From contig JANRIL010000046.1 in the NCBI GenBank assembly GCA_033764955.1, forward strand, positions 24,486 to 88,485: 64,000 bases of DNA, given 5' to 3'. The position numbers were made by a program, and so were the translations under genes. Source of the stretch: Cyanobacteriota bacterium. GTDB lineage: Bacteria; Cyanobacteriota; Cyanobacteriia; Thermostichales; Thermostichaceae. Shown here one piece after another: positions 1 to 64,000 of this stretch (positions are counted from its first letter, which is position 1; every line of letters begins with the position of its first letter). A model generated the notes under the pieces. The model saw only the letters and a program-made list of their open reading frames with translations. It made no database searches and had not been told where the DNA came from.

Positions 1-48
1 CAAAATCTGGCGACGGCTGAACCCTGCTGCCAATAAACGTCTGGACAT
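1..48 (-). CDS. N-terminus of a probable Tat-exported ABC substrate-binding (BMP-type) protein, truncated by the window edge
   Basis: ATG at 48 reads MSRRLLAAGFSRRQIL (twin-arginine motif). GAGGA RBS upstream; lies downstream of an ABC permease. Confidence 0.45.
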   Translation of the reverse strand, partial: MSRRLLAAGFSRRQIL

Positions 49-121
49 GACATGTTCCTCAATACGGGACAATCAACGCAACATTCTGGACTAAAGACCG
101 GAGCGAGCCAGCATGAGGTCA

Positions 122-1069
122 TCAGCCCGTGCTGCCAAAGACCCCTTTCAACCCCTGGGGCATCCCCCCCCGTTGGGCCGTGGCCGAACTGACAACCAAC
201 ACCGCCAGCGACAAGAGGTAGGGCAGTGTGGCCAAGAGATAGGACGACACCTCCACCCCCATCGATTGCAGCCGCAGGTACAACGCCTCGGATCCACCAA
301 ACAGTAGGGCTGCCGGACAGGCCCAAAAGGGATTCCAGCGGGCCACGATCACCAAGCCCACCGCCACCAGACCTCGTCCAGCGGTCATGTTTTCCGCCCA
401 GGTGAGGGTATAGTCCACCGACAGCGCTGCCCCACCCAGGCCTGAGAGCAAACCCCCGATGCCGATACCCTGCATCTGCACCCACCAGGGTCGGATCCCC
501 ATGCTGCGGGAAGCCGGAATCGATTCCCCTACCGCCCGCCAGATCAATCCCGTGTGGGTGCCATAGACCAAGACCCCGATGACGGGCACCAGCAGCAGCG
601 ACAGCAGGATAGTCGGGGTCAACTCCCCCACCACCGCGCCCAATCCACTGATCTTTTGCCCCACGTAGGCTCGCCCCCAGTAGGCACTGAGGCCGGATCC
701 CAGCACCCACACCGCGACACCGCTGGCGATGGCATTGGTGCGTAAACCCACGCAGAGCAGCATGTGCAAGCTCGACAGGGCCAGCCCGGCCAGGGATCCC
801 GCCAGCAAGCCCAGCCAGGGGTTTTGGCTGATCACCGTGACGGCAAAACCAACGCAGGCCCCCAGCAGCATTTGCCCTTCCACCCCCAAATTGATCACCC
901 CCGTCAGTTGGGTCAGGGTTTCCCCCACCACCACAAACAGAATGGGAGAGGCACTACGCAGCGTGGCCCACAACCAACCGGAGGTCATCTCTGGGGGAGC
1001 ACTGACCAGTAGGGCGACCGCTACCACCAGAACGACCCCCAGGGAGCGCCACCGCCTCCGAAACGGCAT
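122..1069 (-). CDS. ABC transporter permease (nucleoside/purine type)
   Basis: GVINLGVEGQMLLGA, RAVGE and GRGLVAVGLV motifs; highly hydrophobic. Start placed at ATG 1069; the ORF track extends to 1300. Confidence 0.85.
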   Translation of the reverse strand: MPFRRRWRSLGVVLVVAVALLVSAPPEMTSGWLWATLRSASPILFVVVGETLTQLTGVINLGVEGQMLLGACVGFAVTVISQNPWLGLLAGSLAGLALSSLHMLLCVGLRTNAIASGVAVWVLGSGLSAYWGRAYVGQKISGLGAVVGELTPTILLSLLLVPVIGVLVYGTHTGLIWRAVGESIPASRSMGIRPWWVQMQGIGIGGLLSGLGGAALSVDYTLTWAENMTAGRGLVAVGLVIVARWNPFWACPAALLFGGSEALYLRLQSMGVEVSSYLLATLPYLLSLAVLVVSSATAQRGGMPQGLKGVFGSTG

Positions 1070-1164
1070 TAACGATGGGATCACGAAGGCCGCTCCTACG
1101 CCCAGGGAATGTCCCAGCATCTTAGGGATCCCGCCGGAAAACATCCGTAGCTGGCGATACACAA

Positions 1165-1182
1165 TATAGGATATATCCTGTA
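1165..1182. promoter_or_regulatory. Palindromic operator candidate for the GntR regulator
   Basis: Perfect palindrome AGGATATATCCT (1168-1179) between the divergent permease and GntR genes. Confidence 0.5.
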
Positions 1183-1243
1183 GGCGATTTGCATTTCCCC
1201 ATCCACAGCGGATGATGGAAGCATCGCTTCGCCGTATCCTCCC

Positions 1244-1918
1244 ATGACTGCTGTCAAACCTGTGCTTGCTTCCTTGGCCGGGATCCCGCGCACCACCCAA
1301 GCCACCGTCACCGAGCAGTTGCGGCGAGCTATTTTATCGGGGGCATTGCCAGGGGGATCCCGACTGACCCAGGCGGAACTGGCCAACGCCTTTCAGGTCA
1401 GCATTACCCCAGTGCGCGAGGCCCTACGCGAACTGAGCACCCAAGGGTTGATCGAGCTGGATGCCTTTCGCTGTGCGGTTGTCCATACACCGACATTGAA
1501 AGAACTGGAAGAAATTTATGAACTGCGGCAGGTGTTGATTCCCTACACCGTGGAGCATGGGATCGCCAAAATCTCACCGGAGGAACTCCGGCAAGCCGAG
1601 ACGCTGCTGACCACCATGGAGCGGGAAACGGATCAATCGCTGTGGGTGGATCTGAATCGCCAATTTCACAATCTCCTGGAGCAGGCCGTGGACAACTCCC
1701 ATGTGCAAGCCACCCTGCGCCGCCTCTCCGATTTTTCGGCAATTTACGTCAATTTGTCCTTTGCCAAGCAACCCCTGCAAAAGGAAGACTCGGAGCGGGA
1801 ACACCGTCAAATCCTGCAAGCCTATCAGGATCGGGATCCCGTGTTGGCCACCCAATTAACCTTGGCTCACGTCAGCGCTACATTGGTGGCCGCGAGACAG
1901 GTATTTAGGCAGGAGTAA
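1244..1918 (+). CDS. GntR family (FadR/FCD) transcriptional regulator
   Basis: wHTH motif LRRAILSG..PG.RL...ELA..F.VS.TPVREAL; FCD C-terminus with NRQFH and EH..I motifs. Confidence 0.92.
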   Translation: MTAVKPVLASLAGIPRTTQATVTEQLRRAILSGALPGGSRLTQAELANAFQVSITPVREALRELSTQGLIELDAFRCAVVHTPTLKELEEIYELRQVLIPYTVEHGIAKISPEELRQAETLLTTMERETDQSLWVDLNRQFHNLLEQAVDNSHVQATLRRLSDFSAIYVNLSFAKQPLQKEDSEREHRQILQAYQDRDPVLATQLTLAHVSATLVAARQVFRQE

Positions 1919-1991
1919 GGTGTCTCGTCAATTCAATGCCCTCATGGCCAGCAGTGATAGCTCACCCTTTTAAGCAGATTGTTAGGCTTGC

Positions 1992-3101
1992 ATGGAGAAA
2001 TTTGGTGCTATGGAAATAGAAGGTTTAAAAGCGCTGAACGTTTTCGTTGATTCATCAATATTTATCGGCAAAAACTACAGATATGAGCACCCTTCGTTTG
2101 TTGCTCTCAAGGATGCTGTATCGGCAGGGCGAGCCAATTTGCTGATTACGGATATAACCATAGAGGAAGTGAAGGCGCATATAGATAACGATGTTAGCGA
2201 GTCTTCGCAAGCTCTTAAGAAAGTTCATGGTGGGGTAAAGATTCTTAGAAACATTGCTAAGCTAAGTGATTCAGCCATATTCAATGATATTGATCGCGCA
2301 TCCGTCGGTGAGGAGCTTTATAAGCAGTTTGAACAGTTTTTGACAGATGCCAGGACAGTCATCGTTTCAGTATCGGAGGCCAACACGCGGTCTGTCTTTG
2401 ATTGCTACTTCAAGCGTGCTGCGCCATTTGGCGAAGGAAAAAAGAAGAGCGATTTTCCTGATGCATTTGCATTATCGGCATTGAACGAATGGGCGGAATC
2501 AGAGCAGGAGGATGTATTCGTTGTAAGCCAAGATTCAGACATGAATGGAATCGAAGTCGATTTTCCGTGTTTGTCAGCACTTAGCTCACTGGAAGAGTTT
2601 CTGGGCAAAGTTACTTCATACTTTGAGGAACTCGCTCCGCTAGCTCAGCAGTTGTTGGAAGACAATTTTGGCCAAATTGCGGATATTCTTGAAGAAAGAT
2701 TTCAGTGGCTTGGCTTCGTATTGGCGGATCAAGATGGTGATGTGAATGAAACTAGAGTCACTGAGGTCGGAGAGATTTCTGCCTACCTGATTTCGCTAAC
2801 CCCCGGCTCAAATGGCGAGCCAGCAGAAGCGCGATTTGAGTTGACTACAACCATCGCATATGAAGCGGACGTGTCATATGACAACCTAGAAACGGCGAGT
2901 TATGATAGCGAGGATAAGGTGTTTATCCCTTGGGAGACTGTCGAGCAAACAGTTGAAAGCTCTGAAATAGTTCAGGCTAACCTAAGATTTACGTTTAATA
3001 TGACCGAACCTCGCAATCAAGAAATTAAAGAACTGGATTTGCACACGCCAACGGACGTTTCGGTTTCTACGGAAGAAAACGATGGCTGGCCTTACAAGTA
3101 A
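1992..3101 (+). CDS. PIN-domain protein (DUF4935-like) with acidic C-terminus; cassette 1
   Basis: N-terminal VFVDSSIF, PF...KK..FPDAF and VSQDSD PIN acidic motifs. Confidence 0.7.
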   Translation: MEKFGAMEIEGLKALNVFVDSSIFIGKNYRYEHPSFVALKDAVSAGRANLLITDITIEEVKAHIDNDVSESSQALKKVHGGVKILRNIAKLSDSAIFNDIDRASVGEELYKQFEQFLTDARTVIVSVSEANTRSVFDCYFKRAAPFGEGKKKSDFPDAFALSALNEWAESEQEDVFVVSQDSDMNGIEVDFPCLSALSSLEEFLGKVTSYFEELAPLAQQLLEDNFGQIADILEERFQWLGFVLADQDGDVNETRVTEVGEISAYLISLTPGSNGEPAEARFELTTTIAYEADVSYDNLETASYDSEDKVFIPWETVEQTVESSEIVQANLRFTFNMTEPRNQEIKELDLHTPTDVSVSTEENDGWPYK

Positions 3102-3104
3102 TTG

Positions 3105-3176
3105 GCTTAACACGGCACTGCACCTGACCGCTTTTCCACTACGCTCCAAAGCGGCAGGTGAGTTTAGTCGTTGGGC
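3105..3176 (+). other. attC site 1
   Basis: GCTTAAC...GTTGGGC. Inner arms ACT(G)CACCTG(A)CCGCTTT / AAAGCGGCAGGTGAGT with two unpaired extrahelical bases; 72 bp. Confidence 0.9.
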
Positions 3177-3197
3177 TGCTTCGGGAATTGAAGAGTT

Positions 3198-4574
3198 ATG
3201 AGCTTAAAGAAAATAGAGCTAAAGGGGTTGCGAGGATTCGCAACAGTCCAATATCTAGAATTTGCTATTCCTAATGGGGATCCCGGAAGTGGAATTACTA
3301 CCTTAGTAGGACCTAATAATGGAGGGAAATCCACTGTAATTGAAGCAATCCGTGCATTATCGCTAAGGGACCCACCTAGCTTTACTGTAGGCAAACGAAA
3401 CCAGAAAGCGGGAGATCGAGTTAAAATAACCGTCTTCAATGAGTTAGCGCAAACCAAAGAACTGTGCACTATTGATGCGGGTGGTAGCGAAACTCACTGG
3501 GTTGTTAACAATGATCCCCTTCCCCCTGGAAGTGTATTCGTTTTGCCATCAAGACGCTACTTTAATCCCCTCTTTGGTAAAGCTTCCTCCGAACGGCAGT
3601 CCTACATTATTTCGTACGGTCTACCACAAACACGAGGCTCTGTAATTGACCACTTCGCTTCTAGGTTGTTTCAAGTTCAAAAGAATCGAACTGCGTTCGA
3701 TTCTGTCTTAGGTAAAGTGTTAAGCCCCGTACCTAATTGGACAATTGACCAATCAGATGGAGGTCAGTATTTTCTCAAGTTCGATTTTGGGGGTTTCTAT
3801 CATAACAGTGACGGACTTGGAGAAGGTCTTGTTAGCTTATTCTTTATAATTGACGCTTTATATGATTCCAAGCCCAATGACATAATCGTCATTGATGAGC
3901 CTGAGCTTTCTTTACATCCGTCTTTTCAAAGGAAACTCGCCTCCTTGCTTGTTGATTATGCTTCAAACAGGCAGATTATTATTGCTACTCATTCACCCTA
4001 TTTTGTTGATTTTCATGCAATAACTAATGGGGCAAAAATTGCCCGTATATATTCCGATGATTTCAATTCCACTATAAGAATGCTCAGTGAAGATTCTGTT
4101 AGTAGGATCAAAGGCTTTCTAAATAACTCATTTAATCCACACGTTCTTGGGCTTGATGCCCGCGAAGTGTTCTTTCTTGAAGAAAGAATAATTCTTGTGG
4201 AAGGTCAAGAAGATGTGGTTTTCTACAAGGATATTTCTTCTCAGTTGGATAAACAGCTTAATGGTAATTTCTTTGGCTGGGGTGTTGGAGGAGCGCATAA
4301 CATGGAAATAATAGCTGCCTTATTACAAGATTTAGGGTTTAAGAAGGTCGTCGGGATTCTAGATGAAGATAAAAAAGAGTTGATACCAGAATTAAAAGGG
4401 AAGTTCCCTGATTACAATTTCTTCAACATTCCTGCAAAAGATGTTCGTACTAAGCCTGCAATTGCTGCGAAAGACTCTGTCATAGGTTTGATTGATAAGT
4501 CGGGGGTGCTTAAACTTGAGTATAAAGATGAGGTTAATGGACTGTTCGATCAAATTAACGCTAAACTTGCATAA
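3198..4574 (+). CDS. ABC-ATPase + TOPRIM (OLD-family-like) ATP-dependent nuclease; cassette 2
   Basis: Walker A GPNNGGKST, Walker B IVIDEPELSLHP, H-loop ATHS, TOPRIM LVEGQED and GILDED. Confidence 0.8.
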   Translation: MSLKKIELKGLRGFATVQYLEFAIPNGDPGSGITTLVGPNNGGKSTVIEAIRALSLRDPPSFTVGKRNQKAGDRVKITVFNELAQTKELCTIDAGGSETHWVVNNDPLPPGSVFVLPSRRYFNPLFGKASSERQSYIISYGLPQTRGSVIDHFASRLFQVQKNRTAFDSVLGKVLSPVPNWTIDQSDGGQYFLKFDFGGFYHNSDGLGEGLVSLFFIIDALYDSKPNDIIVIDEPELSLHPSFQRKLASLLVDYASNRQIIIATHSPYFVDFHAITNGAKIARIYSDDFNSTIRMLSEDSVSRIKGFLNNSFNPHVLGLDAREVFFLEERIILVEGQEDVVFYKDISSQLDKQLNGNFFGWGVGGAHNMEIIAALLQDLGFKKVVGILDEDKKELIPELKGKFPDYNFFNIPAKDVRTKPAIAAKDSVIGLIDKSGVLKLEYKDEVNGLFDQINAKLA

Positions 4575-4579
4575 GCACA

Positions 4580-4666
4580 GCCCAACAACCCTGGTGACGC
4601 GGACTCGCAAGATTGATCTACTATAGCGGCACGTGGCTTTGGAGCTGCTGACCAAGACCGTTAGCC
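4580..4666 (+). other. attC site 2
   Basis: GCCCAAC (exact complement of GTTGGGC at the cassette start)...GTTAGCC; 87 bp with imperfect inner arms. Confidence 0.8.
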
Positions 4667-4678
4667 CAGAAGAGACGC

Positions 4679-5458
4679 ATGATTGAATCGTTGCCGACTT
4701 CGTGGCGGGACTTGCAAGAGCGAGTTGCCCGAATTCTCAACGAGTGTGGCATCGATACTTCCGTCGAGAAGCAAGTCACCCTGGCGCGAGGTAGAGCCAA
4801 AATAGATGTCTGGGCTTATGATGCTTCATCTGTGCCTCCGCAGACCTACATAATCGAGTGCAAGCGATGGTTCGAACCCGTGCCTCAAACGGTTGTCCAC
4901 GCATTTCGCAGCGTTGTCGGAGACTGCGGCGCTAATTGGGGTGCTATCGTGTCGTGCAACGGTTTCCAAAGCGGTGCTTACGAGGCGGCCCAATACTCCA
5001 ACGTACGGCTTCTCACTTGGTATGACTTTCTTGCTCTGTTTGAAACGGCGTGGTTCGATCGCTATTTCTGCCGCATCGTTGCCGAAGCGTCAGAGCCCCT
5101 CATCGAGTACACCGAGACGATCAATTCTCGCATCTTCCGAAAGGCGGATCTTCTCTCAAAAGGGCAACACGAGGAGTTCAAACGTCTTCGCTCTGTCCAC
5201 TTTTCTCTCGCTGCCATCTGCATGATGATGCGGGTGCAGGCAAATGGGGCTCTGCGTCTCGTTCGTGGCGACCATGATTCCATCATGCTCGATATCCCCT
5301 TGCGCCAAGGTATGCGAGGGGCAGCCTCGGAACTACTTGGTACGTTACCCAATTCAATCCTCGATGCCGACTCGTACCGAATTCTGCTGTCTGCGATAAT
5401 CGAAGAGGTAGAGAATGCCATCGCGTCGTTTGATCATCTGTTCGGCGAAAGGGCGTAA
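4679..5458 (+). CDS. Restriction endonuclease-like protein (Mrr_cat, PD-(D/E)XK); cassette 3
   Basis: W..LQ..VA.IL...G, KIDVW...IIECK and GFQSGA motifs. Confidence 0.8.
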   Translation: MIESLPTSWRDLQERVARILNECGIDTSVEKQVTLARGRAKIDVWAYDASSVPPQTYIIECKRWFEPVPQTVVHAFRSVVGDCGANWGAIVSCNGFQSGAYEAAQYSNVRLLTWYDFLALFETAWFDRYFCRIVAEASEPLIEYTETINSRIFRKADLLSKGQHEEFKRLRSVHFSLAAICMMMRVQANGALRLVRGDHDSIMLDIPLRQGMRGAASELLGTLPNSILDADSYRILLSAIIEEVENAIASFDHLFGERA

Positions 5459-5462
5459 AAGG

Positions 5463-5551
5463 GGCTAACCAAGCGTTGGAGCAGACTCGCGATAGCGTCC
5501 TGCGGTATGGTGAGGTTGTTGGCTGTTAGCTGCTGAGCTTTTTCGTTAACC
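5463..5551 (+). other. attC site 3
   Basis: GGCTAAC (exact complement of GTTAGCC at the cassette start)...GTTAACC; 89 bp. Shares GACTCGC and AGCTGCTGA with attC 2. Confidence 0.8.
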
Positions 5552-5567
5552 CTTACGATCTAAAACA

Positions 5568-5681
5568 GTGCTCAACGCCTTACGGCATCACAGGCAAAAG
5601 CACGCATCTAGGTACAGACAGACATAACATAAATAGTGGAGCGGCCTGCTCAACCCCTAAGGGCATTGGCAGACCCAAAGA
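5568..5681 (-). CRISPR. Orphan CRISPR mini-array, type I-B-like repeat (1 full repeat, 42-nt spacer, 1 degenerate repeat)
   Basis: The minus strand at 5603-5568 reads GTGCTTTTGCCTGTGATGCCGTAAGGCGTTGAGCAC (36 nt, GCC-GTAA-GGC hairpin, TTGAGCAC handle). A degenerate copy ATGCCCTTAGGGGTTGAGCAG ends at 5646. No cas genes in the window. Confidence 0.7.
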
Positions 5682-5933
5682 TATTAGGGATAAGAAACCA
5701 GCCGTTTTCTCAAACAAACTATGCCTGACTCCCTGGGAGGGTACCAGCCAAGCGGTCCCTTGAAGGGATAGCCCCCACGCTCGTGATAGATTTTGATGAT
5801 TGAGCAACTTCATAGGGAAGATCCGCTGGCTAAAGTCCGGTTTACGTTTAGCAGGGATAGGAACTTTAGTTTGCTTTCCAGCCATCTCAATATCATCTAA
5901 ATCCCCCGATCTAAACAAATTAAGCCAATCGCT

Positions 5934-6551
5934 TTGGATACTTTCCCAAACATGCTTAAGACCGATCGCTCTTGCCTGAGCCTGCTCCGCTGTTGTCGAT
6001 GGTTAGTCTGTTGGGGACTGATTCTTGGTTTGACCGGCTTAGCATGGGAAATCAACCTGGGTCGCCCAGCCCATGCCCAGCCCCCTCCGGTTGAAGCCGC
6101 AGCAAGGCAGGTCATTAGTCGAGAAGAGGCGGAGCAACGGCTAGCGGTGATTGCTCAGGCAATGGAGTCGATTCGGTTGTGTAACCGCCCTGGCTGTCGC
6201 TTTTTGCAAATTAATAGCCAGGTTCATCCCCAGGATGCTGAGCAACCCTCCCCCATCTACACAGGCGAGATCAACGCCATCATCGATCGCCCCGCCGCTA
6301 CCCTCGACAAAGCCCATTACCAGCTTGAATTTCGGGAGGGGCGCTGGCGTCTGTTGGGTGGAGAGGAGCTATCGGATGTTTCCTCCTTCTTTTTTGACGG
6401 AGATGAATATGAAGTATTTAGTTCCTACAGTGGGCGTACCCGCATCGAAAAGCTGCAAAACGCCAGTCCAAATCTTCGCATTGGCTATGGAGCACTCTAC
6501 TTTCAAATCATGCAGGCGGGGGTGGAAAAGCTCGCTCCCGACCCCTCCTAA
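5934..6551 (+). CDS. Hypothetical exported protein
   Basis: 205-aa ORF with a hydrophobic signal-like segment ending PAHA. Confidence 0.6.
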   Translation: MDTFPNMLKTDRSCLSLLRCCRWLVCWGLILGLTGLAWEINLGRPAHAQPPPVEAAARQVISREEAEQRLAVIAQAMESIRLCNRPGCRFLQINSQVHPQDAEQPSPIYTGEINAIIDRPAATLDKAHYQLEFREGRWRLLGGEELSDVSSFFFDGDEYEVFSSYSGRTRIEKLQNASPNLRIGYGALYFQIMQAGVEKLAPDPS

Positions 6552-6592
6552 GGAATGACCAACTCACGGGCGGGATCCCCTTTCCACCCAAA

Positions 6593-7567
6593 TTAGGCAG
6601 GAATTCGCCCTCCTCCCATCAAATAAAGCAAAGCCATGCGGATCGCCACCCCATCGGTGACTTGCTGATCAATCAAGCTCACGCCAGGATCTTCCATCAA
6701 GTCAGAGGTAATTTCCACACCGCGATTCACCGGCCCCGGATGGAGCAATTTGACATCGGGATGACATCCAGCCAAGCGCTCCCGATTCAGTCCGTAGAGG
6801 TGATGATAGTCCCGCAGGCTAGGCAAGAGGTGCTGTTGCATCCGTTCTTGCTGCAACCGCAGCGCCATGACAAAACGTGCCCCTTCTAGAGCCGTTTGGA
6901 GTTGCCAGTGAATGGAGATCCCCCACTCCGCAAAAGTTGAGGGTAGGAGGGTGGGGGGACCTGCTAGGTGGAGATCAGCTCCCAGCGTTTTCAGACACCA
7001 GATGTTGGATCGGGCAACCCGCGAATGCAAAATATCGCCGACGATGGCAATTTTGACCCCCCGCAGTAGAGTGGGATCCGGTTGCTGGGGATTGAGGTGG
7101 CTGCATAAGGTAAACATATCCAACAGACCTTGGGTGGGATGTTCGTGTTGTCCATCCCCCGCATTCAACACCCCGGCGGGGGATCCCTTCCGTTCCACCT
7201 CCTGGGCCATCTGTATGGGCACGCCCGCTTGGGCATGGCGCACCACCAAAATATCGGTTCCCATCGCCAAAAAAGTGCGGGTGGTATCGAGGATGGTTTC
7301 GCCTTTGCTGAGGGAGGAGGTGCCAGGGGCAAAGTTTAAGACATCCGCCGACAGTCGTTTAGCGGCCAATTCAAAGCTGTTGCGGGTACGGGTGGAGGCT
7401 TCAAAAAATAAGTTGGCGACCACTTTGCCCTGTAGGGTAGGAACTTTGGGCAACCGCCGCGACAGGACTTCCCGAAAGCTAGCCGCCGTTTGCACCACTA
7501 TTTCATATTCGCTGGGGGTAAAGTCTGCTAACCCCAACACATGCCGCCGATGCCAAGCCACCGCCAT
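6593..7567 (-). CDS. pyrB: Aspartate carbamoyltransferase catalytic subunit
   Basis: [20 protein letters not shown] and HPGPVNRG motifs. Confidence 0.97.
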
Positions 7568-7699
7568 AAAGCCTCATTATTGATGCCACTAACCATTTTT
7601 GAGTCTGAGCTAGCAAAGTTTTAGTTAGGGGTTATTCACTTTCCGCATTTTGACATGTTCCCGCGAGGCTTCCTCCCTCTAGATAAAGGCTGAACGGAG

Positions 7700-9256
7700 T
7701 CAATCGGCTACTGGCTCACACGTCTGCACAATGGCGGCCACGAGGGCTTCTAGGGTGTAGGGATCCGCCACAATATCCACCCGCCCCCAGAGGTTTTCAC
7801 AGGTTTCGGCGGTTTTAGGGCCAATCGCGGCGATTTTGGGCTTTTTCATCCATGCCCAGGGATCCCCATCTGCTGCTGCCTGTTGCAATAACTGCCAAAA
7901 GTGGGAAACGGTCTTGGAACTGGCAAAGGTGAGGATGTCAATCTGCTCTTGCTGTAATGCCCAGATCACCGGCGGGTCGGCTTGCGTAGGACATTGGGAC
8001 TGATAAGCGGCTACTTCACAAACCTCTGCTCCTAAGGCTTGCCATGCCTGAACGAGGGTTTCTCGTCCACCTGATTCCACCCGTGGAAAGAGAATGGTTT
8101 GCTGGTGGGGGTTGGGTAAAGCGGTGACCAGAGCATCCGCTACAAATTCATGGGGGATTACGTCTGCGCGCAATCCATATTCAGCCAGGGTGGCGGCGGT
8201 TTTGGTTCCTACCACCATAATCTTTAGCCCTGCCAGGGCACGGCTATCTCGTTGATGATGGTGCAGCCGCTCAAAGAAGTAGCGGACGGCATTGGCGGAG
8301 GTGAGGCAAAGCCAGGTAAAACGAGGCAGGTGGAGAATCGCCTGATCTAAAGGACGCCAATCACTGGGGGGAACGATCTCTAGAGTGGGCATTTCCAGAA
8401 CCCGTGCCCCTTGGCTGTGGAGGAGATTTCGCAGGGGAGAACTTTGGCTGTCGGCGCGGGTGACTAAAACCGTCTTACCCCTGAGGGGCAGGGTAGGGGG
8501 TGGGGGCGGCAGATGGGGCTGGAGGGTGGGGCGAAAGTTGACTACGGATCCCACCACAATCACACTGGGGGGCTGGAGGGAAGTGGGCGGGTGGTGCAGG
8601 GATCCGATCTCCACCTGTTGTTGGGGGGATCCGGCCTGGCCAATCACCGCCACCGGACAATCAAGAGGTTTGCCTGCTTGCCGCAGTTTTTGACAGAGGG
8701 AAGGCAAGGGTTGGGATCCCATCAGGATGACCAGAGTATCCAGGCTAGCCAGTTCGGCCCACGGCAGTAGGTCGAGGTCATGGGCAGTCAAAACGGCAAA
8801 ACAACGGCTGAGGGTTTTGTGGGTGAGGGGAATGCCCGCCAAAAGGGGAGCGGTCAACGCCGATGAGAGTCCTGGCAGGATCTCAAACGCACACCCCGCC
8901 GCCTGCAACGCCGCCACTTCTTCTAGGGCACGGCCAAAGATCAAAGGATCCCCCGCTTTCAGCCGCACCACCTGCTGCCCCGCTCGATAACGTTCAATCA
9001 TCTGGGCATGGATATCCGCCTGCACCACCGGCGCGGGGATAGGGGATCCCGCTCGTTTGCCGACGCGGATCACTTGAGCCTTGGGGGGAAGGCTAGCCAC
9101 CACCGATTCCTCCACTAGCGCATCCACGAAGACCACATCCGCTTGTTGCAAGACCCGCTGCCCCTGCACCGTCAGCGCATCTACTCCTCCCAAGCCTGCC
9201 CCCATCAGATAAATTTTGGGTGGTGGGGAGGGGGAAGTTGGCACGGCATCATCCAT
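7700..9256 (-). CDS. cobA/hemD: Uroporphyrinogen-III C-methyltransferase / uroporphyrinogen-III synthase fusion
   Basis: RLKAGDPLIFGR methyltransferase motif, then a HemD domain (LVTR, TSANAV, FASSKTV, IGPKTA). Confidence 0.92.
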   Translation of the reverse strand: MDDAVPTSPSPPPKIYLMGAGLGGVDALTVQGQRVLQQADVVFVDALVEESVVASLPPKAQVIRVGKRAGSPIPAPVVQADIHAQMIERYRAGQQVVRLKAGDPLIFGRALEEVAALQAAGCAFEILPGLSSALTAPLLAGIPLTHKTLSRCFAVLTAHDLDLLPWAELASLDTLVILMGSQPLPSLCQKLRQAGKPLDCPVAVIGQAGSPQQQVEIGSLHHPPTSLQPPSVIVVGSVVNFRPTLQPHLPPPPPTLPLRGKTVLVTRADSQSSPLRNLLHSQGARVLEMPTLEIVPPSDWRPLDQAILHLPRFTWLCLTSANAVRYFFERLHHHQRDSRALAGLKIMVVGTKTAATLAEYGLRADVIPHEFVADALVTALPNPHQQTILFPRVESGGRETLVQAWQALGAEVCEVAAYQSQCPTQADPPVIWALQQEQIDILTFASSKTVSHFWQLLQQAAADGDPWAWMKKPKIAAIGPKTAETCENLWGRVDIVADPYTLEALVAAIVQTCEPVAD

Positions 9257-9434
9257 CTAGTGAACCTTAGGAAAGGGGATCCCTATCCAGTATCCAGTAA
9301 GTATCCAGCCAGTATCCAAAATTGACGGTCGAGAGTGTTGGGTGTTGAAGGAGCAGGGCATGGTTGAGAAGGAATAGCATAGAGCTAGCAGCGCTTTTGC
9401 CTCACCCCCTCTTTACCACAAGGCTACTACCACT

Positions 9435-9998
9435 ATGGCTTGCATCACCAGACCGACACTAGGGATCCCGACGGGAGCAATGGCTTTGATCCTCACTGTG
9501 GGATTGTGGGGCTGCACTCCGGCAGGATTTCGCAACCCGCGTCCCACCCTCAGCAACGATGGGCTAAATAGTATCTATCCCGATCAAGAGCCTGCCTATA
9601 GCGCGGATGGCCGCTATTTGGTGTTTTCCTCAGCCCGCAATGGTAGTCAGGCGATTTTTCTCTACGACACACAGGCGGACAAGTTGCTGGATCTGCCCAA
9701 TCTCAACTCTAATGATGTGGCCTCCTATTCCCCCGATATCAGTGCCAATGGACGCTATATCGTCTTTGTCTCCAACGCCCTCGGCAAGTCCGAGATCTAT
9801 CTCTACGACCGTGATACCACCAATGTACAAAATATCAGCAACCGCATTCCGGGTGATGTGAGAAACCCTACCATCAGTGGCGATGGGCGCTATATTGCCT
9901 TTGAAAGCAACGGGTTGGGTCAGTGGCATATTGAAATTTTTGACCGAGGTGCTAATGCAGTAGCCCCCACTCCTTCTACCCCTAGCCCACAGCCCTAG
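9435..9998 (+). CDS. TolB-like PD40-repeat lipoprotein
   Basis: Lipobox LWGC; repeated P..S.DGRYI.F.S motifs. Confidence 0.8.
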   Translation: MACITRPTLGIPTGAMALILTVGLWGCTPAGFRNPRPTLSNDGLNSIYPDQEPAYSADGRYLVFSSARNGSQAIFLYDTQADKLLDLPNLNSNDVASYSPDISANGRYIVFVSNALGKSEIYLYDRDTTNVQNISNRIPGDVRNPTISGDGRYIAFESNGLGQWHIEIFDRGANAVAPTPSTPSPQP

Positions 9999-9999
9999 G

Positions 10000-10203
10000 T
10001 TATTTTTGGTCGGCACGGGCGGCATTCACCGCAACCTTAAAGAACCAAATGGTCAAGGGAGCGGTCAGCAATAAAATTCCCGTAGTCAGAGCAACCCCAT
10101 AATCCGGGGATCCTGATGTCAACTCAAACACAGATCCCACCGCCGCAATCGCAGATAGGCAGGATCCGGCCAGAAATAGATTACTTTTTAGGTTGGTATT
10201 CAT
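10000..10203 (-). CDS. Small cyanobacterial membrane protein
   Basis: 67 aa with two TM segments; AIAAVGSVFEL.SG.P..G motif. Confidence 0.65.
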   Translation of the reverse strand: MNTNLKSNLFLAGSCLSAIAAVGSVFELTSGSPDYGVALTTGILLLTAPLTIWFFKVAVNAARADQK

Positions 10204-10269
10204 GATAGAGAGAAGATAGGGGCAAGGGGCTAAGGCTGACCATCCGCAACCCTCATAGCCCTTATAGAT

Positions 10270-10310
10270 AAAGGAAAGGGATCCCGCTTGCTCATTCGCT
10301 CAGGATCCCT
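10270..10310 (-). terminator. Putative intrinsic terminator downstream of petE
   Basis: AGGGATCC-N18-GGATCCCT stem followed by TTCCTTTAT on the minus strand. Confidence 0.4.
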
Positions 10311-10352
10311 GCTCGGCCATCGCTCGTTGATGGATGAAGCGTCAACGGGGAA

Positions 10353-10763
10353 CTAGCCACTGACAATAATTTTGCCCACCATACCCGCGCCACGATGGGG
10401 GGTGCAGAAATAGGAATATTCGCCGGCGGGTACATCCACGAAAGCGGATTCAACCGTTTGTTTGGGGGCAGTCAAGAGGCTCTTGTGGGAAAGCTTGGCG
10501 GCGAGAGCAGCATCGTCTCCAGGCACTTTGTCAAAAACAATGTTGTGGGGATAAACCTTGTTGTTGACCCACTGCACCGTATCCCCCGCTTTGATGGAAA
10601 CCGTAGCCGGCTCAAATACCAACTGGGATTTATCGGATCCCATTTTGACTTGCACAGTTTCAGCCGCTGCCGGATAAGAGACAACAGCGAATAGACCAAC
10701 TACTAACAGGAGTCCGAGCAGCAGCCCTTGCAGACGTTGGGCAACGGAAGACAGGTAGTTCAT
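10353..10763 (-). CDS. petE: Plastocyanin
   Basis: Signal peptide; PHNIVF and YFCTPHRGAGMVG copper ligands. Confidence 0.97.
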   Translation of the reverse strand: MNYLSSVAQRLQGLLLGLLLVVGLFAVVSYPAAAETVQVKMGSDKSQLVFEPATVSIKAGDTVQWVNNKVYPHNIVFDKVPGDDAALAAKLSHKSLLTAPKQTVESAFVDVPAGEYSYFCTPHRGAGMVGKIIVSG

Positions 10764-10953
10764 GGATTCCTCTCAAGATCGTAGAGACAATAATGACAAC
10801 CGAGTAATGCCCATCCAGAAGTGGCAGGTTAGAAAGTGGCCGATCAAACGGATCGGTGAAAAAATATCTGCCATCATCAGCTAGGCATCACTATAAGCTT
10901 CACAGCAGTAACATTTTCTAGATTATACCGCCAAAGGTTCCGTTCCCTGTCGA

Positions 10954-11901
10954 TTAACTAAGGGCAGCCGCCAAGATCTGATAGGTTAGTTTCGCCACAC
11001 TAAAGGCACTGCGCCGATCCGTTTCTCGCTCTCCGGTCACGGCTAGCTCCACCACATCTGCTCCCACGATCTGCCGTTGGGATCCGAGGGCACGGATTAG
11101 CTCTATGGTGTCCCACCAACTCAAACCTCCTGGTTCGGGTGTGCCGGTGGCGGGAACCACTGAGGGATCTAAGCCATCGACATCCACCGTTAAATAGACC
11201 CGCGGCCCTAACGTTGCGATCACCTGCGGGATCCACTCCTGGGCAGGCTTGCTCTGCAAACTATGGGCAAAAAAGGTGTGCAAGCGGCGCTCCCGAATGG
11301 CCTGCCGATCTTCGGCACAAATGGAGCGGATCCCTACTTGGGTGAGGCGATTATCTATGACATCCACAATCCGCGCCATTGCCGACGCATGGGAGAGAGG
11401 GGATCCCTCGTAGGCGTTCCGCAGGTCACAGTGAGCATCAATCTGCAAGACACAAAGATCGGGGTAGTGCTCCAGATGGGCTTGGACTAAGGGAGGGGTA
11501 ACAGAGTGTTCTCCCCCAATTGAGCACAAAAAGCGCCCTGGTTTGACCAGCTCTGCCGCCCGCCGATAAATCTCTTGCATAGCTGGCTCAAAGGCTGCCG
11601 TAAACTCTACCGGCGGAGCCGTCCAGTAGCGCGAGATCACGTCAGCATCTTCTTCTGTTTCTAAGGAACTGCCAGAGGCGACGGCTGGTTCACGATCCCG
11701 CACCTCGTCATAAAGCTCCACATAGGCAGAGGCTTCTAAAAGAGCCTGGGGGGCTTGGGCGGTTCCTTTGCCATAGGAGGTGGTGGCCTCATAGGGGACG
11801 GGCAAGATTATTGCCTGCGCCGTCGCCAAATCGGTTTCGGTCAGTCCTAAAAATGGGGTGGGAGATGGGGAAGACGACGACACAGCTAAGCCAAAACGCA
11901 C
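10954..11901 (-). CDS. speB: Agmatinase (ureohydrolase)
   Basis: GGEHS, DAHCD and DVDGLDPS..PATGTPEPGG motifs; start uncertain. Confidence 0.9.
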   Translation of the reverse strand: MRFGLAVSSSSPSPTPFLGLTETDLATAQAIILPVPYEATTSYGKGTAQAPQALLEASAYVELYDEVRDREPAVASGSSLETEEDADVISRYWTAPPVEFTAAFEPAMQEIYRRAAELVKPGRFLCSIGGEHSVTPPLVQAHLEHYPDLCVLQIDAHCDLRNAYEGSPLSHASAMARIVDVIDNRLTQVGIRSICAEDRQAIRERRLHTFFAHSLQSKPAQEWIPQVIATLGPRVYLTVDVDGLDPSVVPATGTPEPGGLSWWDTIELIRALGSQRQIVGADVVELAVTGERETDRRSAFSVAKLTYQILAAALS

Positions 11902-11962
11902 AACTTTTCTATCTTAACACTTCCCTCCAAAAGCCTCTACAGAGAGGGGATAGTGCCCCTGG

Positions 11963-12915
11963 AGTAATGATACTATTGCCTTAGGTTTTCTATTTCTTAT
12001 TTGCGCTATGTTTACCTGCCCAAACTGTCATTCTTCTCAGCTGGCTAAGCACGGCAAAACCCATAACAAAGAAACAACGATTTAAATGCCATGATTGTCA
12101 TAGGCAGTTTACTCCTGATTCCTCTCAGAAAGTCATTTCAGATGCAGATAGATTTAGATGCAGATGGCTCTTTAGTAAATAAACTCTTGCCAGAACGAAT
12201 TTCTATCGCCGCCATATCCCGGATAAACGACATTTCAGAATCATGACTACAAAACTATATTAATTATAAGCCTGCTTATATATCTCAAATTATGGAGGTT
12301 TATCTCAACCCTACGGCAGGCTGATGCCAAAAAAAAGGCACGTTGTTCGCATTAGCATCTTTTCCTGTAATGCGATGTTTGCGTAGCCATTATTATGACT
12401 GTTTGTGGGATCCAAAGACAACCACCAATGGCTCTGGATGGTCATAGAGAAAGAGACTCGACTTGTCCTAGCCGTTTATATCGGATCCAGAACTAGAGAC
12501 AGTGCAAAAAATTTACGGAAGAGACTGCCAAAAGCTTAGGAAAACAAGCAAGTTCTATCCTATAATTGATTTACTTAACGATGAAAACAGAAAAACTCAA
12601 CAATGTTTTTCAAGTATGAATTTCACCAGGCTTGGCTGTCTCATTCTTATCTAAATCAACCATGAATTCTGAAAAGTTTATCAAAAAGTTGTTCGTGAAA
12701 ATAAGCATGAAGCTGTTGGTAGAGAAACAGGGAAAACCTTTTTGATTGTTCGCGTAGCTTGGCGTAGCCATAACGATTAAATAACACCCTTAGACAGCGG
12801 ATCGGAAGGCTAGTCAGAAAAACTCTCTCCTCCTCCCAGAAACTGGAGAACCTTATTGGGATGATCTTCAACTTTTTGCATCACTACCATGCAACATGAC
12901 TTACATATGACTACT
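11963..12915 (+). mobile_element. Degenerate IS1-family element (frameshifted insA/insB pseudogene)
   Basis: ATG at 12008 reads MFTCPNCHSSQLAKHGK, then after a frameshift QRFKCHDCHRQF (InsA Zn ribbon). Later fragments FVGSK..QWLW and RLNNTLRQRIGRLVRKTLS. AT-rich with many stops; ends approximate. Confidence 0.8.
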
Positions 12916-12938
12916 GGATTCTTGATGCTACCGATCCC

Positions 12939-14546
12939 TTAGTCGGAGCGACATCCCAAGGTGGTGATGTAGAGGGCTGCTTCGGTCAAGGGGATCCCTA
13001 ACACCTCATTAACCTGGTCATCAAAAAATCCAGCGATGCCACTCACCCCCAATCCCAAGCGAGTTGCCGCCACATTCAGCCGTTGCCCCAAATGCCCAGC
13101 ATCCATATGTAAGTAGCGATAGGCGCGCTCTCCATAACGACTGACTGCTTGCCGCAAATCAGCAGTATGCACAACCACGGCTCCGGCATCGCGACCCAGA
13201 TCTTGCCCCAAACAGAGATAGCACACCTCCTCGCGGAAATTTTTGAACCGGATCTGCCGCAATTCTTGGGGGTGAGGCGCATAATAATAACAGCCTACTT
13301 CCAAACCTTTGACGCCATTCACTACGATAAAAGTTTCGATCATCGACAGATCAAAATAATCTGGCTGGGGATCCAATCCCTGAGCTTCATAATGTTCGGG
13401 ATGGTAGGTAAAATCTAGTAGCGCCAACAAATCTCCCATCTCAATATCTGCACCCGTAAACTGACGGGTCGAGCGCCGAGTCAATAAACTTTGCACCAGA
13501 TATTGCAGATGCTCTCCCCAATGAATTGGCTCGGTAGCCGTACTCAATTTCAAACAAAAGGGAAAGTTATATTTGTCTCCGGCATTGGGTAGGGGTTCTG
13601 TGGCTAGAGAAATCTCAGTTTGAGGGGTGAGTTGACTGGCTTGATGCAAAAAACTCAACCATTGCCCAGTGCTTAAATCAGGTATCTGGCGGACAATTGG
13701 AGAGGGCAAAGCGGTCACAGCGGTGGGAATTTCGACCACAGCGGATGGAGAATCAAGAGGATAGGGATCCCGCCACAGATCCAGGAGGGGCAAAACGGTC
13801 ATCACCCCTTCCGTTTGTTCATCTAAAAAGAGTAGGGAATCAAGCTGATGGTCATAAAATCCTCCCACCTGAGCCGCCCGATAACCTGTTAAATTAGCTG
13901 CCAATTCAATATTGCCTAATAGGTGTCCGGTATCTAAACAAATGCGTCGATAGGCTCGATCTTCATAACGCCATTCTGACCGAAAGAAGACGGCTGTTGT
14001 AATCACCACCAGAGAAGTTTCTTGAAAAAGCTCCGTTTGAAAGCAACCACCTTGGAGAAGCTCCCAGCGACTGTCATCCCAAAAGCGAATTAAGCTATGG
14101 CTACGTACCTGATAGTTATACAGCCCCGCCGAGATGCCCGCCGACCCTCGACTGACCACATACACTTCGGCAGGATACAATCCCCCAGCAGAGGGGGCAG
14201 ACCGCATATAAAAGGGGCGGGCAAAATTGGGAACAATTAGAGTCACCCCATAACTAAAAAACAGAAATTGGGAAAGCCGCTGCCGTTGCCAAAGAGCCAT
14301 TTCCGACAACGGTTCCTCGGCGGGTGTGGGGATGTCCTTCAGGGGGGAGAGCGAAGCTTCTGGGCTAGAGAGCTTTTGCAGATAGGGCTTGAGGGGAAGG
14401 ATGGTTCCTACTCCACTGGGATAGTCCTTGTAGGGATGGGGTTGCTGCTCCCAGTCTAATTGGCGGGTCTGGCGAGCTAGCCCTTCCGGTGAATACTTGG
14501 TGAATTCGTGATATCGCTGGCTAGCGGACAGGGGAGGCTGAGACAT
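12939..14546 (-). CDS. SagB/ThcOx-family nitroreductase-like dehydrogenase (two domains)
   Basis: RSAPSAGGLYP, RRSTR and YRYLHMDAGHLGQ motifs. Confidence 0.88.
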   Translation of the reverse strand: MSQPPLSASQRYHEFTKYSPEGLARQTRQLDWEQQPHPYKDYPSGVGTILPLKPYLQKLSSPEASLSPLKDIPTPAEEPLSEMALWQRQRLSQFLFFSYGVTLIVPNFARPFYMRSAPSAGGLYPAEVYVVSRGSAGISAGLYNYQVRSHSLIRFWDDSRWELLQGGCFQTELFQETSLVVITTAVFFRSEWRYEDRAYRRICLDTGHLLGNIELAANLTGYRAAQVGGFYDHQLDSLLFLDEQTEGVMTVLPLLDLWRDPYPLDSPSAVVEIPTAVTALPSPIVRQIPDLSTGQWLSFLHQASQLTPQTEISLATEPLPNAGDKYNFPFCLKLSTATEPIHWGEHLQYLVQSLLTRRSTRQFTGADIEMGDLLALLDFTYHPEHYEAQGLDPQPDYFDLSMIETFIVVNGVKGLEVGCYYYAPHPQELRQIRFKNFREEVCYLCLGQDLGRDAGAVVVHTADLRQAVSRYGERAYRYLHMDAGHLGQRLNVAATRLGLGVSGIAGFFDDQVNEVLGIPLTEAALYITTLGCRSD

Positions 14547-14792
14547 GGTGGCATGATCCGCAAAAGGCTAGATCCTGAAGATGTCACCAGTTTACAGGCC
14601 GGATTGTCCAGAAATAGGGTTCTGACTCACTGGAATAGCAACGGATCTCAATCCCTCCTATCAATCGGGTCAGGATCTTAACCTACCCCTCACCTCTGCC
14701 GACTATAGTGACCAGGTAGTGATCTGAAAATAGTGACCTGAGCAGCGACCCAAGCAGGGGTCTGAGAACCTTCCGCCAGGAGTTAGTTGTCT

Positions 14793-15587
14793 ATGCTGAT
14801 TCATCTGATCGCCGACTATGGCACTGGGGATCCGGCTTTTGCCGAGGTCAGTCAGCAATTGTTGCTGGGGTTCCCCACCGCCCAGATTTTTCCCCTCTCC
14901 GTGCCCCCCTTTAGCACTCTGGCTACCGGATTTTGGATTGCTCAATTGGGTTTGAACAGGGCGGTCGCTGACCGTTTCATCTATCACAACTGCGCCCCCC
15001 GCCAGGATGATTTGCAGGCTCGCGCCAACAACGAGGGAGAAGGATTAACCTACGCTGTCTTACCGAGCGGGGTCAAAGTGGTGGGGGTTAACGCCGGATA
15101 TACCCTCTCCTTTCTCAAGGATCAGGGGATCCCTTTTCACCCGGTCAATGTCTCCCGCGGGGGATCCCAGTTTCGCTCCCGTGATGTGTTTCCGGCTGCC
15201 GCCACTGCCCTCTTTCAGTCGGATCTATCCCAGCAAGATTGGCTGGGATCCCCACTGGATTGGGAAACCATTCCTGACGCCCCTTTCGATCGCGTCGTTT
15301 GGGTGGATGGCTATGGCAACATCAAAACCAGTATCCCCGCCAGCAGCTTCCAAATTGTGCCGGAAACGAAAGTGGTGATTCGGGTGGGAGATGTGGTGAG
15401 TGATGCTATCTACTCGGATGGGAGTTTTCGAGTTCCCCAGGGCACGTTGGCTTTTGCCCCCGGTAGTTCTGGCTGGATAACCCCCCAGGGATCCCGACGT
15501 TGGATGGAGCTGTTTTTGCGAGGGGGTAGTGCCTGGGAGCGATTTGGTCGCCCGCGTGTTGGTCAACAGGTGACGCTTTTATCCTGA
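14793..15587 (+). CDS. SAM hydroxide adenosyltransferase / DUF62-like protein
   Basis: IADYGTGD, FRSRDVF and VDGYGNIKT motifs. Confidence 0.75.
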   Translation: MLIHLIADYGTGDPAFAEVSQQLLLGFPTAQIFPLSVPPFSTLATGFWIAQLGLNRAVADRFIYHNCAPRQDDLQARANNEGEGLTYAVLPSGVKVVGVNAGYTLSFLKDQGIPFHPVNVSRGGSQFRSRDVFPAAATALFQSDLSQQDWLGSPLDWETIPDAPFDRVVWVDGYGNIKTSIPASSFQIVPETKVVIRVGDVVSDAIYSDGSFRVPQGTLAFAPGSSGWITPQGSRRWMELFLRGGSAWERFGRPRVGQQVTLLS

Positions 15588-15800
15588 TGGATCCCTGCCC
15601 AGATTCCTGGCGTTGTTTCCGTGAGTTTGACTACTGAGAGCCACTAGTCAGGATCTTCTCGTGCCCGCTGAGAATTTTGCCTACCACAAGACAGAACCTG
15701 GAAAAAGAATGCAGCAGAAGATCCACGTCTAGACTCCGAAGAGGTTAGCGTTGGATGAATGGGAGTGAGTTGACGATTGGGTCAATGGGTAAGTCCTAAC

Positions 15801-16172
15801 CTATTCTTCCCGCCTCATTAATTTCTTATAAAAAGACGTATTAAAGTCAGGAGGTAGTTCTCGCTGTACTAAGCTAACCACCTCAATCAAATACTCAACA
15901 AAGTCATAGTTAGAAATCGACAGTTCGTAGGTTAATTCAGGATTTTGTTCGAATTGAACTTGACAAGCGGTGAGATCTGAGGGGAGGGGAGAACGAAACC
16001 AACTAGCTAAGAAGGAAACGGGCGCATCTCCTTCAATTATACGCTGTCCTTCAAAGCTGCCTCGTTTATACAGCCCCACCGCTAGGGGTAAAAAAGGCCG
16101 GCGAGCCACCGGATAATAGGGCTGATAGACGGAGACTTCTCCAGGAGAGGCAGGTTCCAGGGTCAGGGCCAT
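15801..16172 (-). CDS. ebsA: Type IV pilus biogenesis protein EbsA
   Basis: YQPYY, G.R.IEG, LPSDLT.C..QF and DF...FYKKL motifs. Confidence 0.8.
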   Translation of the reverse strand: MALTLEPASPGEVSVYQPYYPVARRPFLPLAVGLYKRGSFEGQRIIEGDAPVSFLASWFRSPLPSDLTACQVQFEQNPELTYELSISNYDFVEYLIEVVSLVQRELPPDFNTSFYKKLMRREE

Positions 16173-16306
16173 ACAGAAATCTCAGGTGGATGACTACCCT
16201 TTAGTTCTATCCTGCTTCCTATCAAGATTGCTACTCCTCTCCTGGGCTGATATCGGATTCTCTCCAGAGCATTCCTTAAGATCTGGGTTAGCCAGCCACC
16301 AGAAAA

Positions 16307-16897
16307 TCAGTCCAGTGATTCTAGAGGCTGCAAAGCCAAAGCCACTTCCATCTGATTCAACTCATCACGATGTGCAGATATGCTTAGCTGTACCCTTGGT
16401 TGAGTCAATGGCGTTGATGCCTCTGTCAACCGTAGCCGCACCTGCTCCACCCGCTGACTGCGCCGAACATAATACCATCCCGCCAACGGAGAGGCGGCGG
16501 TCGCTAGCCAAGGCCAACCCTGCGAATCGGGATGGATGGTTACTACCACCAAACTTAAACAAACCAAACCTGCTAGGGCTAGCCCACTCAAAAACAGAGC
16601 CAAAAACGGGCTAGCCGTAGCTTGACCACCAAAGGTTGCTATCCCCCGCTCATCGGATCCCAGCAGGCGATAGGCACGTTCCTGTAAATAGGTACGCAGT
16701 TGCTGTCCTGCCTCCTCTAGGGAGGATGGGATCCCGTAGAGGCGAGTTTCCGTACGGTCTTTGGCAGAAGCTCGCAAAAAGAAAAATAACCCCACTCCCA
16801 AAAGGATGGTCATGATTAGGGTCGAATTAACTACCCAGAGACTCGGAGACGTCACTTCCGCACTGGCCATCAAAATATTTCTGTCTATCTCTTTCAT
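16307..16897 (-). CDS. ccb1: Cofactor assembly of complex C subunit B (Ccb1-like)
   Basis: GLFFFLRASAKDRT and AHRDEL motifs; three TM segments. Confidence 0.75.
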   Translation of the reverse strand: MKEIDRNILMASAEVTSPSLWVVNSTLIMTILLGVGLFFFLRASAKDRTETRLYGIPSSLEEAGQQLRTYLQERAYRLLGSDERGIATFGGQATASPFLALFLSGLALAGLVCLSLVVVTIHPDSQGWPWLATAASPLAGWYYVRRSQRVEQVRLRLTEASTPLTQPRVQLSISAHRDELNQMEVALALQPLESLD

Positions 16898-17356
16898 CTG
16901 TTTTGATACATAATGTAGTCGATTTTACTGTTTTTTCAAGTCTTGCCAGCCGGAATGGATGAATTGGTTAAGAATTTCCTTATATTTGGAACGGGTCAGC
17001 TAGCCTCAAAAAATGAGAGCAAGATTAATTATGGATTCTCCCCTCTGGCTGTTGTTTCTAGCAGTAGCATTGGCGTTATCGATGGTTGGGCTTTACGCAA
17101 AATCTCATGCGTAGGGATTGAAATTCGTGACTATAATTAAGTTATGCTAACAAACTAACGTTTTGCTGGGTCACTTTCTTTGCGGTTTCATGCGCTTTGC
17201 ATGGGGTGATCGCCCCACCCATCGATCACCATTTTCAACGGGCAAGACCTGTCCTGTCAGACGTTAGTCTAAGATACCAAAGTTTTTGGGAACACTAGCT
17301 TTGGTGAGCTATCTCCGTTTTAAGCTGTTCCTTAATGCTAGGCAGCACCTACCGAT

Positions 17357-18463
17357 ATGACTGATACCCCTTACATGTCTACTTACGAGCCTGATGTTAC
17401 CGATGTCCTGGCTATGGGTGAGCCGGATCCCATTGGCTTAGAGCTGGATCCTGCCGATGCTGAGTTTGTGGAGGGAGATACCACTCGCCGCTCTACCGAT
17501 TTGGTGCGCCTTTACTTGCAAGAAATTGGGCGCGTGCCATTGCTGGGGCGTGACGAGGAAGTTGCCCTGGCGCAAAAGGTGCAGGACTATATGAAGTTGT
17601 TAGAGGTTCGCTACCGTTTGCAGGAAGAGTTGGGTCGGGATCCGAGCATGGCGGAGTGGGTAGCTAAAGCTAACCTACTGCCCGAATGGTCGAGCCTAGT
17701 GCCCGAAAAGTTGCAGTTGGTGCAACGGATTGGCAATCGCTCCAAGGAGCACATGATCAAGGCCAACCTGCGCTTGGTGGTTTCTGTAGCCAAGAAATAT
17801 CAAAATCGTGGTCTAGAGCTGCTGGATTTGATCCAGGAAGGAACCCTAGGGTTGGAGCGAGCCGTAGAAAAATTTGATCCCAAGAAGGGCTATCGCTTTA
17901 GCACCTATGCCTATTGGTGGATTCGCCAAGGTATTACACGGGCGATTGCCACCCAAAGCCGCACCATCCGCCTACCTGTTCACATCACAGAAAAACTGAA
18001 CAAAATCAAAAAAGCGCAGCGCAAAATCTCCCAGGAAAAGGGGCGTACCCCGACGATTGAGGATATTGCGGCTGAGCTAGAGATGACGCCGCCGCAGGTG
18101 CGGGAGTTGTTGGTACGGGTGCCCCGTTCGGTTTCTCTAGAAACCAAGGTGGGCAAAGACAAAGATACGGAGTTAGGCGATCTCCTGGAAACCGACGATA
18201 TCTCACCGGAAGAAACTATGATGCGGGAGGCTCTGCATCGGGATCTGCAACAGTTGCTTGCGGATCTCACCTCGCGGGAACGGGATGTGATTCGGATGCG
18301 CTTTGGGTTGGGGGATGGCCGCACCTACTCCCTCGCCGAAATTGGTCGAGCCTTAGATCTCTCGCGGGAACGGGTTCGCCAAATTGAGGCCAAAGCTTTG
18401 CAAAAATTACGTCAGCCAAAACGGCGCAATCGTGTGCGTGACTATTTGGAAGCGATGGGTTAA
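17357..18463 (+). CDS. sigC: Group 2 RNA polymerase sigma factor SigC
   Basis: RRSTDLVRLYLQEIGRVPLLGRDEEV, region 2 NLRLVVSVAKKYQNRGLE, region 4 SRERVRQIE. Confidence 0.88.
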   Translation: MTDTPYMSTYEPDVTDVLAMGEPDPIGLELDPADAEFVEGDTTRRSTDLVRLYLQEIGRVPLLGRDEEVALAQKVQDYMKLLEVRYRLQEELGRDPSMAEWVAKANLLPEWSSLVPEKLQLVQRIGNRSKEHMIKANLRLVVSVAKKYQNRGLELLDLIQEGTLGLERAVEKFDPKKGYRFSTYAYWWIRQGITRAIATQSRTIRLPVHITEKLNKIKKAQRKISQEKGRTPTIEDIAAELEMTPPQVRELLVRVPRSVSLETKVGKDKDTELGDLLETDDISPEETMMREALHRDLQQLLADLTSRERDVIRMRFGLGDGRTYSLAEIGRALDLSRERVRQIEAKALQKLRQPKRRNRVRDYLEAMG

Positions 18464-18618
18464 TCGGGAGCGGTGTTCGCTTCTTTCTTCTAAACTGGCA
18501 GTGGGTCGCTTGGCAACAGGCGACTTTTTTCACTAGGATTCGTCTCTGGGGTGAGCTTATGAAAGGAATCAGAATAGGGATCCCTTGATCTCTCGACAAT
18601 GGCTCTCTGACAAGGGGA

Positions 18619-19677
18619 TCATTTGTTTTTTTCCAATTTGGGGCTGGAATATTCCTGTTGCAGACGGCGCAGTTTTCGTAGGGCACGCCGTTCGATCTGT
18701 CTGACCCGTTCGCGGGAAAGACCAATATGTTCGCCAATCTCCCGCAGAGTCAACCCAGAAGAGCCATCTAAGCCATAACGGGCAATAATCACCTGTTGCT
18801 CCCGTTCACTGAGTTGTTGCACCAGAGTACGTACTTCCTCGCAATGGGCAATTCGATTGAGATGCTCTACCGGATCGTTATCTTCATCCTGAATGAAGTG
18901 CTGTAATTCGGTGCCATCTTCGTCCCCCACTCCCATGTTGAGGGAGCGCATATCCGACATGTGACGGGTAATCAGATCGCGGTAATTATCGCCAATTTCA
19001 AGGGACTCGAAGACCTCCGCTGCCTGAGGACGGGATCCCTTTTCGGCAGAAATCTCACGGTAGCGGCGTTTGACCTGAGAAACCTTTTCATACATGTGGG
19101 CAGGCAGGCGAATCATGCGACCTTTATTTTGGATGCCACGATTGACGCTTTGCCGGATCCACCAGGTGGCATAGGTAGAAAACTTGTAGCCCCGCGTCGG
19201 ATCAAATTTCTCGACCGCACGGGTTAGCCCAATTGTGCCCTCCTGAATCAGGTCGAGGAACGGCAACCCACGATTGCGGTAACGCTTGGCGATAGAGACG
19301 ACCAACCGCAGGTTACATTCCACCATCCGCCTTTTGGCCGCTTCACCCGATTGCAGAGCAGCTTGGAGTTCGGTGACAGATAAACGGAGTCGTTCCGCCC
19401 ATTCCCCCAAGGAGTCTCGCTTTTTGCGTTGCTCCTGCATGGCCATCATTTGCTGCACCTGATGAGCTAGCCGCAGTTCCTCCTCTGGACTGAGCAATGA
19501 ATAACGCCCGATTGCCTTGAGAAAGCGACCAACCGCATCTTGCGGATCAAGCTTGTCAGACATAAGGGATCTCCAGGCAGAATCAAGCGCGTTTGTTAGC
19601 ACTTTATTCATACCAATACCCATAGCTTTTCGTAAAGGCTTATTCCAAAAAAAATCTTTATTCGGATTTACCCGCAA
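18619..19677 (-). CDS. Divergent RpoD/SigA-family (group 2-like) sigma factor
   Basis: [29 protein letters not shown] and SRERVRQIE motifs. Real start probably ATG 19563. Confidence 0.88.
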
Positions 19678-20276
19678 CCAAAGAGTGAGTTGAGGAGCCT
19701 GTTACCTGTAGTGTGTTTTTGGTAAAAAACTTCTAAACCACACTACCTGTAACATTCTGTAAGATCGCTTCGGATAGATCGTCCGGATATAAACCTAAGA
19801 TTTTGATCTATCTTTTATTTGAGATTATATCAAATATTTCATATTTTATATTCTAAAAAAATTAAATTATAATATCCATTTCTTTCTTTATGTATTAGTA
19901 ATTGGATTAAAAATTCAATTTTTTATGGCTTGGTGTTTATATCTTATAAAAAATATGATGGCAGATTTTATGACAAGATTTTGTGGATCAGGATCACTGT
20001 TTTCTAATTCTTGAATATAAGTCAAATCCTTTCTGGGAAGGCATTTGAAGCTAAGAAGGTGAGTTTTCCCCTGGATCTAGTCCATGAGAAGACGGGTTAC
20101 ATAGCTAATTAACAAAACTCATTTAGAAAAACTAGGAATCCCTATCCCTCCTGCCTTGGTGCAAGCTAGCTTCTCTTAACAGTTACCCGCTAAGTGTAGT
20201 GGATGTCAAGAAAATAGCGCGCTACTAATAGCGTGAGATTCGGTATGGCCTGGGTGATTAGGGATCCCTTGCTTCC

Positions 20277-22007
20277 CTAGCTAGGGTGTTTCCAGTCTGG
20301 GGGGAGAAAGCGAAAGGTGGGCGCGGCTGTTTGGCGCGAGGCTGGGGTGGAAATGGGTAAGGGCTGGGGGGTGAGCTTGAGGAGAGGGGTTGGGGCGGGG
20401 GTTGGAGGAGGAGTTAGCGTAGGTTCCACAAGGATGGGATCCACACTAGCCTGGGGGGTGGAGAATGGGCTGGGGGTTGTTGTGGGTTGAGGAGTAGCGG
20501 AAGGTCTGAGCTTAGGGGTAGCGGTAGGCTTAGGTTTCGGGGTGGCTTTGGGTTTGGGGGTAGAAGTCGCTTGGGGCTTGGGTTTGGGGGTGAGCTTGGG
20601 TTTGGGGGTGAGGGTTGGTTGGGGAGTAGCCGCCGGAATCGACTCCTCAGGAGCAGGAGCAATCTCTGGAATCGGCGTCGGGGATCCCTCTGGAGGACTG
20701 GCGGGAGTTGGGGTGGGTGTGGGGGTTCTGGTGGCTTTGGGAGTGGGCTTGGGCTTAGGCGTCGGTTTTGGCTTAGGCGTCCGCGTCGGTTTTGGGGTAG
20801 GAGTCGGGGTGGCAACAGGCTGGACGGTTGCCGGCGGGGTGATCACTGGAGTGTCGGGGGCAGGTTCGACTGGGGGTGGCAGAATGGGCAGGGGTTCTAG
20901 GGAAGGAATAACACTAGGGGTAGGAGAGGTTTGAGAGGTTGGGCTGGGAGTCAGGATCGGGCTAGGCGTCGGTTCAGGACTTGGAATAATGCTGGGAGTA
21001 GGGCTGGGTTCAAAGCTAGGGCTAGGCGTGGGTTCTGGGCTGGGGGTAGTGTTCGGCGTAGCAACGGAAGTCGGGGTCGGCAACAGGTCGGGGGGAATGG
21101 TAGGTTCAGGGGCGGGACGGGGGGTGATCAGATTGAGAGCCGCTTCTGCTTTTAACTCTCCCCGCACCAGGCGAGAGAGGGTATCTTGCCCGCCAGGGGT
21201 ATAGGTGATCTCCCGCACGGCGCTATTGAAGACATTGCGGATGGGATCCCCCTGTCCATTCACCAGTTCCACGACAAGAATGTTGCGTCCTGGGCGAAAT
21301 CCCTTCAGATAAACAGCTTGCCATTCATCCAATAAGCCGCTCTCGCCATTCAGGGTATAGCGCACTCGCCAATCCTTGGGTAGTTCTGGCAAAAGGGTTT
21401 CGCGGATGGGAGCGTTGGCTAACCAAAAATCCATCAAAATCGGCTCTGCTCCATAGCTACCCACGGGGCGGTTGTAGGTGAGCAGTGGCAAGTCCGGTTG
21501 CGGGATATATTCGGGGGTTTTGGCAAAGACATGGAAGCTGACTTGGGCATAGGCTTCTGAGTTTTTGAAACTTTCGTGCCAGGGGCGACCCGCAAACACC
21601 CGCAGCGTATGGGATCCCGCTGTGAGATCCTTGAGAAGAAGGGGGGCATCCGCTTGATAGTGGGCGATGTAGGGTTGATTATCCAGGACGACATGGAGGT
21701 GGGGACCTAAGCCCAGTTCGGGATCTTTGAAGAGGGGATAGCCCTCCACCTGAAAACGCACCTCCACCTCTTTGCTCATCACTAGTTGATCCGGCTGGGG
21801 GCTGAGGATACGGACGTGGGGATGGCTTTGCTCGGTCAACAGGCCATCCAGTTTGGCAATTTCGGTCGGAACCTCGACCCGTTGCAGGGAGGAGGGGGCT
21901 GGCGGTGGAGCCTGAACCTGGGATCCCCCACAGGCAGTTTGCATGACCAGTAAGAGGCCACTCAGGAGGAGCAGCGCCTTTCGTTTCATTTGTGCCAGTT
22001 GCAGCAT
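20277..22007 (-). CDS. Lipoprotein with a conserved N-terminal domain and a long Pro/Thr-rich tail
   Basis: Lipobox-like TAC; GLGPHLHVVLDN and RPWHESFKN motifs; PTP/KP low-complexity C-terminal half. Confidence 0.8.
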   Translation of the reverse strand: MLQLAQMKRKALLLLSGLLLVMQTACGGSQVQAPPPAPSSLQRVEVPTEIAKLDGLLTEQSHPHVRILSPQPDQLVMSKEVEVRFQVEGYPLFKDPELGLGPHLHVVLDNQPYIAHYQADAPLLLKDLTAGSHTLRVFAGRPWHESFKNSEAYAQVSFHVFAKTPEYIPQPDLPLLTYNRPVGSYGAEPILMDFWLANAPIRETLLPELPKDWRVRYTLNGESGLLDEWQAVYLKGFRPGRNILVVELVNGQGDPIRNVFNSAVREITYTPGGQDTLSRLVRGELKAEAALNLITPRPAPEPTIPPDLLPTPTSVATPNTTPSPEPTPSPSFEPSPTPSIIPSPEPTPSPILTPSPTSQTSPTPSVIPSLEPLPILPPPVEPAPDTPVITPPATVQPVATPTPTPKPTRTPKPKPTPKPKPTPKATRTPTPTPTPASPPEGSPTPIPEIAPAPEESIPAATPQPTLTPKPKLTPKPKPQATSTPKPKATPKPKPTATPKLRPSATPQPTTTPSPFSTPQASVDPILVEPTLTPPPTPAPTPLLKLTPQPLPISTPASRQTAAPTFRFLPPDWKHPS

Positions 22008-22116
22008 GATCCCTCACAGCCTGACGATCGTTTCACCGATCTATTTGTAGCGGGTTATGGCTCTCACTTGGTGATTTCTTGTTCAGAATTGACAATCAAA
22101 GGGGAGCGGGATCCTT

Positions 22117-23349
22117 TTATTCTCCGATGGGCAGAGGCCGCCGCAACTGGCAGAAGGCTAGTCCACCGCAGCAAATGCCCAGCAGTCCCCCGGCCATGAA
22201 TAACTGTGGGAGAGTCATCAGTCCCAACAGGGATCCCATCCCTGCCCCTCCTAGGGTCATGCCGGAGTCAAAGCCCATCAAAAATAAACTCAGCACCCGC
22301 CCCCGCCGCTCGGCAGGAACCGCCAGAGAAACAATAGCCGACAAAACTGGAAAGAGAGCGCCAAACCCCAAACTATACAGAACCGCCCACAGCCAGGTTA
22401 AGTCTGTCGATAGGGTTAATCCGATCATCGTCACCCCCGAACACACGAGTCCTGCCGCCACCGTCCAGTGGTGGGATATCTGATCTCCCCACTTGCCTAA
22501 GGCAAAGCGCACAAAAACTGCTCCCAGCGCGTAGAGACTATAAAAATTGGCGGCTTCGGTCATGACCAGAGGGAGAAAAGTAGTCATACCGCCATGCAGC
22601 AGAGAACTGATAAAAAAGAAAAAGGTCGCCTCCCGCACCGGAAACTGGGTGAGGGCTAGCCAGGGGGATCCCACCTCCGTTGTGGATAGGATCGAGACCG
22701 TTGGTGGGGGTTTTTGCCAGGGCAGGGGCAGGCTGATCCCGACTCCTAGGACAAGCAAACCCAACAGACCCAGCAAAAATCCGTTCCATCCCCACTGTTG
22801 CCACAATTGGGATCCCAGCCAGGGACCGAGGGCGAACCCCAAGGTATTGGACATGGCCAAATAGCCCAACATAGCGGTGCGTTGAGGGGGAGGAACCAAA
22901 TCCGCCAAGAGGGTGTGGGAGGCGGTGGCAAAACAGGCTTGGCTAAGTCCATGCAAAACCCGCACGGGCACTAATTCCCAGGGACTCGTCGCCAACCCAT
23001 ACAGAGGTTGAATCAGCAAGGCAATTCCCAGCCCAGCCCAGAGAACCGGTTTGCGTCCCCAGCGATCCAAGGCCATGCCAATCCAAGGGCGCATCAGCAA
23101 AATCCCTGCCGCCATGGATCCCACCACCAGCCCTACCGCCGCCCCATCTGCCCAGCGCTGGGTGAGGTAAAGGGGCAAAACCGGAAAAAAAGCTGTGACA
23201 TGGGCAAAGTAGAGGAACATGCCCCCACAGATACAAACCAACCGCCGTCGATACTGCCCCACCGCCCCCATCTGGGGATCCCTTCCGCTATCTTTGTTCA
23301 CCCTGTTTCCTGTGTGAGTTGCCCAGTCATTCTCTCGTCTCTCAGCCAA
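22117..23349 (-). CDS. MFS transporter
   Basis: Motif A G..LDRWGRK; about 12 TM segments; start uncertain. Confidence 0.88.
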   Translation of the reverse strand: MAERRENDWATHTGNRVNKDSGRDPQMGAVGQYRRRLVCICGGMFLYFAHVTAFFPVLPLYLTQRWADGAAVGLVVGSMAAGILLMRPWIGMALDRWGRKPVLWAGLGIALLIQPLYGLATSPWELVPVRVLHGLSQACFATASHTLLADLVPPPQRTAMLGYLAMSNTLGFALGPWLGSQLWQQWGWNGFLLGLLGLLVLGVGISLPLPWQKPPPTVSILSTTEVGSPWLALTQFPVREATFFFFISSLLHGGMTTFLPLVMTEAANFYSLYALGAVFVRFALGKWGDQISHHWTVAAGLVCSGVTMIGLTLSTDLTWLWAVLYSLGFGALFPVLSAIVSLAVPAERRGRVLSLFLMGFDSGMTLGGAGMGSLLGLMTLPQLFMAGGLLGICCGGLAFCQLRRPLPIGE

Positions 23350-23400
23350 TTTCCGGTCGGATCCGATATCGTGGGGTGGGTTGAGCTAGGAGCCTACCAC

Positions 23401-24228
23401 ATGAAAATTGCCGTCATTTTAGGATCGAATAGCGATGTCCCGGCTGGGGCATGGACACGCCAAGAGATCCCAACGGACTATGGCCTGGTTCCCCTCTGGC
23501 AGAGCCCTTCCTCTGCCGATCCCCAGCATCCTCAATTGGCCTTGCTGCTGCGTCACGGTGAACAGCACGAATTGCTGCCGCATCTGGTGAATTTTCGGGG
23601 CAACTTCTGGGCGCTCAAACATTGGGGCTGTCAGGCTATTGTCAGTTTTAGCGTGATGGGGGTCTTACAAGCCGGGATCCCGTTGACTCGACCTATCCTA
23701 TTTGATGACATTTTCTTTCCCAGCAACCAACTTCCCGATGGCTCCGCCTGCACCCTCTTTGATCAGCCTGCCCAAGCCGGGCGGGGTCATTTTTTGGTCG
23801 AACACCCCTGTTCCCCCACTCTGCGCGCCCATTTGCGGCGACTTTTGCCCCATCCTATCGAGGGCGGGATTTATGGGCATGTTTTTGGCCCACGCTTTTC
23901 CACCCGCTCTGAACTGACTTACCTGCAAAAGCTGGGGATCACCGCTATTAGCCAAACCTCTGGTCCAGAATTCGTCCTAGCCGGAGAATTAGGGATCCCC
24001 TACGCTTTAGTGGGATTTGGTGTTGATTATGCTGATCCGGATCCCGGACGACGCAGCTCCCTAGCCGATCTCAATCAGAATCTCCGCCAATGGTCTCTCA
24101 CCCTTCCCCAGATTGTACAAGCCCTGCTCACCTATGACTGGCCGGCTCCCCTGCCCTTTGATCAGGGATATTTTTATCACATTGAGCACGATTTACCAAG
24201 GCCAGCTTCCATAGCCCAAAACCCCTAA
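23401..24228 (+). CDS. MTAP/PNP-family nucleoside phosphorylase
   Basis: LLRHG..H...PH.VN, GPRFST..E and LAGELGIPY motifs; ATG 23401 after GGAG. Confidence 0.8.
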   Translation: MKIAVILGSNSDVPAGAWTRQEIPTDYGLVPLWQSPSSADPQHPQLALLLRHGEQHELLPHLVNFRGNFWALKHWGCQAIVSFSVMGVLQAGIPLTRPILFDDIFFPSNQLPDGSACTLFDQPAQAGRGHFLVEHPCSPTLRAHLRRLLPHPIEGGIYGHVFGPRFSTRSELTYLQKLGITAISQTSGPEFVLAGELGIPYALVGFGVDYADPDPGRRSSLADLNQNLRQWSLTLPQIVQALLTYDWPAPLPFDQGYFYHIEHDLPRPASIAQNP

Positions 24229-24621
24229 TCAAAGTCCTCTTTGATCTGGGTTTCCGGCTGCCTGTGGAGCAGGTGAGTGAGGTGTATGGCGAGTATATCG
24301 ACACGACGGATCCGGGGGTGTCACTGCCGGACAATATCGCTGACCGAGCGCCAGGTGCAGGAGCAGGGGCTGGCGGTGGAGAGCCTCAAGTCGGGGGGGA
24401 TTTTGCCCGCTACCAAGACCCAGGCTCAGGCAAGGAGACGCTGATCTGATTGGAGGCTGATCAGGGTTTTGACGGGATCCCTGGGCCTAGCAGGCCAAAG
24501 TAGCGCTCAGAGATGATGCGGCAGATCTTGCGGCGATTGGATCCCGTGGAGGCGGCGTGGGTGCGACAGGAGATGGCGGCGATCGATTCAGAGAATTAGG
24601 GAGCGACGAGCACGGGAGGGG

Positions 24622-25038
24622 ATGCGGGTGGATCCAGACCAGGATTGGATCGAATTGGTGGAGCGAGAGCGCATCAACTTGGCGGATGTGGTGGCGTGGA
24701 CACGAATGGCAGATGGATCGTTGGTGTGGCTAGAACGGGGGAATCAGGATGCTGGGTTGCGGCACATTATCAGCCGACATGAACGAGACTTTGCTGAATT
24801 TGGGATCCCGGCTGGAGAGTTGTCAGAGTTTTTGATAGAGATGGTGCGAAACGGTGAGCCGGTGATGATGCAGGGGACTCGGCAAGTTTATCGAGTTTTC
24901 TATCGTGGCCAAGATTGGCATGTGGCCGTGACGGTCGGCGATAATGGGTTCATCGTGGGAGCCAATCCCGTAGGTCAACGCAAACTCAGACAGTTGTTGA
25001 GGAAGCAAAATGCCCCAACTCGTCCGACTACAAGCTGA
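24622..25038 (+). CDS. Putative MuF C-terminal RNase toxin domain (BECR/EndoU-like)
   Basis: WLERG...AGLRHII.RH and VG.NGFIVGANP motifs; in frame with the MuF linker upstream. Confidence 0.6.
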   Translation: MRVDPDQDWIELVERERINLADVVAWTRMADGSLVWLERGNQDAGLRHIISRHERDFAEFGIPAGELSEFLIEMVRNGEPVMMQGTRQVYRVFYRGQDWHVAVTVGDNGFIVGANPVGQRKLRQLLRKQNAPTRPTTS

Positions 25039-25336
25039 TTACTTTATTGAACCCATCTTTTTGGGTGCGGAAGATTTTGACGACACTGATTATGTTAACG
25101 CTTCTGATTTGCCCCTCAGCCCAGGGCTAACTGAGGCTATTGATGCTTGGCAGCAAGCCCTTGATATCACTTTTGATCATCAATTTGGCCGCAACAGCGG
25201 CTTCAAAACCGATGAGGAGCGGGTAGCTTTCCACACCCGTGGCCTGGATCTAGCTCGTCGCCTGCAATCAGAGCTGGGATCCGAGTACGAGGTCTACTAC
25301 GAGCGAGAGCCGGTGTTTGCCCAGGCTAGCTCGTAA
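25010..25336 (+). CDS. Putative immunity protein
   Basis: Small acidic ORF overlapping the toxin 3' end; LPLS..L...I.AW and G..LA.RLQ.ELG..Y.V.Y motifs. Confidence 0.55.
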   Translation: MPQLVRLQADYFIEPIFLGAEDFDDTDYVNASDLPLSPGLTEAIDAWQQALDITFDHQFGRNSGFKTDEERVAFHTRGLDLARRLQSELGSEYEVYYEREPVFAQASS

Positions 25337-25775
25337 ATGGTCACGCTCATCACCACTGTCACTGACACCCCCCTCCGCCAACTTTTTTGACCGGATCGAC
25401 AATACCCTACGCAACCCCCAGCCCCTCTATAAGGCCTGGGCTAACCACCTCGAATCCCGCGTCGTCACCGCCTTCAAACAAGAAACCTCTCCCGCAGGCC
25501 AAGCATGGCCGGAACTCAAGCCTGTTACTATCCGCCGCAAAAGCCGTAACTCTCGCAGCATCAACAAAAAGCTGCGCGATACTGGCACTCTCTACGACTC
25601 GATAGTCGCTCGTGCCTTACCTGATGGCGCGGTAATCGGCACCAATCAGCGAGTGGGATCCTACAGCCTAGGAGCCATCCACCAATACGGCGCACCCAGA
25701 CGGAGGATCCCACCACGTCCGTTTCTGCCTGTGGACACTCAAAGCAACTTACTACCCAGGAGGTTGACGAGATAA
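25337..25775 (+). pseudogene. Phage virion morphogenesis protein (Mu gpG-like), frameshifted
   Basis: F..E.SP.G..W..LK..T, L.DTG.L..SI and AIHQYG....IP.RPFL motifs. Frameshift in the T6 run at 25383-25388. Confidence 0.75.
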
Positions 25776-26029
25776 TCCGATTGACTTAGGAATAGCTAAA
25801 TTTGTAGGCCAATGTATACACCTATCAAAACTCTAGATAGATCCCTGGGATCCCTAGAGGTAATGCTGCCGAACTCAGCAGGATGGCTTGTTGAGAATCA
25901 AGGAAGCCTACATTATTTCACCTGAATTTTACCTGATCGATTCGCAACACGGTTTGGTAATACGCTATGGTTGCTTCGATGCAGACCTGCACCGTCCCTC
26001 ACCCCTCTCCCTATCTCTCTGAATAGCCC

Positions 26030-28585
26030 CTAGCGGTTAAGCAGTTGACCGCGGGTTACCCCCAGTTGCCGGTGCAGGTGAAATTCTCGCCACAGTTCCC
26101 CGCCCGAAATCTCTCCCTGCAGCAGTTGTTGGTAACGGGACACCAATTGCTTGACCAGCCCAGCTGATTCATTGAGAAATTCCACCCGAAAATGTTGCAC
26201 CCCCAGGCGAATTAGTCGCTGGACAAACTCGGCAGCGGTTTGGGCTTGTCCGTTAAAAACCGTGTTGCGACAGCCCGCATCGGCTTTCAGAGGATGCAGG
26301 GATCCCACCCGATCCCGCAGGGCGACTTGCTGGCTTTCGCAGGGACGACCGCAGTTGGTGTGATCGGTGCCGTTGGAGAGAAAAGCACAAAAGACACAAT
26401 GCTCCATATGAAACATCGGCATGTGTTGATGGATGGTAACTTCGTACCACTCCGGTGGACTGAGGGTGAGCAGATCCTGCAACTGTTGAAAACTGAGATC
26501 ATAGGAAGCGGTCAACCGCTGCACCCCGTAGTGTTGGCGCAGGTAGTCGGCGGTGAGGGGATTGGCAACGTTGAAGGAAAAGTCAGCCACGCAGGGATCC
26601 GTCAAGGCCCAGGCTAGGTGATCGTAGTTGCGGATCAAATACCCCGCTGCACCCGCCCGCCGCACTGTGTTGAGGATGCCCTCTTCTCCTGGTTTGCTGA
26701 TGCGAGGGGGAACCGCCCAAAACGGCACGGCGGATCCCCTCAGCCGTTCCACCGCCTGCCGATAGAGGCGCAGATCTTCAAATTCGCCATAGATTAAGGG
26801 GATCCCGCTTTGGCAGGCGGCCTCTAGCTGTTCTAGGTTCCGCACCAATACCCGCAGTTGGGGGAGGGTAGGGGATCCCGTTGGGGAGGGTGGGGGCAGC
26901 AAATCGTGGAAGCTAACGGAAGGGGAGAGTTGCCACGTTGGGGGAGCTTGCCGGAGTGCCTGCAACTGCTCCACCCCCTGCCGCCGCAGATGATTCAGTT
27001 GTTTGAGGGGCAGGATCACCGCCCCCACGAGGTGATTATGTAGCGCCGCTAGGTAAAAGGGGGTATGGCCCAACCGCCCCAGTTGCTCAACTAGGCGTTC
27101 TGGAGTCAGCGGCTGACTTTCAGCCTCCAGCAAGGGAATCTCTGACCACAGCTCGATCTGATGCCCCCGTTCATCCTGCATCGTTAGGCGCAAGGGTTGC
27201 CCCGCCTGCCCATACACATGCATCACCAGGGGACGTTGATAACGGGGCTGTTCTCCAGCAAAGCTCTGTCGGGCTTGTTTTTCCCATTCCGGATCGCTGG
27301 TTTTCCAAACCCGATCCCCAACGCGGATCTGGCGACTATCCCAGTCATGCCGACTCAGACAAAAAGCCGTTCGGGATCCCTGCGGCTGCACCTTGCCGAT
27401 GCGTCCACCTGGTTCCGGTTGATCCGGTTGCCCCTGATCAAAAACCACCCCATCCCCCACCTTGAGGGGAGGGGATCCCGCCAGACTGATCCATTCCCCC
27501 GCGATCTGAGCGACCTGACCCAGATAGACCCCCCGTTTTTTACCGAAGCGAGCATGAACCAACTGGGGATGGTTGACCCCCTTCAGCCAACCCGTCGATA
27601 GACCCCGCGAAAAACTCATTTCTAGGGAGTATTGCTGTTCAGGGGGGATGGTCAAGGGAGAGACCAGGGGATCCCCAACCGCATGCATCTCCTGAAGGAA
27701 GGCTGGCTCCAGGCGATCGAGGGCTTGTCGATAGACCTGCGTTACACTAGCCACATATTCTGGACTTTTCAGCCGCCCCTCGATCTTCAGGCTGGCCACA
27801 CCCGCCCGCAACAAGTCTGGTAAGAGAGAAATGCCCGCTAAATCTTGGGGGCTTAACAAATAGCGGCGATCCCCCAAATCGACCATCTGCCCATCGGCTA
27901 TCAAGTCATAGGGCATCCGGCAGGCTTGGGCACATTCTCCCCGATTGGCGGAGCGCCCCCCTAGTGACTCACTGGTTAAGCACTGCCCCGAATAAGCTAC
28001 GCAGAGGGCACCATGCACAAACACCTCTAGGGGCAGATCGGATCCCGCCAAGCGAATCCGGTTGATTTCGGGGAGCGAACACTCCCGCGCCAGCACGACC
28101 ACCTGGCAACCCAGCTTTTGAGCAAACGCAACGCCAGCGCCACTGGTGATGGTCATTTGGGTAGAGGCATGGATCGGGAAATCGGGGGAAAGATGGCGAA
28201 TCAATCGGCAAATCCCCACATCCTGAACAATCACAGCATCCACCCCCGCCGCCATCACCTGCCGCAGATAGGTTTCTGCCTCCGCTAGCTCTTGAGGAAA
28301 CACCAGCGTATTGAAGGTGACATAGCCCTTTACCCCCCGCCGATGCAGATAGCTCATCACCTGCGGGAGATCCGCCTCGCGGAAGTTCTCCGCCCGCATC
28401 CGCGCATTGAACCGCTCCAACCCAAAGTAGATGGCATCCGCGCCATTCTCCACTGCCGCCCGCAAACACTCCCAATCCCCCGCCGGAGCCAGCAGTTCTG
28501 GCAAGCGCCACTCGCTAGCAGAGGCATCTGCCGGAGCCGAGGATAACACCGAGTCGAGGGATCCCATCAATACCGTGCCGCCCAT
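26030..28585 (-). CDS. U32 family peptidase-like protein (RlhA-type RNA hydroxylation)
   Basis: PELLAPAG, HGALCVAYSGQC, RSANRGECAQACR and LKIEGR motifs. Confidence 0.9.
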   Translation of the reverse strand: MGGTVLMGSLDSVLSSAPADASASEWRLPELLAPAGDWECLRAAVENGADAIYFGLERFNARMRAENFREADLPQVMSYLHRRGVKGYVTFNTLVFPQELAEAETYLRQVMAAGVDAVIVQDVGICRLIRHLSPDFPIHASTQMTITSGAGVAFAQKLGCQVVVLARECSLPEINRIRLAGSDLPLEVFVHGALCVAYSGQCLTSESLGGRSANRGECAQACRMPYDLIADGQMVDLGDRRYLLSPQDLAGISLLPDLLRAGVASLKIEGRLKSPEYVASVTQVYRQALDRLEPAFLQEMHAVGDPLVSPLTIPPEQQYSLEMSFSRGLSTGWLKGVNHPQLVHARFGKKRGVYLGQVAQIAGEWISLAGSPPLKVGDGVVFDQGQPDQPEPGGRIGKVQPQGSRTAFCLSRHDWDSRQIRVGDRVWKTSDPEWEKQARQSFAGEQPRYQRPLVMHVYGQAGQPLRLTMQDERGHQIELWSEIPLLEAESQPLTPERLVEQLGRLGHTPFYLAALHNHLVGAVILPLKQLNHLRRQGVEQLQALRQAPPTWQLSPSVSFHDLLPPPSPTGSPTLPQLRVLVRNLEQLEAACQSGIPLIYGEFEDLRLYRQAVERLRGSAVPFWAVPPRISKPGEEGILNTVRRAGAAGYLIRNYDHLAWALTDPCVADFSFNVANPLTADYLRQHYGVQRLTASYDLSFQQLQDLLTLSPPEWYEVTIHQHMPMFHMEHCVFCAFLSNGTDHTNCGRPCESQQVALRDRVGSLHPLKADAGCRNTVFNGQAQTAAEFVQRLIRLGVQHFRVEFLNESAGLVKQLVSRYQQLLQGEISGGELWREFHLHRQLGVTRGQLLNR

Positions 28586-28669
28586 TCAACAGCCTTGATC
28601 TTATCCTGCGGCTTGGGGATCCCCACTGAATGGGCAAGGCTCAGGGGAGGAAGGATAGAAAAAAAGGGC

Positions 28670-29626
28670 TTAGAAGGGGGAAGAAACCTTCGGTTTTTTG
28701 ACTTTCTGTTCCCGCAGCCGCCGCAACATTTTCTGGAAGTATTCCCCCAAATAGTCCTCCAAATGATTCATCGAGGCGGGATCTAAGCCAAAGATTTCGT
28801 AGACCTGGGTCATGTCGGCATCCATGGGTTCTTCCGCCGCTAACACCTCCACGAAGGCCAAGCGATCGGCGATATTCCAACTCCACTGGAAGAACTGAGC
28901 CACTTTGCGGGATCCCCGCAACAACCCTAGGGGCATGGTGCTGATCTTGGCCTTGCGATTGGACAGTTGTTCGCAGAGTTGGATAATCTCCCGTGGCTTC
29001 CAGGCTTTGGGACCGGCTAACGGAAATACCTGCTGGCGAGTTGCTTCTATCTGCAAGGACTGCACCGCAAAACGAGCGATATCTTGAGTATTCATGTAGG
29101 CGGTGGGCACCGATTGGTTGGTGATCCACACCAGTTGCTCCTCCAAAATCGGCAACGCATACTGACCGATCAACCCCTGCATAAACCCACAGAGACGGAA
29201 GATCGTATAGGGCATTTGTGCCTGCACTAGATACTTTTCAGTGTGGTGCTTAAAATTCATCAGGGGCACATTCGCATATTCTTTGTCGGCTCCCATGATC
29301 GAGAAAAACACATAGCGCTGGATCTGAGCCGCCCGCGCCGCATTGATCAAGGCCACCTTGCCATCCCAATCCACCTGCTTAGCACTCAGGCTATCGGTTG
29401 AACGGACGGTGGCACAGTCAATCAAGGCATCCATCCCGACTAAGGCATCGGGAAGCGTTTCCGGTCGGCAGAGGTTCCCCACCTTGAGATGGGATCCCCA
29501 CTCACTCAAAAAAGCTGCTTTAGCAGGATTTCGCACCAAACTCGTCACCTGATGCCCTTCCTCTAGGGCACGCCGCACAACCTGCCGCCCTAATGTTCCC
29601 GTTGCTCCCACCACCAATACGTTCAT
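28670..29626 (-). CDS. ycf39: Ycf39-like NAD(P)-binding atypical SDR
   Basis: LVVGATGTLGRQVVRRAL, VDWDGKVALI, AYMNTQD and WNIADRLAF motifs. Confidence 0.85.
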   Translation of the reverse strand: MNVLVVGATGTLGRQVVRRALEEGHQVTSLVRNPAKAAFLSEWGSHLKVGNLCRPETLPDALVGMDALIDCATVRSTDSLSAKQVDWDGKVALINAARAAQIQRYVFFSIMGADKEYANVPLMNFKHHTEKYLVQAQMPYTIFRLCGFMQGLIGQYALPILEEQLVWITNQSVPTAYMNTQDIARFAVQSLQIEATRQQVFPLAGPKAWKPREIIQLCEQLSNRKAKISTMPLGLLRGSRKVAQFFQWSWNIADRLAFVEVLAAEEPMDADMTQVYEIFGLDPASMNHLEDYLGEYFQKMLRRLREQKVKKPKVSSPF

Positions 29627-29812
29627 AAAATTATTATTTCTTAACCTTCGCCTCAGTTTATCAGACTTGGTTGGCGATGGAGGGGGTTGAAACGGGGATC
29701 CCTGGCATTGATCCTTGAGAAAACAGTCGGAAAAGGCCAAATTCCCGTTACATGCTTAATGCAACTTAATGTGACACTTAACATTGGGGCACTGTCAGGG
29801 GAGACACCCCTA

Positions 29813-30712
29813 TCAGGAGACAGGCACTCCCATCGGCTGTTCAGGATCCGGTGTGGTAATCAAACCCGTCAAGGGAGAGCTGGCGCTGGCGATGGGTTTG
29901 AGGGGGATGCGCCCCGCTAGATAAGCAAGCCGTCCGGCCTGGGTGGCCATACCCATCGCCTCCGCCATGACCGCCGGAAGCTGTGCCTGGGCGATGGCGG
30001 TATTGATCAGCAGGGCATCGGCTCCCAGCTCCATCGCTTGAGCCGCCTCGGAGGGAACGGCAATGCCCGCATCCACCACCACAGGAACGCTGGCCTGCTC
30101 CACAATAATGCGGATGGCATCAGCGGATTTGAGTCCTTGACCAGAGCCAATCGGGGATCCGAGGGGCATCACCGTCGCACAGCCGATCTCCTGCAAGCGC
30201 CATGCCAACTGCGGATCGGCATTGATATAGGGCAGAACGGCAAATCCTTCCGCCACCAGTTGTTGGGCGGCCTCAAAAGTACCAATCGGATCGGGCAACA
30301 GATAACGCGGATCCCGAATCACCTCCAGCTTGACAAAGTGATTGTCCGTTTGTCCCAGCACCTGCTGAGCCATTTCTCGCCCCAAACGAGCCACCCGTAC
30401 CGCCTCTTCCGCCGTCTGACACCCCGCCGTATTGGGCAATAACCAATAACGCTGCCAATCGAGAGCCTCCAACAAACCCACATGGCCTGCTGATTGCATC
30501 TGGATCCGCCGAATCGCCACCGTCACCATTTCGCACCCACTGGCGGCGAGGGCAGCTTGCATATCAGCCAGATTGCCATATTTACCAGTTCCCACCATCA
30601 GGCGAGATCGAAACGTTTTGCCCGCAATCACCAGCGGCTTGGGATCCGTGAGGGGGGGTGCGGATGCTGTTGTGGTCTCAGCCTCAGGAACGCCCACCTT
30701 ATTCCCCACCAT
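29813..30712 (-). CDS. thiG: Thiazole synthase
   Basis: [22 protein letters not shown] and [12 protein letters not shown] motifs. Start may be GTG 30697. Confidence 0.95.
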
Positions 30713-30803
30713 TCACCACTTTCAAAATGCCATAGCCCAAGATCAGTCCGGCCAGGGTCAAGCCTATACACAAGCCAGCAATCGTAAAAATCTCTCCAGC
30801 CAT
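30699..30803 (-). CDS. petM: Cytochrome b6f subunit 7 (not in ORF track)
   Basis: [34 protein letters not shown], 34 aa with a single TM segment; GAGGAG RBS. Confidence 0.8.
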
Positions 30804-30942
30804 CGGGGGCTACTCCTCGTTTGGGGATAGGGTTATTCTTTCCTTAGAATAAACCAATTGGGATGCTTTCCCCTGAATCTACTGCCCTCCGCAACCCTAT
30901 GGCACACTGAAGGGTAGACTCCTCAATCCAAGACTCTCAACT

Positions 30943-31215
30943 ATGCCCAAGCCCCCTCCCCCTCCTCGTAAACTGGAAGATCAATTTGTCGAAAACGTCT
31001 CCCGCTATCCCTTCTATTTTGTGACGGTTTTGTTGGGAGGTATTTGGGTGGGCATTAAGCCCTTCGTGGATCTCTATCGCAAAAGCCCTCTCTCGGCGGT
31101 GGCGGTGGGGTTAGGCTTGAGCCTTTTCATGCTATTTATCCACTTCACGCTGCGGGGCATGGCGGGGGATAGTTTTTTCCCGGAGTGGATTTTGAATCGG
31201 ATCCCCCAGAGTTAA
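30943..31215 (+). CDS. DUF751 / Ycf33-like membrane protein
   Basis: F.ENVSRYP.YF and FTLRGM.G motifs. Confidence 0.75.
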   Translation: MPKPPPPPRKLEDQFVENVSRYPFYFVTVLLGGIWVGIKPFVDLYRKSPLSAVAVGLGLSLFMLFIHFTLRGMAGDSFFPEWILNRIPQS

Positions 31216-31369
31216 GCGGGAGTTGCTAACCCATCAACGGAACCAGCGAGTTTGGTTGAAGCCGAGCTGCCTTTGCCCTTAAGCTAGATCCGATAGGATA
31301 CCGTTGTCCCCCGTTGCCATAGTTACCACAAACCCGATCCCGTGCTGTTACTCAAGGAAAAAATAGGTT

Positions 31370-31510
31370 ATGGATATCGATTTTCGTCCGGTCATTGTTT
31401 TAGGCCCGATTATTTTGGTAGTTGGCTGGGCGGCTTTTAACATTGCCAAAGCAGCCATCAAGGGAGAAGCCAAACTCTTCGGAGAGAAAGGCAATAACCC
31501 TTTTGCTTAA
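31370..31510 (+). CDS. psbY: Photosystem II protein Y (not in ORF track)
   Basis: MDIDFRPVIVLGPIILVVGWAAFNIAKAAI..., 46 aa. Confidence 0.85.
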   Translation: MDIDFRPVIVLGPIILVVGWAAFNIAKAAIKGEAKLFGEKGNNPFA

Positions 31511-31630
31511 CCCAAAAAGCTAAGCATTTCTTGCTGGTTTTTTGTCTAGAATATTTACTCTGCTCAGATATAGTTTTCTGAGCAGCTTTTTAGTCTTTCC
31601 CCTTTGCTCTGCTATTGGGATAGTTCCCTC

Positions 31631-34600
31631 ATGAAAGCGCCTCTACCTGCCAATGAACCGGAACGGTTAGCCGCCCTCCACAGCTATCGAATTTTGGATA
31701 CTCCCGCCGAGGCCGCTTTTGATGACATCACCCGCTTAGCCGCCGATATTTGTCAGACTCCTACCGCCCTGATCAGTTTGGTGGACGAAGATCGCCAATG
31801 GTTTAAGTCAAAGGTGGGTTTGGAGGCTAGCGAAACCAGCCGCGATCTGGCCTTTTGTGCTCATGCGATTTTGCAGGACGACCCTCTGGTTGTGGGGGAT
31901 GCCCTTGCGGATCCGCGATTTGCCGACAACAGCTTGGTGACGGATTCCCCAAACATTCGTTTTTATGCCGGAGTACCTATTACCACTCCCCAGGGGCTAG
32001 CGGTTGGCACCCTCTGCGTGCTTGACTATCAGCCCCGCCAGATTGAGGCGGAGCAGGTGGAGAAGCTGAAGGCGTTGTCCCGCCAGGTATCCGCTCAGTT
32101 AGAACTGCGAAAAAGCCTGGGAGAACTGGAAAAGGGATCCCCTATCTTGTCCAAAACCCCTCAGATCAAACCCAAAAGCTTTTTTGGTCGGGTGGGGGGG
32201 TGGTTAGGGGTGGCGGCCTTTTTTTTGCTGGGGGGAGGAGTAGCCTTTTATCACAGCGTTGAGGGTCTGATTGATACGAACCGCTCGGTTAAACACACCC
32301 ATCAGGTGATCGAAACCCTGGATGCGTTGCCAAGCCAGCTTTTGGATTTAGAATTGCTACAAAACCTTTATTTGCTCACCCAGGACGCCGCCTATCTCCA
32401 AGAATTTCCTGATAAACGGCAAGCCCTCCTCAACCAACTGGCTCAGATTAAGCCTTTGATTGCTGATAACCCTAGGCAGCAGCAGCAACTCACCCAACTG
32501 GAAGCACTGATTCAACAAGAAATCGCCTCTATTCAAGCCATTTTGGCTCTCTCTACCCCCCAACTGGCGGAGGCACGTGCCCAACGGATTGATCTGACAA
32601 TCCTACGGTTACGCCAACAGATCCAAGCCAAAATTGGGGAAATGCGGCAAGAGGAGTCCCGTCTGTTAGCACAACGAACCCGCATTTCTGAGCAAAACAC
32701 CCAGAATGCCATTGTTGCCTATAGCATCGGGATCCCACTCAATCTTTTGGTGTTATGGCTGGTCTATTGGCTGATCTATCGAGAACTGAAGGAACGCCGG
32801 CAAGCAGAATGGCAACTGCAAAAAGAGCGGGACTTTATCGCCGCCATCACCGACACCTCCGGGGCGCTCTTGGTGGTGTTGGATCCCTCTGGGCATATTG
32901 TGCGGTTTAACCAGGCTTGTGAACGGATGACGGGCTATAGTCTAGCGGAAGTAAAGGGACGCCTCCTCTGGGACTTAAAGCTAATTCCCCCTGCCGATAT
33001 CCCTGGGGTGAAGGCGGCTTTTCAGTCCCTCAATCTCCAATCGACATACGGACAGCACGAAAACACCTGGATCACCAAAGACGGAAAAACCCGTCATATC
33101 TCCTGGTTCAACACGATTATTTTTTCTGAAGATCAAACCCCCGAATTTATCATTGGGTCAGGCATTGATATCACCGAGCGCCAATGGGCGGAGCAAGAAC
33201 TCTATCGCCGTAACGAGTATCTGGGGATGTTGCATGAAACTACCCTGGCGCTACTCAACCGTCTTGATCTCTCCGAACTGCTAGAAGCGATTGTACAAAA
33301 GGCGCTCCGCCTACTGGATACCTCCCATGCCTACCTCGCTTTGCTAGAACCCGACGGTCAAACCATGCGGATCCAGATTGGGCAGGGCAACTTTACCCCC
33401 TATATAGGCAGTCGCTTTGATCAATCAAAGGGTATGGGAGGGCGGATCTGGCAATCGGGGGAGGTGTTGATGGTGCAGGACTATGAGCGCTGGCCAGGTC
33501 GTTCCCATCTCTATCAACCGGGATCCCTGCATGCCCTAGTCGGAGTGCCCCTCAAATCGGGATCCCAGGTGGTGGGCGTGCTGGGGGTTGCCCATAGCGA
33601 TCCGCTACGCCACTTTAGCCCCGAAGAAGTAGATATGCTCAGCCGTTTCGGGCAGTTGGCCTCCGTTGCCTATGACAATGCCCAACTTTATTCGGCGGTG
33701 CAACAGGAGTTAAGCGAGCGCAAGCGAGCGGAGATAGCCTTAGGAGAAAGCGAAGAACGCTACCGAGATTTATTTGAAAATGCCAATGATTTGATCCAAA
33801 GTGTCGCTATTGACGGCAGCTTTTTGTATGTGAATCGCGCCTGGAGAGAAACCTTAGGCTATAGCGAAGAGGAAATCGCCAGTCTAACTGTTTGGGATGT
33901 GGTTCATCCTGATCAGGCATCCCATTGTCAAGCGATATTTCAAAAGCTAGTGGAAGGAGAAAAAGTCGATCAGATCGAGACCAGTTTTGTTAGTAAACAA
34001 GGTCAAGAAATTCTGGTTGAAGGCAGTGCTAGCTGCAAGTTTTGGGCGGGCAAACCCTTTTCAACACGGGGCATCTTTCGGGATGTCACAGCTCGTAAGA
34101 TCGCGGATCAGGAATTGCAGCGTCAGGCAAAACGATCCCAATTATTAGCGGAAATAGCCCTCAAGATTCGCCGCTCTCTGCAACTGGATCATATTTTAGA
34201 AACTACCGTGCGAGAAGTCCAGAAAATTCTACAAACCGAACGAGTTTTGATCTATCAATTTCAAGCAGATGGCTCTGGTTTTGTGATCACCGAGTCGGTA
34301 CAATCAGGTTGGATGAGCTTATTGGGTCAGAAAATTTCGGATCCTTGTTTTCAATCCATGACCCACCTCTATGCCCAAGGACGGATCCGCGCGATTGATG
34401 ACATTCAAAAATCTGATATTCAAGATTGCCATAAAGAACTATTAGCCAGTTTTCAGGTAAAAGCCAATTTGGTTGTCCCCATTTTCTTGAAACATGAATT
34501 ATGGGGGTTATTGATTGCCCACCAATGCTCACGGGCTAGGCAGTGGCAACCCTTTGAAATTGAATTGTTACAACAGCTAGCCGATCAGGTGGATATTGCT

Positions 34601-36649
34601 TTAGCTCAAGCCAAGTTACTTGCTCAAGAAACCGAACAACGGCAAATTTTGGCTCAACAAAACCGTGAGTTGGAGCAAGCTCGCTGGCAGGCAGAAGAAG
34701 CCTCACGCGCCAAAAGTACCTTTTTAGCCACGATGAGCCATGAAATTCGTACCCCAATGAATGCTGTTTTGGGTATGACAGGCATTTTAATGGATACTCC
34801 TCTGACGGCGGAACAGCGAGATTTTGTGGAAACGATTCGCTCTAGTGGAGATGCTCTACTTACCTTAATCAATGAAATCTTAGATTTTTCTAAGCTAGAA
34901 GCGGGAGAGATGGAGATTGAGAAGCTCAACTTTAATCTCATTTTATGTCTGGAAGAGGTGATCGATCTGTTTGCTCCATTAGCCCAAAGTAAGAGACTAG
35001 AATTGGGTCTGATTATCAATCCTGATGTTCCTATCTACTTGCAGGGAGATATTTCTCGCCTCCGTCAGGTGTTAACCAATTTGGTGGGCAATGCCATTAA
35101 ATTTACCCATCAGGGGGAAGTTCTGTTACAGGTCAAGCTCATGGCTGAAACAGAGGCTACAGTGACCCTCGAACTTGCCGTGGCTGACACAGGTATCGGG
35201 ATCCCTACCGATGTTCAGGCTCGTTTGTTTCAACCCTTCAGCCAGGGGGATGCTTCCACCACCCGCAAGTATGGTGGCACCGGACTGGGGCTAGCCATTT
35301 CTCGTCAGTTAGTGGATCTGATGGGGGGATCCATTTGCCTGAAAAGTCGAGAAGGGGAAGGTAGCCGTTTTATCGTCAGTCTTACCTTTGAGAAACAGCC
35401 CCCCGGCAGCTTCTATCCTTCCCCCGCATCGTTAGCCACGGTCGATTTGCAAGGGATCCGTCTACTGGTGGTGGATGACAACGCTACCAACCGCAAGATC
35501 GTTCGCTATCAAGCCGGATCCTGGGGGATGATGGTCAACGAGGTCGAAAATGCTGAGGAGGCTATCGAGCAACTGCGCCGAGCCAGTCAAGCCGGATCCC
35601 CTTATGCGGTAGCCCTGATCGACATGCAGATGCCAGAGATGGATGGAGAAACATTGGGGCAGATGATCAAAGCTGATCCGCTGATTGCCAAGACTCCTCT
35701 GATCATGATGACCTCGATTGGTCTGCGGGAGGTCAGCCAGCGGGTCTTGGAGCAAGGATTTGCTGCCTATCTGACCAAACCCGTTAAACATACTAAGTTG
35801 CGAGAATGTCTCGCCTGTGTTCTCTCCCCCCATCTGCCCATTGGACAATCCCCGTCTGATGGGGCGGATCCCTCTCTACCTCCGCTGGTACACCATCTCC
35901 GCATTTTGGTGGCTGAGGATAATGTGGTTAACCAAAAAGTAGCCCTCCGCCAGTTAAAAACCCTTGGCTATCAGGCCGATATGGTCGCCAATGGACAGGA
36001 GGCTCTCGATCTGTTGGGGAAACTTGCTTATGACATCGTTCTGATGGACTGTCAGATGCCCATTATGGATGGCTACACCGCCACCCAACGCATTCGCCAA
36101 CAGGAAGGTTCGGACCGCCACACCGTGATTATTGCCATGACCGCCAATGCCATGAAGGAAGATCGAGATCAGTGCCTAGCCGTTGGCATGGATGACTACA
36201 TCAGCAAGCCCGTCTCGCGGGAGATGTTAGCAGCCACCCTGAATCGTTGGGGGCAGTATCTCCACCACCACTCCCCTCAGCCCAGCCCGCCCGCCCCCCC
36301 CGATGCAGCTCCCGCCTCCCCTCAGCCCATCAATATCCAGCAACTCCAACAGATCTCCGGCGGGGATCCTGACTTTGAGCGGGAAGTGCTACAGGTTTTT
36401 TTATCCGACAGTCAAATTCAACTGCGTACCGCTCAAGAGTTCCGGCTTGCCCAAGATGCCCAAGCCCTTGCCCAACTCGCCCACCGCCTGAAAGGAGCTA
36501 GTTCTAGCATCGGAGCCACCACCATTAGCGCCCTTGCCGCTGAGCTAGAACAACAAGCCAAGTCAAATCACCTAGAAAAAGTGGCCGAACTCCTCCAAAA
36601 ACTGCACATCGCCCTATCGGATATTGATCACTTTGTTACCTATCACTAA
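31631..36649 (+). CDS. Hybrid sensor kinase: GAF-TM-CHASE3-TM-PAS-GAF-PAS-CBCR GAF-HisKA-HATPase-REC-REC-HPt
   Basis: N-terminal GAF (FCAHAI), two TM segments, PAS motifs, DPCF/DCH bilin GAF, MSHEIRTPMN, GGTGLGL, two receivers, AHRLKGAS HPt. Confidence 0.92.
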   Translation: MKAPLPANEPERLAALHSYRILDTPAEAAFDDITRLAADICQTPTALISLVDEDRQWFKSKVGLEASETSRDLAFCAHAILQDDPLVVGDALADPRFADNSLVTDSPNIRFYAGVPITTPQGLAVGTLCVLDYQPRQIEAEQVEKLKALSRQVSAQLELRKSLGELEKGSPILSKTPQIKPKSFFGRVGGWLGVAAFFLLGGGVAFYHSVEGLIDTNRSVKHTHQVIETLDALPSQLLDLELLQNLYLLTQDAAYLQEFPDKRQALLNQLAQIKPLIADNPRQQQQLTQLEALIQQEIASIQAILALSTPQLAEARAQRIDLTILRLRQQIQAKIGEMRQEESRLLAQRTRISEQNTQNAIVAYSIGIPLNLLVLWLVYWLIYRELKERRQAEWQLQKERDFIAAITDTSGALLVVLDPSGHIVRFNQACERMTGYSLAEVKGRLLWDLKLIPPADIPGVKAAFQSLNLQSTYGQHENTWITKDGKTRHISWFNTIIFSEDQTPEFIIGSGIDITERQWAEQELYRRNEYLGMLHETTLALLNRLDLSELLEAIVQKALRLLDTSHAYLALLEPDGQTMRIQIGQGNFTPYIGSRFDQSKGMGGRIWQSGEVLMVQDYERWPGRSHLYQPGSLHALVGVPLKSGSQVVGVLGVAHSDPLRHFSPEEVDMLSRFGQLASVAYDNAQLYSAVQQELSERKRAEIALGESEERYRDLFENANDLIQSVAIDGSFLYVNRAWRETLGYSEEEIASLTVWDVVHPDQASHCQAIFQKLVEGEKVDQIETSFVSKQGQEILVEGSASCKFWAGKPFSTRGIFRDVTARKIADQELQRQAKRSQLLAEIALKIRRSLQLDHILETTVREVQKILQTERVLIYQFQADGSGFVITESVQSGWMSLLGQKISDPCFQSMTHLYAQGRIRAIDDIQKSDIQDCHKELLASFQVKANLVVPIFLKHELWGLLIAHQCSRARQWQPFEIELLQQLADQVDIALAQAKLLAQETEQRQILAQQNRELEQARWQAEEASRAKSTFLATMSHEIRTPMNAVLGMTGILMDTPLTAEQRDFVETIRSSGDALLTLINEILDFSKLEAGEMEIEKLNFNLILCLEEVIDLFAPLAQSKRLELGLIINPDVPIYLQGDISRLRQVLTNLVGNAIKFTHQGEVLLQVKLMAETEATVTLELAVADTGIGIPTDVQARLFQPFSQGDASTTRKYGGTGLGLAISRQLVDLMGGSICLKSREGEGSRFIVSLTFEKQPPGSFYPSPASLATVDLQGIRLLVVDDNATNRKIVRYQAGSWGMMVNEVENAEEAIEQLRRASQAGSPYAVALIDMQMPEMDGETLGQMIKADPLIAKTPLIMMTSIGLREVSQRVLEQGFAAYLTKPVKHTKLRECLACVLSPHLPIGQSPSDGADPSLPPLVHHLRILVAEDNVVNQKVALRQLKTLGYQADMVANGQEALDLLGKLAYDIVLMDCQMPIMDGYTATQRIRQQEGSDRHTVIIAMTANAMKEDRDQCLAVGMDDYISKPVSREMLAATLNRWGQYLHHHSPQPSPPAPPDAAPASPQPINIQQLQQISGGDPDFEREVLQVFLSDSQIQLRTAQEFRLAQDAQALAQLAHRLKGASSSIGATTISALAAELEQQAKSNHLEKVAELLQKLHIALSDIDHFVTYH

Positions 36650-36811
36650 CTCCCTTCCCTGCAACAAACAGGGGTTCCCCTCCCTCCACAATTCTTGACG
36701 GGATCCCGTGCTTACCCTATGCTCAAGGCACCGCAGCATGGGGTTAGAAGGATTGTATTGTTCGGTGTGAGGATCACTGCATTTATGATCAGAGCTTGTT
36801 GGAACCAACGG

Positions 36812-37516
36812 ATGAGAAAAGCTAGTTTGCCCCTCCTGGCTGGATTGGCAGGGCTATCGGTGGCTATGGGTGGCTGTGGAGGCGATAGTGGCGGGGGATC
36901 CGCGCTTCCTCCCACAACGGCTCCGTTTGTGGATCCCTGCCAAGATATCAGTCCTTTTAGTGAACTATCCACCCAAGATTTGGAATCGATTCGCTTGACG
37001 GAGACCCGTCCTTCGGTCACGGGATCCCTGGATGCCAGCCTGAGTGGGCCAGTGGATTCGGCCTTTTCGTTTGATGACAATGGTAATGTGATCGAGGCGG
37101 ATCCCAACGATTTCTTCTGGTTTTTTGATACTTACATCATTACCCCAACAGATCCGGCGACGGAGTCGGTCACCATTGAGTTAAACAGTGATGACTTTGA
37201 CGCCCTCTTGGGCATTATTGATTTTCCCAACGGGGAAGTGATTGATATTGTCAACGACGACCGAGCGGAGGGCAATACCAATTCCTTGCTGACGATTCCG
37301 GTAGAACCAGGGGTGTGCTACGGCATCTTTGTCCAGAGTTTCTGGGCGGCAAATGCGACGGCGGATGCTCCCGGTAGCCCTGGACTGGGAGCCTACACGT
37401 TGGCGGTGACGGAGATCTTTAGCACCGTACCTCCCACTCCCCCTCCGCGCACACCCAAGCCTGCGGATCCCGATCGAGGGGGCAATGGCGAAGGCGGCGG
37501 CGGCGGTGGCATTTAA
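36812..37516 (+). CDS. Lipoprotein with a PPC-like beta-sandwich domain
   Basis: Lipobox MGGC; FD.Y, L.S.DFDA.L, NDD...TNS and G.YTL motifs. Confidence 0.65.
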   Translation: MRKASLPLLAGLAGLSVAMGGCGGDSGGGSALPPTTAPFVDPCQDISPFSELSTQDLESIRLTETRPSVTGSLDASLSGPVDSAFSFDDNGNVIEADPNDFFWFFDTYIITPTDPATESVTIELNSDDFDALLGIIDFPNGEVIDIVNDDRAEGNTNSLLTIPVEPGVCYGIFVQSFWAANATADAPGSPGLGAYTLAVTEIFSTVPPTPPPRTPKPADPDRGGNGEGGGGGGI

Positions 37517-37531
37517 TTTTCTCGCCTGATC

Positions 37532-40207
37532 ATGCCCTATTCCCTTTACTGCCAGGTGAATGGTCGGGAGCATCGCTCCACCTCTGCCGCTGGCACCACA
37601 TTGCTCTCCCTCTTGCGCCAGTGGGGCTATGCGGGGGTACATCGGGCTTGCGAGTCGGGGGATTGTGGGGCTTGTACGGTTTGGCTAGGGGGAGAGGCCA
37701 TCCATAGCTGCCTTTATCCGGCTGTGCGGCTGGCCGGACAGCCCATCACAACCATCGAGGGCTTGGGGAGCCCAGAGCAACTGCACCCCATGCAGCAGGC
37801 TTTTTTGGCGGGTCAGGGCTTTCAGTGTGGCTTTTGTACTCCCGGCATGATTATGACTGCCTGCCAGTGGTCAACGGGTCGGGATCCCGCTATCTCCGAT
37901 CCAGAAGTCGCCCTACGGGATAGTCTGCGGGGCAATCTCTGCCGCTGCACTGGCTATCAAGCGATTGTGGAAAGCATTCTTTCGCCGCCCACCCAGCCGG
38001 AGGGGGATCCCTCTCACCCCGTCGGAAAAAATATCCCCAAGCAGGATGGGGTCAAGTTGGTGACGGGTCAGCCCGCCTACACCGCCGATTGGCAGCCGGA
38101 GGGGTTGCTTCATCTAAAAGTGTTGCGTTCTCCCCATCCCCACGCCCGCCTTCGCCATATCAATACTGAGTCTGCCCGCTCCCTACCGGGGGTGCATGGC
38201 GTCTTTACCTATGCTGATGTGCCCCGTCACCCCTATACCACCGCCGGACATGCGGATCCGGTGCCGGATCCCTTGGATCACTATCTGCTGGATAACAAGG
38301 TGCGTTTTGTCGGGGATCGGGTGGCTGCCGTGGTGGCCGAATCCGTAGCCATCGCTGAGGCTGCCTGTCGGCTGATCGAAGTGGACTATGAACTCTTGCC
38401 CTTTGTCACCGAGCCGGAGGGGGCTTTTACCGGATCTGTGATTCACGATGAGCCGGACTCTCGCCAGATTGCGGATCCCGACCACAACATTTCTGGGCGC
38501 GTCACCTTTAGTCAGGGGGATATTAGTGAAGGCTTTGCTCAGGCTGATCTGATCGTCGAAAACACCTATCAGGTCCCGGCGGTTCAGCATAGCCACCTAG
38601 AACCCCATGTCAGCATCAGTTGGCTGGATGAACAGGGTCACCTGGTGATTCGCTCCAGTACACAAGTCCCCTTTCACGCCCAGCGCATCCTGGCGGGGAT
38701 CCTAGAGATGCCGATGGAGAAGATTCGCGTCTATAAACCCAACATGGGCGGTGGGTTTGGCAACAAACAGGAGATATTGACCGAAGATCTCTGTGCTTGG
38801 GCTACCCTCAAAACGGGTCGTCCGGTGCAGTGGGAACTCACTCGCCAGGAGGAATTTAGTGCCACCAACAGTCGCCATGCTATGACGATTCGCCTAAAAA
38901 CGGGGGTGAAAACGGATGGAACCCTACTGGCTCAAGAGATGGTGGTCTTGGGTAATACAGGAGCCTATGGCAATCATGGCCAGACAGTAGTTTTTCTGGC
39001 GGGCTATATCCCCTTAGGGCTGTATCGCTGTCCCCATCGCCAGTTTCGCGGCTATGCCGTCTATACCAACACCATGCCCGCTGGAGCTTTCCGTGGCTAC
39101 GGAGCCACTCAGGGCACCTTTGCTATGGAAGTCCAGATGGATGAAATTGCCCAGCGCTTGGGTCTGGATCCCCTGCAATTTCGGCAAAAGAATTTGATCC
39201 AACCAGGGGATCCCCTGACGATGGGGCGCAGCGATGACCACTTTAACCTGATTGGTAGCTATGGCCTAGCGGAATGTTTGGCACAGGTGAGTCAGGCTTT
39301 AGGATATCAACCGGGGCAGGCTCCCTTTGCCGAGGGATCCCGGTCACGCGGGGTGGGGTTTGCGGTATCGATGCAGGGAAGCGGGCTCTCCAAGATTCAT
39401 CAGGCTGGTGCGGAGTTGTCTCTGGAGGCGAACGGACGCTTTTTGTTGAAGTCGGGATCCGTGGATGTGGGAACGGGATCCGATACCACCCTGCGGCAGA
39501 TTGCGGCTCAGGTTTTGGGGGTGCGGGTAGGGGATATTGACCTGATCACAGCCGATACCCTTCTCACCCCTTTTGATGCCGGATCCTATGCCTCGGCCAC
39601 CCTCTACATTTCTGGACAAGCCGTCAAACAGGCGGCAGAGCAACTCAGTCAGCAGATTTTGGAGGCGGGCTGGCCATCAATAGCCGCGGCACGAGCCAGT
39701 GGACAAACCTGGCAAGCCCGTTCCGACTATCGGGCGGAAGAATCCACCCTCACCTTTGCCGTCCAAGGGGTAGAAGTCGAGGTGGATCGACAAACGGGAC
39801 AGGTGAAGCTGTTGCGCTGTGTGCAAGCTATCGATCTGGGGCAAGCCATCAATCCACGTATCTGTCAGGGACAGGCAACCGGAGGGATTGCCATGGGCAT
39901 TGGCTATGCCCTAACGGAAGCCTTGATCTGGGATGAGCAGGCTCAGATCCTCAACCCTGGCTTTCGCTTTTACCGGATCCCGACAGCCGCCGATATGCCC
40001 CCCATGCAGGTGTTTTTGATCGAAAAACCGGATCCCTACGGTCCGTTTGGAGCAAAAGGCGTGGGAGAGATTACTACCAATTGCACCGCTCCTGCCATTG
40101 CCAACGCGATTGCCCATGCCACTGGCGTGCGACTGCGCCAACTGCCCATCACCCCCCAGCGGGTTTGGCAGGCGTTAGTGACATCCCCTGTTTCAGGACT
40201 GAAATAA
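37532..40207 (+). CDS. Xanthine dehydrogenase / aldehyde oxidoreductase family, fused 2Fe-2S + molybdopterin subunit
   Basis: C..GDCGAC, QCGFCTPG, NLCRCTGY, GGGFG, AFRGYG and GAKGVGE motifs. Confidence 0.9.
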   Translation: MPYSLYCQVNGREHRSTSAAGTTLLSLLRQWGYAGVHRACESGDCGACTVWLGGEAIHSCLYPAVRLAGQPITTIEGLGSPEQLHPMQQAFLAGQGFQCGFCTPGMIMTACQWSTGRDPAISDPEVALRDSLRGNLCRCTGYQAIVESILSPPTQPEGDPSHPVGKNIPKQDGVKLVTGQPAYTADWQPEGLLHLKVLRSPHPHARLRHINTESARSLPGVHGVFTYADVPRHPYTTAGHADPVPDPLDHYLLDNKVRFVGDRVAAVVAESVAIAEAACRLIEVDYELLPFVTEPEGAFTGSVIHDEPDSRQIADPDHNISGRVTFSQGDISEGFAQADLIVENTYQVPAVQHSHLEPHVSISWLDEQGHLVIRSSTQVPFHAQRILAGILEMPMEKIRVYKPNMGGGFGNKQEILTEDLCAWATLKTGRPVQWELTRQEEFSATNSRHAMTIRLKTGVKTDGTLLAQEMVVLGNTGAYGNHGQTVVFLAGYIPLGLYRCPHRQFRGYAVYTNTMPAGAFRGYGATQGTFAMEVQMDEIAQRLGLDPLQFRQKNLIQPGDPLTMGRSDDHFNLIGSYGLAECLAQVSQALGYQPGQAPFAEGSRSRGVGFAVSMQGSGLSKIHQAGAELSLEANGRFLLKSGSVDVGTGSDTTLRQIAAQVLGVRVGDIDLITADTLLTPFDAGSYASATLYISGQAVKQAAEQLSQQILEAGWPSIAAARASGQTWQARSDYRAEESTLTFAVQGVEVEVDRQTGQVKLLRCVQAIDLGQAINPRICQGQATGGIAMGIGYALTEALIWDEQAQILNPGFRFYRIPTAADMPPMQVFLIEKPDPYGPFGAKGVGEITTNCTAPAIANAIAHATGVRLRQLPITPQRVWQALVTSPVSGLK

Positions 40208-41032
40208 CCGAGAATACAGACTTTGATGCTGTTGGCAATCGCGTTCATGGAGAGGAGCAAAAGCAGAGAAGGTCAGCCCACTATTGATCCGGCTGAAGGG
40301 ATCCAGACGATCGTCTGAAGTTAATAAATCGAAGCCTAAATCGAAACCTAATAAATCCATAGGATCCCCATCAGGGGAACGACTGGCTAGGATTTTTTCT
40401 GCCAGAGCATGGAGCGGGTGATGCAAGCGGATCACTATCGATTGACCTTGACTATGACCGAGGGGCACTAAACGAACTGCCGCAGACACCAAGCTCACTA
40501 CTTGACTAAACAGATAGGCATGCAGGGTAGAGGCGAGAGGGATCCCAACTTGACCGCCGATCCACCCAAACACCAAACAGTGATGCCACTCCTGCGGCTG
40601 TCCGGCTACTTCTTGTCTAGGACGGGGTGGTTCAAGTCTCCAGACCTTTTCTGCAAGCTGAAGCAAGCGATGCCCCAACTGCAAACTGGCTTGACGGGTT
40701 TCTTTAGGCCAACGATTGGCCGACAGCCAAGCCTGCCATTGCGCCAATCTATCGGCATTTCTCTGAGCAGCACAGTGGTGGGCAATCCCACACAAATTTC
40801 CCTCCAGACAACCCAAGCTAGACGACAACAACCCCTGGATATAGAGAAATACCTCTTCCTCAGAAGCTAGTTGTCCTGCTTGAACAGCCGTCTCCAAACC
40901 CCAAGAGTGGGAATAGCCCCCGATGGGCAAAGCCGAGTCAGTCAGTTGCAATAAAAGCAAGAACGGGTCAAGAAAGTGATCTCCCCCAGAATCAACGGGG
41001 ATGCCGGGGGGATGCGCTAGGAACATATTCAA
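40193..41032 (-). CDS. ureF: Urease accessory protein UreF
   Basis: DSALPIGGYSHSWGLE, AAVRLVPLG and C-terminal YSRLFQS. Confidence 0.9.
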   Translation of the reverse strand: MNMFLAHPPGIPVDSGGDHFLDPFLLLLQLTDSALPIGGYSHSWGLETAVQAGQLASEEEVFLYIQGLLSSSLGCLEGNLCGIAHHCAAQRNADRLAQWQAWLSANRWPKETRQASLQLGHRLLQLAEKVWRLEPPRPRQEVAGQPQEWHHCLVFGWIGGQVGIPLASTLHAYLFSQVVSLVSAAVRLVPLGHSQGQSIVIRLHHPLHALAEKILASRSPDGDPMDLLGFDLGFDLLTSDDRLDPFSRINSGLTFSAFAPLHERDCQQHQSLYSRLFQS

Positions 41033-41133
41033 AACATCATAGGGATGGATTGGGAATAGTTGAAGATTAGCTGGCCATATTAGCCGATTACATTCGCTCC
41101 CTTAGTCATGGGCTAATGATGACTAATCACAAG

Positions 41134-41709
41134 CTAATGGTGGGGACGAATTAGTCCATACCCGCCGTGGTTGCGTTCATAAATCACATTGATCTCTTGG
41201 GTGTCAATATTGCGAAAAACAAAGAAGTCGTGATCCACTAGTTCTAATTGATGCAAAGCCTCATCCACAGTCATTGGGGGCATAGCAAAGTATTTAGTGC
41301 GAATCACTTCGGGTGGTAGCTCAACTTCTCGCTCCAAATTGGGCTGAGGAGTTACCGGCTGCTGAGTAACCAAAATCGAGGTTTTAGGTGTCTGTTTGGC
41401 TCGATGAATTCCATTGCGCTCCTTAAATTTTCTTAATTGACGAGCAATTTTATCAGCCACACGGTCAATGCTAGCATACATATTTTCGCTGCTTTCTTCA
41501 GCTCGAATAACTGTTCCATTCGCGTATAAAGTGACCTCAGCCGATTGACAAGCACTAATTCGAGGGTTTCGTTCTACCGAAAGATTGATATCAACCTCAC
41601 TAGCTATTTGCGAAAAATGACTTACAGCACGCTCAATTTTTTCACTTACATAGTCGCGTATAGCATCCGTAATATCAACATTCTTCCCTTGAATCACTAG
41701 CTTAGTCAT
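41134..41709 (-). CDS. lrtA: Ribosome hibernation promoting factor (long HPF, LrtA)
   Basis: MYASID.V.DK..RQLRK.K and [12 protein letters not shown]...L.LVDHDF motifs. Confidence 0.93.
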
Positions 41710-42470
41710 AGGGTAGCTCCTATTCAGTTTAGTGCGTTAGTCTGTCAGGAAAATCTAAAGATATCTCCCTAGAATCTCCAGCCATTCTGGAAGGTAACGA
41801 GTGGCTCAGGGATCCCTAAACAGTAGGGATAATTGACCCAGAGATAATCCAACAAAAAATGGCTGTTATCTCCAAGAACCCAATAATCCACCTCCCATTT
41901 TAGGAGAATAGTTTTCTTTTTAATTTTCCTAATCCCAGGCTCACGAAATTAGTTCAGAACCCCAATTCACAACCTCAAGTTTCTCTGGATCGGCTAACAA
42001 TAGAGGGTTCAGTAAAATTGTGAGGCTTTTGAGATTAAGTCTAAGTTAACACTTAAATTGTGGCTCTCTCTGCTAAGTTTTATATAACTTCAACATTTTT
42101 TGGCTTGTTTTTAGATTGTTGGTCTGGAGTAATTAACTAGCAAAAGATGAGAGTTTTCACCGAAACCTTGGGTAAGTCTACAGCCTTCCCCACCCCAATC
42201 TTAGCCTAATTTTCCATGGATTGAACGCTAAGAAAGACCTAACACCCTCCCATGATTTGCAGTGAGTGCAGACGGACTCACCTGCTGGATCCCAGAAGGA
42301 TCGTAAAAAGATAACCTAAAGTAACAAATTAGAGACAAATCAAAAGACTGCTTAGCAAAGTAGCGAGATGCAAACTAGGTGTAAGGGTAGGATTGCCAAT
42401 CATTATGGCCAATAGATCGGAGCCTGACAAGCTGCCCCACGGCCTGGTCAATCACAACCCACCCAGGGAG

Positions 42471-42680
42471 CTAAAACTCGATGGGTTCCCCTGCGGGGGT
42501 GACCAACTGAATTTCACCGGAGCGGATTTTTTCGGCCACCATATCCAGAAGTGCCATTTCTTCGTCGCTGATCACGCCATCAGCATCAATAGCGGCTTCA
42601 ATTTCATCGTGTTCTTGAGCCGATAATTTGCCATCGGCTAGGGCGCGGTCTACTAAGTGCTTGACATGCCCAAAATCCAT
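42471..42680 (-). CDS. Small acidic hypothetical protein
   Basis: 69 aa with two ADG..S..E repeats; GGAGG RBS. Confidence 0.6.
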   Translation of the reverse strand: MDFGHVKHLVDRALADGKLSAQEHDEIEAAIDADGVISDEEMALLDMVAEKIRSGEIQLVTPAGEPIEF

Positions 42681-42806
42681 ACGCAGTCCTCCAGCCCTAA
42701 GATTCAGGTAACCCAATGATAGTGCATAGCCTGTAAAGGTGTGAGACAGGGGGCGGCCAGGAGGGTTCCGGTTGACTCTAAAATAAGGGTCTACCTATTA
42801 TGCGGA

Positions 42807-43421
42807 ATGGCTAGTGTGGTCAATAATTTAAGCCAAAATCAGGTCGATTTGTTAAGGGTAACCAAATGGTTGGTCGGAACCTATAGCAATCGTCAGCAAG
42901 CTCTGGATCAAGCCGTTTGGTTTATTCCAGTTACTTTGTGGTATGCAGAAGTTCCTCATCTGTTCGCAGAAGGGATAGGGTTCTTTACGGAGCAAGTGAA
43001 TCAGCATAAACCCCAAGACTATTATCGCAGTCGGGTCTTGCAGCTATTGGGAGATCCGTTGCGGCTAGAAAACTATAAATTACGGGATCAATCCATGTGG
43101 GCTGGTGCTTCCCAGGATCCTCAAAAACTCTCACAATTAAAGGCTAGTGATTGCGAATGGCTAGAGGGATGTACCATCAATCTGACCTATGTTCCGCAAG
43201 CCATAAGTGCCGAGTTAGCAGATCCATCTGATAGCTATTTCGGCAACATGCAGCCAGGTGGAGCCTGTTGTCTCTCCCCCCAAGATAGGGGATATATTGA
43301 AATTGAATTTCAGTTAACGGCTGATCATTTCATTACCCTTGACCGTGGATTTGACAAGGTTACTGGGCAGCAAACCTGGGGATCCAAAGCGGGGGCTTAT
43401 CATTATCGTAAGCAGCGTTGA
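42807..43421 (+). CDS. cpcT: CpcT/CpeT-family phycobiliprotein lyase
   Basis: G.YSN.QQA...P/VWF, YR.RVL and LDRGFD..TG.Q.WGS motifs. Confidence 0.8.
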   Translation: MASVVNNLSQNQVDLLRVTKWLVGTYSNRQQALDQAVWFIPVTLWYAEVPHLFAEGIGFFTEQVNQHKPQDYYRSRVLQLLGDPLRLENYKLRDQSMWAGASQDPQKLSQLKASDCEWLEGCTINLTYVPQAISAELADPSDSYFGNMQPGGACCLSPQDRGYIEIEFQLTADHFITLDRGFDKVTGQQTWGSKAGAYHYRKQR

Positions 43422-43431
43422 GGGATCCCTA

Positions 43432-44235
43432 ATGAAAACTCAAAAAGAATGCCTAGCTTTACACTTAGGAACTTGGTATGGAATATTTTCTGAGACTACC
43501 TTTTTCAATCAAATTCCTACAGAAGCTCGGCACAAACGTAGTCAAATTATTTTTGAACAGCCTCAGCCAGAAGTGATTAGCCAATCCAATGCTTATTTAC
43601 CAGTGGAAGCAGAAAATGAGGATCTATTTCCATCTGCGAACCCTTGGTATTACCAAAATTTCTCGGCGGGATTACGTTTTTTTGAGGAGGGATCCTTCTC
43701 GAATGGACGAGTGCAACTAGCTCCTTTTTCTGATTTTGCAACTGAGCAAGGATTCTTATTTGAGAACCAAAAGATGAGGGTCGTTCAGCAGTTTGATAGC
43801 CAAGGAAGGATAAGCGCTATCACAACCATTCAAGAGGCGCGGGGAGAAAACAGTCAAGCGTGGTTATCCCAACAGATCGCCAGTCTTGCCGAACCCGTAG
43901 ATTCATCCACAGCCTTATCTGAATTTTTTGCCGAATATGAAAACAGTCGCTGGCACGGATCCGCCACAACATTGACCGCCGACCACTACACACCTAGCCA
44001 GCAGTCTGTCACACTGATTATGGGCAGGGGCAACGATTTTTGTTGGCTAGCGGCTCCCCGATTATTGCTGCGTAGTCCGCAGATTTTGCCTATTCCCACC
44101 ACTCACCGCGATCGCCACTTCCAAATCGAACTGATCTGGCTACCCAATCCTGAATATTACTTGGGCTTAATTCGCAGATACGATCGACAGGGGGCTTGGC
44201 AAGACATCACCCTTATCCAGGCCGATCGCTGGTGA
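43432..44235 (+). CDS. DUF3598-like protein
   Basis: LG.W.G.F, FF..GSFS.G..Q and LIRRYD..G.W motifs. Confidence 0.7.
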   Translation: MKTQKECLALHLGTWYGIFSETTFFNQIPTEARHKRSQIIFEQPQPEVISQSNAYLPVEAENEDLFPSANPWYYQNFSAGLRFFEEGSFSNGRVQLAPFSDFATEQGFLFENQKMRVVQQFDSQGRISAITTIQEARGENSQAWLSQQIASLAEPVDSSTALSEFFAEYENSRWHGSATTLTADHYTPSQQSVTLIMGRGNDFCWLAAPRLLLRSPQILPIPTTHRDRHFQIELIWLPNPEYYLGLIRRYDRQGAWQDITLIQADRW

Positions 44236-44387
44236 TTGAGATAGAGAGCCTAACTCCCCTGTTGGTTCAGTCTTACTCTGAATTGTTGGGCAGCCAAATC
44301 GAGGACGATTGTTGATGGTGCCCTACCCCGAAAGAGGAAATTCAATTCGCCTTTTATCAGGGCAGTTGAAAACCACGGGTTCCGAGT

Positions 44388-45308
44388 TCAAGACTTTCTC
44401 GTACCGCTGAGTTCCACCGTTAGCCACTCGCGCAAATAACGATTGACCAAGGTGGGAGCTTCGTCCTGGGGGCAATGCCCTACCCCAGGTAGCTCGATAA
44501 ACGACTTCACGCTAGAAAATTGAGCTATTTGGCGTCCCTCTTCAATGGGTTCCCACGGATCCTCAGATCCCCAGAGTAGTAGAGCCGGACAGGACAGGCG
44601 GGGTAGTAGATCTTCCAAAAGCGGCCCTTGGGAATAGCGAATGAAGGCGAGAAAGACATCCGCCGCTCCCTCCTCTTGAGCCGGTTTGAGCAACAGTTGA
44701 ACCAATTCATCGGTGACCGTTTGAGGATCCCCATAGGCTTGCTCCAGAATCTGGCGGATTACCTTAGGTTGAGCCAACTGCCGAAAAAACCAGTGACCGA
44801 GCGGTTTCCAGGTTAGGAGGGTTTGGATGATGGGGGTGCTAAGACGGCGGTGCCATGCTAACTCGGCGCGTTTGCGTTCGTGTAGGAGGCGGAGTGAGGG
44901 ATTGAGGAGAGCCACCCCGACCACCCCATCGGGATCCGTGACGGCTGCCTGGAGAGCGACAATGCCGCCGATTGAGTTACCCGCCAGATAGGTGGGTTCT
45001 CCGATGATGTGATGACAAAAATCAATCACCTGTGCTGCCCAGGTTTCAAACGTGTAGGGGATCCCCTGCGGGTGAGAGGGATCGGCGGGGGTGGGCTTAG
45101 CGGATCCTCCAAAGCCCAGCAAATCGATGGCGAACACCCGATGGTTTTGCCCCAATACCGCCAGATTATGCCGCCAGTGATCGCTGCTGGCTCCAAATCC
45201 ATGAATTAACAAGAGAGGGGATCCCTGCTCCCCTGCCCGTTGGTAACGAACGGGAAATCCCTGCCACGACCAGATGTGGTGGGTAACCGCAATATGCTCA
45301 GCAATCAT
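44388..45308 (-). CDS. Alpha/beta fold hydrolase
   Basis: LIHGFGAS, GNSIGG and GHCPQDE motifs. Confidence 0.9.
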   Translation of the reverse strand: MIAEHIAVTHHIWSWQGFPVRYQRAGEQGSPLLLIHGFGASSDHWRHNLAVLGQNHRVFAIDLLGFGGSAKPTPADPSHPQGIPYTFETWAAQVIDFCHHIIGEPTYLAGNSIGGIVALQAAVTDPDGVVGVALLNPSLRLLHERKRAELAWHRRLSTPIIQTLLTWKPLGHWFFRQLAQPKVIRQILEQAYGDPQTVTDELVQLLLKPAQEEGAADVFLAFIRYSQGPLLEDLLPRLSCPALLLWGSEDPWEPIEEGRQIAQFSSVKSFIELPGVGHCPQDEAPTLVNRYLREWLTVELSGTRKS

Positions 45309-45525
45309 GCCATCTAGCCTTAAGCAGGAAAGATATTTCCAGAATGCCTGAAAACGCTCACAGATGCCCAGATCCACGCTTCCGTTTGACGGGGGGATAG
45401 AATATCTGCGCCAAAAGATTCAGACTACCTAGGGGACGGTAGGATGACATTCTTGAGGTTGATCATGATCCGACAGATTTTGGAGTGATTAGATCCGTAT
45501 AGATCAGGCTTGGCTGTGGCAGCAG

Positions 45526-46077
45526 ATGGCGGCGATCAACCAGAGAATTAGGGAGCAAAGACAGCCAACTCCCATGACATCCCAACAGCAAACATTAACC
45601 ACTGTGGAGGCAGAGATCCGTTACAAGACAGATCAAGAGCGTTGCTACGTGGTCGATGCAGATGGCAGCATTATGCTGGTTAAAGATGGCGACGCATCCT
45701 CGGCCACCTTTGCCGCCGAGGACTTGCCGTTGGTTCGTGGGAAAGCACTAACCCACAACCACCCCAATGGAGGCTCGCTCTCGCCAGAAGATATTGATTG
45801 CTTGCTAACGATCTGACCCAGTCAGATCAGGGCTGTATCGGGGGAATTTAAGTATTCCATGAAGCTGCCTGATAACCCGGTTGACGTATTCTTTCGTATT
45901 CGTTCTCGATTTGCTGTTGTTTCTAACGAAACTAAAAGACGTCTTAAAGAAGAAATTGATAGAGGTGATATCTCGGAAACGGTTGCTCAACAGGAGTTTC
46001 TACATCAAGTATGGACTCAGCTAGCTCAAGAGTTAGGATTGGACTATCAGCGGTTGGAGTGGGCAGATGAAGACTAG
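45526..46077 (+). pseudogene. MuF C-terminal JAB/MPN-like domain interrupted by one in-frame TGA
   Basis: THNHPNGGSLSPEDI motif. ORFs 45526-45816 and 45859-46077 share a frame, separated only by TGA 45814-45816. Confidence 0.65.
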
Positions 46078-46288
46078 GGATGGTGGTTTTGTCATCGACC
46101 GTTATCAGTTTTACTGGGAAACCCCATGCCGTGATTGTCGGCATTTTGTCTGGGATGGGGAATGTGCCGCCTTCCCAAATGGGATCCCTTTGGAGATTTG
46201 GGATGCCCGCAATGATCACCGTCAACCCTACCCAGGAGACCATGGGATCCAGTTTGAACCCATGCCTTTGCCCATCAAGACTCGCTAA
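46067..46288 (+). CDS. Small Cys/His phage-type protein, putative partner or immunity protein
   Basis: C..C.H.....C.AFP.GIP.EI.....H..P.PGD.GIQFEP motif; overlaps the upstream ORF end. Confidence 0.6.
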   Translation: MKTRDGGFVIDRYQFYWETPCRDCRHFVWDGECAAFPNGIPLEIWDARNDHRQPYPGDHGIQFEPMPLPIKTR

Positions 46289-46475
46289 TGGTCAAACTCG
46301 CCATCACCATAGCGAACCCTCGACTGAGGCAACTACTTGCCCGGATCGACACCACTTTCTACAACCGGAAGCCCCTCTACCAGGCTTGGGCAAACTACCT
46401 CGAATCTCGCGTCTTAACACCTTCAAACAAAAAAACTCTGTGAGAGGTCAGGTGTGGTCGGAACTCAAGCCCGCC
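46288..46475 (+). pseudogene. Truncated phage virion morphogenesis gene
   Basis: MVKLAITIANPRLRQLLARID...PLYQAWANYLESRV, homologous to the gene starting at 25337. Confidence 0.7.
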
Positions 46476-46621
46476 ACAGGAGCAGAAACCGGAACGGTTA
46501 AATAGTCCTGACTTTATGCTTGCCTTTGCTATTCCTTGTTGAGTTGGGTGCTGAATTGGGTTTAGATTGCGGTGGCGGCAATGCAAAAATAAAGAAAGCT
46601 AACATTCTTGCTTGAGGAATT

Positions 46622-47224
46622 TTGACCGTGCTAGACGCAATTTTGCCTGAGGCGATCCGCCGATACTCCTACCGTTCCCGCCATCTGGGATCCCTTCTCC
46701 TCACCATCACCCTCCTGTTCAGTCTGGTGCTCACGGGATGTTCGAGTGTCGGTAATTTGCGGGTTTATCGTGATGCCAATGGGGCTTATTCTTTTGCCTA
46801 TCCCAACGGTATGCTGCCTGTGGATCGGGGATCCCCACGGGGACCCGCGGTTTTGCTGCGAGACTTGGTGGATGACACCGAAAACGTCAATCTGATGATT
46901 GCCCCCTTTGATCGGGCAGATACTCTTCAGTCCCTGGGTTCTCCCCGTGAAGTGGGATCGCGTGTTGCCGACAAAATGATTGCTCCCCCTGGGTCAGGGC
47001 GGACTGCCCATCTTTTGAATGCGGGGCAACTGGAACGAGCAGGGAAAACCTACTATGTCTTGGAATACGCCATTGAAATCGGATCCCAGCATCGCCATGA
47101 TGTCGTTGCTCTGACCATCAACCGCCATCAACTTTACACCTTGACTGCCTCCACCGAAGAAAGCCGTTGGCCGCTAGTAAAGGATAATTTTTATGCTGTG
47201 GCTCAGTCCTTGCAAGTTAGTTAA
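46622..47224 (+). CDS. psbP: Photosystem II PsbP (CyanoP) lipoprotein
   Basis: Lipobox LTGC; ENVNL.I, LGSP.EVG, YY.LEY and LYTLT.S..E.RW motifs. Confidence 0.85.
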   Translation: MTVLDAILPEAIRRYSYRSRHLGSLLLTITLLFSLVLTGCSSVGNLRVYRDANGAYSFAYPNGMLPVDRGSPRGPAVLLRDLVDDTENVNLMIAPFDRADTLQSLGSPREVGSRVADKMIAPPGSGRTAHLLNAGQLERAGKTYYVLEYAIEIGSQHRHDVVALTINRHQLYTLTASTEESRWPLVKDNFYAVAQSLQVS

Positions 47225-47792
47225 CTTACCAGTTGGTTTACTTACCAAGGGGAGGAGTCAGACCTACTCTTGTCTGGTAGCCTTCTGACATAGGCTGCCT
47301 GGGTGAAATTGCCGCTAGGATAGGTTGAGAGGTGAGAAGCGTGGGTCTGCTCCAGACGGGAAGGAGTTTTGACCCGCTAGAAATGAGGTGCTCCTGGAGC
47401 ATTCCCTGAGGCGGTGGCTTGAATCGATGGATCTCTGTGGGGAATCGGCATGGTCTGCTGAGCTGCCCCCTTAGCTAAGTCATAGGTGAACTACCCCGTC
47501 AATCGGTGATAGGGATCACAGACCAATCTTGCTATTTCCTAGCGGAATGGAGGTGGGTATTCTTTATCAGTTGGAGAAGCATACTTATTGAAGTGCCGCT
47601 AGTTCAGATCCGAAAAGGTTGATTGTGTTATCCATTGTCACACGAATTGTCACTGAAAAAGATATCTCTGTATATGGGTTTATCCAAGCGTAGCTCTCAG
47701 GAATTACCACCATTCATTTCTCTGCACGGTTATTGAGGGATCCCGCCTGATGATAAATCGCCGATGGCTAATTCCTCACACCTTATGATTTC

Positions 47793-48626
47793 ATGAGTTA
47801 CACCTCCTCCCCCCCTACAGCAATGTCAACAAGCGGTCTTCACATCATTCAAATCACCGACCTACACTTGTTTGCCAAGCCGCACAAGGATTTGTTAGGG
47901 GTTGTAACGGAGAAATCATTTCAGGCTGTTTTATCGACGGTTGCCAGTCTATGGCCGCTGCCGGAGGTGATGCTGTTAACCGGTGATCTCTCTCAGGATG
48001 GAAGTATTGCCTCTTATAGTCGCCTGAAAATGTTTTTGAAGGATCTCCCGATTGACATCTATTGGCTGGCCGGCAACCATGACCGCTTAAGTGCCATGCA
48101 GTCTGAACTGAGCGGTAATCAGGTCTACCCTGACAAAGTATTTTGCCGACAAGGTTGGGTTTTTCTTCTTCTCAACTCGTTAGTTCCTGGTAAAGATAGC
48201 GGCTATTTAACCAAGGAGACCCTCAAAGATTTACACAAGAATTTGCAGCAAGCCGCTGACCAGGGGCAGCATGTCTTATTGAGCCTACATCATCCTCCTT
48301 TCCCGGTTCAGTCCGAATGGTTGGATGGTAGCACTCTACAAAATCCTGAGGATTTATTTGAGGTTTTGGATCAGTTTGATCATGTCAGAGTGGTGCTGTT
48401 TGGTCATGTTCATCAAGAGTTGCACCATGCCAGAGGAGGAGTGGAATATTTTGCTTGTCCCTCCACCTGTATTCAATTTAAGCCCTATAGTCAAGACTTT
48501 CATCTGGATGAAGTTCCGCCCGCCTTTCGAGAAATATGGCTATATCCAGATGGCAGTTTTAAGACTCAACTGACACGAGTACCTGAAGGATTCCAGCAAC
48601 CCAATCTTCAGATGAAAGGCTACTAA
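47793..48626 (+). CDS. cpdA: 3',5'-cyclic-nucleotide phosphodiesterase (Icc/CpdA)
   Basis: DLH, TGDLSQDG, GNHD, HHPP, GHVH and PSTC.QF motifs. Confidence 0.88.
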   Translation: MSYTSSPPTAMSTSGLHIIQITDLHLFAKPHKDLLGVVTEKSFQAVLSTVASLWPLPEVMLLTGDLSQDGSIASYSRLKMFLKDLPIDIYWLAGNHDRLSAMQSELSGNQVYPDKVFCRQGWVFLLLNSLVPGKDSGYLTKETLKDLHKNLQQAADQGQHVLLSLHHPPFPVQSEWLDGSTLQNPEDLFEVLDQFDHVRVVLFGHVHQELHHARGGVEYFACPSTCIQFKPYSQDFHLDEVPPAFREIWLYPDGSFKTQLTRVPEGFQQPNLQMKGY

Positions 48627-48929
48627 AATAGAGATATAGTTATTCCAATTTAATAGTACAACCTATATTCAGAGAGATGCCAAGATCAAGGACGAAGCAG
48701 TCCAACATGTGCTCCTACTACAGAATGGCAGATATTTATCCAAGAGACGATATTATCTATTAATCAGTGGGATATCATCTCGGATCGTCTGAATAATCAA
48801 TATTTTGCACGATAATCACCTGTGAGGGGTTTTGATCTGGCTTAATGAACGGTAATGAGTTTACACCCAAACCTAAAAAACTTCCTCACGCTGAGTGCAT
48901 GTGAGTAATGAGCAAATGTGAGTAAATTG

Positions 48930-48962
48930 AATAAAAGGGATCCCCGTTCGGTGGAGATCCCT
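48930..48962 (-). terminator. Putative intrinsic terminator downstream of rpe
   Basis: Minus strand reads AGGGATCTCC-ACCGAAC-GGGGATCCCT followed by TTTATT. Confidence 0.5.
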
Positions 48963-49063
48963 GGACAAATTGATTGATTAATCCTGGGCGGAGCTAGCAG
49001 GAAGGCCAGTCCCTGAGGGATCCCTCTGGCTAAAAGGGGTAGGGTTGGTGGAGAGAAGTTTAT

Positions 49064-49750
49064 TTAGGCGGTGACCAATTCGGGACGCTTGCTGTGGCGA
49101 ATACTGCGAATAGCTTCGGCATAATCACGCGCCTTAAAAACGGCGGATCCCGCCACAATCGCATTGGCTCCTGCCTCCAAAACCTGCCAAGTATTACTGC
49201 CCTTTAGTCCCCCATCCACTTCAATCCAGGGATCCAAGCCTTTTTCCTCGCAGATCTGCCGTAGGTGGCGAATTTTGGGCAAGACTTCTGGAATGAAACT
49301 TTGTCCGCCAAAGCCAGGATTGACGCTCATGATCAGCACTAGATCACATAACTCCAAAACGTATTCGATCAAGCTGAGGGGGCTGCCCGGATTGAGCACA
49401 ACTCCGGCTTTTTTGCCCAAATCTTTGATTTGACCGAGGGTGCGGTGCAAATGGATGGTGGCACTGGCTTCGGCGTGGACATAGATGTGGTCGGCTCCGG
49501 CTTTGGCAAAGTCTTCCACATAGCGCTCTGGCTCTACAATCATCAAATGCACATCCAAGGGCTTGCTGGTGACGGGGCGCAGTGCCTCCACAATCAAGGG
49601 GCCAATCGTGATGTTAGGAACAAACCGACCATCCATCACATCGACATGGATCCAATCGGCTCCCGCCGCATCTACGGCGCGGACTTCATCCCCCAACCGA
49701 CTGAAATCCGCAGAAAGGATAGAAGGGGCTATCACAACAGGCTTGCTCAT
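49064..49750 (-). CDS. rpe: Ribulose-phosphate 3-epimerase
   Basis: [26 protein letters not shown] and EVDGG motifs. Confidence 0.97.
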
Positions 49751-49968
49751 GGGGCAAATCTCAGGGGGTGAATTGTTAAGCAGTTCTATAGTATGTGGTT
49801 TTGTCCCTCTTCGCCTAGCGATTCGCTGGGATGAGGAGGAATGAAGTAAAATTTCTGTTAAGTTTGTGGTTGACTTCTGCTCAGACTTTATTACGGAGTG
49901 TCACGAAGCTGGACAGGAGATTAGGACAACAGCAATTAGTGGTTAGGGATATCCCCTTGAGGTGACAA

Positions 49969-51189
49969 ATGCACATCGCCTGGATTGGCAAAAAGACCCC
50001 CTTTTGCGGCAATGTCACCTATGGTCGGGAAGTGACTAATGCCTTGCTCGATCGCGGACATCAGGTTAGTTTTTTTCACTTCGCTACGGAGTCCGATGGC
50101 AGCAAGCCCATCTCCTCAACCCCAGAACGGGGGGGAGATCCTGTCACGGCGCTTGCCCCCTATGCCCATGACTGGGAGACGGATCCCGAATCGCGGGATG
50201 TTTCCTTGCCCTGCCTCTACAAATCCCAGATCTATACTATCCCCGACCCCAAAGCGGCTAAGGTGCTAACTGATGCCTTGCACAGCCTGCAACCGGATTT
50301 GGTTCATGCCTCCCTCACCCTCTCGCCGATGGATTTTGTGTTGCCGGAGATCTGCGGCGATCTGAGGATCCCGTTGCTGTCAACCTTTCATCCAGCTTTT
50401 GATCGGCGTCGCCGCAACATTGCCTCCCATACGCAACATTTGGCCTACCAGATTTATGCGCCTTTTTTAGCCAACTATGACCGGACGATTGTCTTTTCTC
50501 AGGTGCAAAGGGATGTCTTGGTCAAGTTAGGGCTGCGTCCAGAGCAGGTGGTAGCGATTCCGAATGGGGTGGATGTCGATAAATATTCCCCTGGCCCTTC
50601 CCGCTTCAAAGAGACCCTGGAGGCGGATCGGCTGTTTGTCTATCAAGGGCGGATTGCCCCCGAAAAAAATGTGGAGGCGCTTCTCAAAGCCTGGAAACAA
50701 GCCCAATTGGGGGAACGCTGCAAACTGGTGATGATTGGGGATGGTCCGCTGGCTAGCACCCTTAAGTCTTTTTATCACCAGCAGCATGGGGTGATCTGGC
50801 TGGGTTATGTGGGGGATGAACAACGGCGGATTGATATCTTGCGGGGATGCGATGTGTTTATCTTGCCCTCTTTGATCGAGGGGCTTTCCTTATCGCTGCT
50901 GGAGGCGATGGCCTGTGGATTGGCGGTGGTGGCTACTGATGTCGGCGCAGATGGGGAAGTTTTGGCGGATGGAGCGGGTATTCTTCTGGAACCTCAGCGG
51001 GTGACGGCTGATCTGTTGACTCTCCTGCCCCTGCTGCGGGATCAAACGGAATTTACGCAACTGCTCGGTGTGAAAGCCCGCCAACGGGTTTTGCAGCGCT
51101 ATACCCTGAGTGGCAATATTACGCAGTTGGAGCAAACCTATGCCCAGTTGCTACCCAGTCGCGGGATCCCTCCTCTCACGCGGGTTTGA
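49969..51189 (+). CDS. dgdA: GT4 glycosyltransferase, DGDG synthase
   Basis: MHIAWIGKKTPFCGNVTYG N-terminus; EGLSLSLLEAMA motif. Confidence 0.8.
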   Translation: MHIAWIGKKTPFCGNVTYGREVTNALLDRGHQVSFFHFATESDGSKPISSTPERGGDPVTALAPYAHDWETDPESRDVSLPCLYKSQIYTIPDPKAAKVLTDALHSLQPDLVHASLTLSPMDFVLPEICGDLRIPLLSTFHPAFDRRRRNIASHTQHLAYQIYAPFLANYDRTIVFSQVQRDVLVKLGLRPEQVVAIPNGVDVDKYSPGPSRFKETLEADRLFVYQGRIAPEKNVEALLKAWKQAQLGERCKLVMIGDGPLASTLKSFYHQQHGVIWLGYVGDEQRRIDILRGCDVFILPSLIEGLSLSLLEAMACGLAVVATDVGADGEVLADGAGILLEPQRVTADLLTLLPLLRDQTEFTQLLGVKARQRVLQRYTLSGNITQLEQTYAQLLPSRGIPPLTRV

Positions 51190-51257
51190 GTTGTGGGTTT
51201 GACAAGGTCGGATGAAGGGCCAAAACTAAAAGTGCCCTTTCCCCTCCCGAACTGTGT

Positions 51258-51752
51258 ATGACCTCCTTTCAGATCCGCTCTGCTCGTCCCGGCGATCACC
51301 AGGTGATTTTTAGGCTGATCTCCGCCCTCGCTGATTACGAAAAAATGGCGGATCGGGTAACGGGATCCCCAGAACAGTTGGCTGAGTATCTGTTTGGGGC
51401 ACAACCCATAGCGGAAGTATTGCTGGCCGAGGTTCCCGATCAGCCAGAAGCCGTCGGATTTGCCCTGTTTTTCCCTAACTTCTCCACCTTTCTGACTCAG
51501 CCGGGACTCTATCTAGAAGATCTGTTTGTGCAGCCAGCTTATCGGCAGTTGGGTATTGGCAAAGCGCTGTTGGTGCAACTGGCTCAACTGGCGGTGCAGC
51601 GGGGTTATGGGCGGTTGGAATGGATGGTTTTGGATTGGAATCAGCCCGCGATTGGGTTTTATCAACGCATCGGGGCGGAGGCTCTCAACGAATGGATCCC
51701 CAATCGGGTGAGTGGCGATAACCTGATTAAACTGGCACAGGGATTGATCTGA
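51258..51752 (+). CDS. GNAT N-acetyltransferase (SSAT-like)
   Basis: LYLEDLFV...R..GIG and VLDWN.PAI.FY motifs. Confidence 0.9.
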   Translation: MTSFQIRSARPGDHQVIFRLISALADYEKMADRVTGSPEQLAEYLFGAQPIAEVLLAEVPDQPEAVGFALFFPNFSTFLTQPGLYLEDLFVQPAYRQLGIGKALLVQLAQLAVQRGYGRLEWMVLDWNQPAIGFYQRIGAEALNEWIPNRVSGDNLIKLAQGLI

Positions 51753-51770
51753 GGGGTTCATCCTCTTGAC

Positions 51771-53039
51771 TTAGCGCATAAATTCCACCTGTGGGGGACG
51801 CTGCGGGATCCCTAAACGGCTCACCACCGGATCGGTTTGGGCAATGACGTGGCCGCGGCGCAGCACCGTCAAACAAACGGGTTTGAGGCGAATGGCTTCT
51901 ACCACGTCCCGCGCCTGCAAAATCACCAGATCGGCATAACACCCCTCCCGCAAACCATAATCCTCCAGACCCAAAATGGCCGCCGCCTGGGTGGTCACAG
52001 CAGCAAAACACTGGTGAATAGCCGCTATCGAGGTCATTTGTCCGACATGCACCGCCATATGCGCCACCTCCAGCATGTTGCCACTGCCCAGGGAATACCA
52101 CGGATCCATGACGCAATCATGCCCCAAAGCCACGCGGATCCCTGCCGCCATCAGCTCCGGCACACGGGTCATCCCCCGCCGCTTGGGATAGGTATCGTGC
52201 CGTCCCTGCAAGGTGATGTTGATCAGGGGGTTGGCCACCACCTGTACCTCCGCTTCCGCCATCAAGGGGATCAACTTGCTGACATAGTAGTTATCCATCG
52301 AGTGCATGGAGGTGAGATGGGATCCTGTCACTCGTCCCTGCAAGCCTAGCCGTTGGGTTTCGGCGGTGAGGGTTTCAATATGGCGAGACAGCGGATCATC
52401 CGTTTCATCACAGTGCATATCCACCCGCAAACCCCGCTCCGCCGCCAACTCACAGAGCGCCCGTACCGACGCGGATCCCTCCGCCATGGTTCGCTCAAAG
52501 TGGGGAATGCCCCCCACCACCTCTACCCCCCAATCCAGGGCTTTTTCTAAAAGGCGTATTGACGGCGGGGAACGATAATAGCCATCCTGCGGAAAAGCCA
52601 CCAACTGCAATTCCAGATAGGGCTTGACCCGCCGTTTCACCTCTAAGAGCGCCTCTACCGCCAACAACCGAGGATCCCCAATATCCACGTGCGAGCGGAT
52701 CGCCTGAATGCCCCGCGCCACTGCCCAGTCGCAATAGGTGAGCGCCCGCTCGATCAACGCCTCCGCCGTTAGATGCGGTTTCAGTTCTCCCCAGAGGGCG
52801 ATCCCCTCCAGCAACGTTCCCGATTGGTTGATGCGGGGCAAGCCAAAACTGAGGGTGGAGTCCATGTGAAAGTGGGCATCCACAAAGGGTGGACTCACTA
52901 ACCGACCTGTCGCATCAATTTCTTGGGGAGCCGTCGCCGCCAATTGAGGAGCAATAGCTACGATTCGCCCTGCCTGAATCCCGATATCGATAGGGGGGCG
53001 TCCATCCGGCAAGTGAGCACCCCGAATAATTAAATCCAT
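51771..53039 (-). CDS. codA: Cytosine deaminase-like amidohydrolase
   Basis: DAHFHMD, HCDETDD and GHDCVMDPWY motifs. Confidence 0.85.
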   Translation of the reverse strand: MDLIIRGAHLPDGRPPIDIGIQAGRIVAIAPQLAATAPQEIDATGRLVSPPFVDAHFHMDSTLSFGLPRINQSGTLLEGIALWGELKPHLTAEALIERALTYCDWAVARGIQAIRSHVDIGDPRLLAVEALLEVKRRVKPYLELQLVAFPQDGYYRSPPSIRLLEKALDWGVEVVGGIPHFERTMAEGSASVRALCELAAERGLRVDMHCDETDDPLSRHIETLTAETQRLGLQGRVTGSHLTSMHSMDNYYVSKLIPLMAEAEVQVVANPLINITLQGRHDTYPKRRGMTRVPELMAAGIRVALGHDCVMDPWYSLGSGNMLEVAHMAVHVGQMTSIAAIHQCFAAVTTQAAAILGLEDYGLREGCYADLVILQARDVVEAIRLKPVCLTVLRRGHVIAQTDPVVSRLGIPQRPPQVEFMR

Positions 53040-53116
53040 AGGGCTAAATCCATAGAGTATCGCAATTCCCAAGGAGTTCGATGGGCTGACTGGGGAATAT
53101 CTTTTTGAGTTTAGCT

Positions 53117-53992
53117 TCAGTGGCTAGCGGCGGCGTGATAGGAACTGCGTACCAACGGGCCAGAACGTACCTGCTGAAAGCCCATCGCCGCGGCTAACTC
53201 TCCCAATTCTGTAAATTCAGCGGGAGTCCAATAGCGAGCCACAGGCCGATGACTGAGGGAGGGCTGCAAATACTGTCCGAGGGTCACCCGCTCACATCCC
53301 ACTGCCCGCAGATCGCGCAGTGTTTCCATCACCTCGGCTTCGGTTTCCCCATGCCCCAACATCAGCCCTGACTTGGTGATCATCTGGGGATCCAAACTCT
53401 TGACGGTTTGCAGGACGTCGAGGGAGCGCTGATAGCCAGAACTGCGTCTGACCGCTTGGGAAAGCCGTCGCACGGTTTCGATATTGTGGTTATAACAGAC
53501 GGGCTGCGCCGCCACCACGGTAGCAATACAGTCGCGTTCTCCGCGAAAGTCGGGGGTAAGCACCTCAATTTTGGTGGCTGGACAGCGAGTGCGAATGGCT
53601 TGCATCACCAGCCCAAACCAACCCGCCCCTTGATCCGGTAGATCATCCCGTGCCACCGAGGTTAAGACCACATAGGTTAACCCCAACAGTTCCACCGCCT
53701 CAGCCACTTTCTCCGGTTCATGGGGATCCAATCCCTGTGGTTGACCTGTCGCCACCTGACAAAAGGAGCAGGCACGGGTACATATTCCTCCCATCAACAA
53801 AAACGTAGCCGTCTTTTGGCTATAGCACTCGGCGCGGTTGGGGCATCGCCCTTCCTCACAAATTGTGTGAATGCCGCGCTGTTTGATAATTTGTTGTACC
53901 GTCGAGATATCGCTGGCCTTGCCAATGGAGCGCTTCACCCAATCAGGCATTTCGGGGGCGGGGCGAGGGGGAGAGGTAACCATAGCCAACAA
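53117..53992 (-). CDS. lipA: Lipoyl synthase
   Basis: [20 protein letters not shown] and VRSSY motifs. Confidence 0.95.
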
Positions 53993-54234
53993 TCGGGATC
54001 CCTAAACAACAACCATCCCCCCATCATCTCCCACAACCCAGTTATTGCCGCGGATTTTCTCAAGCTAGAGATGCTATTTAGGTGCAGCTCCCTGAGGATC
54101 GGTAAAGTTTTGGATCGGACCGCCTCTCCCGAAGCAGGCATTTGCCGTGAATTTTGGCTACCATTGCAAACTAAGGTTCCCTCTCAAAGATTTTGGCTAA
54201 ACAGTGACTGAACTTGGGGTGTTAAGCCCTTCAT

Positions 54235-55275
54235 TTGTCTCTAGTATTGGTTTCTATGTCCACTTCTAATCTGTTGGAATTAGCGAGAGAAGGGGATCCC
54301 CAAGCCATTGCGCGGGTGGTCAATCAGGCTTTACAACCCAAGGGGATCACGGCCAAAGCCATCTTACAAAGCGATGTCCTCAATATTGCCCTCGAATCGG
54401 CGAACCTTCCTCCCCGTCAAAAATTAGCCCCTCCGTTGCAAAAGATGTTGGTCAGGCTAGCCCCCCGCCTGATCCGAACAGTGCGTCTTTATGGCGTACA
54501 AACGGGATCCAAAACCCCCGATTGGTCGCAAACCTTCGATCTGTTGGAAGTAACTCCTACCCCCCCTCCACCTGTCGTTGCCTCTCCACCGTCCCCCGCT
54601 AATACCTCCCTCCCTCCCCTTCCCTTAGTCTCAGAAGACTGGGGTGTTTTGCCGGATCCCCTCCCCCAGACGGAAACTCAGCCAGCAACGCCAGAGCGAA
54701 CGCTCATAGGCGAAGCAAGGCTTTCCTCTGGTTCCTCCCCCAGCAACGCAGACAATCCAGAGCGATCCTTTCCATCGGATCCGCTATCGGATCCCACCAT
54801 TGAGCCATCCGCTCTAGAGATCACGCTGCTGGATGCTGCCGATAGCCTCGTTCAGGTTAGCGAGTCTCCCACCGTAACCCTTGCTCCCACTTCTGCCCCA
54901 GAGATAGGGCAGTCCGCCGCGGGGATCCCCCTCAGCTTTGTCCCACCCGAACACAACTCGGCGGGTGAATTTTTGTTAGCCTTTTTAGCTGACCTAAAAG
55001 TTTCTCATCTTTTGATGGCTGCCCGTTGGTTGGGTATTGATTTATCCCAGGCTTTTGCGGATCGGCAACATTTGGAGCAGGTCATCTATCAGCACATTGA
55101 GCAACTCCTGCCACAAGCGGAGGGAGATCTAGACAGCTATTCGGAAGCCGAATTACGATCGATTGGCTTAGCCCTACAAATGCAGCAACTCAGCCAAATG
55201 GATCCCCACCAATTGGTGGCCTACCTAGCTGAGCAAGGCTTAGAAGAGAGCTACTTAAAAGAGGGCGGAGCCTGA
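54235..55275 (+). CDS. Hypothetical protein with a cyanobacterial N-terminal domain and Pro-rich linker
   Basis: LLELA..GDP.AIA...N..L..KGITA and V..YG...G...PDW motifs. Start probably ATG 54256. Confidence 0.7.
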   Translation: MSLVLVSMSTSNLLELAREGDPQAIARVVNQALQPKGITAKAILQSDVLNIALESANLPPRQKLAPPLQKMLVRLAPRLIRTVRLYGVQTGSKTPDWSQTFDLLEVTPTPPPPVVASPPSPANTSLPPLPLVSEDWGVLPDPLPQTETQPATPERTLIGEARLSSGSSPSNADNPERSFPSDPLSDPTIEPSALEITLLDAADSLVQVSESPTVTLAPTSAPEIGQSAAGIPLSFVPPEHNSAGEFLLAFLADLKVSHLLMAARWLGIDLSQAFADRQHLEQVIYQHIEQLLPQAEGDLDSYSEAELRSIGLALQMQQLSQMDPHQLVAYLAEQGLEESYLKEGGA

Positions 55276-55859
55276 GCAATCGCTTGCAGCCGTTGCAGTC
55301 GCATCATCGATAAAACATCGGTTCGATCCAGCTTTTGTACCTGTTCCAGAGCCGTCAACAAATGACGGGCTGCCGCCTGCCGATCATAGCCACGAAACTG
55401 GGCGCGTTGCAGGGCAAATTCATCGGCATCAAAATGTACCGTCTCACTGTGCAAATCCTGCCAAATTTGCTTTACCGCCAGCCCCGTCACCCCCGCTCCC
55501 AACAGCAACGCAAAGGGGTTGTGCATAACTGCCTCATACAAAGTGGCTATCCCTCCTACTGTGGCGATGGCCTGATAGAGTCCCGGCTGTAGCCAAGTGC
55601 GACTGTCAAACCACCCCGCCTCCCGCAAAAATAGGAGATCCCGTTGGGGTTGCGGGATCCCTTGCCAGATAGGAAAGTTAATCTGAATCACGCCGTTGGG
55701 TTGCCAGGGAGGGCGAGGTTTAAGACCCAACAACGCCCCACTGCTATAAGCAGGAGCCGCCTCAATCGCCAGCAGGGGACGCAAAGAAGCGGGCAATAAA
55801 TCCCGCAAACGCTGAATCTCGGCTAGCTCAAAACTTTTGATATCCGCAAAACTGGTCAT
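55251..55859 (-). CDS. DUF3318-like protein
   Basis: EI.RL.DLLPAS.R, QRDLLFL and ADEFA...A..RGY motifs. Confidence 0.7.
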   Translation of the reverse strand: MTSFADIKSFELAEIQRLRDLLPASLRPLLAIEAAPAYSSGALLGLKPRPPWQPNGVIQINFPIWQGIPQPQRDLLFLREAGWFDSRTWLQPGLYQAIATVGGIATLYEAVMHNPFALLLGAGVTGLAVKQIWQDLHSETVHFDADEFALQRAQFRGYDRQAAARHLLTALEQVQKLDRTDVLSMMRLQRLQAIAQAPPSFK

Positions 55860-55947
55860 AAGGGGGAGCGCTCAATCCTTGAACCATCAGGATATTAACC
55901 GGATGGGGTGGGATCCCGGTAGCCTGAGCCTGCTATGGAAGAAGAGG

Positions 55948-56445
55948 CTAGGGCTGAAAATGGTGGGTAAATCCGCTGATCAACGCTTCCATCGGAGCTA
56001 CGGAGGTATCCCCCAATTCTGCTTCCGCTTCTTGGGCAACCGCTTCCACGATGTCATTTGGTAGCCCCAGTGCCTTGACCAGTTCGGTAAACGCCACCTG
56101 TTCATCCATATTCACTATTGGCTCATCGGGAGTACGGGCACTGGCCGCTATCACCAAATATCCCAACTTGAGGACTAAGCGTTTATCGGCTGTTTCGGTG
56201 AGCTTAGGCAAAACCTCGCTGAGGGGGACATGCTGCAAAAAGTAGTCTTGAATCTGACGGGCTAACTGACCCTGTTGCTGGGGATCCCTGGCAAAATGGT
56301 GGGAGAGTTGTGCCGCCATCACATCAATCTCGGCGGGTTCCAACACCCCATCTGACCAAGCCATAGCCGTGACCGCCCGCAGCAAGTTCATTTGGTGGGG
56401 CGTAATGGAGGGTGGGAGAGGAGCATCCATAGATAAACAGGACAA
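55948..56445 (-). CDS. TerB-like protein
   Basis: NLLR.V..MAWSDG.L...E motif. Confidence 0.75.
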   Translation of the reverse strand: MSCLSMDAPLPPSITPHQMNLLRAVTAMAWSDGVLEPAEIDVMAAQLSHHFARDPQQQGQLARQIQDYFLQHVPLSEVLPKLTETADKRLVLKLGYLVIAASARTPDEPIVNMDEQVAFTELVKALGLPNDIVEAVAQEAEAELGDTSVAPMEALISGFTHHFQP

Positions 56446-56511
56446 AGGGGGTGGCTACCTGTTAGTTTATGATCGATACTGAGGTGCCCATCGTTAAGAA
56501 TGGTTGCTCCT

Positions 56512-56596
56512 GGAGAGGTGGTAGAGTGGTTGATTGCGTCGGTCTTGAAAACCGAAGGGGTGAAAGCCCCCGTGGGTTCGAATCCCACCCTCTCCG
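56512..56596 (+). tRNA. trnS: tRNA-Ser (anticodon TGA)
   Basis: GGAGAGG/CCTCTCC acceptor stem, TCGGT-CTTGAAA-ACCGA anticodon arm, long variable arm, GGTTCGAATCC T-arm. Confidence 0.97.
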
Positions 56597-56758
56597 TTGA
56601 TGGCAAATGCCTAAATCGATGAAAAATCGAGCGGTAAGCCAAAGCAATCTAAAGACAATAAGCCCCTTCATGCTTGCTGGGGCTAGGATCCCTCCTCAGT
56701 CGAATCAGGAGAGAACTTTATTGATTTATAATCTTTTACTTAGCCTTTCCAGAAACCT

Positions 56759-57187
56759 ATGGCAAAATCTCCCAAAAAAAACGAGCCTTTCCCCCCTTCC
56801 GTCAACGCCATCATCCCCGGTGAATTTCTGATCGAGGAAACCCCGATTCAGGCCAACCTAGGGCGCACCACCCTAGCCTTATCAGTCACTAACTGTGGGG
56901 ATCGACCGGTGCAGGTGGGATCCCATTTTCATTTTTTTGAAGTAAACCGTGCTCTTACCTTTGATCGAGCCGCTGCCTTCGGCATGAGACTGAATATTCC
57001 CTCTGGCTATGCCGTGCGCTTTGAGCCCGGTCAAACCCACACCGTTCAGCTAGTCAGCTTGAGCGGAAAAGGCGTCGTGCATGGTCTCAATAACCTGACC
57101 TGTGGCAGTGTCAAAGTGCCTAGCCAAAAACAAAAGGCTTTATCAGCTCTTCAGCAGTGGGATCCAAGGAGTAGTGCCCTCTCCTAA
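56759..57187 (+). CDS. ureB: Urease subunit beta
   Basis: [17 protein letters not shown] and G.RLNIPSG.AVRFEPG motifs. Confidence 0.95.
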
Positions 57188-57218
57188 ACATCTCTTCTCA
57201 ATACGTTCGATGAAAGAG

Positions 57219-57464
57219 TCAGGATGGGGATCCAATCATCCGTTCTTCCTGATGCCATTGCCGCATCAACTCTTGAGCAGACTGAGGCGTAAAGTAGTCA
57301 AGCTCCAGTAACTTGCGATAGGCCATGACTTGGCGCACTTCTGGAGAGAGTTGAGCATGGCGATAATAGTAGTGAATTTGAGCAATGCGATTTTCCATTG
57401 CCTCAAAGGCTTTATGAGAGGCTTTTCCCCCCGGCTTGGCTTGTGAACGAAATAAGGAAAACAT
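57219..57464 (-). CDS. Small hypothetical protein
   Basis: 81-aa ORF with GGAGG RBS. Confidence 0.5.
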   Translation of the reverse strand: MFSLFRSQAKPGGKASHKAFEAMENRIAQIHYYYRHAQLSPEVRQVMAYRKLLELDYFTPQSAQELMRQWHQEERMIGSPS

Positions 57465-57596
57465 AGGACAACCTCCCTTAACCTGAACCACTCGACAGTT
57501 ACTTTATGTGCTCTTGATATTGTAAAGCTAGCATGAACCCAATTCGCCGGAAAAGACCTTTGCCAAAATTCAGTATGGATCCGTGGTAGTCTGTGC

Positions 57597-57752
57597 AGGA
57601 TTTCTGGGTATGCTTACAGACTCAGCTCTTGACCAAGGTAACTAACAGGCCAACCACGAGTTCTCACTTCCGCAGAACTCCCACAGAGCCAACAGAGAAT
57701 AGTGACTGGGGACTGAATCGGGACTGAATCTTTTACCCGATAAGGTCAGCTT
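57597..57752 (+). ncRNA. ssrS: Probable 6S RNA (cyanobacterial SsaA/6Sa)
   Basis: Recalled cyanobacterial 6S motifs CAGACTCAGCTCTTGACC..GTAACTAA and CAACAGAGAATAGTGACTGG. The 5' GGGTA pairs with the 3' TACCC; extended -10 TGGTAGTCT upstream. Ends approximate. Confidence 0.65.
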
Positions 57753-57902
57753 ACCGTAAAAATACGGAGCGAGACTCTGTGGTTTCGAGCAGTCATTGCT
57801 CTCTGTGATTAGTCCCCGATGAATTTGGGTATACTGCGTTCGGTCGTCACTCTTCCGGCTCTGGGGGTGTCAGGGATCCCTCGATTTGCCTTGGGGGAGT
57901 AA

Positions 57903-58211
57903 TCAATAGGGGTAGGGATAATCTTCATCGCCATCCAGTAGCCACATTACGGAAACTCCTAAAGCGCGGGCAAAGGCAACCAATTCCTTGTCCATGACTC
58001 GTCGCTTACCGTTCTCAATTTGTCCTACCTTTACATAATCCAGATGAACTCCGTAGCGAGACAGCCGTCCCGCCAGTTGATCTTGGGTCAGTTGCAGTCG
58101 CTCCCGCATCCAACGCACCCGTCCTCCGATTAAATTGGCAGCTTCTGGAGAGGCAGACTCAGGGGTCATGATCGAAAATCGTTGGTTACCTAACCGGATT
58201 GATCTTGGCAT
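57903..58211 (-). CDS. XRE-family HTH regulator
   Basis: IG.RVR..R....LTQDQLA and IENG.R.V.D.EL..FARALGV motifs. Start probably 58169. Confidence 0.85.
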   Translation of the reverse strand: MPRSIRLGNQRFSIMTPESASPEAANLIGGRVRWMRERLQLTQDQLAGRLSRYGVHLDYVKVGQIENGKRRVMDKELVAFARALGVSVMWLLDGDEDYPYPY

Positions 58212-58407
58212 CTCAGCACAGAGCTAGCCAAATTTTTTCCGAAAAATCCCCTTGAAATGGGATTTATCAGGGATCCCTCGCCAACGGAGCAAGAGACAGC
58301 CATCAACCCAGGTCTAGAGTAATCCCAGGGATCCCTAAATCTTGATGATCGATTTTCGCTCTCTGTGGAGTCGAAACGTTTCTTAAACTGAGATCACGAT
58401 AAAACCT

Positions 58408-59484
58408 ATGGGAGTCGGCAGCGTGATTGCCACCGATTTTGATCGAGAAAACCATTCTTCTGAACCGGACTGCGATGTTTTGGCAACGGATCCCTGGGCA
58501 GATCTGACGGCAGCTAGTCCCTCCGTACCCCTCTCCAGCAGTGAAGACACCATTGATCAATATCTCAACGAAATTGGCCGCGTCCCGCGCATCGATCACG
58601 CCGAAGAAATCGAACTGTCTCGCCTGATTCAGACCAAAATTAAGTTGGAGGCTGCTCAATTCGACCTGGCCACGACACTAGGACGGGATCCCCAACCCCA
58701 AGAGTGGGCGAATCATCTGGGGATGAGCGTCGCTAGTTTGCGAAGCCAGTTGCGCCAGGGAGAGCGTGCCCAGCAAAAACTCATCAATGCCAATCTGCGA
58801 TTAGTCGTGAGTGTTGCCAAAAAATATCTGAATCGAGGCGTGCCCTTTTTGGATTTGATTCAGGAGGGCAACATCGGTCTGATTCGCGCCACCGAAAAAT
58901 TTGATGCCGAACGGGGCTATCGCTTCAGCACCTATGCCCATTGGTGGATTCGTCAGGGCATCACACGCTGTATTGCTAACCAAGCCCGCACCATCCGCTT
59001 ACCCGTCCATATGGTAGACAAAGTGCGTCTCCTGAAGCGCACCCTGCGGGATTTTATGAAGCTGAATGGTAAAAAACCCACCGAATTAGAACTCGCCAAT
59101 GCCTTAGGGATCCGCGTCAAAAAGCTGCGGATGATTCAGCAGGCGGCGGCGTTGCCCCTGTCGTTGGATGTAGCGGTTGGGCCGGAAGGGGAGAGTCGGC
59201 TGGGAGATTTGTTGGAGGATGTGCATAATGAGCCACCCTTTCAAGAAATGCTTAGCCAATCCCTCAGCCAAGATGTAGAGGCGGCGCTGGCGGAACTCAA
59301 GCCCATCGAGCGACAGATCCTCCGTCTGCGCTATGGACTGGAGGGGAGTAAAGCCTATACTCTGCGGGAGGTGGGGGAACAATTTGATCTGACCCGTGAG
59401 CGGATCCGCCAAATTGAAAAAGATGCTTTGCGTAAACTGCGCCTTGCTCATCCCGTCCGTAATTTGGCTCACTACATTCGCTAA
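58408..59484 (+). CDS. Group 2 RpoD/SigA-family sigma factor
   Basis: D....YL.EIGR, NLRLVVSVAKKYLNRG, FSTYAHWWIRQ and TRERIRQIE motifs. Confidence 0.9.
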   Translation: MGVGSVIATDFDRENHSSEPDCDVLATDPWADLTAASPSVPLSSSEDTIDQYLNEIGRVPRIDHAEEIELSRLIQTKIKLEAAQFDLATTLGRDPQPQEWANHLGMSVASLRSQLRQGERAQQKLINANLRLVVSVAKKYLNRGVPFLDLIQEGNIGLIRATEKFDAERGYRFSTYAHWWIRQGITRCIANQARTIRLPVHMVDKVRLLKRTLRDFMKLNGKKPTELELANALGIRVKKLRMIQQAAALPLSLDVAVGPEGESRLGDLLEDVHNEPPFQEMLSQSLSQDVEAALAELKPIERQILRLRYGLEGSKAYTLREVGEQFDLTRERIRQIEKDALRKLRLAHPVRNLAHYIR

Positions 59485-59543
59485 GTCTAGAGCGAGTCGC
59501 TTCTTCCCCTGGGATCCCAGGCACCCTTTCCCCACCCTCTGGC

Positions 59544-60647
59544 TCAAACCAGTGCTGCTAATGCTTGGCTGACATCCGCCTCAGTGACCTGTTGTGTGAT
59601 TTCTACTTGCCCAAGTTTTCGGGGCAAAATAAATTGAACTTTTCCCTGCTTTATCTTTTTGTCCGCTTGCATCGCTCGTAATAGATCGGCTAGAGAAACA
59701 TCACTGGGCCAACGGGTGGGCAAGCCGGCTTTGGCGAGCAGTTGGGTTTGTCGTTGCTGCTCTGTGTCGCCCCACCAGCCCAGGTTTACGCCTATCTGCC
59801 CCGCCGCGATCATCCCTAAACCCACGGCTTCCCCATGTCGATAGCGGCGGTAGTGGGTTACGCTTTCCAGGGCGTGACCGAGGGTATGTCCGTAATTGAG
59901 AATGGCTCGTAGTCCGCCTTCTTTTTCGTCCTGCTGCACCACCCAAGCCTTACACTCGGCGGATCGCACCAGGAGATGGTGCAGATCGGGGGGTGAGTAA
60001 TGGCGGTAATGACTGAGGTCAGGGATCCCTTCCAAAAACTCAACAATATCAGGGGCTTGGATGACACCGTATTTGATCACCTCCGCCAGTGCGGAGCGCA
60101 GCTCGCGGGTGGGTAAAGTTTTGAGCACGAGCGGATCCATCCAGACCAGACTGGGTTGATGAAAAGCCCCGATCAGGTTTTTGCCCTGCGGGTGGTTGAC
60201 CCCCGTTTTGCCGCCAATCGACGCATCTACCATCGCCAGCAGGGAGGTGGGCACCTGCACAAAGGGGATCCCGCGCAACCAAGTAGCCGCCGCAAACCCC
60301 GCCATATCCCCGATCACCCCTCCCCCCAACGCTACTATCACCGAGGAGCGTTCCAAGCCCGCTGCCAAAGCGGCATCGTAGATTTGACTGACCGACTTGA
60401 GGGTTTTATACCGCTCCCCTGCCGGAATGCAACAAATCTGGACTTGAAAGCCCGCCGCCGTCAGCCCCGATAAAACCGTTTCTCCATATAGCTTGGCAAT
60501 GGCAGGATTGCTCACCAACAAAATTTTCCCCCCTAACCCCAGGGTTGCCATCTGGGATCCCAACTGCCCCAGGATCCCCCCTTGAATGACAATCTGATAG
60601 GGATGAGTGGGCAACTTTACCGGAATAACGGCATCAAACATCCACAA
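59544..60647 (-). CDS. aroB: 3-dehydroquinate synthase
   Basis: GGGVIGD, DASIGGKTGVN and LNYGHTLGHALE motifs. Confidence 0.96.
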   Translation of the reverse strand: MWMFDAVIPVKLPTHPYQIVIQGGILGQLGSQMATLGLGGKILLVSNPAIAKLYGETVLSGLTAAGFQVQICCIPAGERYKTLKSVSQIYDAALAAGLERSSVIVALGGGVIGDMAGFAAATWLRGIPFVQVPTSLLAMVDASIGGKTGVNHPQGKNLIGAFHQPSLVWMDPLVLKTLPTRELRSALAEVIKYGVIQAPDIVEFLEGIPDLSHYRHYSPPDLHHLLVRSAECKAWVVQQDEKEGGLRAILNYGHTLGHALESVTHYRRYRHGEAVGLGMIAAGQIGVNLGWWGDTEQQRQTQLLAKAGLPTRWPSDVSLADLLRAMQADKKIKQGKVQFILPRKLGQVEITQQVTEADVSQALAALV

Positions 60648-60653
60648 CTCTCC

Positions 60654-61112
60654 TTAGGGGTGCCACGCAATAGCCTCAATCTCCACCAGGGCATCTTTGG
60701 GCAGCCGAGCCACCTCTACGCAGGAACGCGCCGGAGCCGGATCCCCAGCAAAATAGCGGGCATACACCTGATTCATGGCCGCAAAATCCCCCATATTGGC
60801 TAGATAAACGGTGGTTTTGACCACATGATCCAGGGAGGTTCCCCCCGCTGCCAGCACAGCTTTGAGGTTTTCTAAAACCTGGATGGTTTGGCTGGTGATG
60901 TCGGATCCCGCCATTTGTCCGGTTTGTGGATCGAGGGCAATCTGTCCGGCGGTGAAAATAAATGGCCCTTGGGCGGCGATCCCTTGGCTATAAGGGCCTA
61001 CCGGAGCCGGAGCCTGTGGTGTCACGATTTGACAGCGACCAAAACCAACCGCCGGAGCTTGCGTATCTGGTGTCATAACCACAGGGATTCCTAGGATAGC
61101 TTCGAGGCTCAA
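60654..61112 (-). CDS. ridA: RidA / YjgF family protein
   Basis: GPYSQ, AGQI, PARS.V.V..LP and VEIEAIA motifs; start uncertain. Confidence 0.88.
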
Positions 61113-61182
61113 GGTATCACAAAATCCCTGCTCTCCATCAGCCCTGGGCTAAGCTGATAAAGAAGTTGTAATTGGTAATGGC

Positions 61183-61368
61183 ATGGACAGCGCCGAAGTT
61201 GCCGCCCTGAAAGAGCGCATTCAGTTGATCCGCGACCGTCGCCCCACTGTGGCTCGTCTTCTGGAAAAGCCGGATTTGGGAACCCTGCGGGTGGATGTCA
61301 ACCAAGCTCTTGAAGAAATTGATGAACTGATTGACGAGTTTGAGCAAACCTTTGAGCAATCTCTCTAG
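61183..61368 (+). CDS. Small cyanobacterial coiled-coil protein
   Basis: LLE.P.LGTLR.DVNQALEE.D.L motif. Confidence 0.65.
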   Translation: MDSAEVAALKERIQLIRDRRPTVARLLEKPDLGTLRVDVNQALEEIDELIDEFEQTFEQSL

Positions 61369-61689
61369 GAGATCTCTGGCCTCGATACCTAGGCTGGGGA
61401 TCCCTAGAGCTTTGTATCCAGGACAAAAAAAGGGGCAAAACCACCCCATTTGTTGCTCTTCCTCGATATTTTATTGCCCAAAATCCTGCCTAGACTTAAG
61501 AGGAGTTTATGACCAATCCCAGTGGGGAGGATAAGTCATTGACTTTGGTTAATTTGACTACCAATTTTCAAGTATTCGGCGAATTTGCAAAAGCCAGTCA
61601 GTAGCCGTATCGCACACTACCACCATGATCCCCGGACAGTGTTAGCTTGAATGGAAGGTTAGAGAACAATGGGGACGGTTAACTGAATT

Positions 61690-61971
61690 ATGCAAACTCT
61701 TGATGCTATTTCTCAGTCGGATCATGGCGAAATTCTCACCTGCTGCTATGTGAATGCAACGGGAGCCATTCAAATTGCCCGCATCACCAATATCGACAAT
61801 TGGTATTTTGAACGAGTCGTATTTCCGGGGCAACGACTGCTGTTTGAAGCAGTCTCAGAAGCCAAGCTGGAGATACATACTGGGATGATGGCCAGCTCCA
61901 TTTTGGCCGACACCATTCCCTGCGAAAATTTGCGAATTCGTGAGACTTCTCTACAAAAAGTTGCTGTTTGA
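61690..61971 (+). CDS. DUF1830-like protein
   Basis: CCYVNAT..IQIARITNI..WYFERVVFPGQRLLFEA motif. Confidence 0.8.
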   Translation: MQTLDAISQSDHGEILTCCYVNATGAIQIARITNIDNWYFERVVFPGQRLLFEAVSEAKLEIHTGMMASSILADTIPCENLRIRETSLQKVAV

Positions 61972-62190
61972 GTGGCAAGCTAGTAATTACTCATACTGAT
62001 TGCTCCTTCAGATACATTTTTGTCATTTCCCTAAAATAAAATCAATTTTCCACAAGATTTTCCTGTTTGATTGCGAATGTGCTTTTTGTCACATCTCTCT
62101 GATTTTTGCTTAGCCTTTTCCTGGTATTTCACGATTAGCATCTACCCTGGTTGCCCTACTATTTGATAGGGATAGTCAGCTATCAGTGGT

Positions 62191-62676
62191 TTAGATCTCT
62201 TTGCTGCTAGTGGTGAGGGCTTTTTGGATGTCAAGGTCAAGTCCAGCCACCGACTGTAATACGGAGCGAGTGATCAGTTTGCCCTGGGGAACGAGGGTTT
62301 GTCCAGTTACGGGATGGAGAAGGGGTTGCTCGGCGCGTCGTCCAATCAGTGCTTCGATGTCTTTGAAGGCGTTGATATACATACCCAGAGGTAACTCAAC
62401 CACCACCCCATCTCCAACTACACGGGCTTGACAGGCTAGGCGTGAGTGAGGTTGACAGGTAGTGATTACTTCCAGGGTGCGCTGTTCACGGCGATTGATC
62501 GGGGAGAGGGATTCCATACCCGCTTTTACGTAAACATGGCAGGTGGCACAGAGTCCTCGCCCACCACATTCTTTGAGAATATCTAATTCCTCTCTCAAGA
62601 GAAGCGAGAGAAGGTTATTGTTAGTGGCAATCTCTGCCACTTGGGCAATTGGATCAAGGCGCACCTGCTTGACCAT
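62191..62676 (-). CDS. 2Fe-2S ferredoxin-domain protein
   Basis: CGGRGLCATCHV and RLACQ motifs. Confidence 0.85.
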   Translation of the reverse strand: MVKQVRLDPIAQVAEIATNNNLLSLLLREELDILKECGGRGLCATCHVYVKAGMESLSPINRREQRTLEVITTCQPHSRLACQARVVGDGVVVELPLGMYINAFKDIEALIGRRAEQPLLHPVTGQTLVPQGKLITRSVLQSVAGLDLDIQKALTTSSKEI

Positions 62677-62784
62677 AGGGGGGATCCCTCAATTTTTGCC
62701 ATAATGCTTTACATTAACCTGCCCATGGGGATCCTGTCCTTAATTGAGTAGACAAGGAGAGCCAGCAGCATCGGGGGGGAAGTC

Positions 62785-63663
62785 GTGTCAGTCATTCAGT
62801 GGTATCCAGGACACATTGCCAAAGCTGAGCAACATTTGCGCCAACAACTGCAACGGGTGGATGTGGTTTTGGAGGTAATTGATGCGCGGATCCCGTTGGC
62901 TAGTCGCCATCCCCACGTTAGCCATTGGATTGGCTCTAAGCCCCGTCTCTTGGTCTTCAATAAAATTGATTGCATTCCTGACGAGCTGATAAAGGCTTGG
63001 TCTGTCTGGTTTGCCGAGCAAGGGATCCCGATTTATCCAACCAATGGGCAGTCGGGTCAAGGTGTGCAACGCCTCAAACAAGCCACCCTTGCCTTGGGAT
63101 CCCATGTCAATCAACGTCGGCAAAGCAGGGGAATGCAGCCTCGTCCGGTGCGGGCGGTGGTGATTGGATTTCCTAATGTGGGCAAATCGGCGCTCCTCAA
63201 TCGTCTGATTGGGCAACGGGTCGTCGCCAGTGCTGCCAAGCCAGGAGTCACGAAGCAGTTGCATTGGGTGAGATTAGGGGCAGCCTTGGATTTATTGGAT
63301 GCACCAGGGGTGATTCCTCCACGGCTAGACGATCAAGGGGTGGCGGTTAAATTGGCCATTTGTGATGATATCGGTTCGGCAGCTTACACCCCAGAGTTGA
63401 TTGCAGCAGAGTTACTAGAACTTTTGCTGCACCATCATCCCCAAGGGGAAGCAGCTCTGAATAACCGTTATGGAGAGTTTGATCCTCAAGCCAGAGGCAG
63501 TGAAATGTTGGTGGCTCTCGCAGAGCAGAAGGTTCAGGGTAACGAAAACCGTATGGCACAGCAGATCTTGCAAGATTTCCGTAAAGGTAACCTGGGACGA
63601 TTGGCTCTGGAATGTCCCCCGCCTGGGCTGTTGGATCCCTCTCATCCAAAAGATCACCACTAG
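62785..63663 (+). CDS. ylqF: Ribosome biogenesis GTPase YlqF/RbgA
   Basis: WYPGH, DARIP, NKID, GFPNVGKS and DAPG motifs. Confidence 0.93.
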   Translation: MSVIQWYPGHIAKAEQHLRQQLQRVDVVLEVIDARIPLASRHPHVSHWIGSKPRLLVFNKIDCIPDELIKAWSVWFAEQGIPIYPTNGQSGQGVQRLKQATLALGSHVNQRRQSRGMQPRPVRAVVIGFPNVGKSALLNRLIGQRVVASAAKPGVTKQLHWVRLGAALDLLDAPGVIPPRLDDQGVAVKLAICDDIGSAAYTPELIAAELLELLLHHHPQGEAALNNRYGEFDPQARGSEMLVALAEQKVQGNENRMAQQILQDFRKGNLGRLALECPPPGLLDPSHPKDHH

Positions 63664-63861
63664 GCTCCCCCTGCCCCGACCAAAAGGCTCCCCACACCCT
63701 GCCGACTGTCCACAGATCCCAGCCTTGATGAAAATATTGTCATTCCGGATAAGAATGCGACTAGCCAAGTCACTCTAACCAAGCTGTGATAGGCTTTACG
63801 ATTCTCAAATTAAATTGGAATGACTATATTCGTCAGTATTGAGGCTCATAACGTCTCATTC

Positions 63862-63960
63862 GTGACGTACTCCCATCACCGATGCAAACATACGGTGTGG
63901 GCTTCTCCATCCTTTTCAGGACTTCGCGTTTTATAGTGAGGCGACGCCCAACCCCACTTG
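63862..63960 (-). mobile_element. Probable right end of an IS200/IS605 (tnpB) element or remnant
   Basis: Minus strand encodes ...VGLGVASL* (cyanobacterial TnpB-like C-terminus), then GAAGCCCACACCG..CGGTGATGGGAGTACGTCAC subterminal hairpin ending TCAC. Confidence 0.5.
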
Positions 63961-64000
63961 GAAACACCATAGCAAAAGTTGGTCGGCTAGTCCAAATTGT

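Follow-up and report, generated by a model that had tools for sequence, protein, structure and literature searches.

How did a group of integron cassettes come to lie between a gntR-family regulator gene and a CRISPR repeat in a cyanobacterial genome? The original prediction for this locus held that the ancestral arrangement was repeat-spacer-repeat-spacer-repeat and that the cassettes were inserted within a spacer, so that two acquisition systems came to share one place. We analysed the window, a 64 kb stretch of contig C34 (the locus contig), together with the rest of the genome and its relatives. The only close match to the source cyanobacterium among public sequencing runs is a hot-spring metagenome.

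Three integron cassettes lie downstream of gntR

We found that window positions 1982-5545 are three integron cassettes, bounded on both sides by host DNA. The features of this part of the locus are:

1244..1918, + strand: gntR-family regulator gene, left host flank (Pfam FCD, E 5.9e-19; GntR HTH, E 1.2e-14)
1919..1981, + strand: host DNA left of the crossover, ending ...CAGATTG, with G1981 the final base before the cassettes
1982..3170, + strand: cassette 1, ORF 1992-3101, likely true start 2010, PIN_12 (E 2.5e-28)
3098-3183, + strand: attC1, 32.9 bits by covariance model (E 4.4e-6), R'' 3105-3111, R' GTTGGGC 3170-3176
3171..4660, + strand: cassette 2, ORF 3198-4574, OLD-like ABC-type ATPase with borderline TOPRIM
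4573-4673, + strand: attC2, 35.5 bits by covariance model (E 9.9e-7), R'' 4580-4586, R' GTTAGCC 4660-4666
4661..5545, + strand: cassette 3, ORF 4679-5458, Mrr_cat (PD-(D/E)XK) nuclease-like (E 4.2e-13)
5456-5558, + strand: attC3, 27.4 bits by covariance model (E 1.2e-4), R'' 5463-5469, R' GTTAACC 5545-5551
5546..5567, + strand: the 22 nt that separate the last crossover from CRISPR repeat R1
5934..6551, + strand: ORF of 205 aa, right host flank, no Pfam match
6593-7567, - strand: pyrB, beyond the 205-aa ORF, OTCace domains

The attC sites were located with a covariance model (attC model R1) for which 20 attC sites from other contigs of the genome were used and none from the locus contig. The structure of this model is supported by covariation: 85.8% of cells are paired, and its score of 0.322, compared with 0.116 in shuffles, was reached by 0/500 of these. 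On both strands of the 64 kb, attC1, attC2 and attC3 were the sole matches with E <0.8. That a model from elsewhere in the genome finds exactly three sites confirms that these are real integron cassettes, as had been predicted.

Each attC site follows a + strand ORF and begins 3 to 7 nt past its stop codon. The R''/R' pairs are GCTTAAC/GTTGGGC, GCCCAAC/GTTAGCC and GGCTAAC/GTTAACC, inverse core sites (RYYYAAC / GTTRRRY) that flank an imperfect hairpin; R' of attC2 and of attC3 is one position off RRR, and all three sites fit the covariation-supported model. They are weak members of their kind, with 27-35 bits as against mostly 40-99 bits for most other attC sites of the genome, and a sequence-only HMM missed all three in two rounds. 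Only attC1 folds clearly as an isolated strand (-15 kcal/mol), whereas attC2 and attC3 as isolated DNA strands fold no better than shuffled sequence (z +1.1 to -1.0). Both attC2 and attC3 may be decaying.

The left boundary of the cassettes is G1981|TTAGGC, and the two junctions read ...GATTG|TTAGGC and ...TTTCG|TTAACC. An independent copy of cassette 1 is present in a Desulfobacteraceae MAG (L070, 75% aa identity). We found that similarity to this copy begins exactly at TGTTAGGC and ends at CGTTGGG, which fixes both boundaries of cassette 1 and upholds the left crossover at the base originally proposed. The G+C content falls from ~0.55 left of 1981 to 0.38-0.46 from 1981. It also differs among the cassettes (~0.45 in the first, 0.38-0.45 in the second and 0.53 in the third), which suggests separate origins.

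The cassettes carry nuclease-type genes

The cassette 1 protein has, besides its PIN_12 domain, a C-terminal region of ~180 aa that belongs to no known family, and its homologues are mostly 361-363 aa long. The cassette 2 protein matches Pfam AAA_21 (E 3.1e-26, 93.6 bits) and AAA_15 (E 1.9e-23, 84.1 bits), while OLD-like_TOPRIM, at 22.7 bits, falls just short of its cut-off of 23.2. Among PADLOC models it matches AriA (E 3.8e-26), Old (E 5.8e-20) and GajA (E 3.9e-17), and no NCBIfam model matches it at or above its cut-off. In the cassette 3 protein the Mrr_cat domain is accompanied by a C-terminal region of ~140 aa, again without a known family. PADLOC gave no significant match for the PIN_12 or the Mrr protein. 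The PIN_12, OLD-like ATPase and Mrr_cat matches mark the cassette genes as nuclease-type and defence-like, in agreement with their earlier description as defence genes. Judged by family membership, the products may plausibly act on their own as nucleases directed against phages or MGEs.

Insertion at a secondary site is the likely origin of the cluster

The cluster is not a complete integron, since gntR and not intI adjoins its left end and it has no attI. Three attC sites lie within 4 kb, where a CALIN, an attC cluster without an integron integrase of its own, has at least two, and there is no intI gene or pseudogene nearby. A genome-wide search with TIGR02249 gave 9 matches, none of them on C34. 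Two of the integrases are intact and score above the curated cut-off (C9:19-960 and C38:63588-64529), and several intI fragments lie on other contigs. Between the gntR stop codon (TAA, 1916-1918) and the crossover, at 1919-1981, we found neither an attC by covariance model nor an attI motif.

The 16 nt on the left and the 22 nt on the right do add up to the 38 nt that had been calculated for the rejoined site. The original prediction offered, as an alternative to a spacer, that this 38-mer is attI-like. The attI regions of the C9 and C38 integrons share a TACGGAAAnTTTCCGTATA palindrome directly before TAG|TTAG. This palindrome had 0 matches in the whole window with up to 3 mismatches allowed, which argues against an attI-like 38-mer.

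Both junctions and the reconstituted G|TT target fit 5'-G|WT-3', the pattern of an attG-type crossover within double-stranded DNA of the host. A crossover at G|TT with no attI or intI nearby is what is expected of a secondary landing site, and in this respect the original prediction was sound. Across the genome the covariance model finds 75 attC matches, and 73 nhmmer matches fall into 48 clusters, 35 of which are singletons; this dispersed pattern is as expected from dispersed secondary-site insertion. Taken as a whole, the locus is likely to be a three-cassette CALIN that an integrase inserted downstream of gntR, at a G|TT secondary (attG-type) site beside an orphan CRISPR remnant.

We infer the insertion route, the order of events, the mode of expression and the defence function. 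One of the genome's own integron integrases would excise cassettes as circles, and the attC R' (G|TT) would recombine with GTTAACC, a sequence resembling a core site that lies between genes, 63 nt past the end of gntR. Such an insertion would leave ...CAGATTG|TTAGGC on its left side and, on its right, a hybrid R' G|TTAACC. By the mechanism of integron recombination, 5546-5567 would then represent what lay to the right of the crossover in the original target, G|TTAACC.... Cassettes may have been added singly by attC x attC exchange, or jointly as a multi-cassette circle. Since no terminator is predicted between gntR and the cassettes, the cassettes would probably be expressed by read-through from gntR.

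Neither an empty-site allele nor a conspecific genome turned up among 40 relatives, G014, G005, a metagenome scan and run X1, and no close relative covers the site; the pre-insertion sequence is therefore a reconstruction only. In the relative G014 the region is rearranged, and similarity ends within gntR, at window position 1441. The 205-aa ORF and pyrB are both matched in relatives, but at unlinked places.

The same cluster could instead be what is left of a once complete integron, or a rearranged fragment of the genome's arrays, whose intI and attI were lost with no secondary-site insertion at all. CALINs can arise via intI loss or rearrangement (PMC4889954), and both the intI fragments on other contigs and the break in G014 would suit such a history. 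Against this, C34 carries no TIGR02249 match and the window no attI motif, and the host-cassette join falls exactly at G|TT, where the L070 similarity begins and where a random deletion endpoint would rarely fall. We regard this origin as improbable.

The definition of CALINs and their origin at secondary sites are those outlined in PMC4889954 (2016), where about half of the CALINs described have IntI encoded elsewhere in the genome. The present locus resembles the CALINs outlined there in its three co-oriented attC sites within 4 kb, the single ORF before each, and an integrase that is off the contig but in the genome. It differs in having a left boundary that is defined to the single base, host DNA giving way to the cassette at G|TTAGGC, and that can be checked with an independent copy, which is usually not possible. 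According to the outline of a preprint (A new route for integron cassette dissemination among bacterial genomes, 10.1101/2022.09.11.507474), the attG consensus is 5'-GWT-3', and SALINs and small CALINs are proposed to arise by attG insertion. The G|TT crossover, the lack of an attI-like structure and the many single or small attC clusters of the genome match that outline. In contrast, the work outlined there concerns IntI1-3 in E. coli, whereas the present integrases come from a cyanobacterium and the insertion is a presumed event; the extra CRGM motif described there for E. coli attG hotspots is absent from the gntR-side site.

An orphan CRISPR remnant borders the cassettes on the right

The repeats and repeat candidates of the locus are:

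1930..1965, + strand: candidate left repeat of the original prediction, at chance level
5568..5603, - strand: orphan CRISPR repeat R1, 36 nt, family HMM 30.4 bits, the only copy in the window
5604..5645, no strand assigned: spacer-like stretch of 42 nt between repeats R1 and R2, a spacing just above the 33-40 nt of the family
5646..5681, - strand: degenerate repeat R2, 17/21 of its first positions matching repeat R1

Repeat R1 starts 22 nt after G5545. Its first 23 nt are identical to array repeats in 8 related genomes, and it differs at 4/36 positions from the repeat at C42:1-36, whose neighbours are cas2 and cas4-cas1. Repeat R1 belongs to a widespread family of cyanobacterial CRISPR repeats associated with cas genes of type I-B/MYXAN; the 36-nt I-B-like repeat placed at 5568 by the original prediction is thus of a kind seen in cas-linked arrays. 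Rfam CRISPR-DR33 matches the minus strand of repeat R1 with 32 bits, under the gathering score of 39. The orientation of 5/5 cas-linked arrays points to the minus strand as the one probably transcribed.

Repeat R2 also beats chance, with a score of 11 (P ~1.4e-4 per 44-mer) and 3.0 bits by the family HMM, a value reached by 0.28% of random 91-mers. It had been absent from the original list of features. The stretch between the two repeats (5604-5645) gave a best phage match of E=2, which is chance, had no exact match in viral contigs, and has no second copy in the genome. We found no match on C34 by tblastn with six C42 Cas proteins, and no leader resembling that of C42 or the regions flanking the arrays of relatives. 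The CRISPR neighbour is a dead, cas-less I-B/MYXAN array remnant with its trailer side, by the cas-linked orientation, toward the cassettes. It resembles I-B/MYXAN-linked arrays in the identity of repeat R1 at 23 conserved positions to cas-linked arrays in the genome and its relatives, and the relative G001 has a similar orphan mini-array. It differs in having just two repeats, R1 intact and R2 degenerate, with cas genes absent from the contig and neither leader similarity nor a protospacer match.

We also considered that the CRISPR repeats came with the cassettes and were not resident earlier, either as the start of a truncated fourth cassette or as an MGE-borne mini-array or solitary-repeat decoy that would act on the host I-B system. 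Mini-arrays and solitary repeat units are known on mobile elements. A G+C content of 0.48-0.50 persists from 5550 to ~6000, and the four differences from the genome's cas-linked repeat would fit a foreign source. However, such G+C is nothing unusual in 250 nt of intergenic DNA, neither strand carries an attC after the repeats, and none was found near arrays or orphan repeats of the family at 10 other loci examined. The mini-array of G001, which also has a degenerate repeat, has no cassettes in its locus. Joint arrival is therefore very improbable.

The left repeat scores at chance level

Insertion within a spacer calls for a repeat on the left, proposed at 1930-1965. We found an alignment score of 3 for this stretch; 13.9% of 200,000 random genomic 56-mers score at least as high, as do 13.2% of 20,000 shuffles. 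Scored against ~300,000 sampled random 44-mers it has P=0.074 (7.4%), and it lies outside the top 8 repeat-score peaks within 1800-6100. An nhmmer search with an 18-variant family profile gave no match in 1900-1990, and Rfam gave none at 1930-1965. The comparison with a repeat profile, which the original prediction had proposed as a check and as one half of its own refutation, thus puts this stretch level with shuffled sequence; as a CRISPR repeat it cannot be told from chance. Because the left repeat is at chance level, placement of the cassettes inside a spacer is unsupported, and the repeat-spacer-repeat-spacer-repeat ancestor loses its footing.

A nested origin can still be put in its strongest form. 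An integron integrase would have used GTTAACC, an attG-type site, in a 38-nt trailer-most spacer of an I-B/MYXAN array, and the outer repeat would have decayed nearly beyond recognition. Repeat R1 is genuine and only 22 nt from the crossover, and the rejoined 38 nt lie within the 33-40 nt spacer range of the repeat family. Positions 1933-1948 retain TCAAnGCC...GGC, including the GCC/GGC stem. By the orientation of cas-linked arrays, moreover, the side turned to the cassettes is the trailer end, at which terminal repeats can be degenerate. However, the left candidate is at chance in all three tests (random and shuffled alignment, 44-mer scoring and the nhmmer profile), and the trailer-end repeats of the relatives G008 and G001 are cut by 8 nt and otherwise perfect, not scrambled. 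Since repeat R1 is undecayed at all 23 conserved positions, heavy decay in situ of a neighbouring repeat would be unexpected. No relative shows an array at this position, and where nesting needs at least three regularly spaced repeats we found one intact (R1) and one degenerate but significant (R2). We consider nesting rather unlikely.

A boundary 22 nt from the genome's only orphan repeat of the family is nonetheless unlikely to be pure coincidence (~1e-3, a rough a priori guess that was not computed), and some link between the cassettes and the CRISPR remnant is therefore possible. The evidence supports only adjacency of the two in a variable intergenic region. Of the claim that two acquisition systems meet at one locus, the adjacency stands, but it is adjacency to a cas-less remnant of two repeats.

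Significance

If nesting were true, one adaptive acquisition system would have inserted into another's memory bank, a first case of this in nature, and there would be cross-talk between integrons and CRISPR arrays. Under the likelier origin, by insertion at a secondary site, the locus is a clean natural example for an existing idea, in which an integrase that inserts cassettes outside attI gives rise to small CALINs and single attC sites.

Integron cassettes have been presented as stores of anti-phage defence genes in the outlines of two preprints (10.1101/2024.07.02.601686 and 10.1101/2024.07.02.601719). Like the cassettes outlined there, those described here are single-gene cassettes with compact nuclease or ATPase genes (OLD/AriA-like, Mrr-like and PIN). 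The outlines concern Vibrio-type sedentary and mobile integrons, whereas here a cyanobacterial CALIN carries the genes and their defence role is predicted. The locus thereby widens to a cyanobacterium the view that integron cassettes are vehicles of defence genes, with one cassette common to a Desulfobacteraceae MAG.

Three integron cassettes precede a CRISPR remnant

Between gntR (1244-1918) and a 205-aa ORF of no known family (5934-6551), the G+C content falls at position 1981 from about 0.55 to 0.38-0.46. We found three co-oriented ORFs in this low-G+C stretch, each followed within a few bases by a 70-90 nt element with the bounds RYYYAAC ... GTTRRRY. The cassettes are bounded on the left by G1981|TTAGGC, with crossovers at G3170|TT, G4660|TT and G5545|TT. 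We aligned 20 attC sites, all from contigs other than the window's, with the R''/R' and L''/L' pairing written by hand. The attC structure is backed by covariation, with 85.8% of cells paired and a score of 0.322 that none of 500 shuffles attained (0.116 in the shuffles). An unfiltered run of the covariance model from this alignment over the entire 64 kb gave exactly three significant matches, the next match having an E value of 0.86.

3098-3183, plus strand, attC site (covariance model E 4.4e-6)
4573-4673, plus strand, attC site (covariance model E 9.9e-7)
5456-5558, plus strand, attC site (covariance model E 1.2e-4)

These sites were recovered by the structure model only. An HMM search seeded with four integron-proximal attC sites, which used sequence alone, found dozens of further sites genome-wide and none in the window; regular-expression and fold-filter scans, set too strictly, also failed to pick up those in the window. 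At 44345-44432, plus strand, lies a weak attC-like element that is perhaps a lone attC in decay; the covariance model gives it an E value of 3.6 and nhmmer one of 0.079.

The product of cassette 1 is a PIN_12 protein (E 2.5e-28) whose relatives are mostly 361-363 aa, so its true start is probably 2010. A homologue with 75% amino acid identity is present in a contig of a Desulfobacteraceae MAG (L070), where the similarity begins exactly at TGTTAGGC and ends at CGTTGGG. Because the similarity starts and stops at these points, the cassette limits are not open to interpretation, and the recurrence means that the PIN_12 cassette is common to different phyla. The L070 cassette (3980-5150) agrees with the window's in its GTTAGGC start and its R''/R' ends but has a much shorter attC; it lies among co-oriented ORFs, and a further attC-like site is found at 8920-9005 (E 1.2e-4). 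That of cassette 2 is an ABC-type ATPase (AAA_21, AAA_15) whose OLD-like TOPRIM domain is borderline; in PADLOC it matches AriA, Old and GajA. Cassette 3 encodes an Mrr_cat nuclease-like protein. No paralogues of the three cassettes were found in the genome. A scan for promoters and terminators says little: promoter-like sites were fewer than in shuffles, and between gntR and cassette 1 a terminator was not predicted.

The repeat beside the cassettes belongs to a cas-linked family

The intact 36-nt repeat R1 (5568-5603) occurs once in the window. It is followed, after a 42-nt spacer-like stretch, by a degenerate repeat, R2 (5646-5681; score 11, P 1.4e-4 per 44-mer); only 0.28% of random 91-mers do as well as its 3.0 bits against the profile. 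Rfam CRISPR-DR33 matches the minus strand of R1, though its 32 bits fall short of the gathering score of 39. Read as its reverse complement, R1 contains GTTGAGC. Elsewhere in the genome R1 was found only at C42:1-36, with 4 mismatches, at a contig edge and beside a leader-like stretch. Past this stretch lie cas2, a cas4-cas1 fusion, cas5, cas7, cas8, cas3, a cas6 of the Cmx6 type and a WYL regulator, an operon typed as I-MYXAN/I-B (NCBIfam). The operon (L046, C42:1-12700) is interrupted: genes for a HepT/nucleotidyltransferase toxin-antitoxin pair, a Uma2 endonuclease and a DUF5615 protein separate cas5 from cas4-cas1. The array that belongs to it breaks off at the contig edge and is therefore unassembled. 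No cas genes were found on C34, the window's contig.

In related genomes the first 23 nt of the R1 family are identical, arrays reach 61 repeats and spacers are 33-40 nt long. In all five cas-linked arrays, cas genes and leader are on the right when the repeat is read in the GTGCTCAAC orientation, and therefore the cassettes are on the remnant's trailer side. A protospacer search with the 42-nt spacer gave a best phage match of E=2 and no exact matches in viral contigs. The window flanks showed no similarity to the C42 leader or to the sequences that border the relatives' arrays, and 10 loci (33 kb) with further arrays or orphan repeats of the family gave no attC match. An orphan mini-array of this family in a relative (L030, G001:C1:879000-881500) consists of a truncated terminal repeat, two intact repeats and, towards the leader, a degenerate one. 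It resembles the window's remnant in layout but has no attC nearby.

The left repeat scores at chance level

The original prediction placed a second CRISPR repeat at 1930-1965, left of the cassettes, and hence the whole cassette array inside a spacer. The best R1 alignment in 1920-1975 has a score of 3, which was equalled by 13.9% of 200,000 random genomic 56-mers and 13.2% of 20,000 shuffles. The proposed repeat has P 0.074 per 44-mer and falls outside the 8 best peaks of 1800-6100. A profile of 18 R1-family variants reported nothing in 1900-1990, while R1 itself scores 30.4 bits. The trailer-end repeats of relatives are truncated by 8 nt, otherwise perfect and not scrambled. The nested model turns on this left repeat, which fails. 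Both the cassettes and the repeat to their right are genuine, but the nesting is unsupported. By a rough estimate, which is not a test, the 22-nt proximity of cassettes and repeat is above chance expectation, and for this reason we still allow a slim chance that the cassettes are truly nested within a CRISPR array; that the repeats arrived together with the cassettes is more improbable still. A cassette array within a CRISPR array is undescribed among the literature matches listed, which is no proof of its absence from print.

The genome carries two intact integrases and dispersed attC sites

In a whole-genome profile search, matches to the integron integrase TIGR02249 at C9:19-960 and C38:63588-64529 exceeded the curated cut-off. 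The same search found no integrase on C34, and further intI fragments on other contigs only. Read outward from both integrases, the attI regions have a TACGGAAAnTTTCCGTATA palindrome in common and terminate in TAG|TTAG, after which come cassettes with attC sites. The suggestion that the window's junction is itself an attI-like site does not survive comparison with these regions. The arrays beside the two integrases (e.g. C9:1-8000 and C38:53000-64600) have no fewer than 7 attC sites in one case and 4 in the other. The palindrome occurs a third time, in degenerate form (C11:37538-37558, 3 mismatches), next to attC sites at C11:33775-36617. A complete intI did not turn up there, and the locus may be a third integron in decay.

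Across the genome's contigs the covariance model gave 75 attC matches, and the nhmmer search 73 matches in 48 clusters, 35 of them singletons. The cassette load of this 3.8-Mb genome is unusually dispersed for a cyanobacterium. Integron integrases are frequent in the clade (20 of 41 genomes over the cut-off), and integrons in Cyanobacteria have been noted previously in PMC4889954.

Relatives of the flanking region

The genome is the sole member of its genus among those compared. A DNA search of 40 relatives found no empty site; matches were to pyrB, part of the 205-aa ORF, CRISPR repeats and a block in G014, a genome of another genus. Among the same relatives the best full-length gntR protein matches were 51-52% identical, and one genome (G005) has only a C-terminal gntR fragment followed by an unrelated Uma2 gene. 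A metagenome scan with gntR gave 5 loci, all at 28-30% identity. Among public runs just one was found (X1, 6% of words); it contains a relative 96-97% identical, whose contigs end at 1860 and leave 1861-6990 uncovered, so they are uninformative on the insertion site.

The G014 block is 93-96% identical and ends inside gntR at 1441, while the remaining window is 65-80% identical in scattered stretches. It spans at least 5.9 kb, covering 1-1441 and upstream sequence to C34:20039 (L049; G014:C1:1462000-1467904), and includes genes for the permease and substrate-binding components of an ABC transporter as well as the initial third of gntR. The gntR gene, inside which the right edge of the block lies, is truncated in G014. 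The block looks like a recent exchange between genera.

The locus is a CALIN

The locus is a CALIN, an attC cluster without an integron integrase, by the definition in PMC4889954. Defence genes in cassettes have already been reported, according to two preprints (10.1101/2024.07.02.601686, 10.1101/2024.07.02.601719). The G|TT junction lies against ordinary host DNA, with neither attI nor intI. Insertion at secondary, non-attI sites (attG) is described for IntI1-3 in a further preprint (10.1101/2022.09.11.507474). A junction of this kind, together with two intact integrases, 75 attC sites and a majority of singleton clusters, matches this attG secondary-site route.

Follow-up and report, generated by a model that had tools for sequence, protein, structure and literature searches.

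Organization of the locus

The array occupies positions 1981-5551 of the window, the 64,000-nt stretch of DNA that was analysed (Cyanobacteriota bacterium, GCA_033764955.1, JANRIL010000046.1:24486-88485), and consists of three co-oriented cassettes on the + strand, each ending in an attC site. It is set between a gntR-family regulator gene on the left and, on the right, a conserved gene of hypothetical product, behind which lies pyrB. The assignment of the host to the cyanobacteria, which had been made from the sequence, is confirmed by 11 phycobilisome-family matches in the genome. The features are listed below, with attC scores from the covariance model R1, described in the next section.

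1244..1918, + strand: gntR-family regulator gene, resident (Pfam FCD 5.9e-19, GntR 1.2e-14; GC 0.567)
1981..1987, + strand: left junction, 5' core GTTAGGC; the homology of metagenome copies begins exactly at 1981
1982..3170, + strand: cassette 1, ORF 1992/2010-3101, PIN_12-domain protein
3105..3176, + strand: attC1, 72 nt, R'' GCTTAAC, R' GTTGGGC (R1 31.9 bits, E 3.3e-6)
3171..4660, + strand: cassette 2, ORF 3198-4574, ABC-type ATPase with a putative OLD-like TOPRIM nuclease domain
4580..4666, + strand: attC2, 87 nt, R'' GCCCAAC, R' GTTAGCC (R1 22.2 bits, E 8.7e-4)
4661..5545, + strand: cassette 3, ORF 4679-5458, Mrr-type restriction-endonuclease-fold protein
5463..5551, + strand: attC3, 89 nt, the right junction of the array, R'' GGCTAAC, R' GTTAACC (R1 27.4 bits, E 4.5e-5)

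The original prediction of three ORFs, each with an attC behind it, matches what is found: the ORFs (1992-3101, 3198-4574 and 4679-5458) are uninterrupted by internal stops or frameshifts, and the gap between ORF stop and attC is 3-5 nt in all three cassettes. Translation of ORF1 probably begins at the ATG at 2010, giving a product of 363 aa. The R' boxes start at 3170 (attC1), 4660 (attC2) and 5545 (attC3), and the three sites, all on the + strand, are spaced 1404 and 797 nt apart. The gntR gene is intact, co-oriented with the array, and ends 63 nt before the first core. The visible difference in base composition among the cassettes was confirmed by measurement, with GC contents of 0.45, 0.413 and 0.538 for cassettes 1, 2 and 3 (a gap of up to 12.5 points) and 0.594 for the left flank. 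Each cassette is single-copy within the genome, and a domain search of the array flanks detected no insertion sequence or transposase domains. An ORF on the - strand to the right of the array (5580-5918) was rejected as a gene, having no match in Pfam, PADLOC or NCBIfam.

attC sites

A covariance check of the kind proposed for the attC sites was carried out with R1, a home-made model trained on eight attC sites of this one genome, located beside its own intI genes; all of the training sites are from other contigs, and none is from the window. A search of window positions 1-12000 with filters off gave six matches, the top three of which are the predicted attC1, attC3 and attC2, followed by a fourth-ranked match of 11.4 bits. 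There was no R1 match upstream of the left junction, and none at E<=1 in positions 12001-64000. In the whole-genome search, attC3 was the sole match on the contig of the array. The array sites score lower than the resident attC family (22-32 versus 40-94 bits), with attC2 and attC3 (22-27 bits) far below it. An Rfam scan of positions 1500-6500 at E<=10 recovered no attC family; its output was limited to a CRISPR repeat below threshold and two matches at chance level.

All three sites carry inverse core boxes on the ORF strand: the R'' box ends in AAC and the R' box begins with GTT. In the R1 alignment every modelled pair of attC1 is standard, and its R''-L'' arm contains the two extrahelical bases previously noted, which are the single-base bulges at top-strand G3120 and A3127 (C and T on the bottom strand). 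For attC2 and attC3, R1 places both bulges with four and two non-standard pairs, respectively, the attC2 stem being weak. A strict scan combining the RYYYAAC/GTTRRRY motif with folding recovered only attC1, because attC2 and attC3 both depart from this consensus; a looser scan gave too much noise to be of use.

Folding of the bottom strand into a hairpin stands out from shuffled sequence for attC1, but not for the other two sites. The attC1 bottom-strand hairpin has a folding energy of -14.1 kcal/mol (z -2.55), equalled by one of 200 shuffles in unconstrained folding. By contrast, 199 of 200 shuffles were as good as attC2 (z +1.77), and 53 of 200 as good as attC3 (z -0.60). In constrained folds, the inner shuffles that were equally good numbered 3/300 for attC1, 283/300 for attC2 and 167/300 for attC3. 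The attC2 and attC3 sites may be decaying and poorly recombinogenic.

Core complementarity and mobility of cassette 1

A cassette integrated from a circular intermediate is expected to have an R'' box complementary to the core at its own 5' end, and this footprint is present in the array. As had been predicted, the complement is exact for cassette 2 (5' core GTTGGGC, R'' GCCCAAC) and cassette 3 (GTTAGCC, GGCTAAC), with one mismatch in cassette 1 (GTTAGGC, GCTTAAC), where a G.T pair is still possible. The exact R'' box, GCCTAAC, is present in a 90%-identical metagenome relative of cassette 1 (locus L031). Across the genome, 12 of 21 pairs of neighbouring attC sites obey the core rule exactly, compared with 181 of 2550 random ordered pairs (7.1%).

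Cassette 1 also occurs outside this array. Metagenome contigs match the array over 1981-3176 and no further, at 94.5% identity (1196 nt, 66 differences), with unrelated sequence beyond both ends. These copies are from three DNA runs of one study, the search of sequencing runs having listed no others and no RNA run. They represent a small share of the locus, the same runs giving no cover of cassettes 2 and 3 or of the flanks. ORF1 has 115 homologues, mostly of 363 aa, the best with identities of 93, 89 and 86%. Of the 14 metagenome loci that contain a relative of ORF1, three (L031, L041 and L043) have an R1 match at E<1e-3 right behind the gene, and one of the three (L041) contains a second attC just upstream of the gene. 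The 5' core GTTAGGC is common to L031, L036/37 and L038, while the DNA preceding it differs. Cassette 1 is therefore shown to be a modular unit, with its boundaries confirmed by independent copies elsewhere. The proposal that the cassettes came from separate donors is plausible: they differ in GC content, they end in heterogeneous attC sites, and cassette 1 is found by itself in other surroundings.

Predicted cassette products

ORF1 matches PIN_12 over the entire profile (positions 1-172 of 172; 2.5e-28, 100 bits versus a Pfam cut-off of 32), and the C-terminal half of the protein has no assigned domain. ORF2 contains an ATPase region matching the Pfam families AAA_21 (3.1e-26, 93.6 bits) and AAA_15 (1.9e-23, 84.1 bits), and a match to OLD-like_TOPRIM of 22.7 bits, 0.5 bit under the Pfam cut-off of 23.2; many of its close homologues carry PF20469. 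In PADLOC, ORF2 matches AriA (3.8e-26), Old (5.8e-20) and GajA (3.9e-17). The ORF2 family comprises 2086 proteins at E<=1e-20, some of them named in their source as 'ATP-dependent endonuclease of OLD family'. A pattern search of genome contigs, which reaches close relatives only, found one ORF2 relative, L030, with 49% identity, and R1 detected no attC at L030 (best score 12.1 bits).

ORF3 contains an Mrr_cat domain (4.2e-13, 49.9 bits versus a Pfam cut-off of 21), with a C-terminal extension of ~140 aa after the Mrr-type domain. It has 162 homologues of about 255-261 aa, of which the best non-self match is 84% identical and several are source-named 'restriction system protein'; of a further 400 genomes from the phylum, none gave a match to the ORF3 query. 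PADLOC gave no match for ORF1 and only a match with E 0.0029 for ORF3, and a search of five proteins against NCBIfam gave no family above cut-off.

Judging from these domain matches, the three products (a PIN_12 protein, a putative OLD-like ATPase-TOPRIM nuclease and an Mrr-like nuclease) would be of nucleic-acid-cutting kinds found in anti-phage defence. The cassette 2 product resembles Class 1 OLD-family nucleases and PARIS AriA-type ATPases in having an ABC-type ATPase, followed in one polypeptide by what may be a TOPRIM domain. It differs from them in its length (458 aa, shorter than the 578 positions of the PADLOC Old profile), in having no partner gene in the cassette, and in a TOPRIM match that falls below the Pfam cut-off. 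Integron cassettes encoding anti-phage defence have been described, as outlined in the available text of 'Mobile Integrons Encode Phage Defense Systems' (10.1101/2024.07.02.601719; PMC12614218). Like the cassettes in that account, those of the present array are compact, single-gene and of defence-associated nuclease and ATPase families; unlike them, the array genes are known here by sequence, and the PIN_12 and Mrr-like proteins have no convincing PADLOC match. The locus adds three candidates to the single-gene nuclease defence cassettes.

Expression

The cassettes had been described as promoterless, and the promoter scan is consistent with this: it gave four sites, compared with 6.8 expected in shuffles, and none of them upstream of any cassette ORF. 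No terminator-like or promoter-like site was found between the gntR stop (1918) and ORF1 (1992). Transcription of the array may occur by read-through out of the co-oriented gntR gene.

Integrases and attC loci elsewhere in the genome

The draft assembly comprises 48 contigs. On C34, the 88-kb contig that carries the array and extends for 26 kb on its upstream side and 58 kb on its downstream side, the integron integrase model TIGR02249 has no match at E<=1e-3, and there is no similarity at E<=0.1 to the two resident attI regions. Other contigs encode two full-length integron integrases (463 and 451 bits versus a TIGR02249 cut-off of 265). The description of the array as integrase-less is therefore correct locally, but does not extend to the genome. 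Fragments of intI occur on four further contigs, C36 carries an intI pseudogene with two stops, several arrays sit at contig ends, and an orphan attI is also present.

The genome search that had been proposed for intI and further attC clusters yielded, in addition to the two intact intI genes, at least 19 strong scattered attC loci, all of them separated by >20 kb from any intI match and lying >5 kb inside their contigs. An exact core lies within 3.5 kb in 8 of 19 of these loci, compared with about 4 expected by chance, and the operation of the core rule at their left ends is suggestive only.

Class assignment and origin of the array

The locus is almost certainly a genuine CALIN, with three attC sites and neither an integrase nor an attI of its own. 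The assignment follows the definition by which a CALIN has two or more same-strand attC sites, spaced <4 kb, and an integron integrase is lacking within 4 kb. The original CALIN reading is supported by the presence of three same-strand attC sites at such spacing and the absence of an integrase or attI on the contig, and a complete integron is not indicated, neither intI nor attI being adjacent. CALINs, as characterized in 2016 by Cury et al. (PMC4889954, in the text available), share with the array at least two attC sites on one strand <4 kb apart, the lack of a nearby intI, the small size, the non-resistance cassettes and a genome that also encodes IntI. Nothing essential sets the array apart from them; its particulars are a heterogeneous set of attC sites that do not resemble the resident family, two of the three being thermodynamically weak. 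The same text records that Cyanobacteria encode integrons, and lists among the origins of CALINs the insertion of cassettes at secondary sites by an integron located elsewhere in the same genome.

We somewhat favour such a secondary-site insertion as the origin of this array. In the proposed mechanism, each cassette would be an independent promoterless module, TTnnnn-ORF-attC-G, drawn from an environmental cassette pool. One of the two integrases encoded on other contigs would have recombined the attC sites, in their folded form, with a G|TT in the chromosome outside the canonical targets (termed a secondary or 'attG' site), with the target read as ...CAGATTG|TTAACCC..., and insertion may have proceeded cassette by cassette or as a multi-cassette circle. 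The crossover presumably fell between G1981 and T1982. The left junction is a genomic G1981|TT, matching GWT, with host DNA on its left that contains neither attC nor attI.

No empty site was found, the left flank having been matched in 6 of 41 genomes, the window's own included. The closest left-flank relative (G014) matches at 93% over window positions 1-1441, and its gntR is cut after about residue 73 by a rearrangement. Relatives at the locus are 65-72% identical and not syntenic, and in the five nearest relatives a query of 1400-9300 matched only housekeeping parts and nothing inside 1981-5551, which, with the lower GC content of the cassettes than of the flank, speaks for foreign DNA. 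The mechanism of insertion and the target sequence that preceded it are accordingly deduced from the junctions.

The work of Loot et al. (10.1101/2022.09.11.507474), in the text available, reports that cassettes insert at genomic GWT sites, where they are expressed if near a resident promoter, and proposes that small CALINs and SALINs arise by such genomic-site insertion. The present locus is similar in its bare G|TT left junction without attI or attC, in the position of the array just downstream of a co-oriented resident gene that is a possible promoter source, and in belonging to a genome with many scattered single attC loci. Loot et al. demonstrated insertion by experiment, for IntI1 acting in E. 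coli and V. cholerae, whereas the event in this cyanobacterium, which has integrases of its own, is reconstructed from junctions only.

Cury et al. (PMC4889954, in the text available) also list rearrangement among CALIN origins, and the array could instead be a piece of a larger array of this genome, moved by rearrangement, homologous recombination or transformation. Array breakage is plausible here, because several arrays are at contig ends and intI fragments lie on four further contigs. Such a transfer is nevertheless unlikely: the left edge coincides exactly with the point of crossover (G|TT) of cassette 1, and the right edge with an R' box, an outcome not expected of a random break; the array attC sites are unlike the resident family (22-32 versus 40-94 bits); the flanks lack insertion sequence and transposase domains; and the cassettes are single-copy.

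Decayed integrons are common, and the intI pseudogenes elsewhere in the genome (e.g. on C36, with two stops) would be in keeping with the array being what is left of a complete integron after decay of its intI and attI in place. The 88-kb contig gives no TIGR02249 match at E<=1e-3 and no attI-like sequence, however, and an intact, co-oriented gntR stands immediately upstream, 63 nt from the first core, making decay in place very improbable. A further alternative, that the genes form one co-adapted defence operon moved as an island, with the 'attC' sites being ordinary intergenic palindromes, takes account of the nuclease-type nature of all three products and of the frequency of ATPase-nuclease pairs among defence systems (PADLOC matches). 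It is extremely hard to reconcile with cassette 1 and its attC standing alone beside other genes in metagenome contigs, with cassette GC contents differing by up to 12.5 points, and with intergenic elements that fit a model of intI-adjacent attC sites and follow the core rule.

As a whole explanation, a CALIN lodged in the chromosome by secondary-site insertion, with its cassettes acquired from a cassette pool and transcribed by read-through from gntR, is judged likely. CALINs, integrons in Cyanobacteria, secondary-site insertion and defence cassettes are already described, and the locus changes none of these; it provides a natural example, with clear boundaries, of cassettes that reside in a cyanobacterial chromosome away from any integron of their own. 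More tentatively, and with somewhat less than even confidence, the genome might represent a natural attG route, in which two live integrases scatter cassettes, many of them nuclease or defence cassettes, from a cross-habitat pool. If so, the array behind gntR would be the product of one of these events, placed downstream of a resident promoter and beside a decayed CRISPR remnant, and the integron would feed a dispersed defence repertoire rather than one array. The genome as a whole may be a more useful object than the locus, as its two intact integrases, orphan attI and scattered attC sites make it usable for the study of cassette spread in the chromosome.

The locus and its three cassettes

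The insert at 1981-5551 is low in GC (0.45, 0.413 and 0.538 for units 1-3, against 0.59 for the chromosomal flank) and lies in a cyanobacterial genome (11 phycobilisome-family matches) assembled as a draft of 48 contigs. It contains three intact + strand ORFs, each followed, as in the original prediction, by an attC site; the sites begin 3-5 nt past the stop codons. The prediction had also noted the differing GC contents of the cassettes.

Features of the locus (window coordinates; attC scores from R1, the covariance model built for this analysis)
Upstream of the insert: ABC-transporter permease gene
1244-1918, co-oriented with the array: GntR/FCD regulator gene (gntR), upstream of the insert
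1992-3101, +: ORF1, intact; PIN_12, 100 bits
3105-3176, +: attC1; 31.9 bits, E 3.3e-6
3198-4574, +: ORF2, intact; AAA_21/AAA_15 ATPase with OLD-like TOPRIM domain (22.7 bits, cut-off 23.2)
4580-4666, +: attC2; 22.2 bits, E 8.7e-4
4679-5458, +: ORF3, intact; Mrr_cat, 49.9 bits
5463-5551, +: attC3; 27.4 bits, E 4.5e-5
5934-6551: conserved hypothetical gene, downstream of the insert
Downstream of the insert: pyrB

The true start of ORF1 is probably the ATG at 2010, because its homologues are 363 aa long and the first ATG is absent from the closest relative.

Identification of the attC sites

Since Rfam has no attC family (a scan gave no relevant match), the genome was first examined for integrons. 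Read directly, the arrays beside its two intact integron integrase (intI) genes are textbook-like, and R1 was built only from an alignment of eight of their attC sites. In the consensus fold of these sites, an unpaired spacer separates the R box from an L stem that has two bulges, and 8 of 18 predicted pairs show compensatory changes. With filters off, R1 gave six matches at E<=10 in window 1-12000, the top three being attC1, attC3 and attC2, exactly the sites predicted; the fourth scored 11.4 bits, and no match at E<=1 was found over 12001-64000. Only attC3 and attC2 passed the default filters. The scores of attC2 and attC3 are far below the 40-94 bits of the resident family, which fits a foreign origin and also means less certainty.

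A convincing hairpin is formed by attC1 only. Its bottom strand folds at -14.1 kcal/mol (z -2.55; equalled by 1 of 200 shuffles, and under a forced R box by 3 of 300 inner ones), with the two predicted extrahelical bases recovered as a bulged T and C (top-strand A3127 and G3120). The bottom-strand folds of attC2 (z +1.77; 199 of 200 shuffles as good, 283 of 300 when the R box is fixed) and attC3 (z -0.60; 53 of 200 and 167 of 300) are unremarkable beside those of shuffles. Both are called as attC sites on their R1 score, location, strand and agreement with the core rule, and may be decaying.

Core complementarity

Recombination at G|TT leaves a cassette with its own 5' TTnnnn, so that its R'' core box should complement its own core. 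As predicted, the complement is exact in cassettes 2 (GTTGGGC/GCCCAAC) and 3 (GTTAGCC/GGCTAAC), with one mismatch in cassette 1 (GTTAGGC/GCTTAAC), where a G.T pair is still possible. Chance agreement was estimated from 71 R1 matches elsewhere in the genome, excluding the window's own and one partial match; 51 sites with AAC and GTT ends were kept and the other 20 dropped. Among random ordered pairs, 181 of 2550 (7.1%) were exact complements and 26.8% agreed within one mismatch, compared with 12 exact complements among 21 neighbouring array sites. From the random-pair rates, two exact matches and one near match would arise by chance with a probability of ~0.004.

Integrases, scattered attC loci and origin of the array

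The genome gave nine matches to the integron integrase model TIGR02249, including two full-length intI genes (C9:19-960 and C38:63588-64529; 463.2 and 451.4 bits, curated cut-off 265), a two-stop pseudogene and several fragments. All are on contigs other than C34, which carries the window (C34:24486-88485), in keeping with the claim that intI is missing from the locus. R1 gave at least 73 matches genome-wide at E<=1 (150 of 635 first-look candidates scored), forming at least 46 same-strand clusters (4-kb threshold). The best match reached >=35 bits in at least 32 clusters, at least 19 of which are separated from contig ends by >5 kb and from every intI match by >20 kb. The window array is thus one of numerous attC loci scattered through a genome whose integrases look live. 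The analysis confirms the observation and supports the original reading of the locus as a CALIN, an attC cluster lacking an integron integrase.

Three explanations of its origin were weighed: insertion at a secondary site by an integron located elsewhere in this genome, with relocation of a piece of an array and decay of an integron in place as rivals. The attI regions of the two resident integrons, which are alike (86% over ~92 nt plus a common palindrome, with one orphan copy on contig C11), had no match on C34 at E<=0.1. At the left junction, host DNA passes straight into G|TTAGGC; the right junction is formed by the attC3 R' core box, G|TTAACC. This would make the pre-insertion site ...CAGATTG|TTAACCC..., and its GTT fits the GWT motif described for attG sites in genomes, through which small CALINs and SALINs are proposed to arise (10.1101/2022.09.11.507474). 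Secondary-site integration is also among the CALIN origins given by Cury et al., who report that half of CALINs are in IntI-encoding replicons and that integrons are encoded by Cyanobacteria (PMC4889954). We consider secondary-site insertion moderately likely. An empty site, sought in relatives, was not found. The left flank was matched in 6 of 41 genomes, the window's own included, the relatives being 65-72% identical and non-syntenic. One related genome (G014) is 93% identical over window 1-1441, with a break inside gntR; its match (L019, G014:C1) covers the permease gene plus gntR codons 1-73 and is unrelated beyond, while in housekeeping genes such as pyrB the two genomes share only ~69% identity. 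The pattern suggests a recent segment exchange or a rearrangement breakpoint inside gntR.

The 19 strong remote clusters are mostly single sites; 8 of them have an exact complement to their first R'' no more than 3.5 kb upstream, and an identical R' box, GTTATCG, ends 4. The orphan attI-like sequence on C11 (G000:C11:37532-37564), similar to attI of each resident integron, lies just upstream of a two-attC cluster (C11:33782-36610, - strand). C11 gave no intI match, and the cluster would be a CALIN with a retained attI. In the intI-adjacent array on C9 (L009, 2615-2647), the second attC has the R' box GTTATCT, and 20 nt beyond it stands another core, GTTAGGC. It is this second core, not GTTATCT, that complements the R'' of the next cassette; it may be what is left of a lost attC.

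Cassette 1 as a module

Three DNA runs from one study, labelled bioreactor sludge metagenome (X1-X3), contain a small share of the stretch, their contigs matching 1981-3176 only. A 2228-nt contig differs from cassette 1 at 66 positions in 1196 nt. Past both cassette ends the contigs continue into unrelated sequence, with loose ends at 1981 and 3176 (X1, X3). These contigs prove independently that cassette 1 forms a module.

ORF1 has 115 homologues at E<=1e-5 (best identities 93, 89 and 86%), and its relatives are encoded at 14 metagenome loci. In 3 of these loci (L043, 46.7 bits; L031, 35.1; L041, 28.3), R1 places an attC directly 3' of the gene at E<1e-3, and L041 has a further attC just upstream of the gene (29.5 bits); six more loci gave weak matches of 13-17 bits. 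L031 (90% aa identity to ORF1) has the GTTAGGC core and the attC of cassette 1, while the DNA before the core and past R' differs. Its R'' is the exact complement GCCTAAC, so that GCTTAAC in the window is a single later change. GTTAGGC is likewise paired with GCCTAAC in L036/37 and L038, and GTTAGGA with TCCTAAC in L041. The close relatives in L032/L034 and L033 (84-86% aa identity) diverge directly past the stop codon and lack the GTTAGGC core and an attC; thus, the gene also occurs outside recognisable cassettes.

Expression and predicted functions

Core-to-ATG distances are short, and a promoter scan found no promoter-like site before any cassette ORF, in line with their description as promoterless (4 such sites in 5 kb, 6.8 expected). 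With no terminator-like site between the gntR stop and ORF1, transcription by read-through from gntR is plausible; inserted cassettes are reported to be expressed when close to a resident promoter (10.1101/2022.09.11.507474).

ORF2 is a member of a very large ATPase-TOPRIM protein family of ~455-465 aa (of 8000 proteins scored, at least 2086 reach E<=1e-20, with 86% identity for the best match among these other than ORF2 itself), some named OLD-family endonuclease in source records, and matches the PADLOC profiles AriA, Old and GajA. ORF3 belongs to a family of Mrr_cat proteins of ~255-261 aa (162 at E<=1e-5, best 84%); with ORF3 as the query, it was not found in any of 400 further genomes from the phylum (1 of 401 when the window's own is counted). 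ORF1 had no PADLOC or NCBIfam match. The cassette translations contain what we take to be Walker A/B-like, TOPRIM-like and (D/E)xK-like motifs. Family membership points to a possible defence role for the cassette products. Such a role would be in line with reports of integron cassettes encoding phage defence (10.1101/2024.07.02.601719; PMC12614218).

A possible CRISPR remnant beside the array

A CRISPR-repeat-like sequence (5568-5604, - strand; Rfam CRISPR-DR33 at 32 bits, below its gathering score of 39) begins 17 nt past the last R' box of the array, with a degenerate second copy 78 nt further on (5647-5666, 85% over 20 nt). Together they look like a decayed two-repeat CRISPR remnant. The first 23 letters of the repeat are identical to those with which contig C42 begins, suggesting a CRISPR array at the edge of that contig.

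Follow-up and report, generated by a model that had tools for sequence, protein, structure and literature searches.

Two loci in the 64-kb stretch of DNA analysed here (the window), at 24.2-25.8 kb (locus 1) and 45.4-46.5 kb (locus 2), appear to be two of four separate, related Mu-like prophage remnants that were cut to the MuF tail, its partner gene and gpG, and we somewhat favour the view that this core was kept by selection for the toxin-tail/immunity pair. The stretch belongs to a Cyanobacteriota bacterium genome (G000, assembly GCA_033764955.1; completeness 89%), of which C11, C42 and C45 are contigs.

When the two loci were compared by BLASTN, exactly two common segments were obtained, one in the left flank (71/93 nt, 76%, E 3e-13) and the other in the right flank (103/136 nt, 76%, E 2e-22), and the middles were without any similarity. 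These E values rule out a chance resemblance of the flanks, and the homologous flanks with unrelated middles described in a sequence-only reading of the window were thus found again. The right flank is gpG (PF05069, E 4e-16; phrog_26 match), and the left flank is the C-terminal linker of cyanobacterial Mu-like MuF proteins. No PF04233 match above the cut-off was obtained in G000 (best E 0.88, at C11) because the MuF domain is mostly deleted; the homologues at L127, in another cyanobacterium, and at L133 pass PF04233. The G000 MuF remnants matched a custom MuF HMM, built from 10 MuFs of gpG-linked phage loci, so that the proposed MuF and gpG identities were both upheld by HMMs. Each of the two window loci is what is left of a cyanobacterial Mu-like phage region with the order MuF-(toxin tail)-(partner)-gpG.

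At locus 1, where all features lie on the + strand, a 63-bp fragment of a Mu-like portal gene (24231..24293) is fused by deletion to a MuF pseudogene that comprises the 3' third of the conserved region and the linker (24316..24600; MuF HMM positions 159-251). The portal fragment was the top genome-wide match of a portal-segment HMM (23.5 bits, E 6e-5; runner-up 7.4 bits), the segment having been picked after the likeness had been noticed by eye. The MuF pseudogene carries a frameshift near 24395, stops at 24447 and 24501 and, in the alignment, an extra base near 24586. It is followed by two short adjoining ORFs, intact and overlapping. The first (24622..25038, 138 aa) is a BECR-fold toxin-like ORF, formerly the MuF C-terminal tail, with no lesion. 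Its structure model (pLDDT 94) matched 7M5F_C in Foldseek (E 4e-11, TM 0.77), and its profile matched the CdiA of 7M5F (E 1e-47). The second (25010..25336, 108 aa) is a CdiI-like immunity gene by profile match (CdiI 7M5F_A, E 3e-18). A near full-length gpG pseudogene (virion morphogenesis/tail completion; 25337..25810; PF05069, phrog_26) ends the locus, with frameshifts at 25385 and 25756 and stops at 25787 and 25793. A search for sigma-70-like promoters at 24100-26050 found none, and PADLOC gave no match for any toxin or partner. Among the sequencing runs listed as holders there was no RNA run; one DNA run, with a small share, yielded a single identical contig of 212 bp at 24953-25164.

Judging from these matches, payload 1 is a putative toxin-tail/immunity pair homologous to the CdiA-CT/CdiI pair of Serratia marcescens BWH57 (PDB 7M5F, PMC8616854), as had been supposed, and binding of the toxin to its partner is predicted from this homology. 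The two pairs have in common the BECR-fold toxin domain, the immunity family and the gene order, but the 7M5F toxin is delivered by CdiA (PMC8616854) and the locus 1 toxin was formerly delivered by MuF. The available sections of PMC8616854 assign a BECR RNase fold to the 7M5F toxin, the substrate of which is not demonstrated there, and mention CdiI relatives in cyanobacteria; the activity of the window protein is putative. Relatives of the toxin-1 domain form the ends of MuF, Rhs, LXG, PAAR and haemagglutinin proteins, and the 108-aa partner family lies directly 3' of this domain at 17/24 other cyanobacterial loci. The domain stands before the partner as a short gene (111-174 aa from the first start) at 11 of the 16 other loci in cyanobacteria at which the toxin is whole, and G011, from the same family as G000, has such a short gene with an identical start.

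Locus 2, also on the + strand, begins with a likely MuF start (45364..45432), 22 codons followed by a stop, which is fused by deletion to the linker. This start was the top genome-wide match of the MuF N-terminal HMM, but a weak one (8.3 bits, E 3.5), and it shares 62% identity over 16 aa with the MuF of L020. The linker remnant (45464..45560; 76% DNA identity to locus 1) has a stop at 45486 and a frameshift near 45498. Next lies a JAB-like MuF C-terminal domain (45561..46077), interrupted by one stop at 45814. It contains an HxH-x7-S-x2-D sequence, which we take to be the JAB motif. Its RadC match reached only E 0.046, and it is 33-44% identical to the tail of the L127 MuF, at a locus of identical gene order. 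The Cys/His partner (46067..46288, 73 aa; phrog_33375, E 3e-8) is intact and predicted to confer immunity. It is 59% identical to the L127 gene that separates MuF-JAB from gpG, and its relatives are found after JAB-like domains at L191 and L192 and after other toxin-like domains elsewhere. Payload 2 thus has a counterpart, JAB-like tail plus partner, in a MuF-gpG locus of another cyanobacterium. The locus ends with the 5' 40% of gpG (46288..46490; 62% identity to C11 gpG residues 1-64), truncated and frameshifted at 46415.

The genome-wide count of the flanks exceeded the two copies of the window. Two further full remnants were found, one at C11:40068-41559, with an intact gpG and without a separate partner gene, and one at C42:85610-89930, with the partner lost and the toxin frameshifted (no Rfam match for this relic), together with a JAB fragment at C45:67275-67495. 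G000 thus holds four full remnants and one fragment. The copies are mutually 76-83% identical, and in 4/4 the conserved arms (MuF linker and gpG) border differing payloads. Three tail types follow the one linker: BECR, JAB-like (a weak family match) and GNAT-like (E 0.02). Two of the relic payloads are reproduced elsewhere by MuF-GNAT-gpG (L020/L041) and MuF-JAB-partner-gpG (L127). The small ORF directly 3' of the toxin tail at both window loci is absent at C11 and C42. The earlier statement that structural parts are broken and partners intact therefore holds at both window loci, but not at C11, with its intact gpG and no separate partner, or at C42.

Lesion counts showed that payloads are better preserved than flanks, strongly so at locus 1, in agreement with the expectation that payloads outlast them. 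Locus 1 has 8 lesions in 753 bp of structural DNA and 0 in 736 bp of payload (P=0.004), and the four relics together have 16 in 2687 bp and 2 in 2608 bp (P=0.0008). For the partner genes alone, the difference was not significant (0 in 549 bp vs 12 in 2025 bp, P=0.056). These tests are post hoc and do not count large deletions or truncations, the C42 partner that is missing, or two compensating frameshifts that were assigned to the C11 tail. We consider it unlikely that the relics reflect only neutral decay with detection bias, that is, dying prophages of which one region was left by chance or by deletion hot spots and whose partners are intact as small targets. Every copy is broken somewhere, the partner-only test fits such decay, the intact C11 gpG has no obvious use, and muf genes in prophage remnants have already been reported (3% in remnants; PMC5576092). 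However, the 1-1.5 kb that remains is the same in all four remnants, no match was obtained for the other conserved virion and transposition families, a different gpG clade shows the pattern again in G410, and the locus 1 contrast speaks against it.

The four loci are remnants and not prophages, lacking Mu transposase and complete head or tail modules. Twenty-nine gene families were common to at least three of nine related prophage regions, and five of these matched G000: MuF, gpG, the host HU and two generic families at unrelated places. Among the 29, MuF and gpG were the only virion or transposition genes found; transposase, terminase, protease, capsid and tail families gave no match in G000, with the same result using 18 HMMs, and so these other phage genes have been lost from the assembly. 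The HMM panel did pick up virion and transposition genes in other cyanobacterial prophages. The Mu transposase (PF09299) was not found in G000 and was found in the related prophage contigs G556:C74 and G624:C204. No portal, terminase or protease gene was found apart from the portal fragment of locus 1; the portal-MuF-gpG order, fragmentary there, is whole in related prophages. No full-length MuF and no intact parent prophage were found in the G000 assembly; because this is 89% complete, the parent may be missing from it. A parent phage was not found among viral contigs (single gpG or partner-1 query), longer proteins (linker query) or annotated phages (C11 frame query). A gpG match was obtained in 0/30 relatives and a gpG profile match in 0/22 same-family genomes, in a set holding no genome of the same genus as G000. 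In empty-site comparisons, the hydrolase was next to psbP in none of 21 relatives, and neither neighbour gene adjoined the phosphorylase gene in 6 relatives.

Each copy derives independently from a phage. Flank dN/dS between copies is 0.10-0.21 at a dS of 0.39-0.81; the flanks diverged under purifying selection and therefore come from separate sibling phages, which rules out duplication of one cassette inside the host. The relic gpGs, that of locus 2 included, group together on one side of a branch (support 100/99). Signs of a phage relative in the host lineage, expected from the earlier reading, came from the host CRISPR array on C11, where one spacer (C11:28227) matches the C11 MuF remnant at 29/33 nt. 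All four mismatches read as silent third positions, and the remaining 37/38 spacers match this remnant at 60% or less. This points to a former sibling phage that was 88% identical to the C11 remnant over these 33 nt.

Such a phage, the conserved arms around variable payloads in all four copies, and tandem units in G410 (gpG start fused to MuF linker or toxin tail, 81-98% DNA identity, four loci) would fit a role of the relics as donors: recombining in the conserved MuF linker and gpG arms, an infecting sibling phage could exchange its toxin/immunity payload for one of theirs. Exchange of toxin-immunity cassettes is the accepted model for polymorphic toxins (PMC3482391). We nevertheless hold this to be quite unlikely. 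The G000 copies show no homogenisation (dS 0.4-0.8), two payload toxins are broken, neither parent prophage nor transposase was found in G000, and a donor role would profit the phage and not obviously the host. With two of the four copies lacking a separate partner and the non-significant partner-only test, the host-kept library of recombination donors proposed earlier was not borne out.

Fragments of portal or MuF start are fused to the linker by internal deletion, which indicates decay in place and not precise cassette insertion. Entry of short phage pieces only, by illegitimate or Campbell-type recombination or oversized CRISPR acquisition, with those bearing immunity being kept (or, as a variant, with an intact gpG hindering sibling-phage assembly), seems distinctly improbable to us. 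Host gene-end duplications do bracket the C42 relic (81 bp, 75% identity) and G410 L087 (96 bp, 92%), two intact CRISPR repeats in G429 enclose a piece of about 514 bp (a whole partner-like gene plus half of gpG), and three G000 copies stop within about 15 bp of the gpG end. However, flanking repeats were found at only these 2/9 loci tested and at neither window locus nor C11, and no G000 relic lies inside its 3 detected CRISPR arrays. The portal and MuF-start fragments show that longer pieces were formerly present, and the DNA 3' of gpG, which differs among phages, can imitate a sharp border. A repeat at 25851-25911 is part of a dispersed element about 170 bp long and was rejected as a cassette end.

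On the reading we prefer, selection for the pair in decaying prophages, sibling phages would have lysogenised the host lineage repeatedly. Losing the immunity gene while the toxin tail is still made would be a lethal deletion; alternatively, the immunity gene may guard against MuF toxins that circulating sibling phages deliver. Once MuF was broken at locus 1, the 138-aa toxin would have been left with its own start 5' of its immunity gene, so that the pair would work in the manner of a toxin-antitoxin module of two genes. Locus 2, with its broken toxin, would retain the predicted immunity gene alone; gpG may hitchhike. Against a selected core stand the two copies without a separate partner (C11, C42), the frameshifted C42 toxin, the retention of gpG in 4/4 copies with no clear benefit, the non-significant partner-only test and the negative promoter search at locus 1.

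Cryptic prophage remnants can retain toxin-antitoxin pairs. The relics resemble them in that a prophage was deleted to genes resisting loss or helping the host, but here the same short module comes from four sibling phages, and the pair from a virion-protein tail and not from a dedicated toxin-antitoxin locus. With the MuF polymorphic toxins of Jamet et al. 2017 (PMC5576092) the relics share a toxin-like MuF tail that varies, a small ORF after it and a position 3' of portal. That defining paper, where the toxin role is still a hypothesis, reports a small ORF after 89.4% of muf toxin genes and places 96% of chromosomal muf genes in prophages or remnants, as near-whole genes. In G000, by contrast, the MuF domain is deleted, and what remains at four dispersed sites is tail, partner and gpG; the main text of that paper contains none of the words 'orphan', 'cyanobacteria' and 'JAB'. 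Orphan toxin-CT/immunity cassettes of CDI and Rhs systems and acquired immunity clusters (PMC3482391; 10.1101/471110; PMC5361080) are similar in that the pair is severed from its delivery domain and homologous 5' sequence could permit exchange. Known cassettes, however, form an array after a full toxin gene or are grouped within a single element, and those of G000 are single, dispersed and phage-derived, with no full-length toxin gene found.

If hosts repeatedly retain only the toxin-tail/immunity region, this would be natural evidence that virion-delivered toxins select on hosts. The relics also provide small toxin/partner pairs open to direct testing, and for one of them the structure of a homologue has been solved. 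That two unrelated cyanobacterial lineages show this trimming suggests that there is a general way in which the tails of phage structural genes turn into orphan immunity genes and into chromosomal modules resembling toxin-antitoxin systems. Tentatively, and with considerable doubt, some cyanobacteria may repeatedly build an immunity archive, scattered over the genome and maintained by the host, from the MuF toxin-tail/immunity/gpG stretches of infecting Mu-like phages. It would arise by the trimming of prophages and, in one genus, additionally by shuffling in tandem and by capture as a giant CRISPR spacer, and it would guard against virion-delivered toxins and be able to return payloads to sibling phages. 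In G410, a complete genome with a like pattern in an unrelated gpG clade, cassettes do occur with a full-length toxin gene, L085 having a 429-aa MuF-CdiA_C frame and, after it, a second unit.

The two-locus relic pattern described for the window is real. Locus 1 (~24.2-25.8 kb) and locus 2 (~45.4-46.5 kb) match each other at 76% identity over 93 nt on the left and over 136 nt on the right, and their middles have no sequence in common. The right flank is gpG, a virion morphogenesis gene (PF05069, phrog_26). Among loci fetched with enough flank using a gpG profile built from 12 relatives (3 loci from genomes, 28 from metagenomes and 14 from viral sequences), the gene upstream of gpG was usually MuF, and the open frame of a further relic on host contig C11 aligned over its whole length with the 476-aa MuF of fetched loci L020 and L041 at 31% identity. 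The left flank is therefore the terminal part of the conserved MuF region, which bears out the MuF/gpG identity proposed in the sequence-only reading. The supposed scatter of cassettes was also found: the host genome (3.8 Mb, 48 contigs, 89% complete; the genome set searched held no same-genus member) gave four gpG matches, every one inside a relic: two are loci 1 and 2 of the window, and the others lie at C11:40068-41559 and C42:85610-89930. At C45:67275-67495, a fragment of JAB-like type adjoins an IscB/RRXRR endonuclease-like gene (labelled by eye). Host genes such as psbP, together with the related loci, indicate a cyanobacterium.

In the host genome, the matches of eighteen head/late-region HMMs were confined to MuF, gpG, the host's HU and a single Rho-N-like spot; in other cyanobacterial prophages, this panel picked up genes for portal, terminase, protease and capsid proteins. 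Similarly, 29 families were common to at least three of nine prophage regions, and five matched the host, three of them being MuF, gpG and HU and the other two generic families located elsewhere. Portal, protease, terminase and Mu transposase were also sought with Pfam models and gave no match in the assembly, which may miss regions. Mu transposase is present on related prophage contigs. Locus 1 starts with a portal fragment (top match genome-wide, E 6e-5; segment picked after the likeness was seen) and locus 2 with a likely MuF start (top match but weak, E 3.5); both therefore point to internal deletions of longer phage DNA.

MuF toxins with small downstream ORFs are established (PMC5576092). 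For the locus 1 payload, a cut-off of E<=0.001 gave 1110 relatives, and several of the 38 longer ones scanned sit at the end of MuF, Rhs, LXG, PAAR or haemagglutinin proteins. The payload's predicted model (pLDDT 94) had 7M5F chain C as sole match at E<=0.001, and profiles matched this entry's CdiA at E 1e-47 and its CdiI at E 3e-18, a pair described as a BECR-fold toxin plus its immunity protein (PMC8616854). The toxin-tail and immunity assignment thus holds for payload 1. Partner relatives were found in 20 of 400 other genomes of the class, with this toxin domain directly upstream at 17 of 24 loci (16 whole, one fragment) and absent at seven; among the 16 whole toxins, 11 are encoded by short genes (lengths approximate), and neither MuF nor gpG lay within ~1.5 kb at the 24 loci. 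Genome G011 carries a stand-alone pair of this type (L166:1495-2239; 63% and 60% identity, same start codon), with no phage flanks and a carboxysome-shell-like gene downstream. In the host, a 20-codon scrap of the locus 1 immunity gene lies upstream of pyrG (C42:150340-150412), and window positions 25851-25911 are a truncated copy of a dispersed ~170-bp element with short inverted ends, found by BLAST at 14 other genome places.

Payload 2 carries what we take to be a JAB-type motif and has a stop at 45814; its RadC match is weak (E 0.046). Its Cys/His partner is a member of an unnamed, phage-rich family found behind JAB-like and other toxin-like domains, and is a predicted immunity protein. 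At locus L127 (G556, contig C24), MuF ends in the same JAB-like tail and is followed by the same partner and then gpG, the order of locus 2. The C11 relic has a GNAT-like tail within one open frame and no separate partner. The C42 tail is JAB-like and frameshifted, and its partner is replaced by genes for a Sll1717-family P-loop ATPase, a cupin-like and a SnoaL-like protein (L002:7445-10470, i.e. C42:86444-89463); attC-like hairpins accompany two C42 genes, and of three hairpin candidates two fold into long stems.

Between copies, gpG showed dN/dS of 0.10-0.17 (dS 0.74-0.81) and the MuF linker 0.13-0.21 (dS 0.39-0.57). In a 30-row, midpoint-drawn tree, a branch with support 100/99 separates the four relic gpGs from the other rows. 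The copies diverged while they were still functional in sibling phages, and their decay came later. One of 38 host CRISPR spacers (C11:28227-28259) agrees with the MuF remnant of C11 in 29 of 33 nt, and its four mismatches read as silent third positions; the remaining spacers reach <=60%. This spacer lies 12 kb from the C11 relic on the same contig, in an array adjoining cas genes. We infer that another sibling phage probably infected the host lineage. The spacer at C11:28849 is an exact 35-nt match to a chromosomal parA/minD-like gene (C42:118457-118491), an apparent case of self-targeting.

Lesions were counted as stops and frameshifts called per relic, plus one extra base seen in alignment; the tests omit truncations and large deletions, the stop that follows the MuF start of locus 2, the loss of the partner at C42 and a pair of frameshifts, each offsetting the other, that were assigned to the open tail of C11. 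Locus 1 had 8 lesions in 753 bp of structural DNA versus 0 in 736 bp of payload (P=0.004), and all four relics had 16 in 2687 bp versus 2 in 2608 bp (P=0.0008). Whole payloads are less damaged than the structural DNA, but for the partner genes alone the difference is not significant (P=0.056). As the likeliest mechanism we somewhat favour selective retention following deletion of the prophages, although the C11 gpG is intact, two of the four copies have no partner, and a search for a promoter-like site at locus 1 found none. The relics might instead form a library of recombination donors. Toxin-immunity cassettes are established exchange units in other systems (PMC3482391), but in this genome we regard such a role as improbable. 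Dispersed MuF-tail/partner/gpG relics were undescribed among the results of our literature search, most subscription papers lying outside it.

The gpG profile matched 23 of the 400 other genomes. Thirteen loci from 12 of these were examined: nine had other Mu-like head genes or MuF, three had gpG alone (L122, L134 with tail genes around it, and L130 at the end of a contig), and at L127, close to a contig end, MuF and gpG were surrounded by host-like genes. G410, a complete genome of another family and gpG clade, holds four dispersed loci with 81-98% DNA identity (L085:4588-7907, L086:5900-7920, L087:5520-8270 and L135:3030-4099), made of MuF-tail/partner/gpG units in host chromosome context; similar units occur in such context in G431 (L222 and L224). 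Their tails are CdiA_C and DUF4258, and in tandem units of G410 a toxin tail or MuF linker is joined to the start of gpG. In G410, the queries used found no gene for portal, terminase, protease, capsid or Mu transposase. One of the G410/G431 units abuts a CRISPR array. Direct repeats of host DNA bracket two of nine loci tested: at the C42 relic, 81 bp from the end of a lipoprotein gene are duplicated, and at L087, 96 bp from the end of a host gene.

In G429, a ~514-bp phage-derived piece resembling a giant spacer (L122:8355-8868; G429:C1 ~2382354-2382867) lies between two intact CRISPR repeats and holds a whole 77-aa partner-like gene plus the 5' half of gpG. It is the one long spacing of 124 in the stretch read, the other 123 being 70-78 bp; such a gene-sized spacer was likewise undescribed among the results of a search covering few subscription papers. 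In G619, the MuF gene is apparently split by an intein-like insertion within a conserved cysteine motif, as judged by eye (L124:5018-7711).
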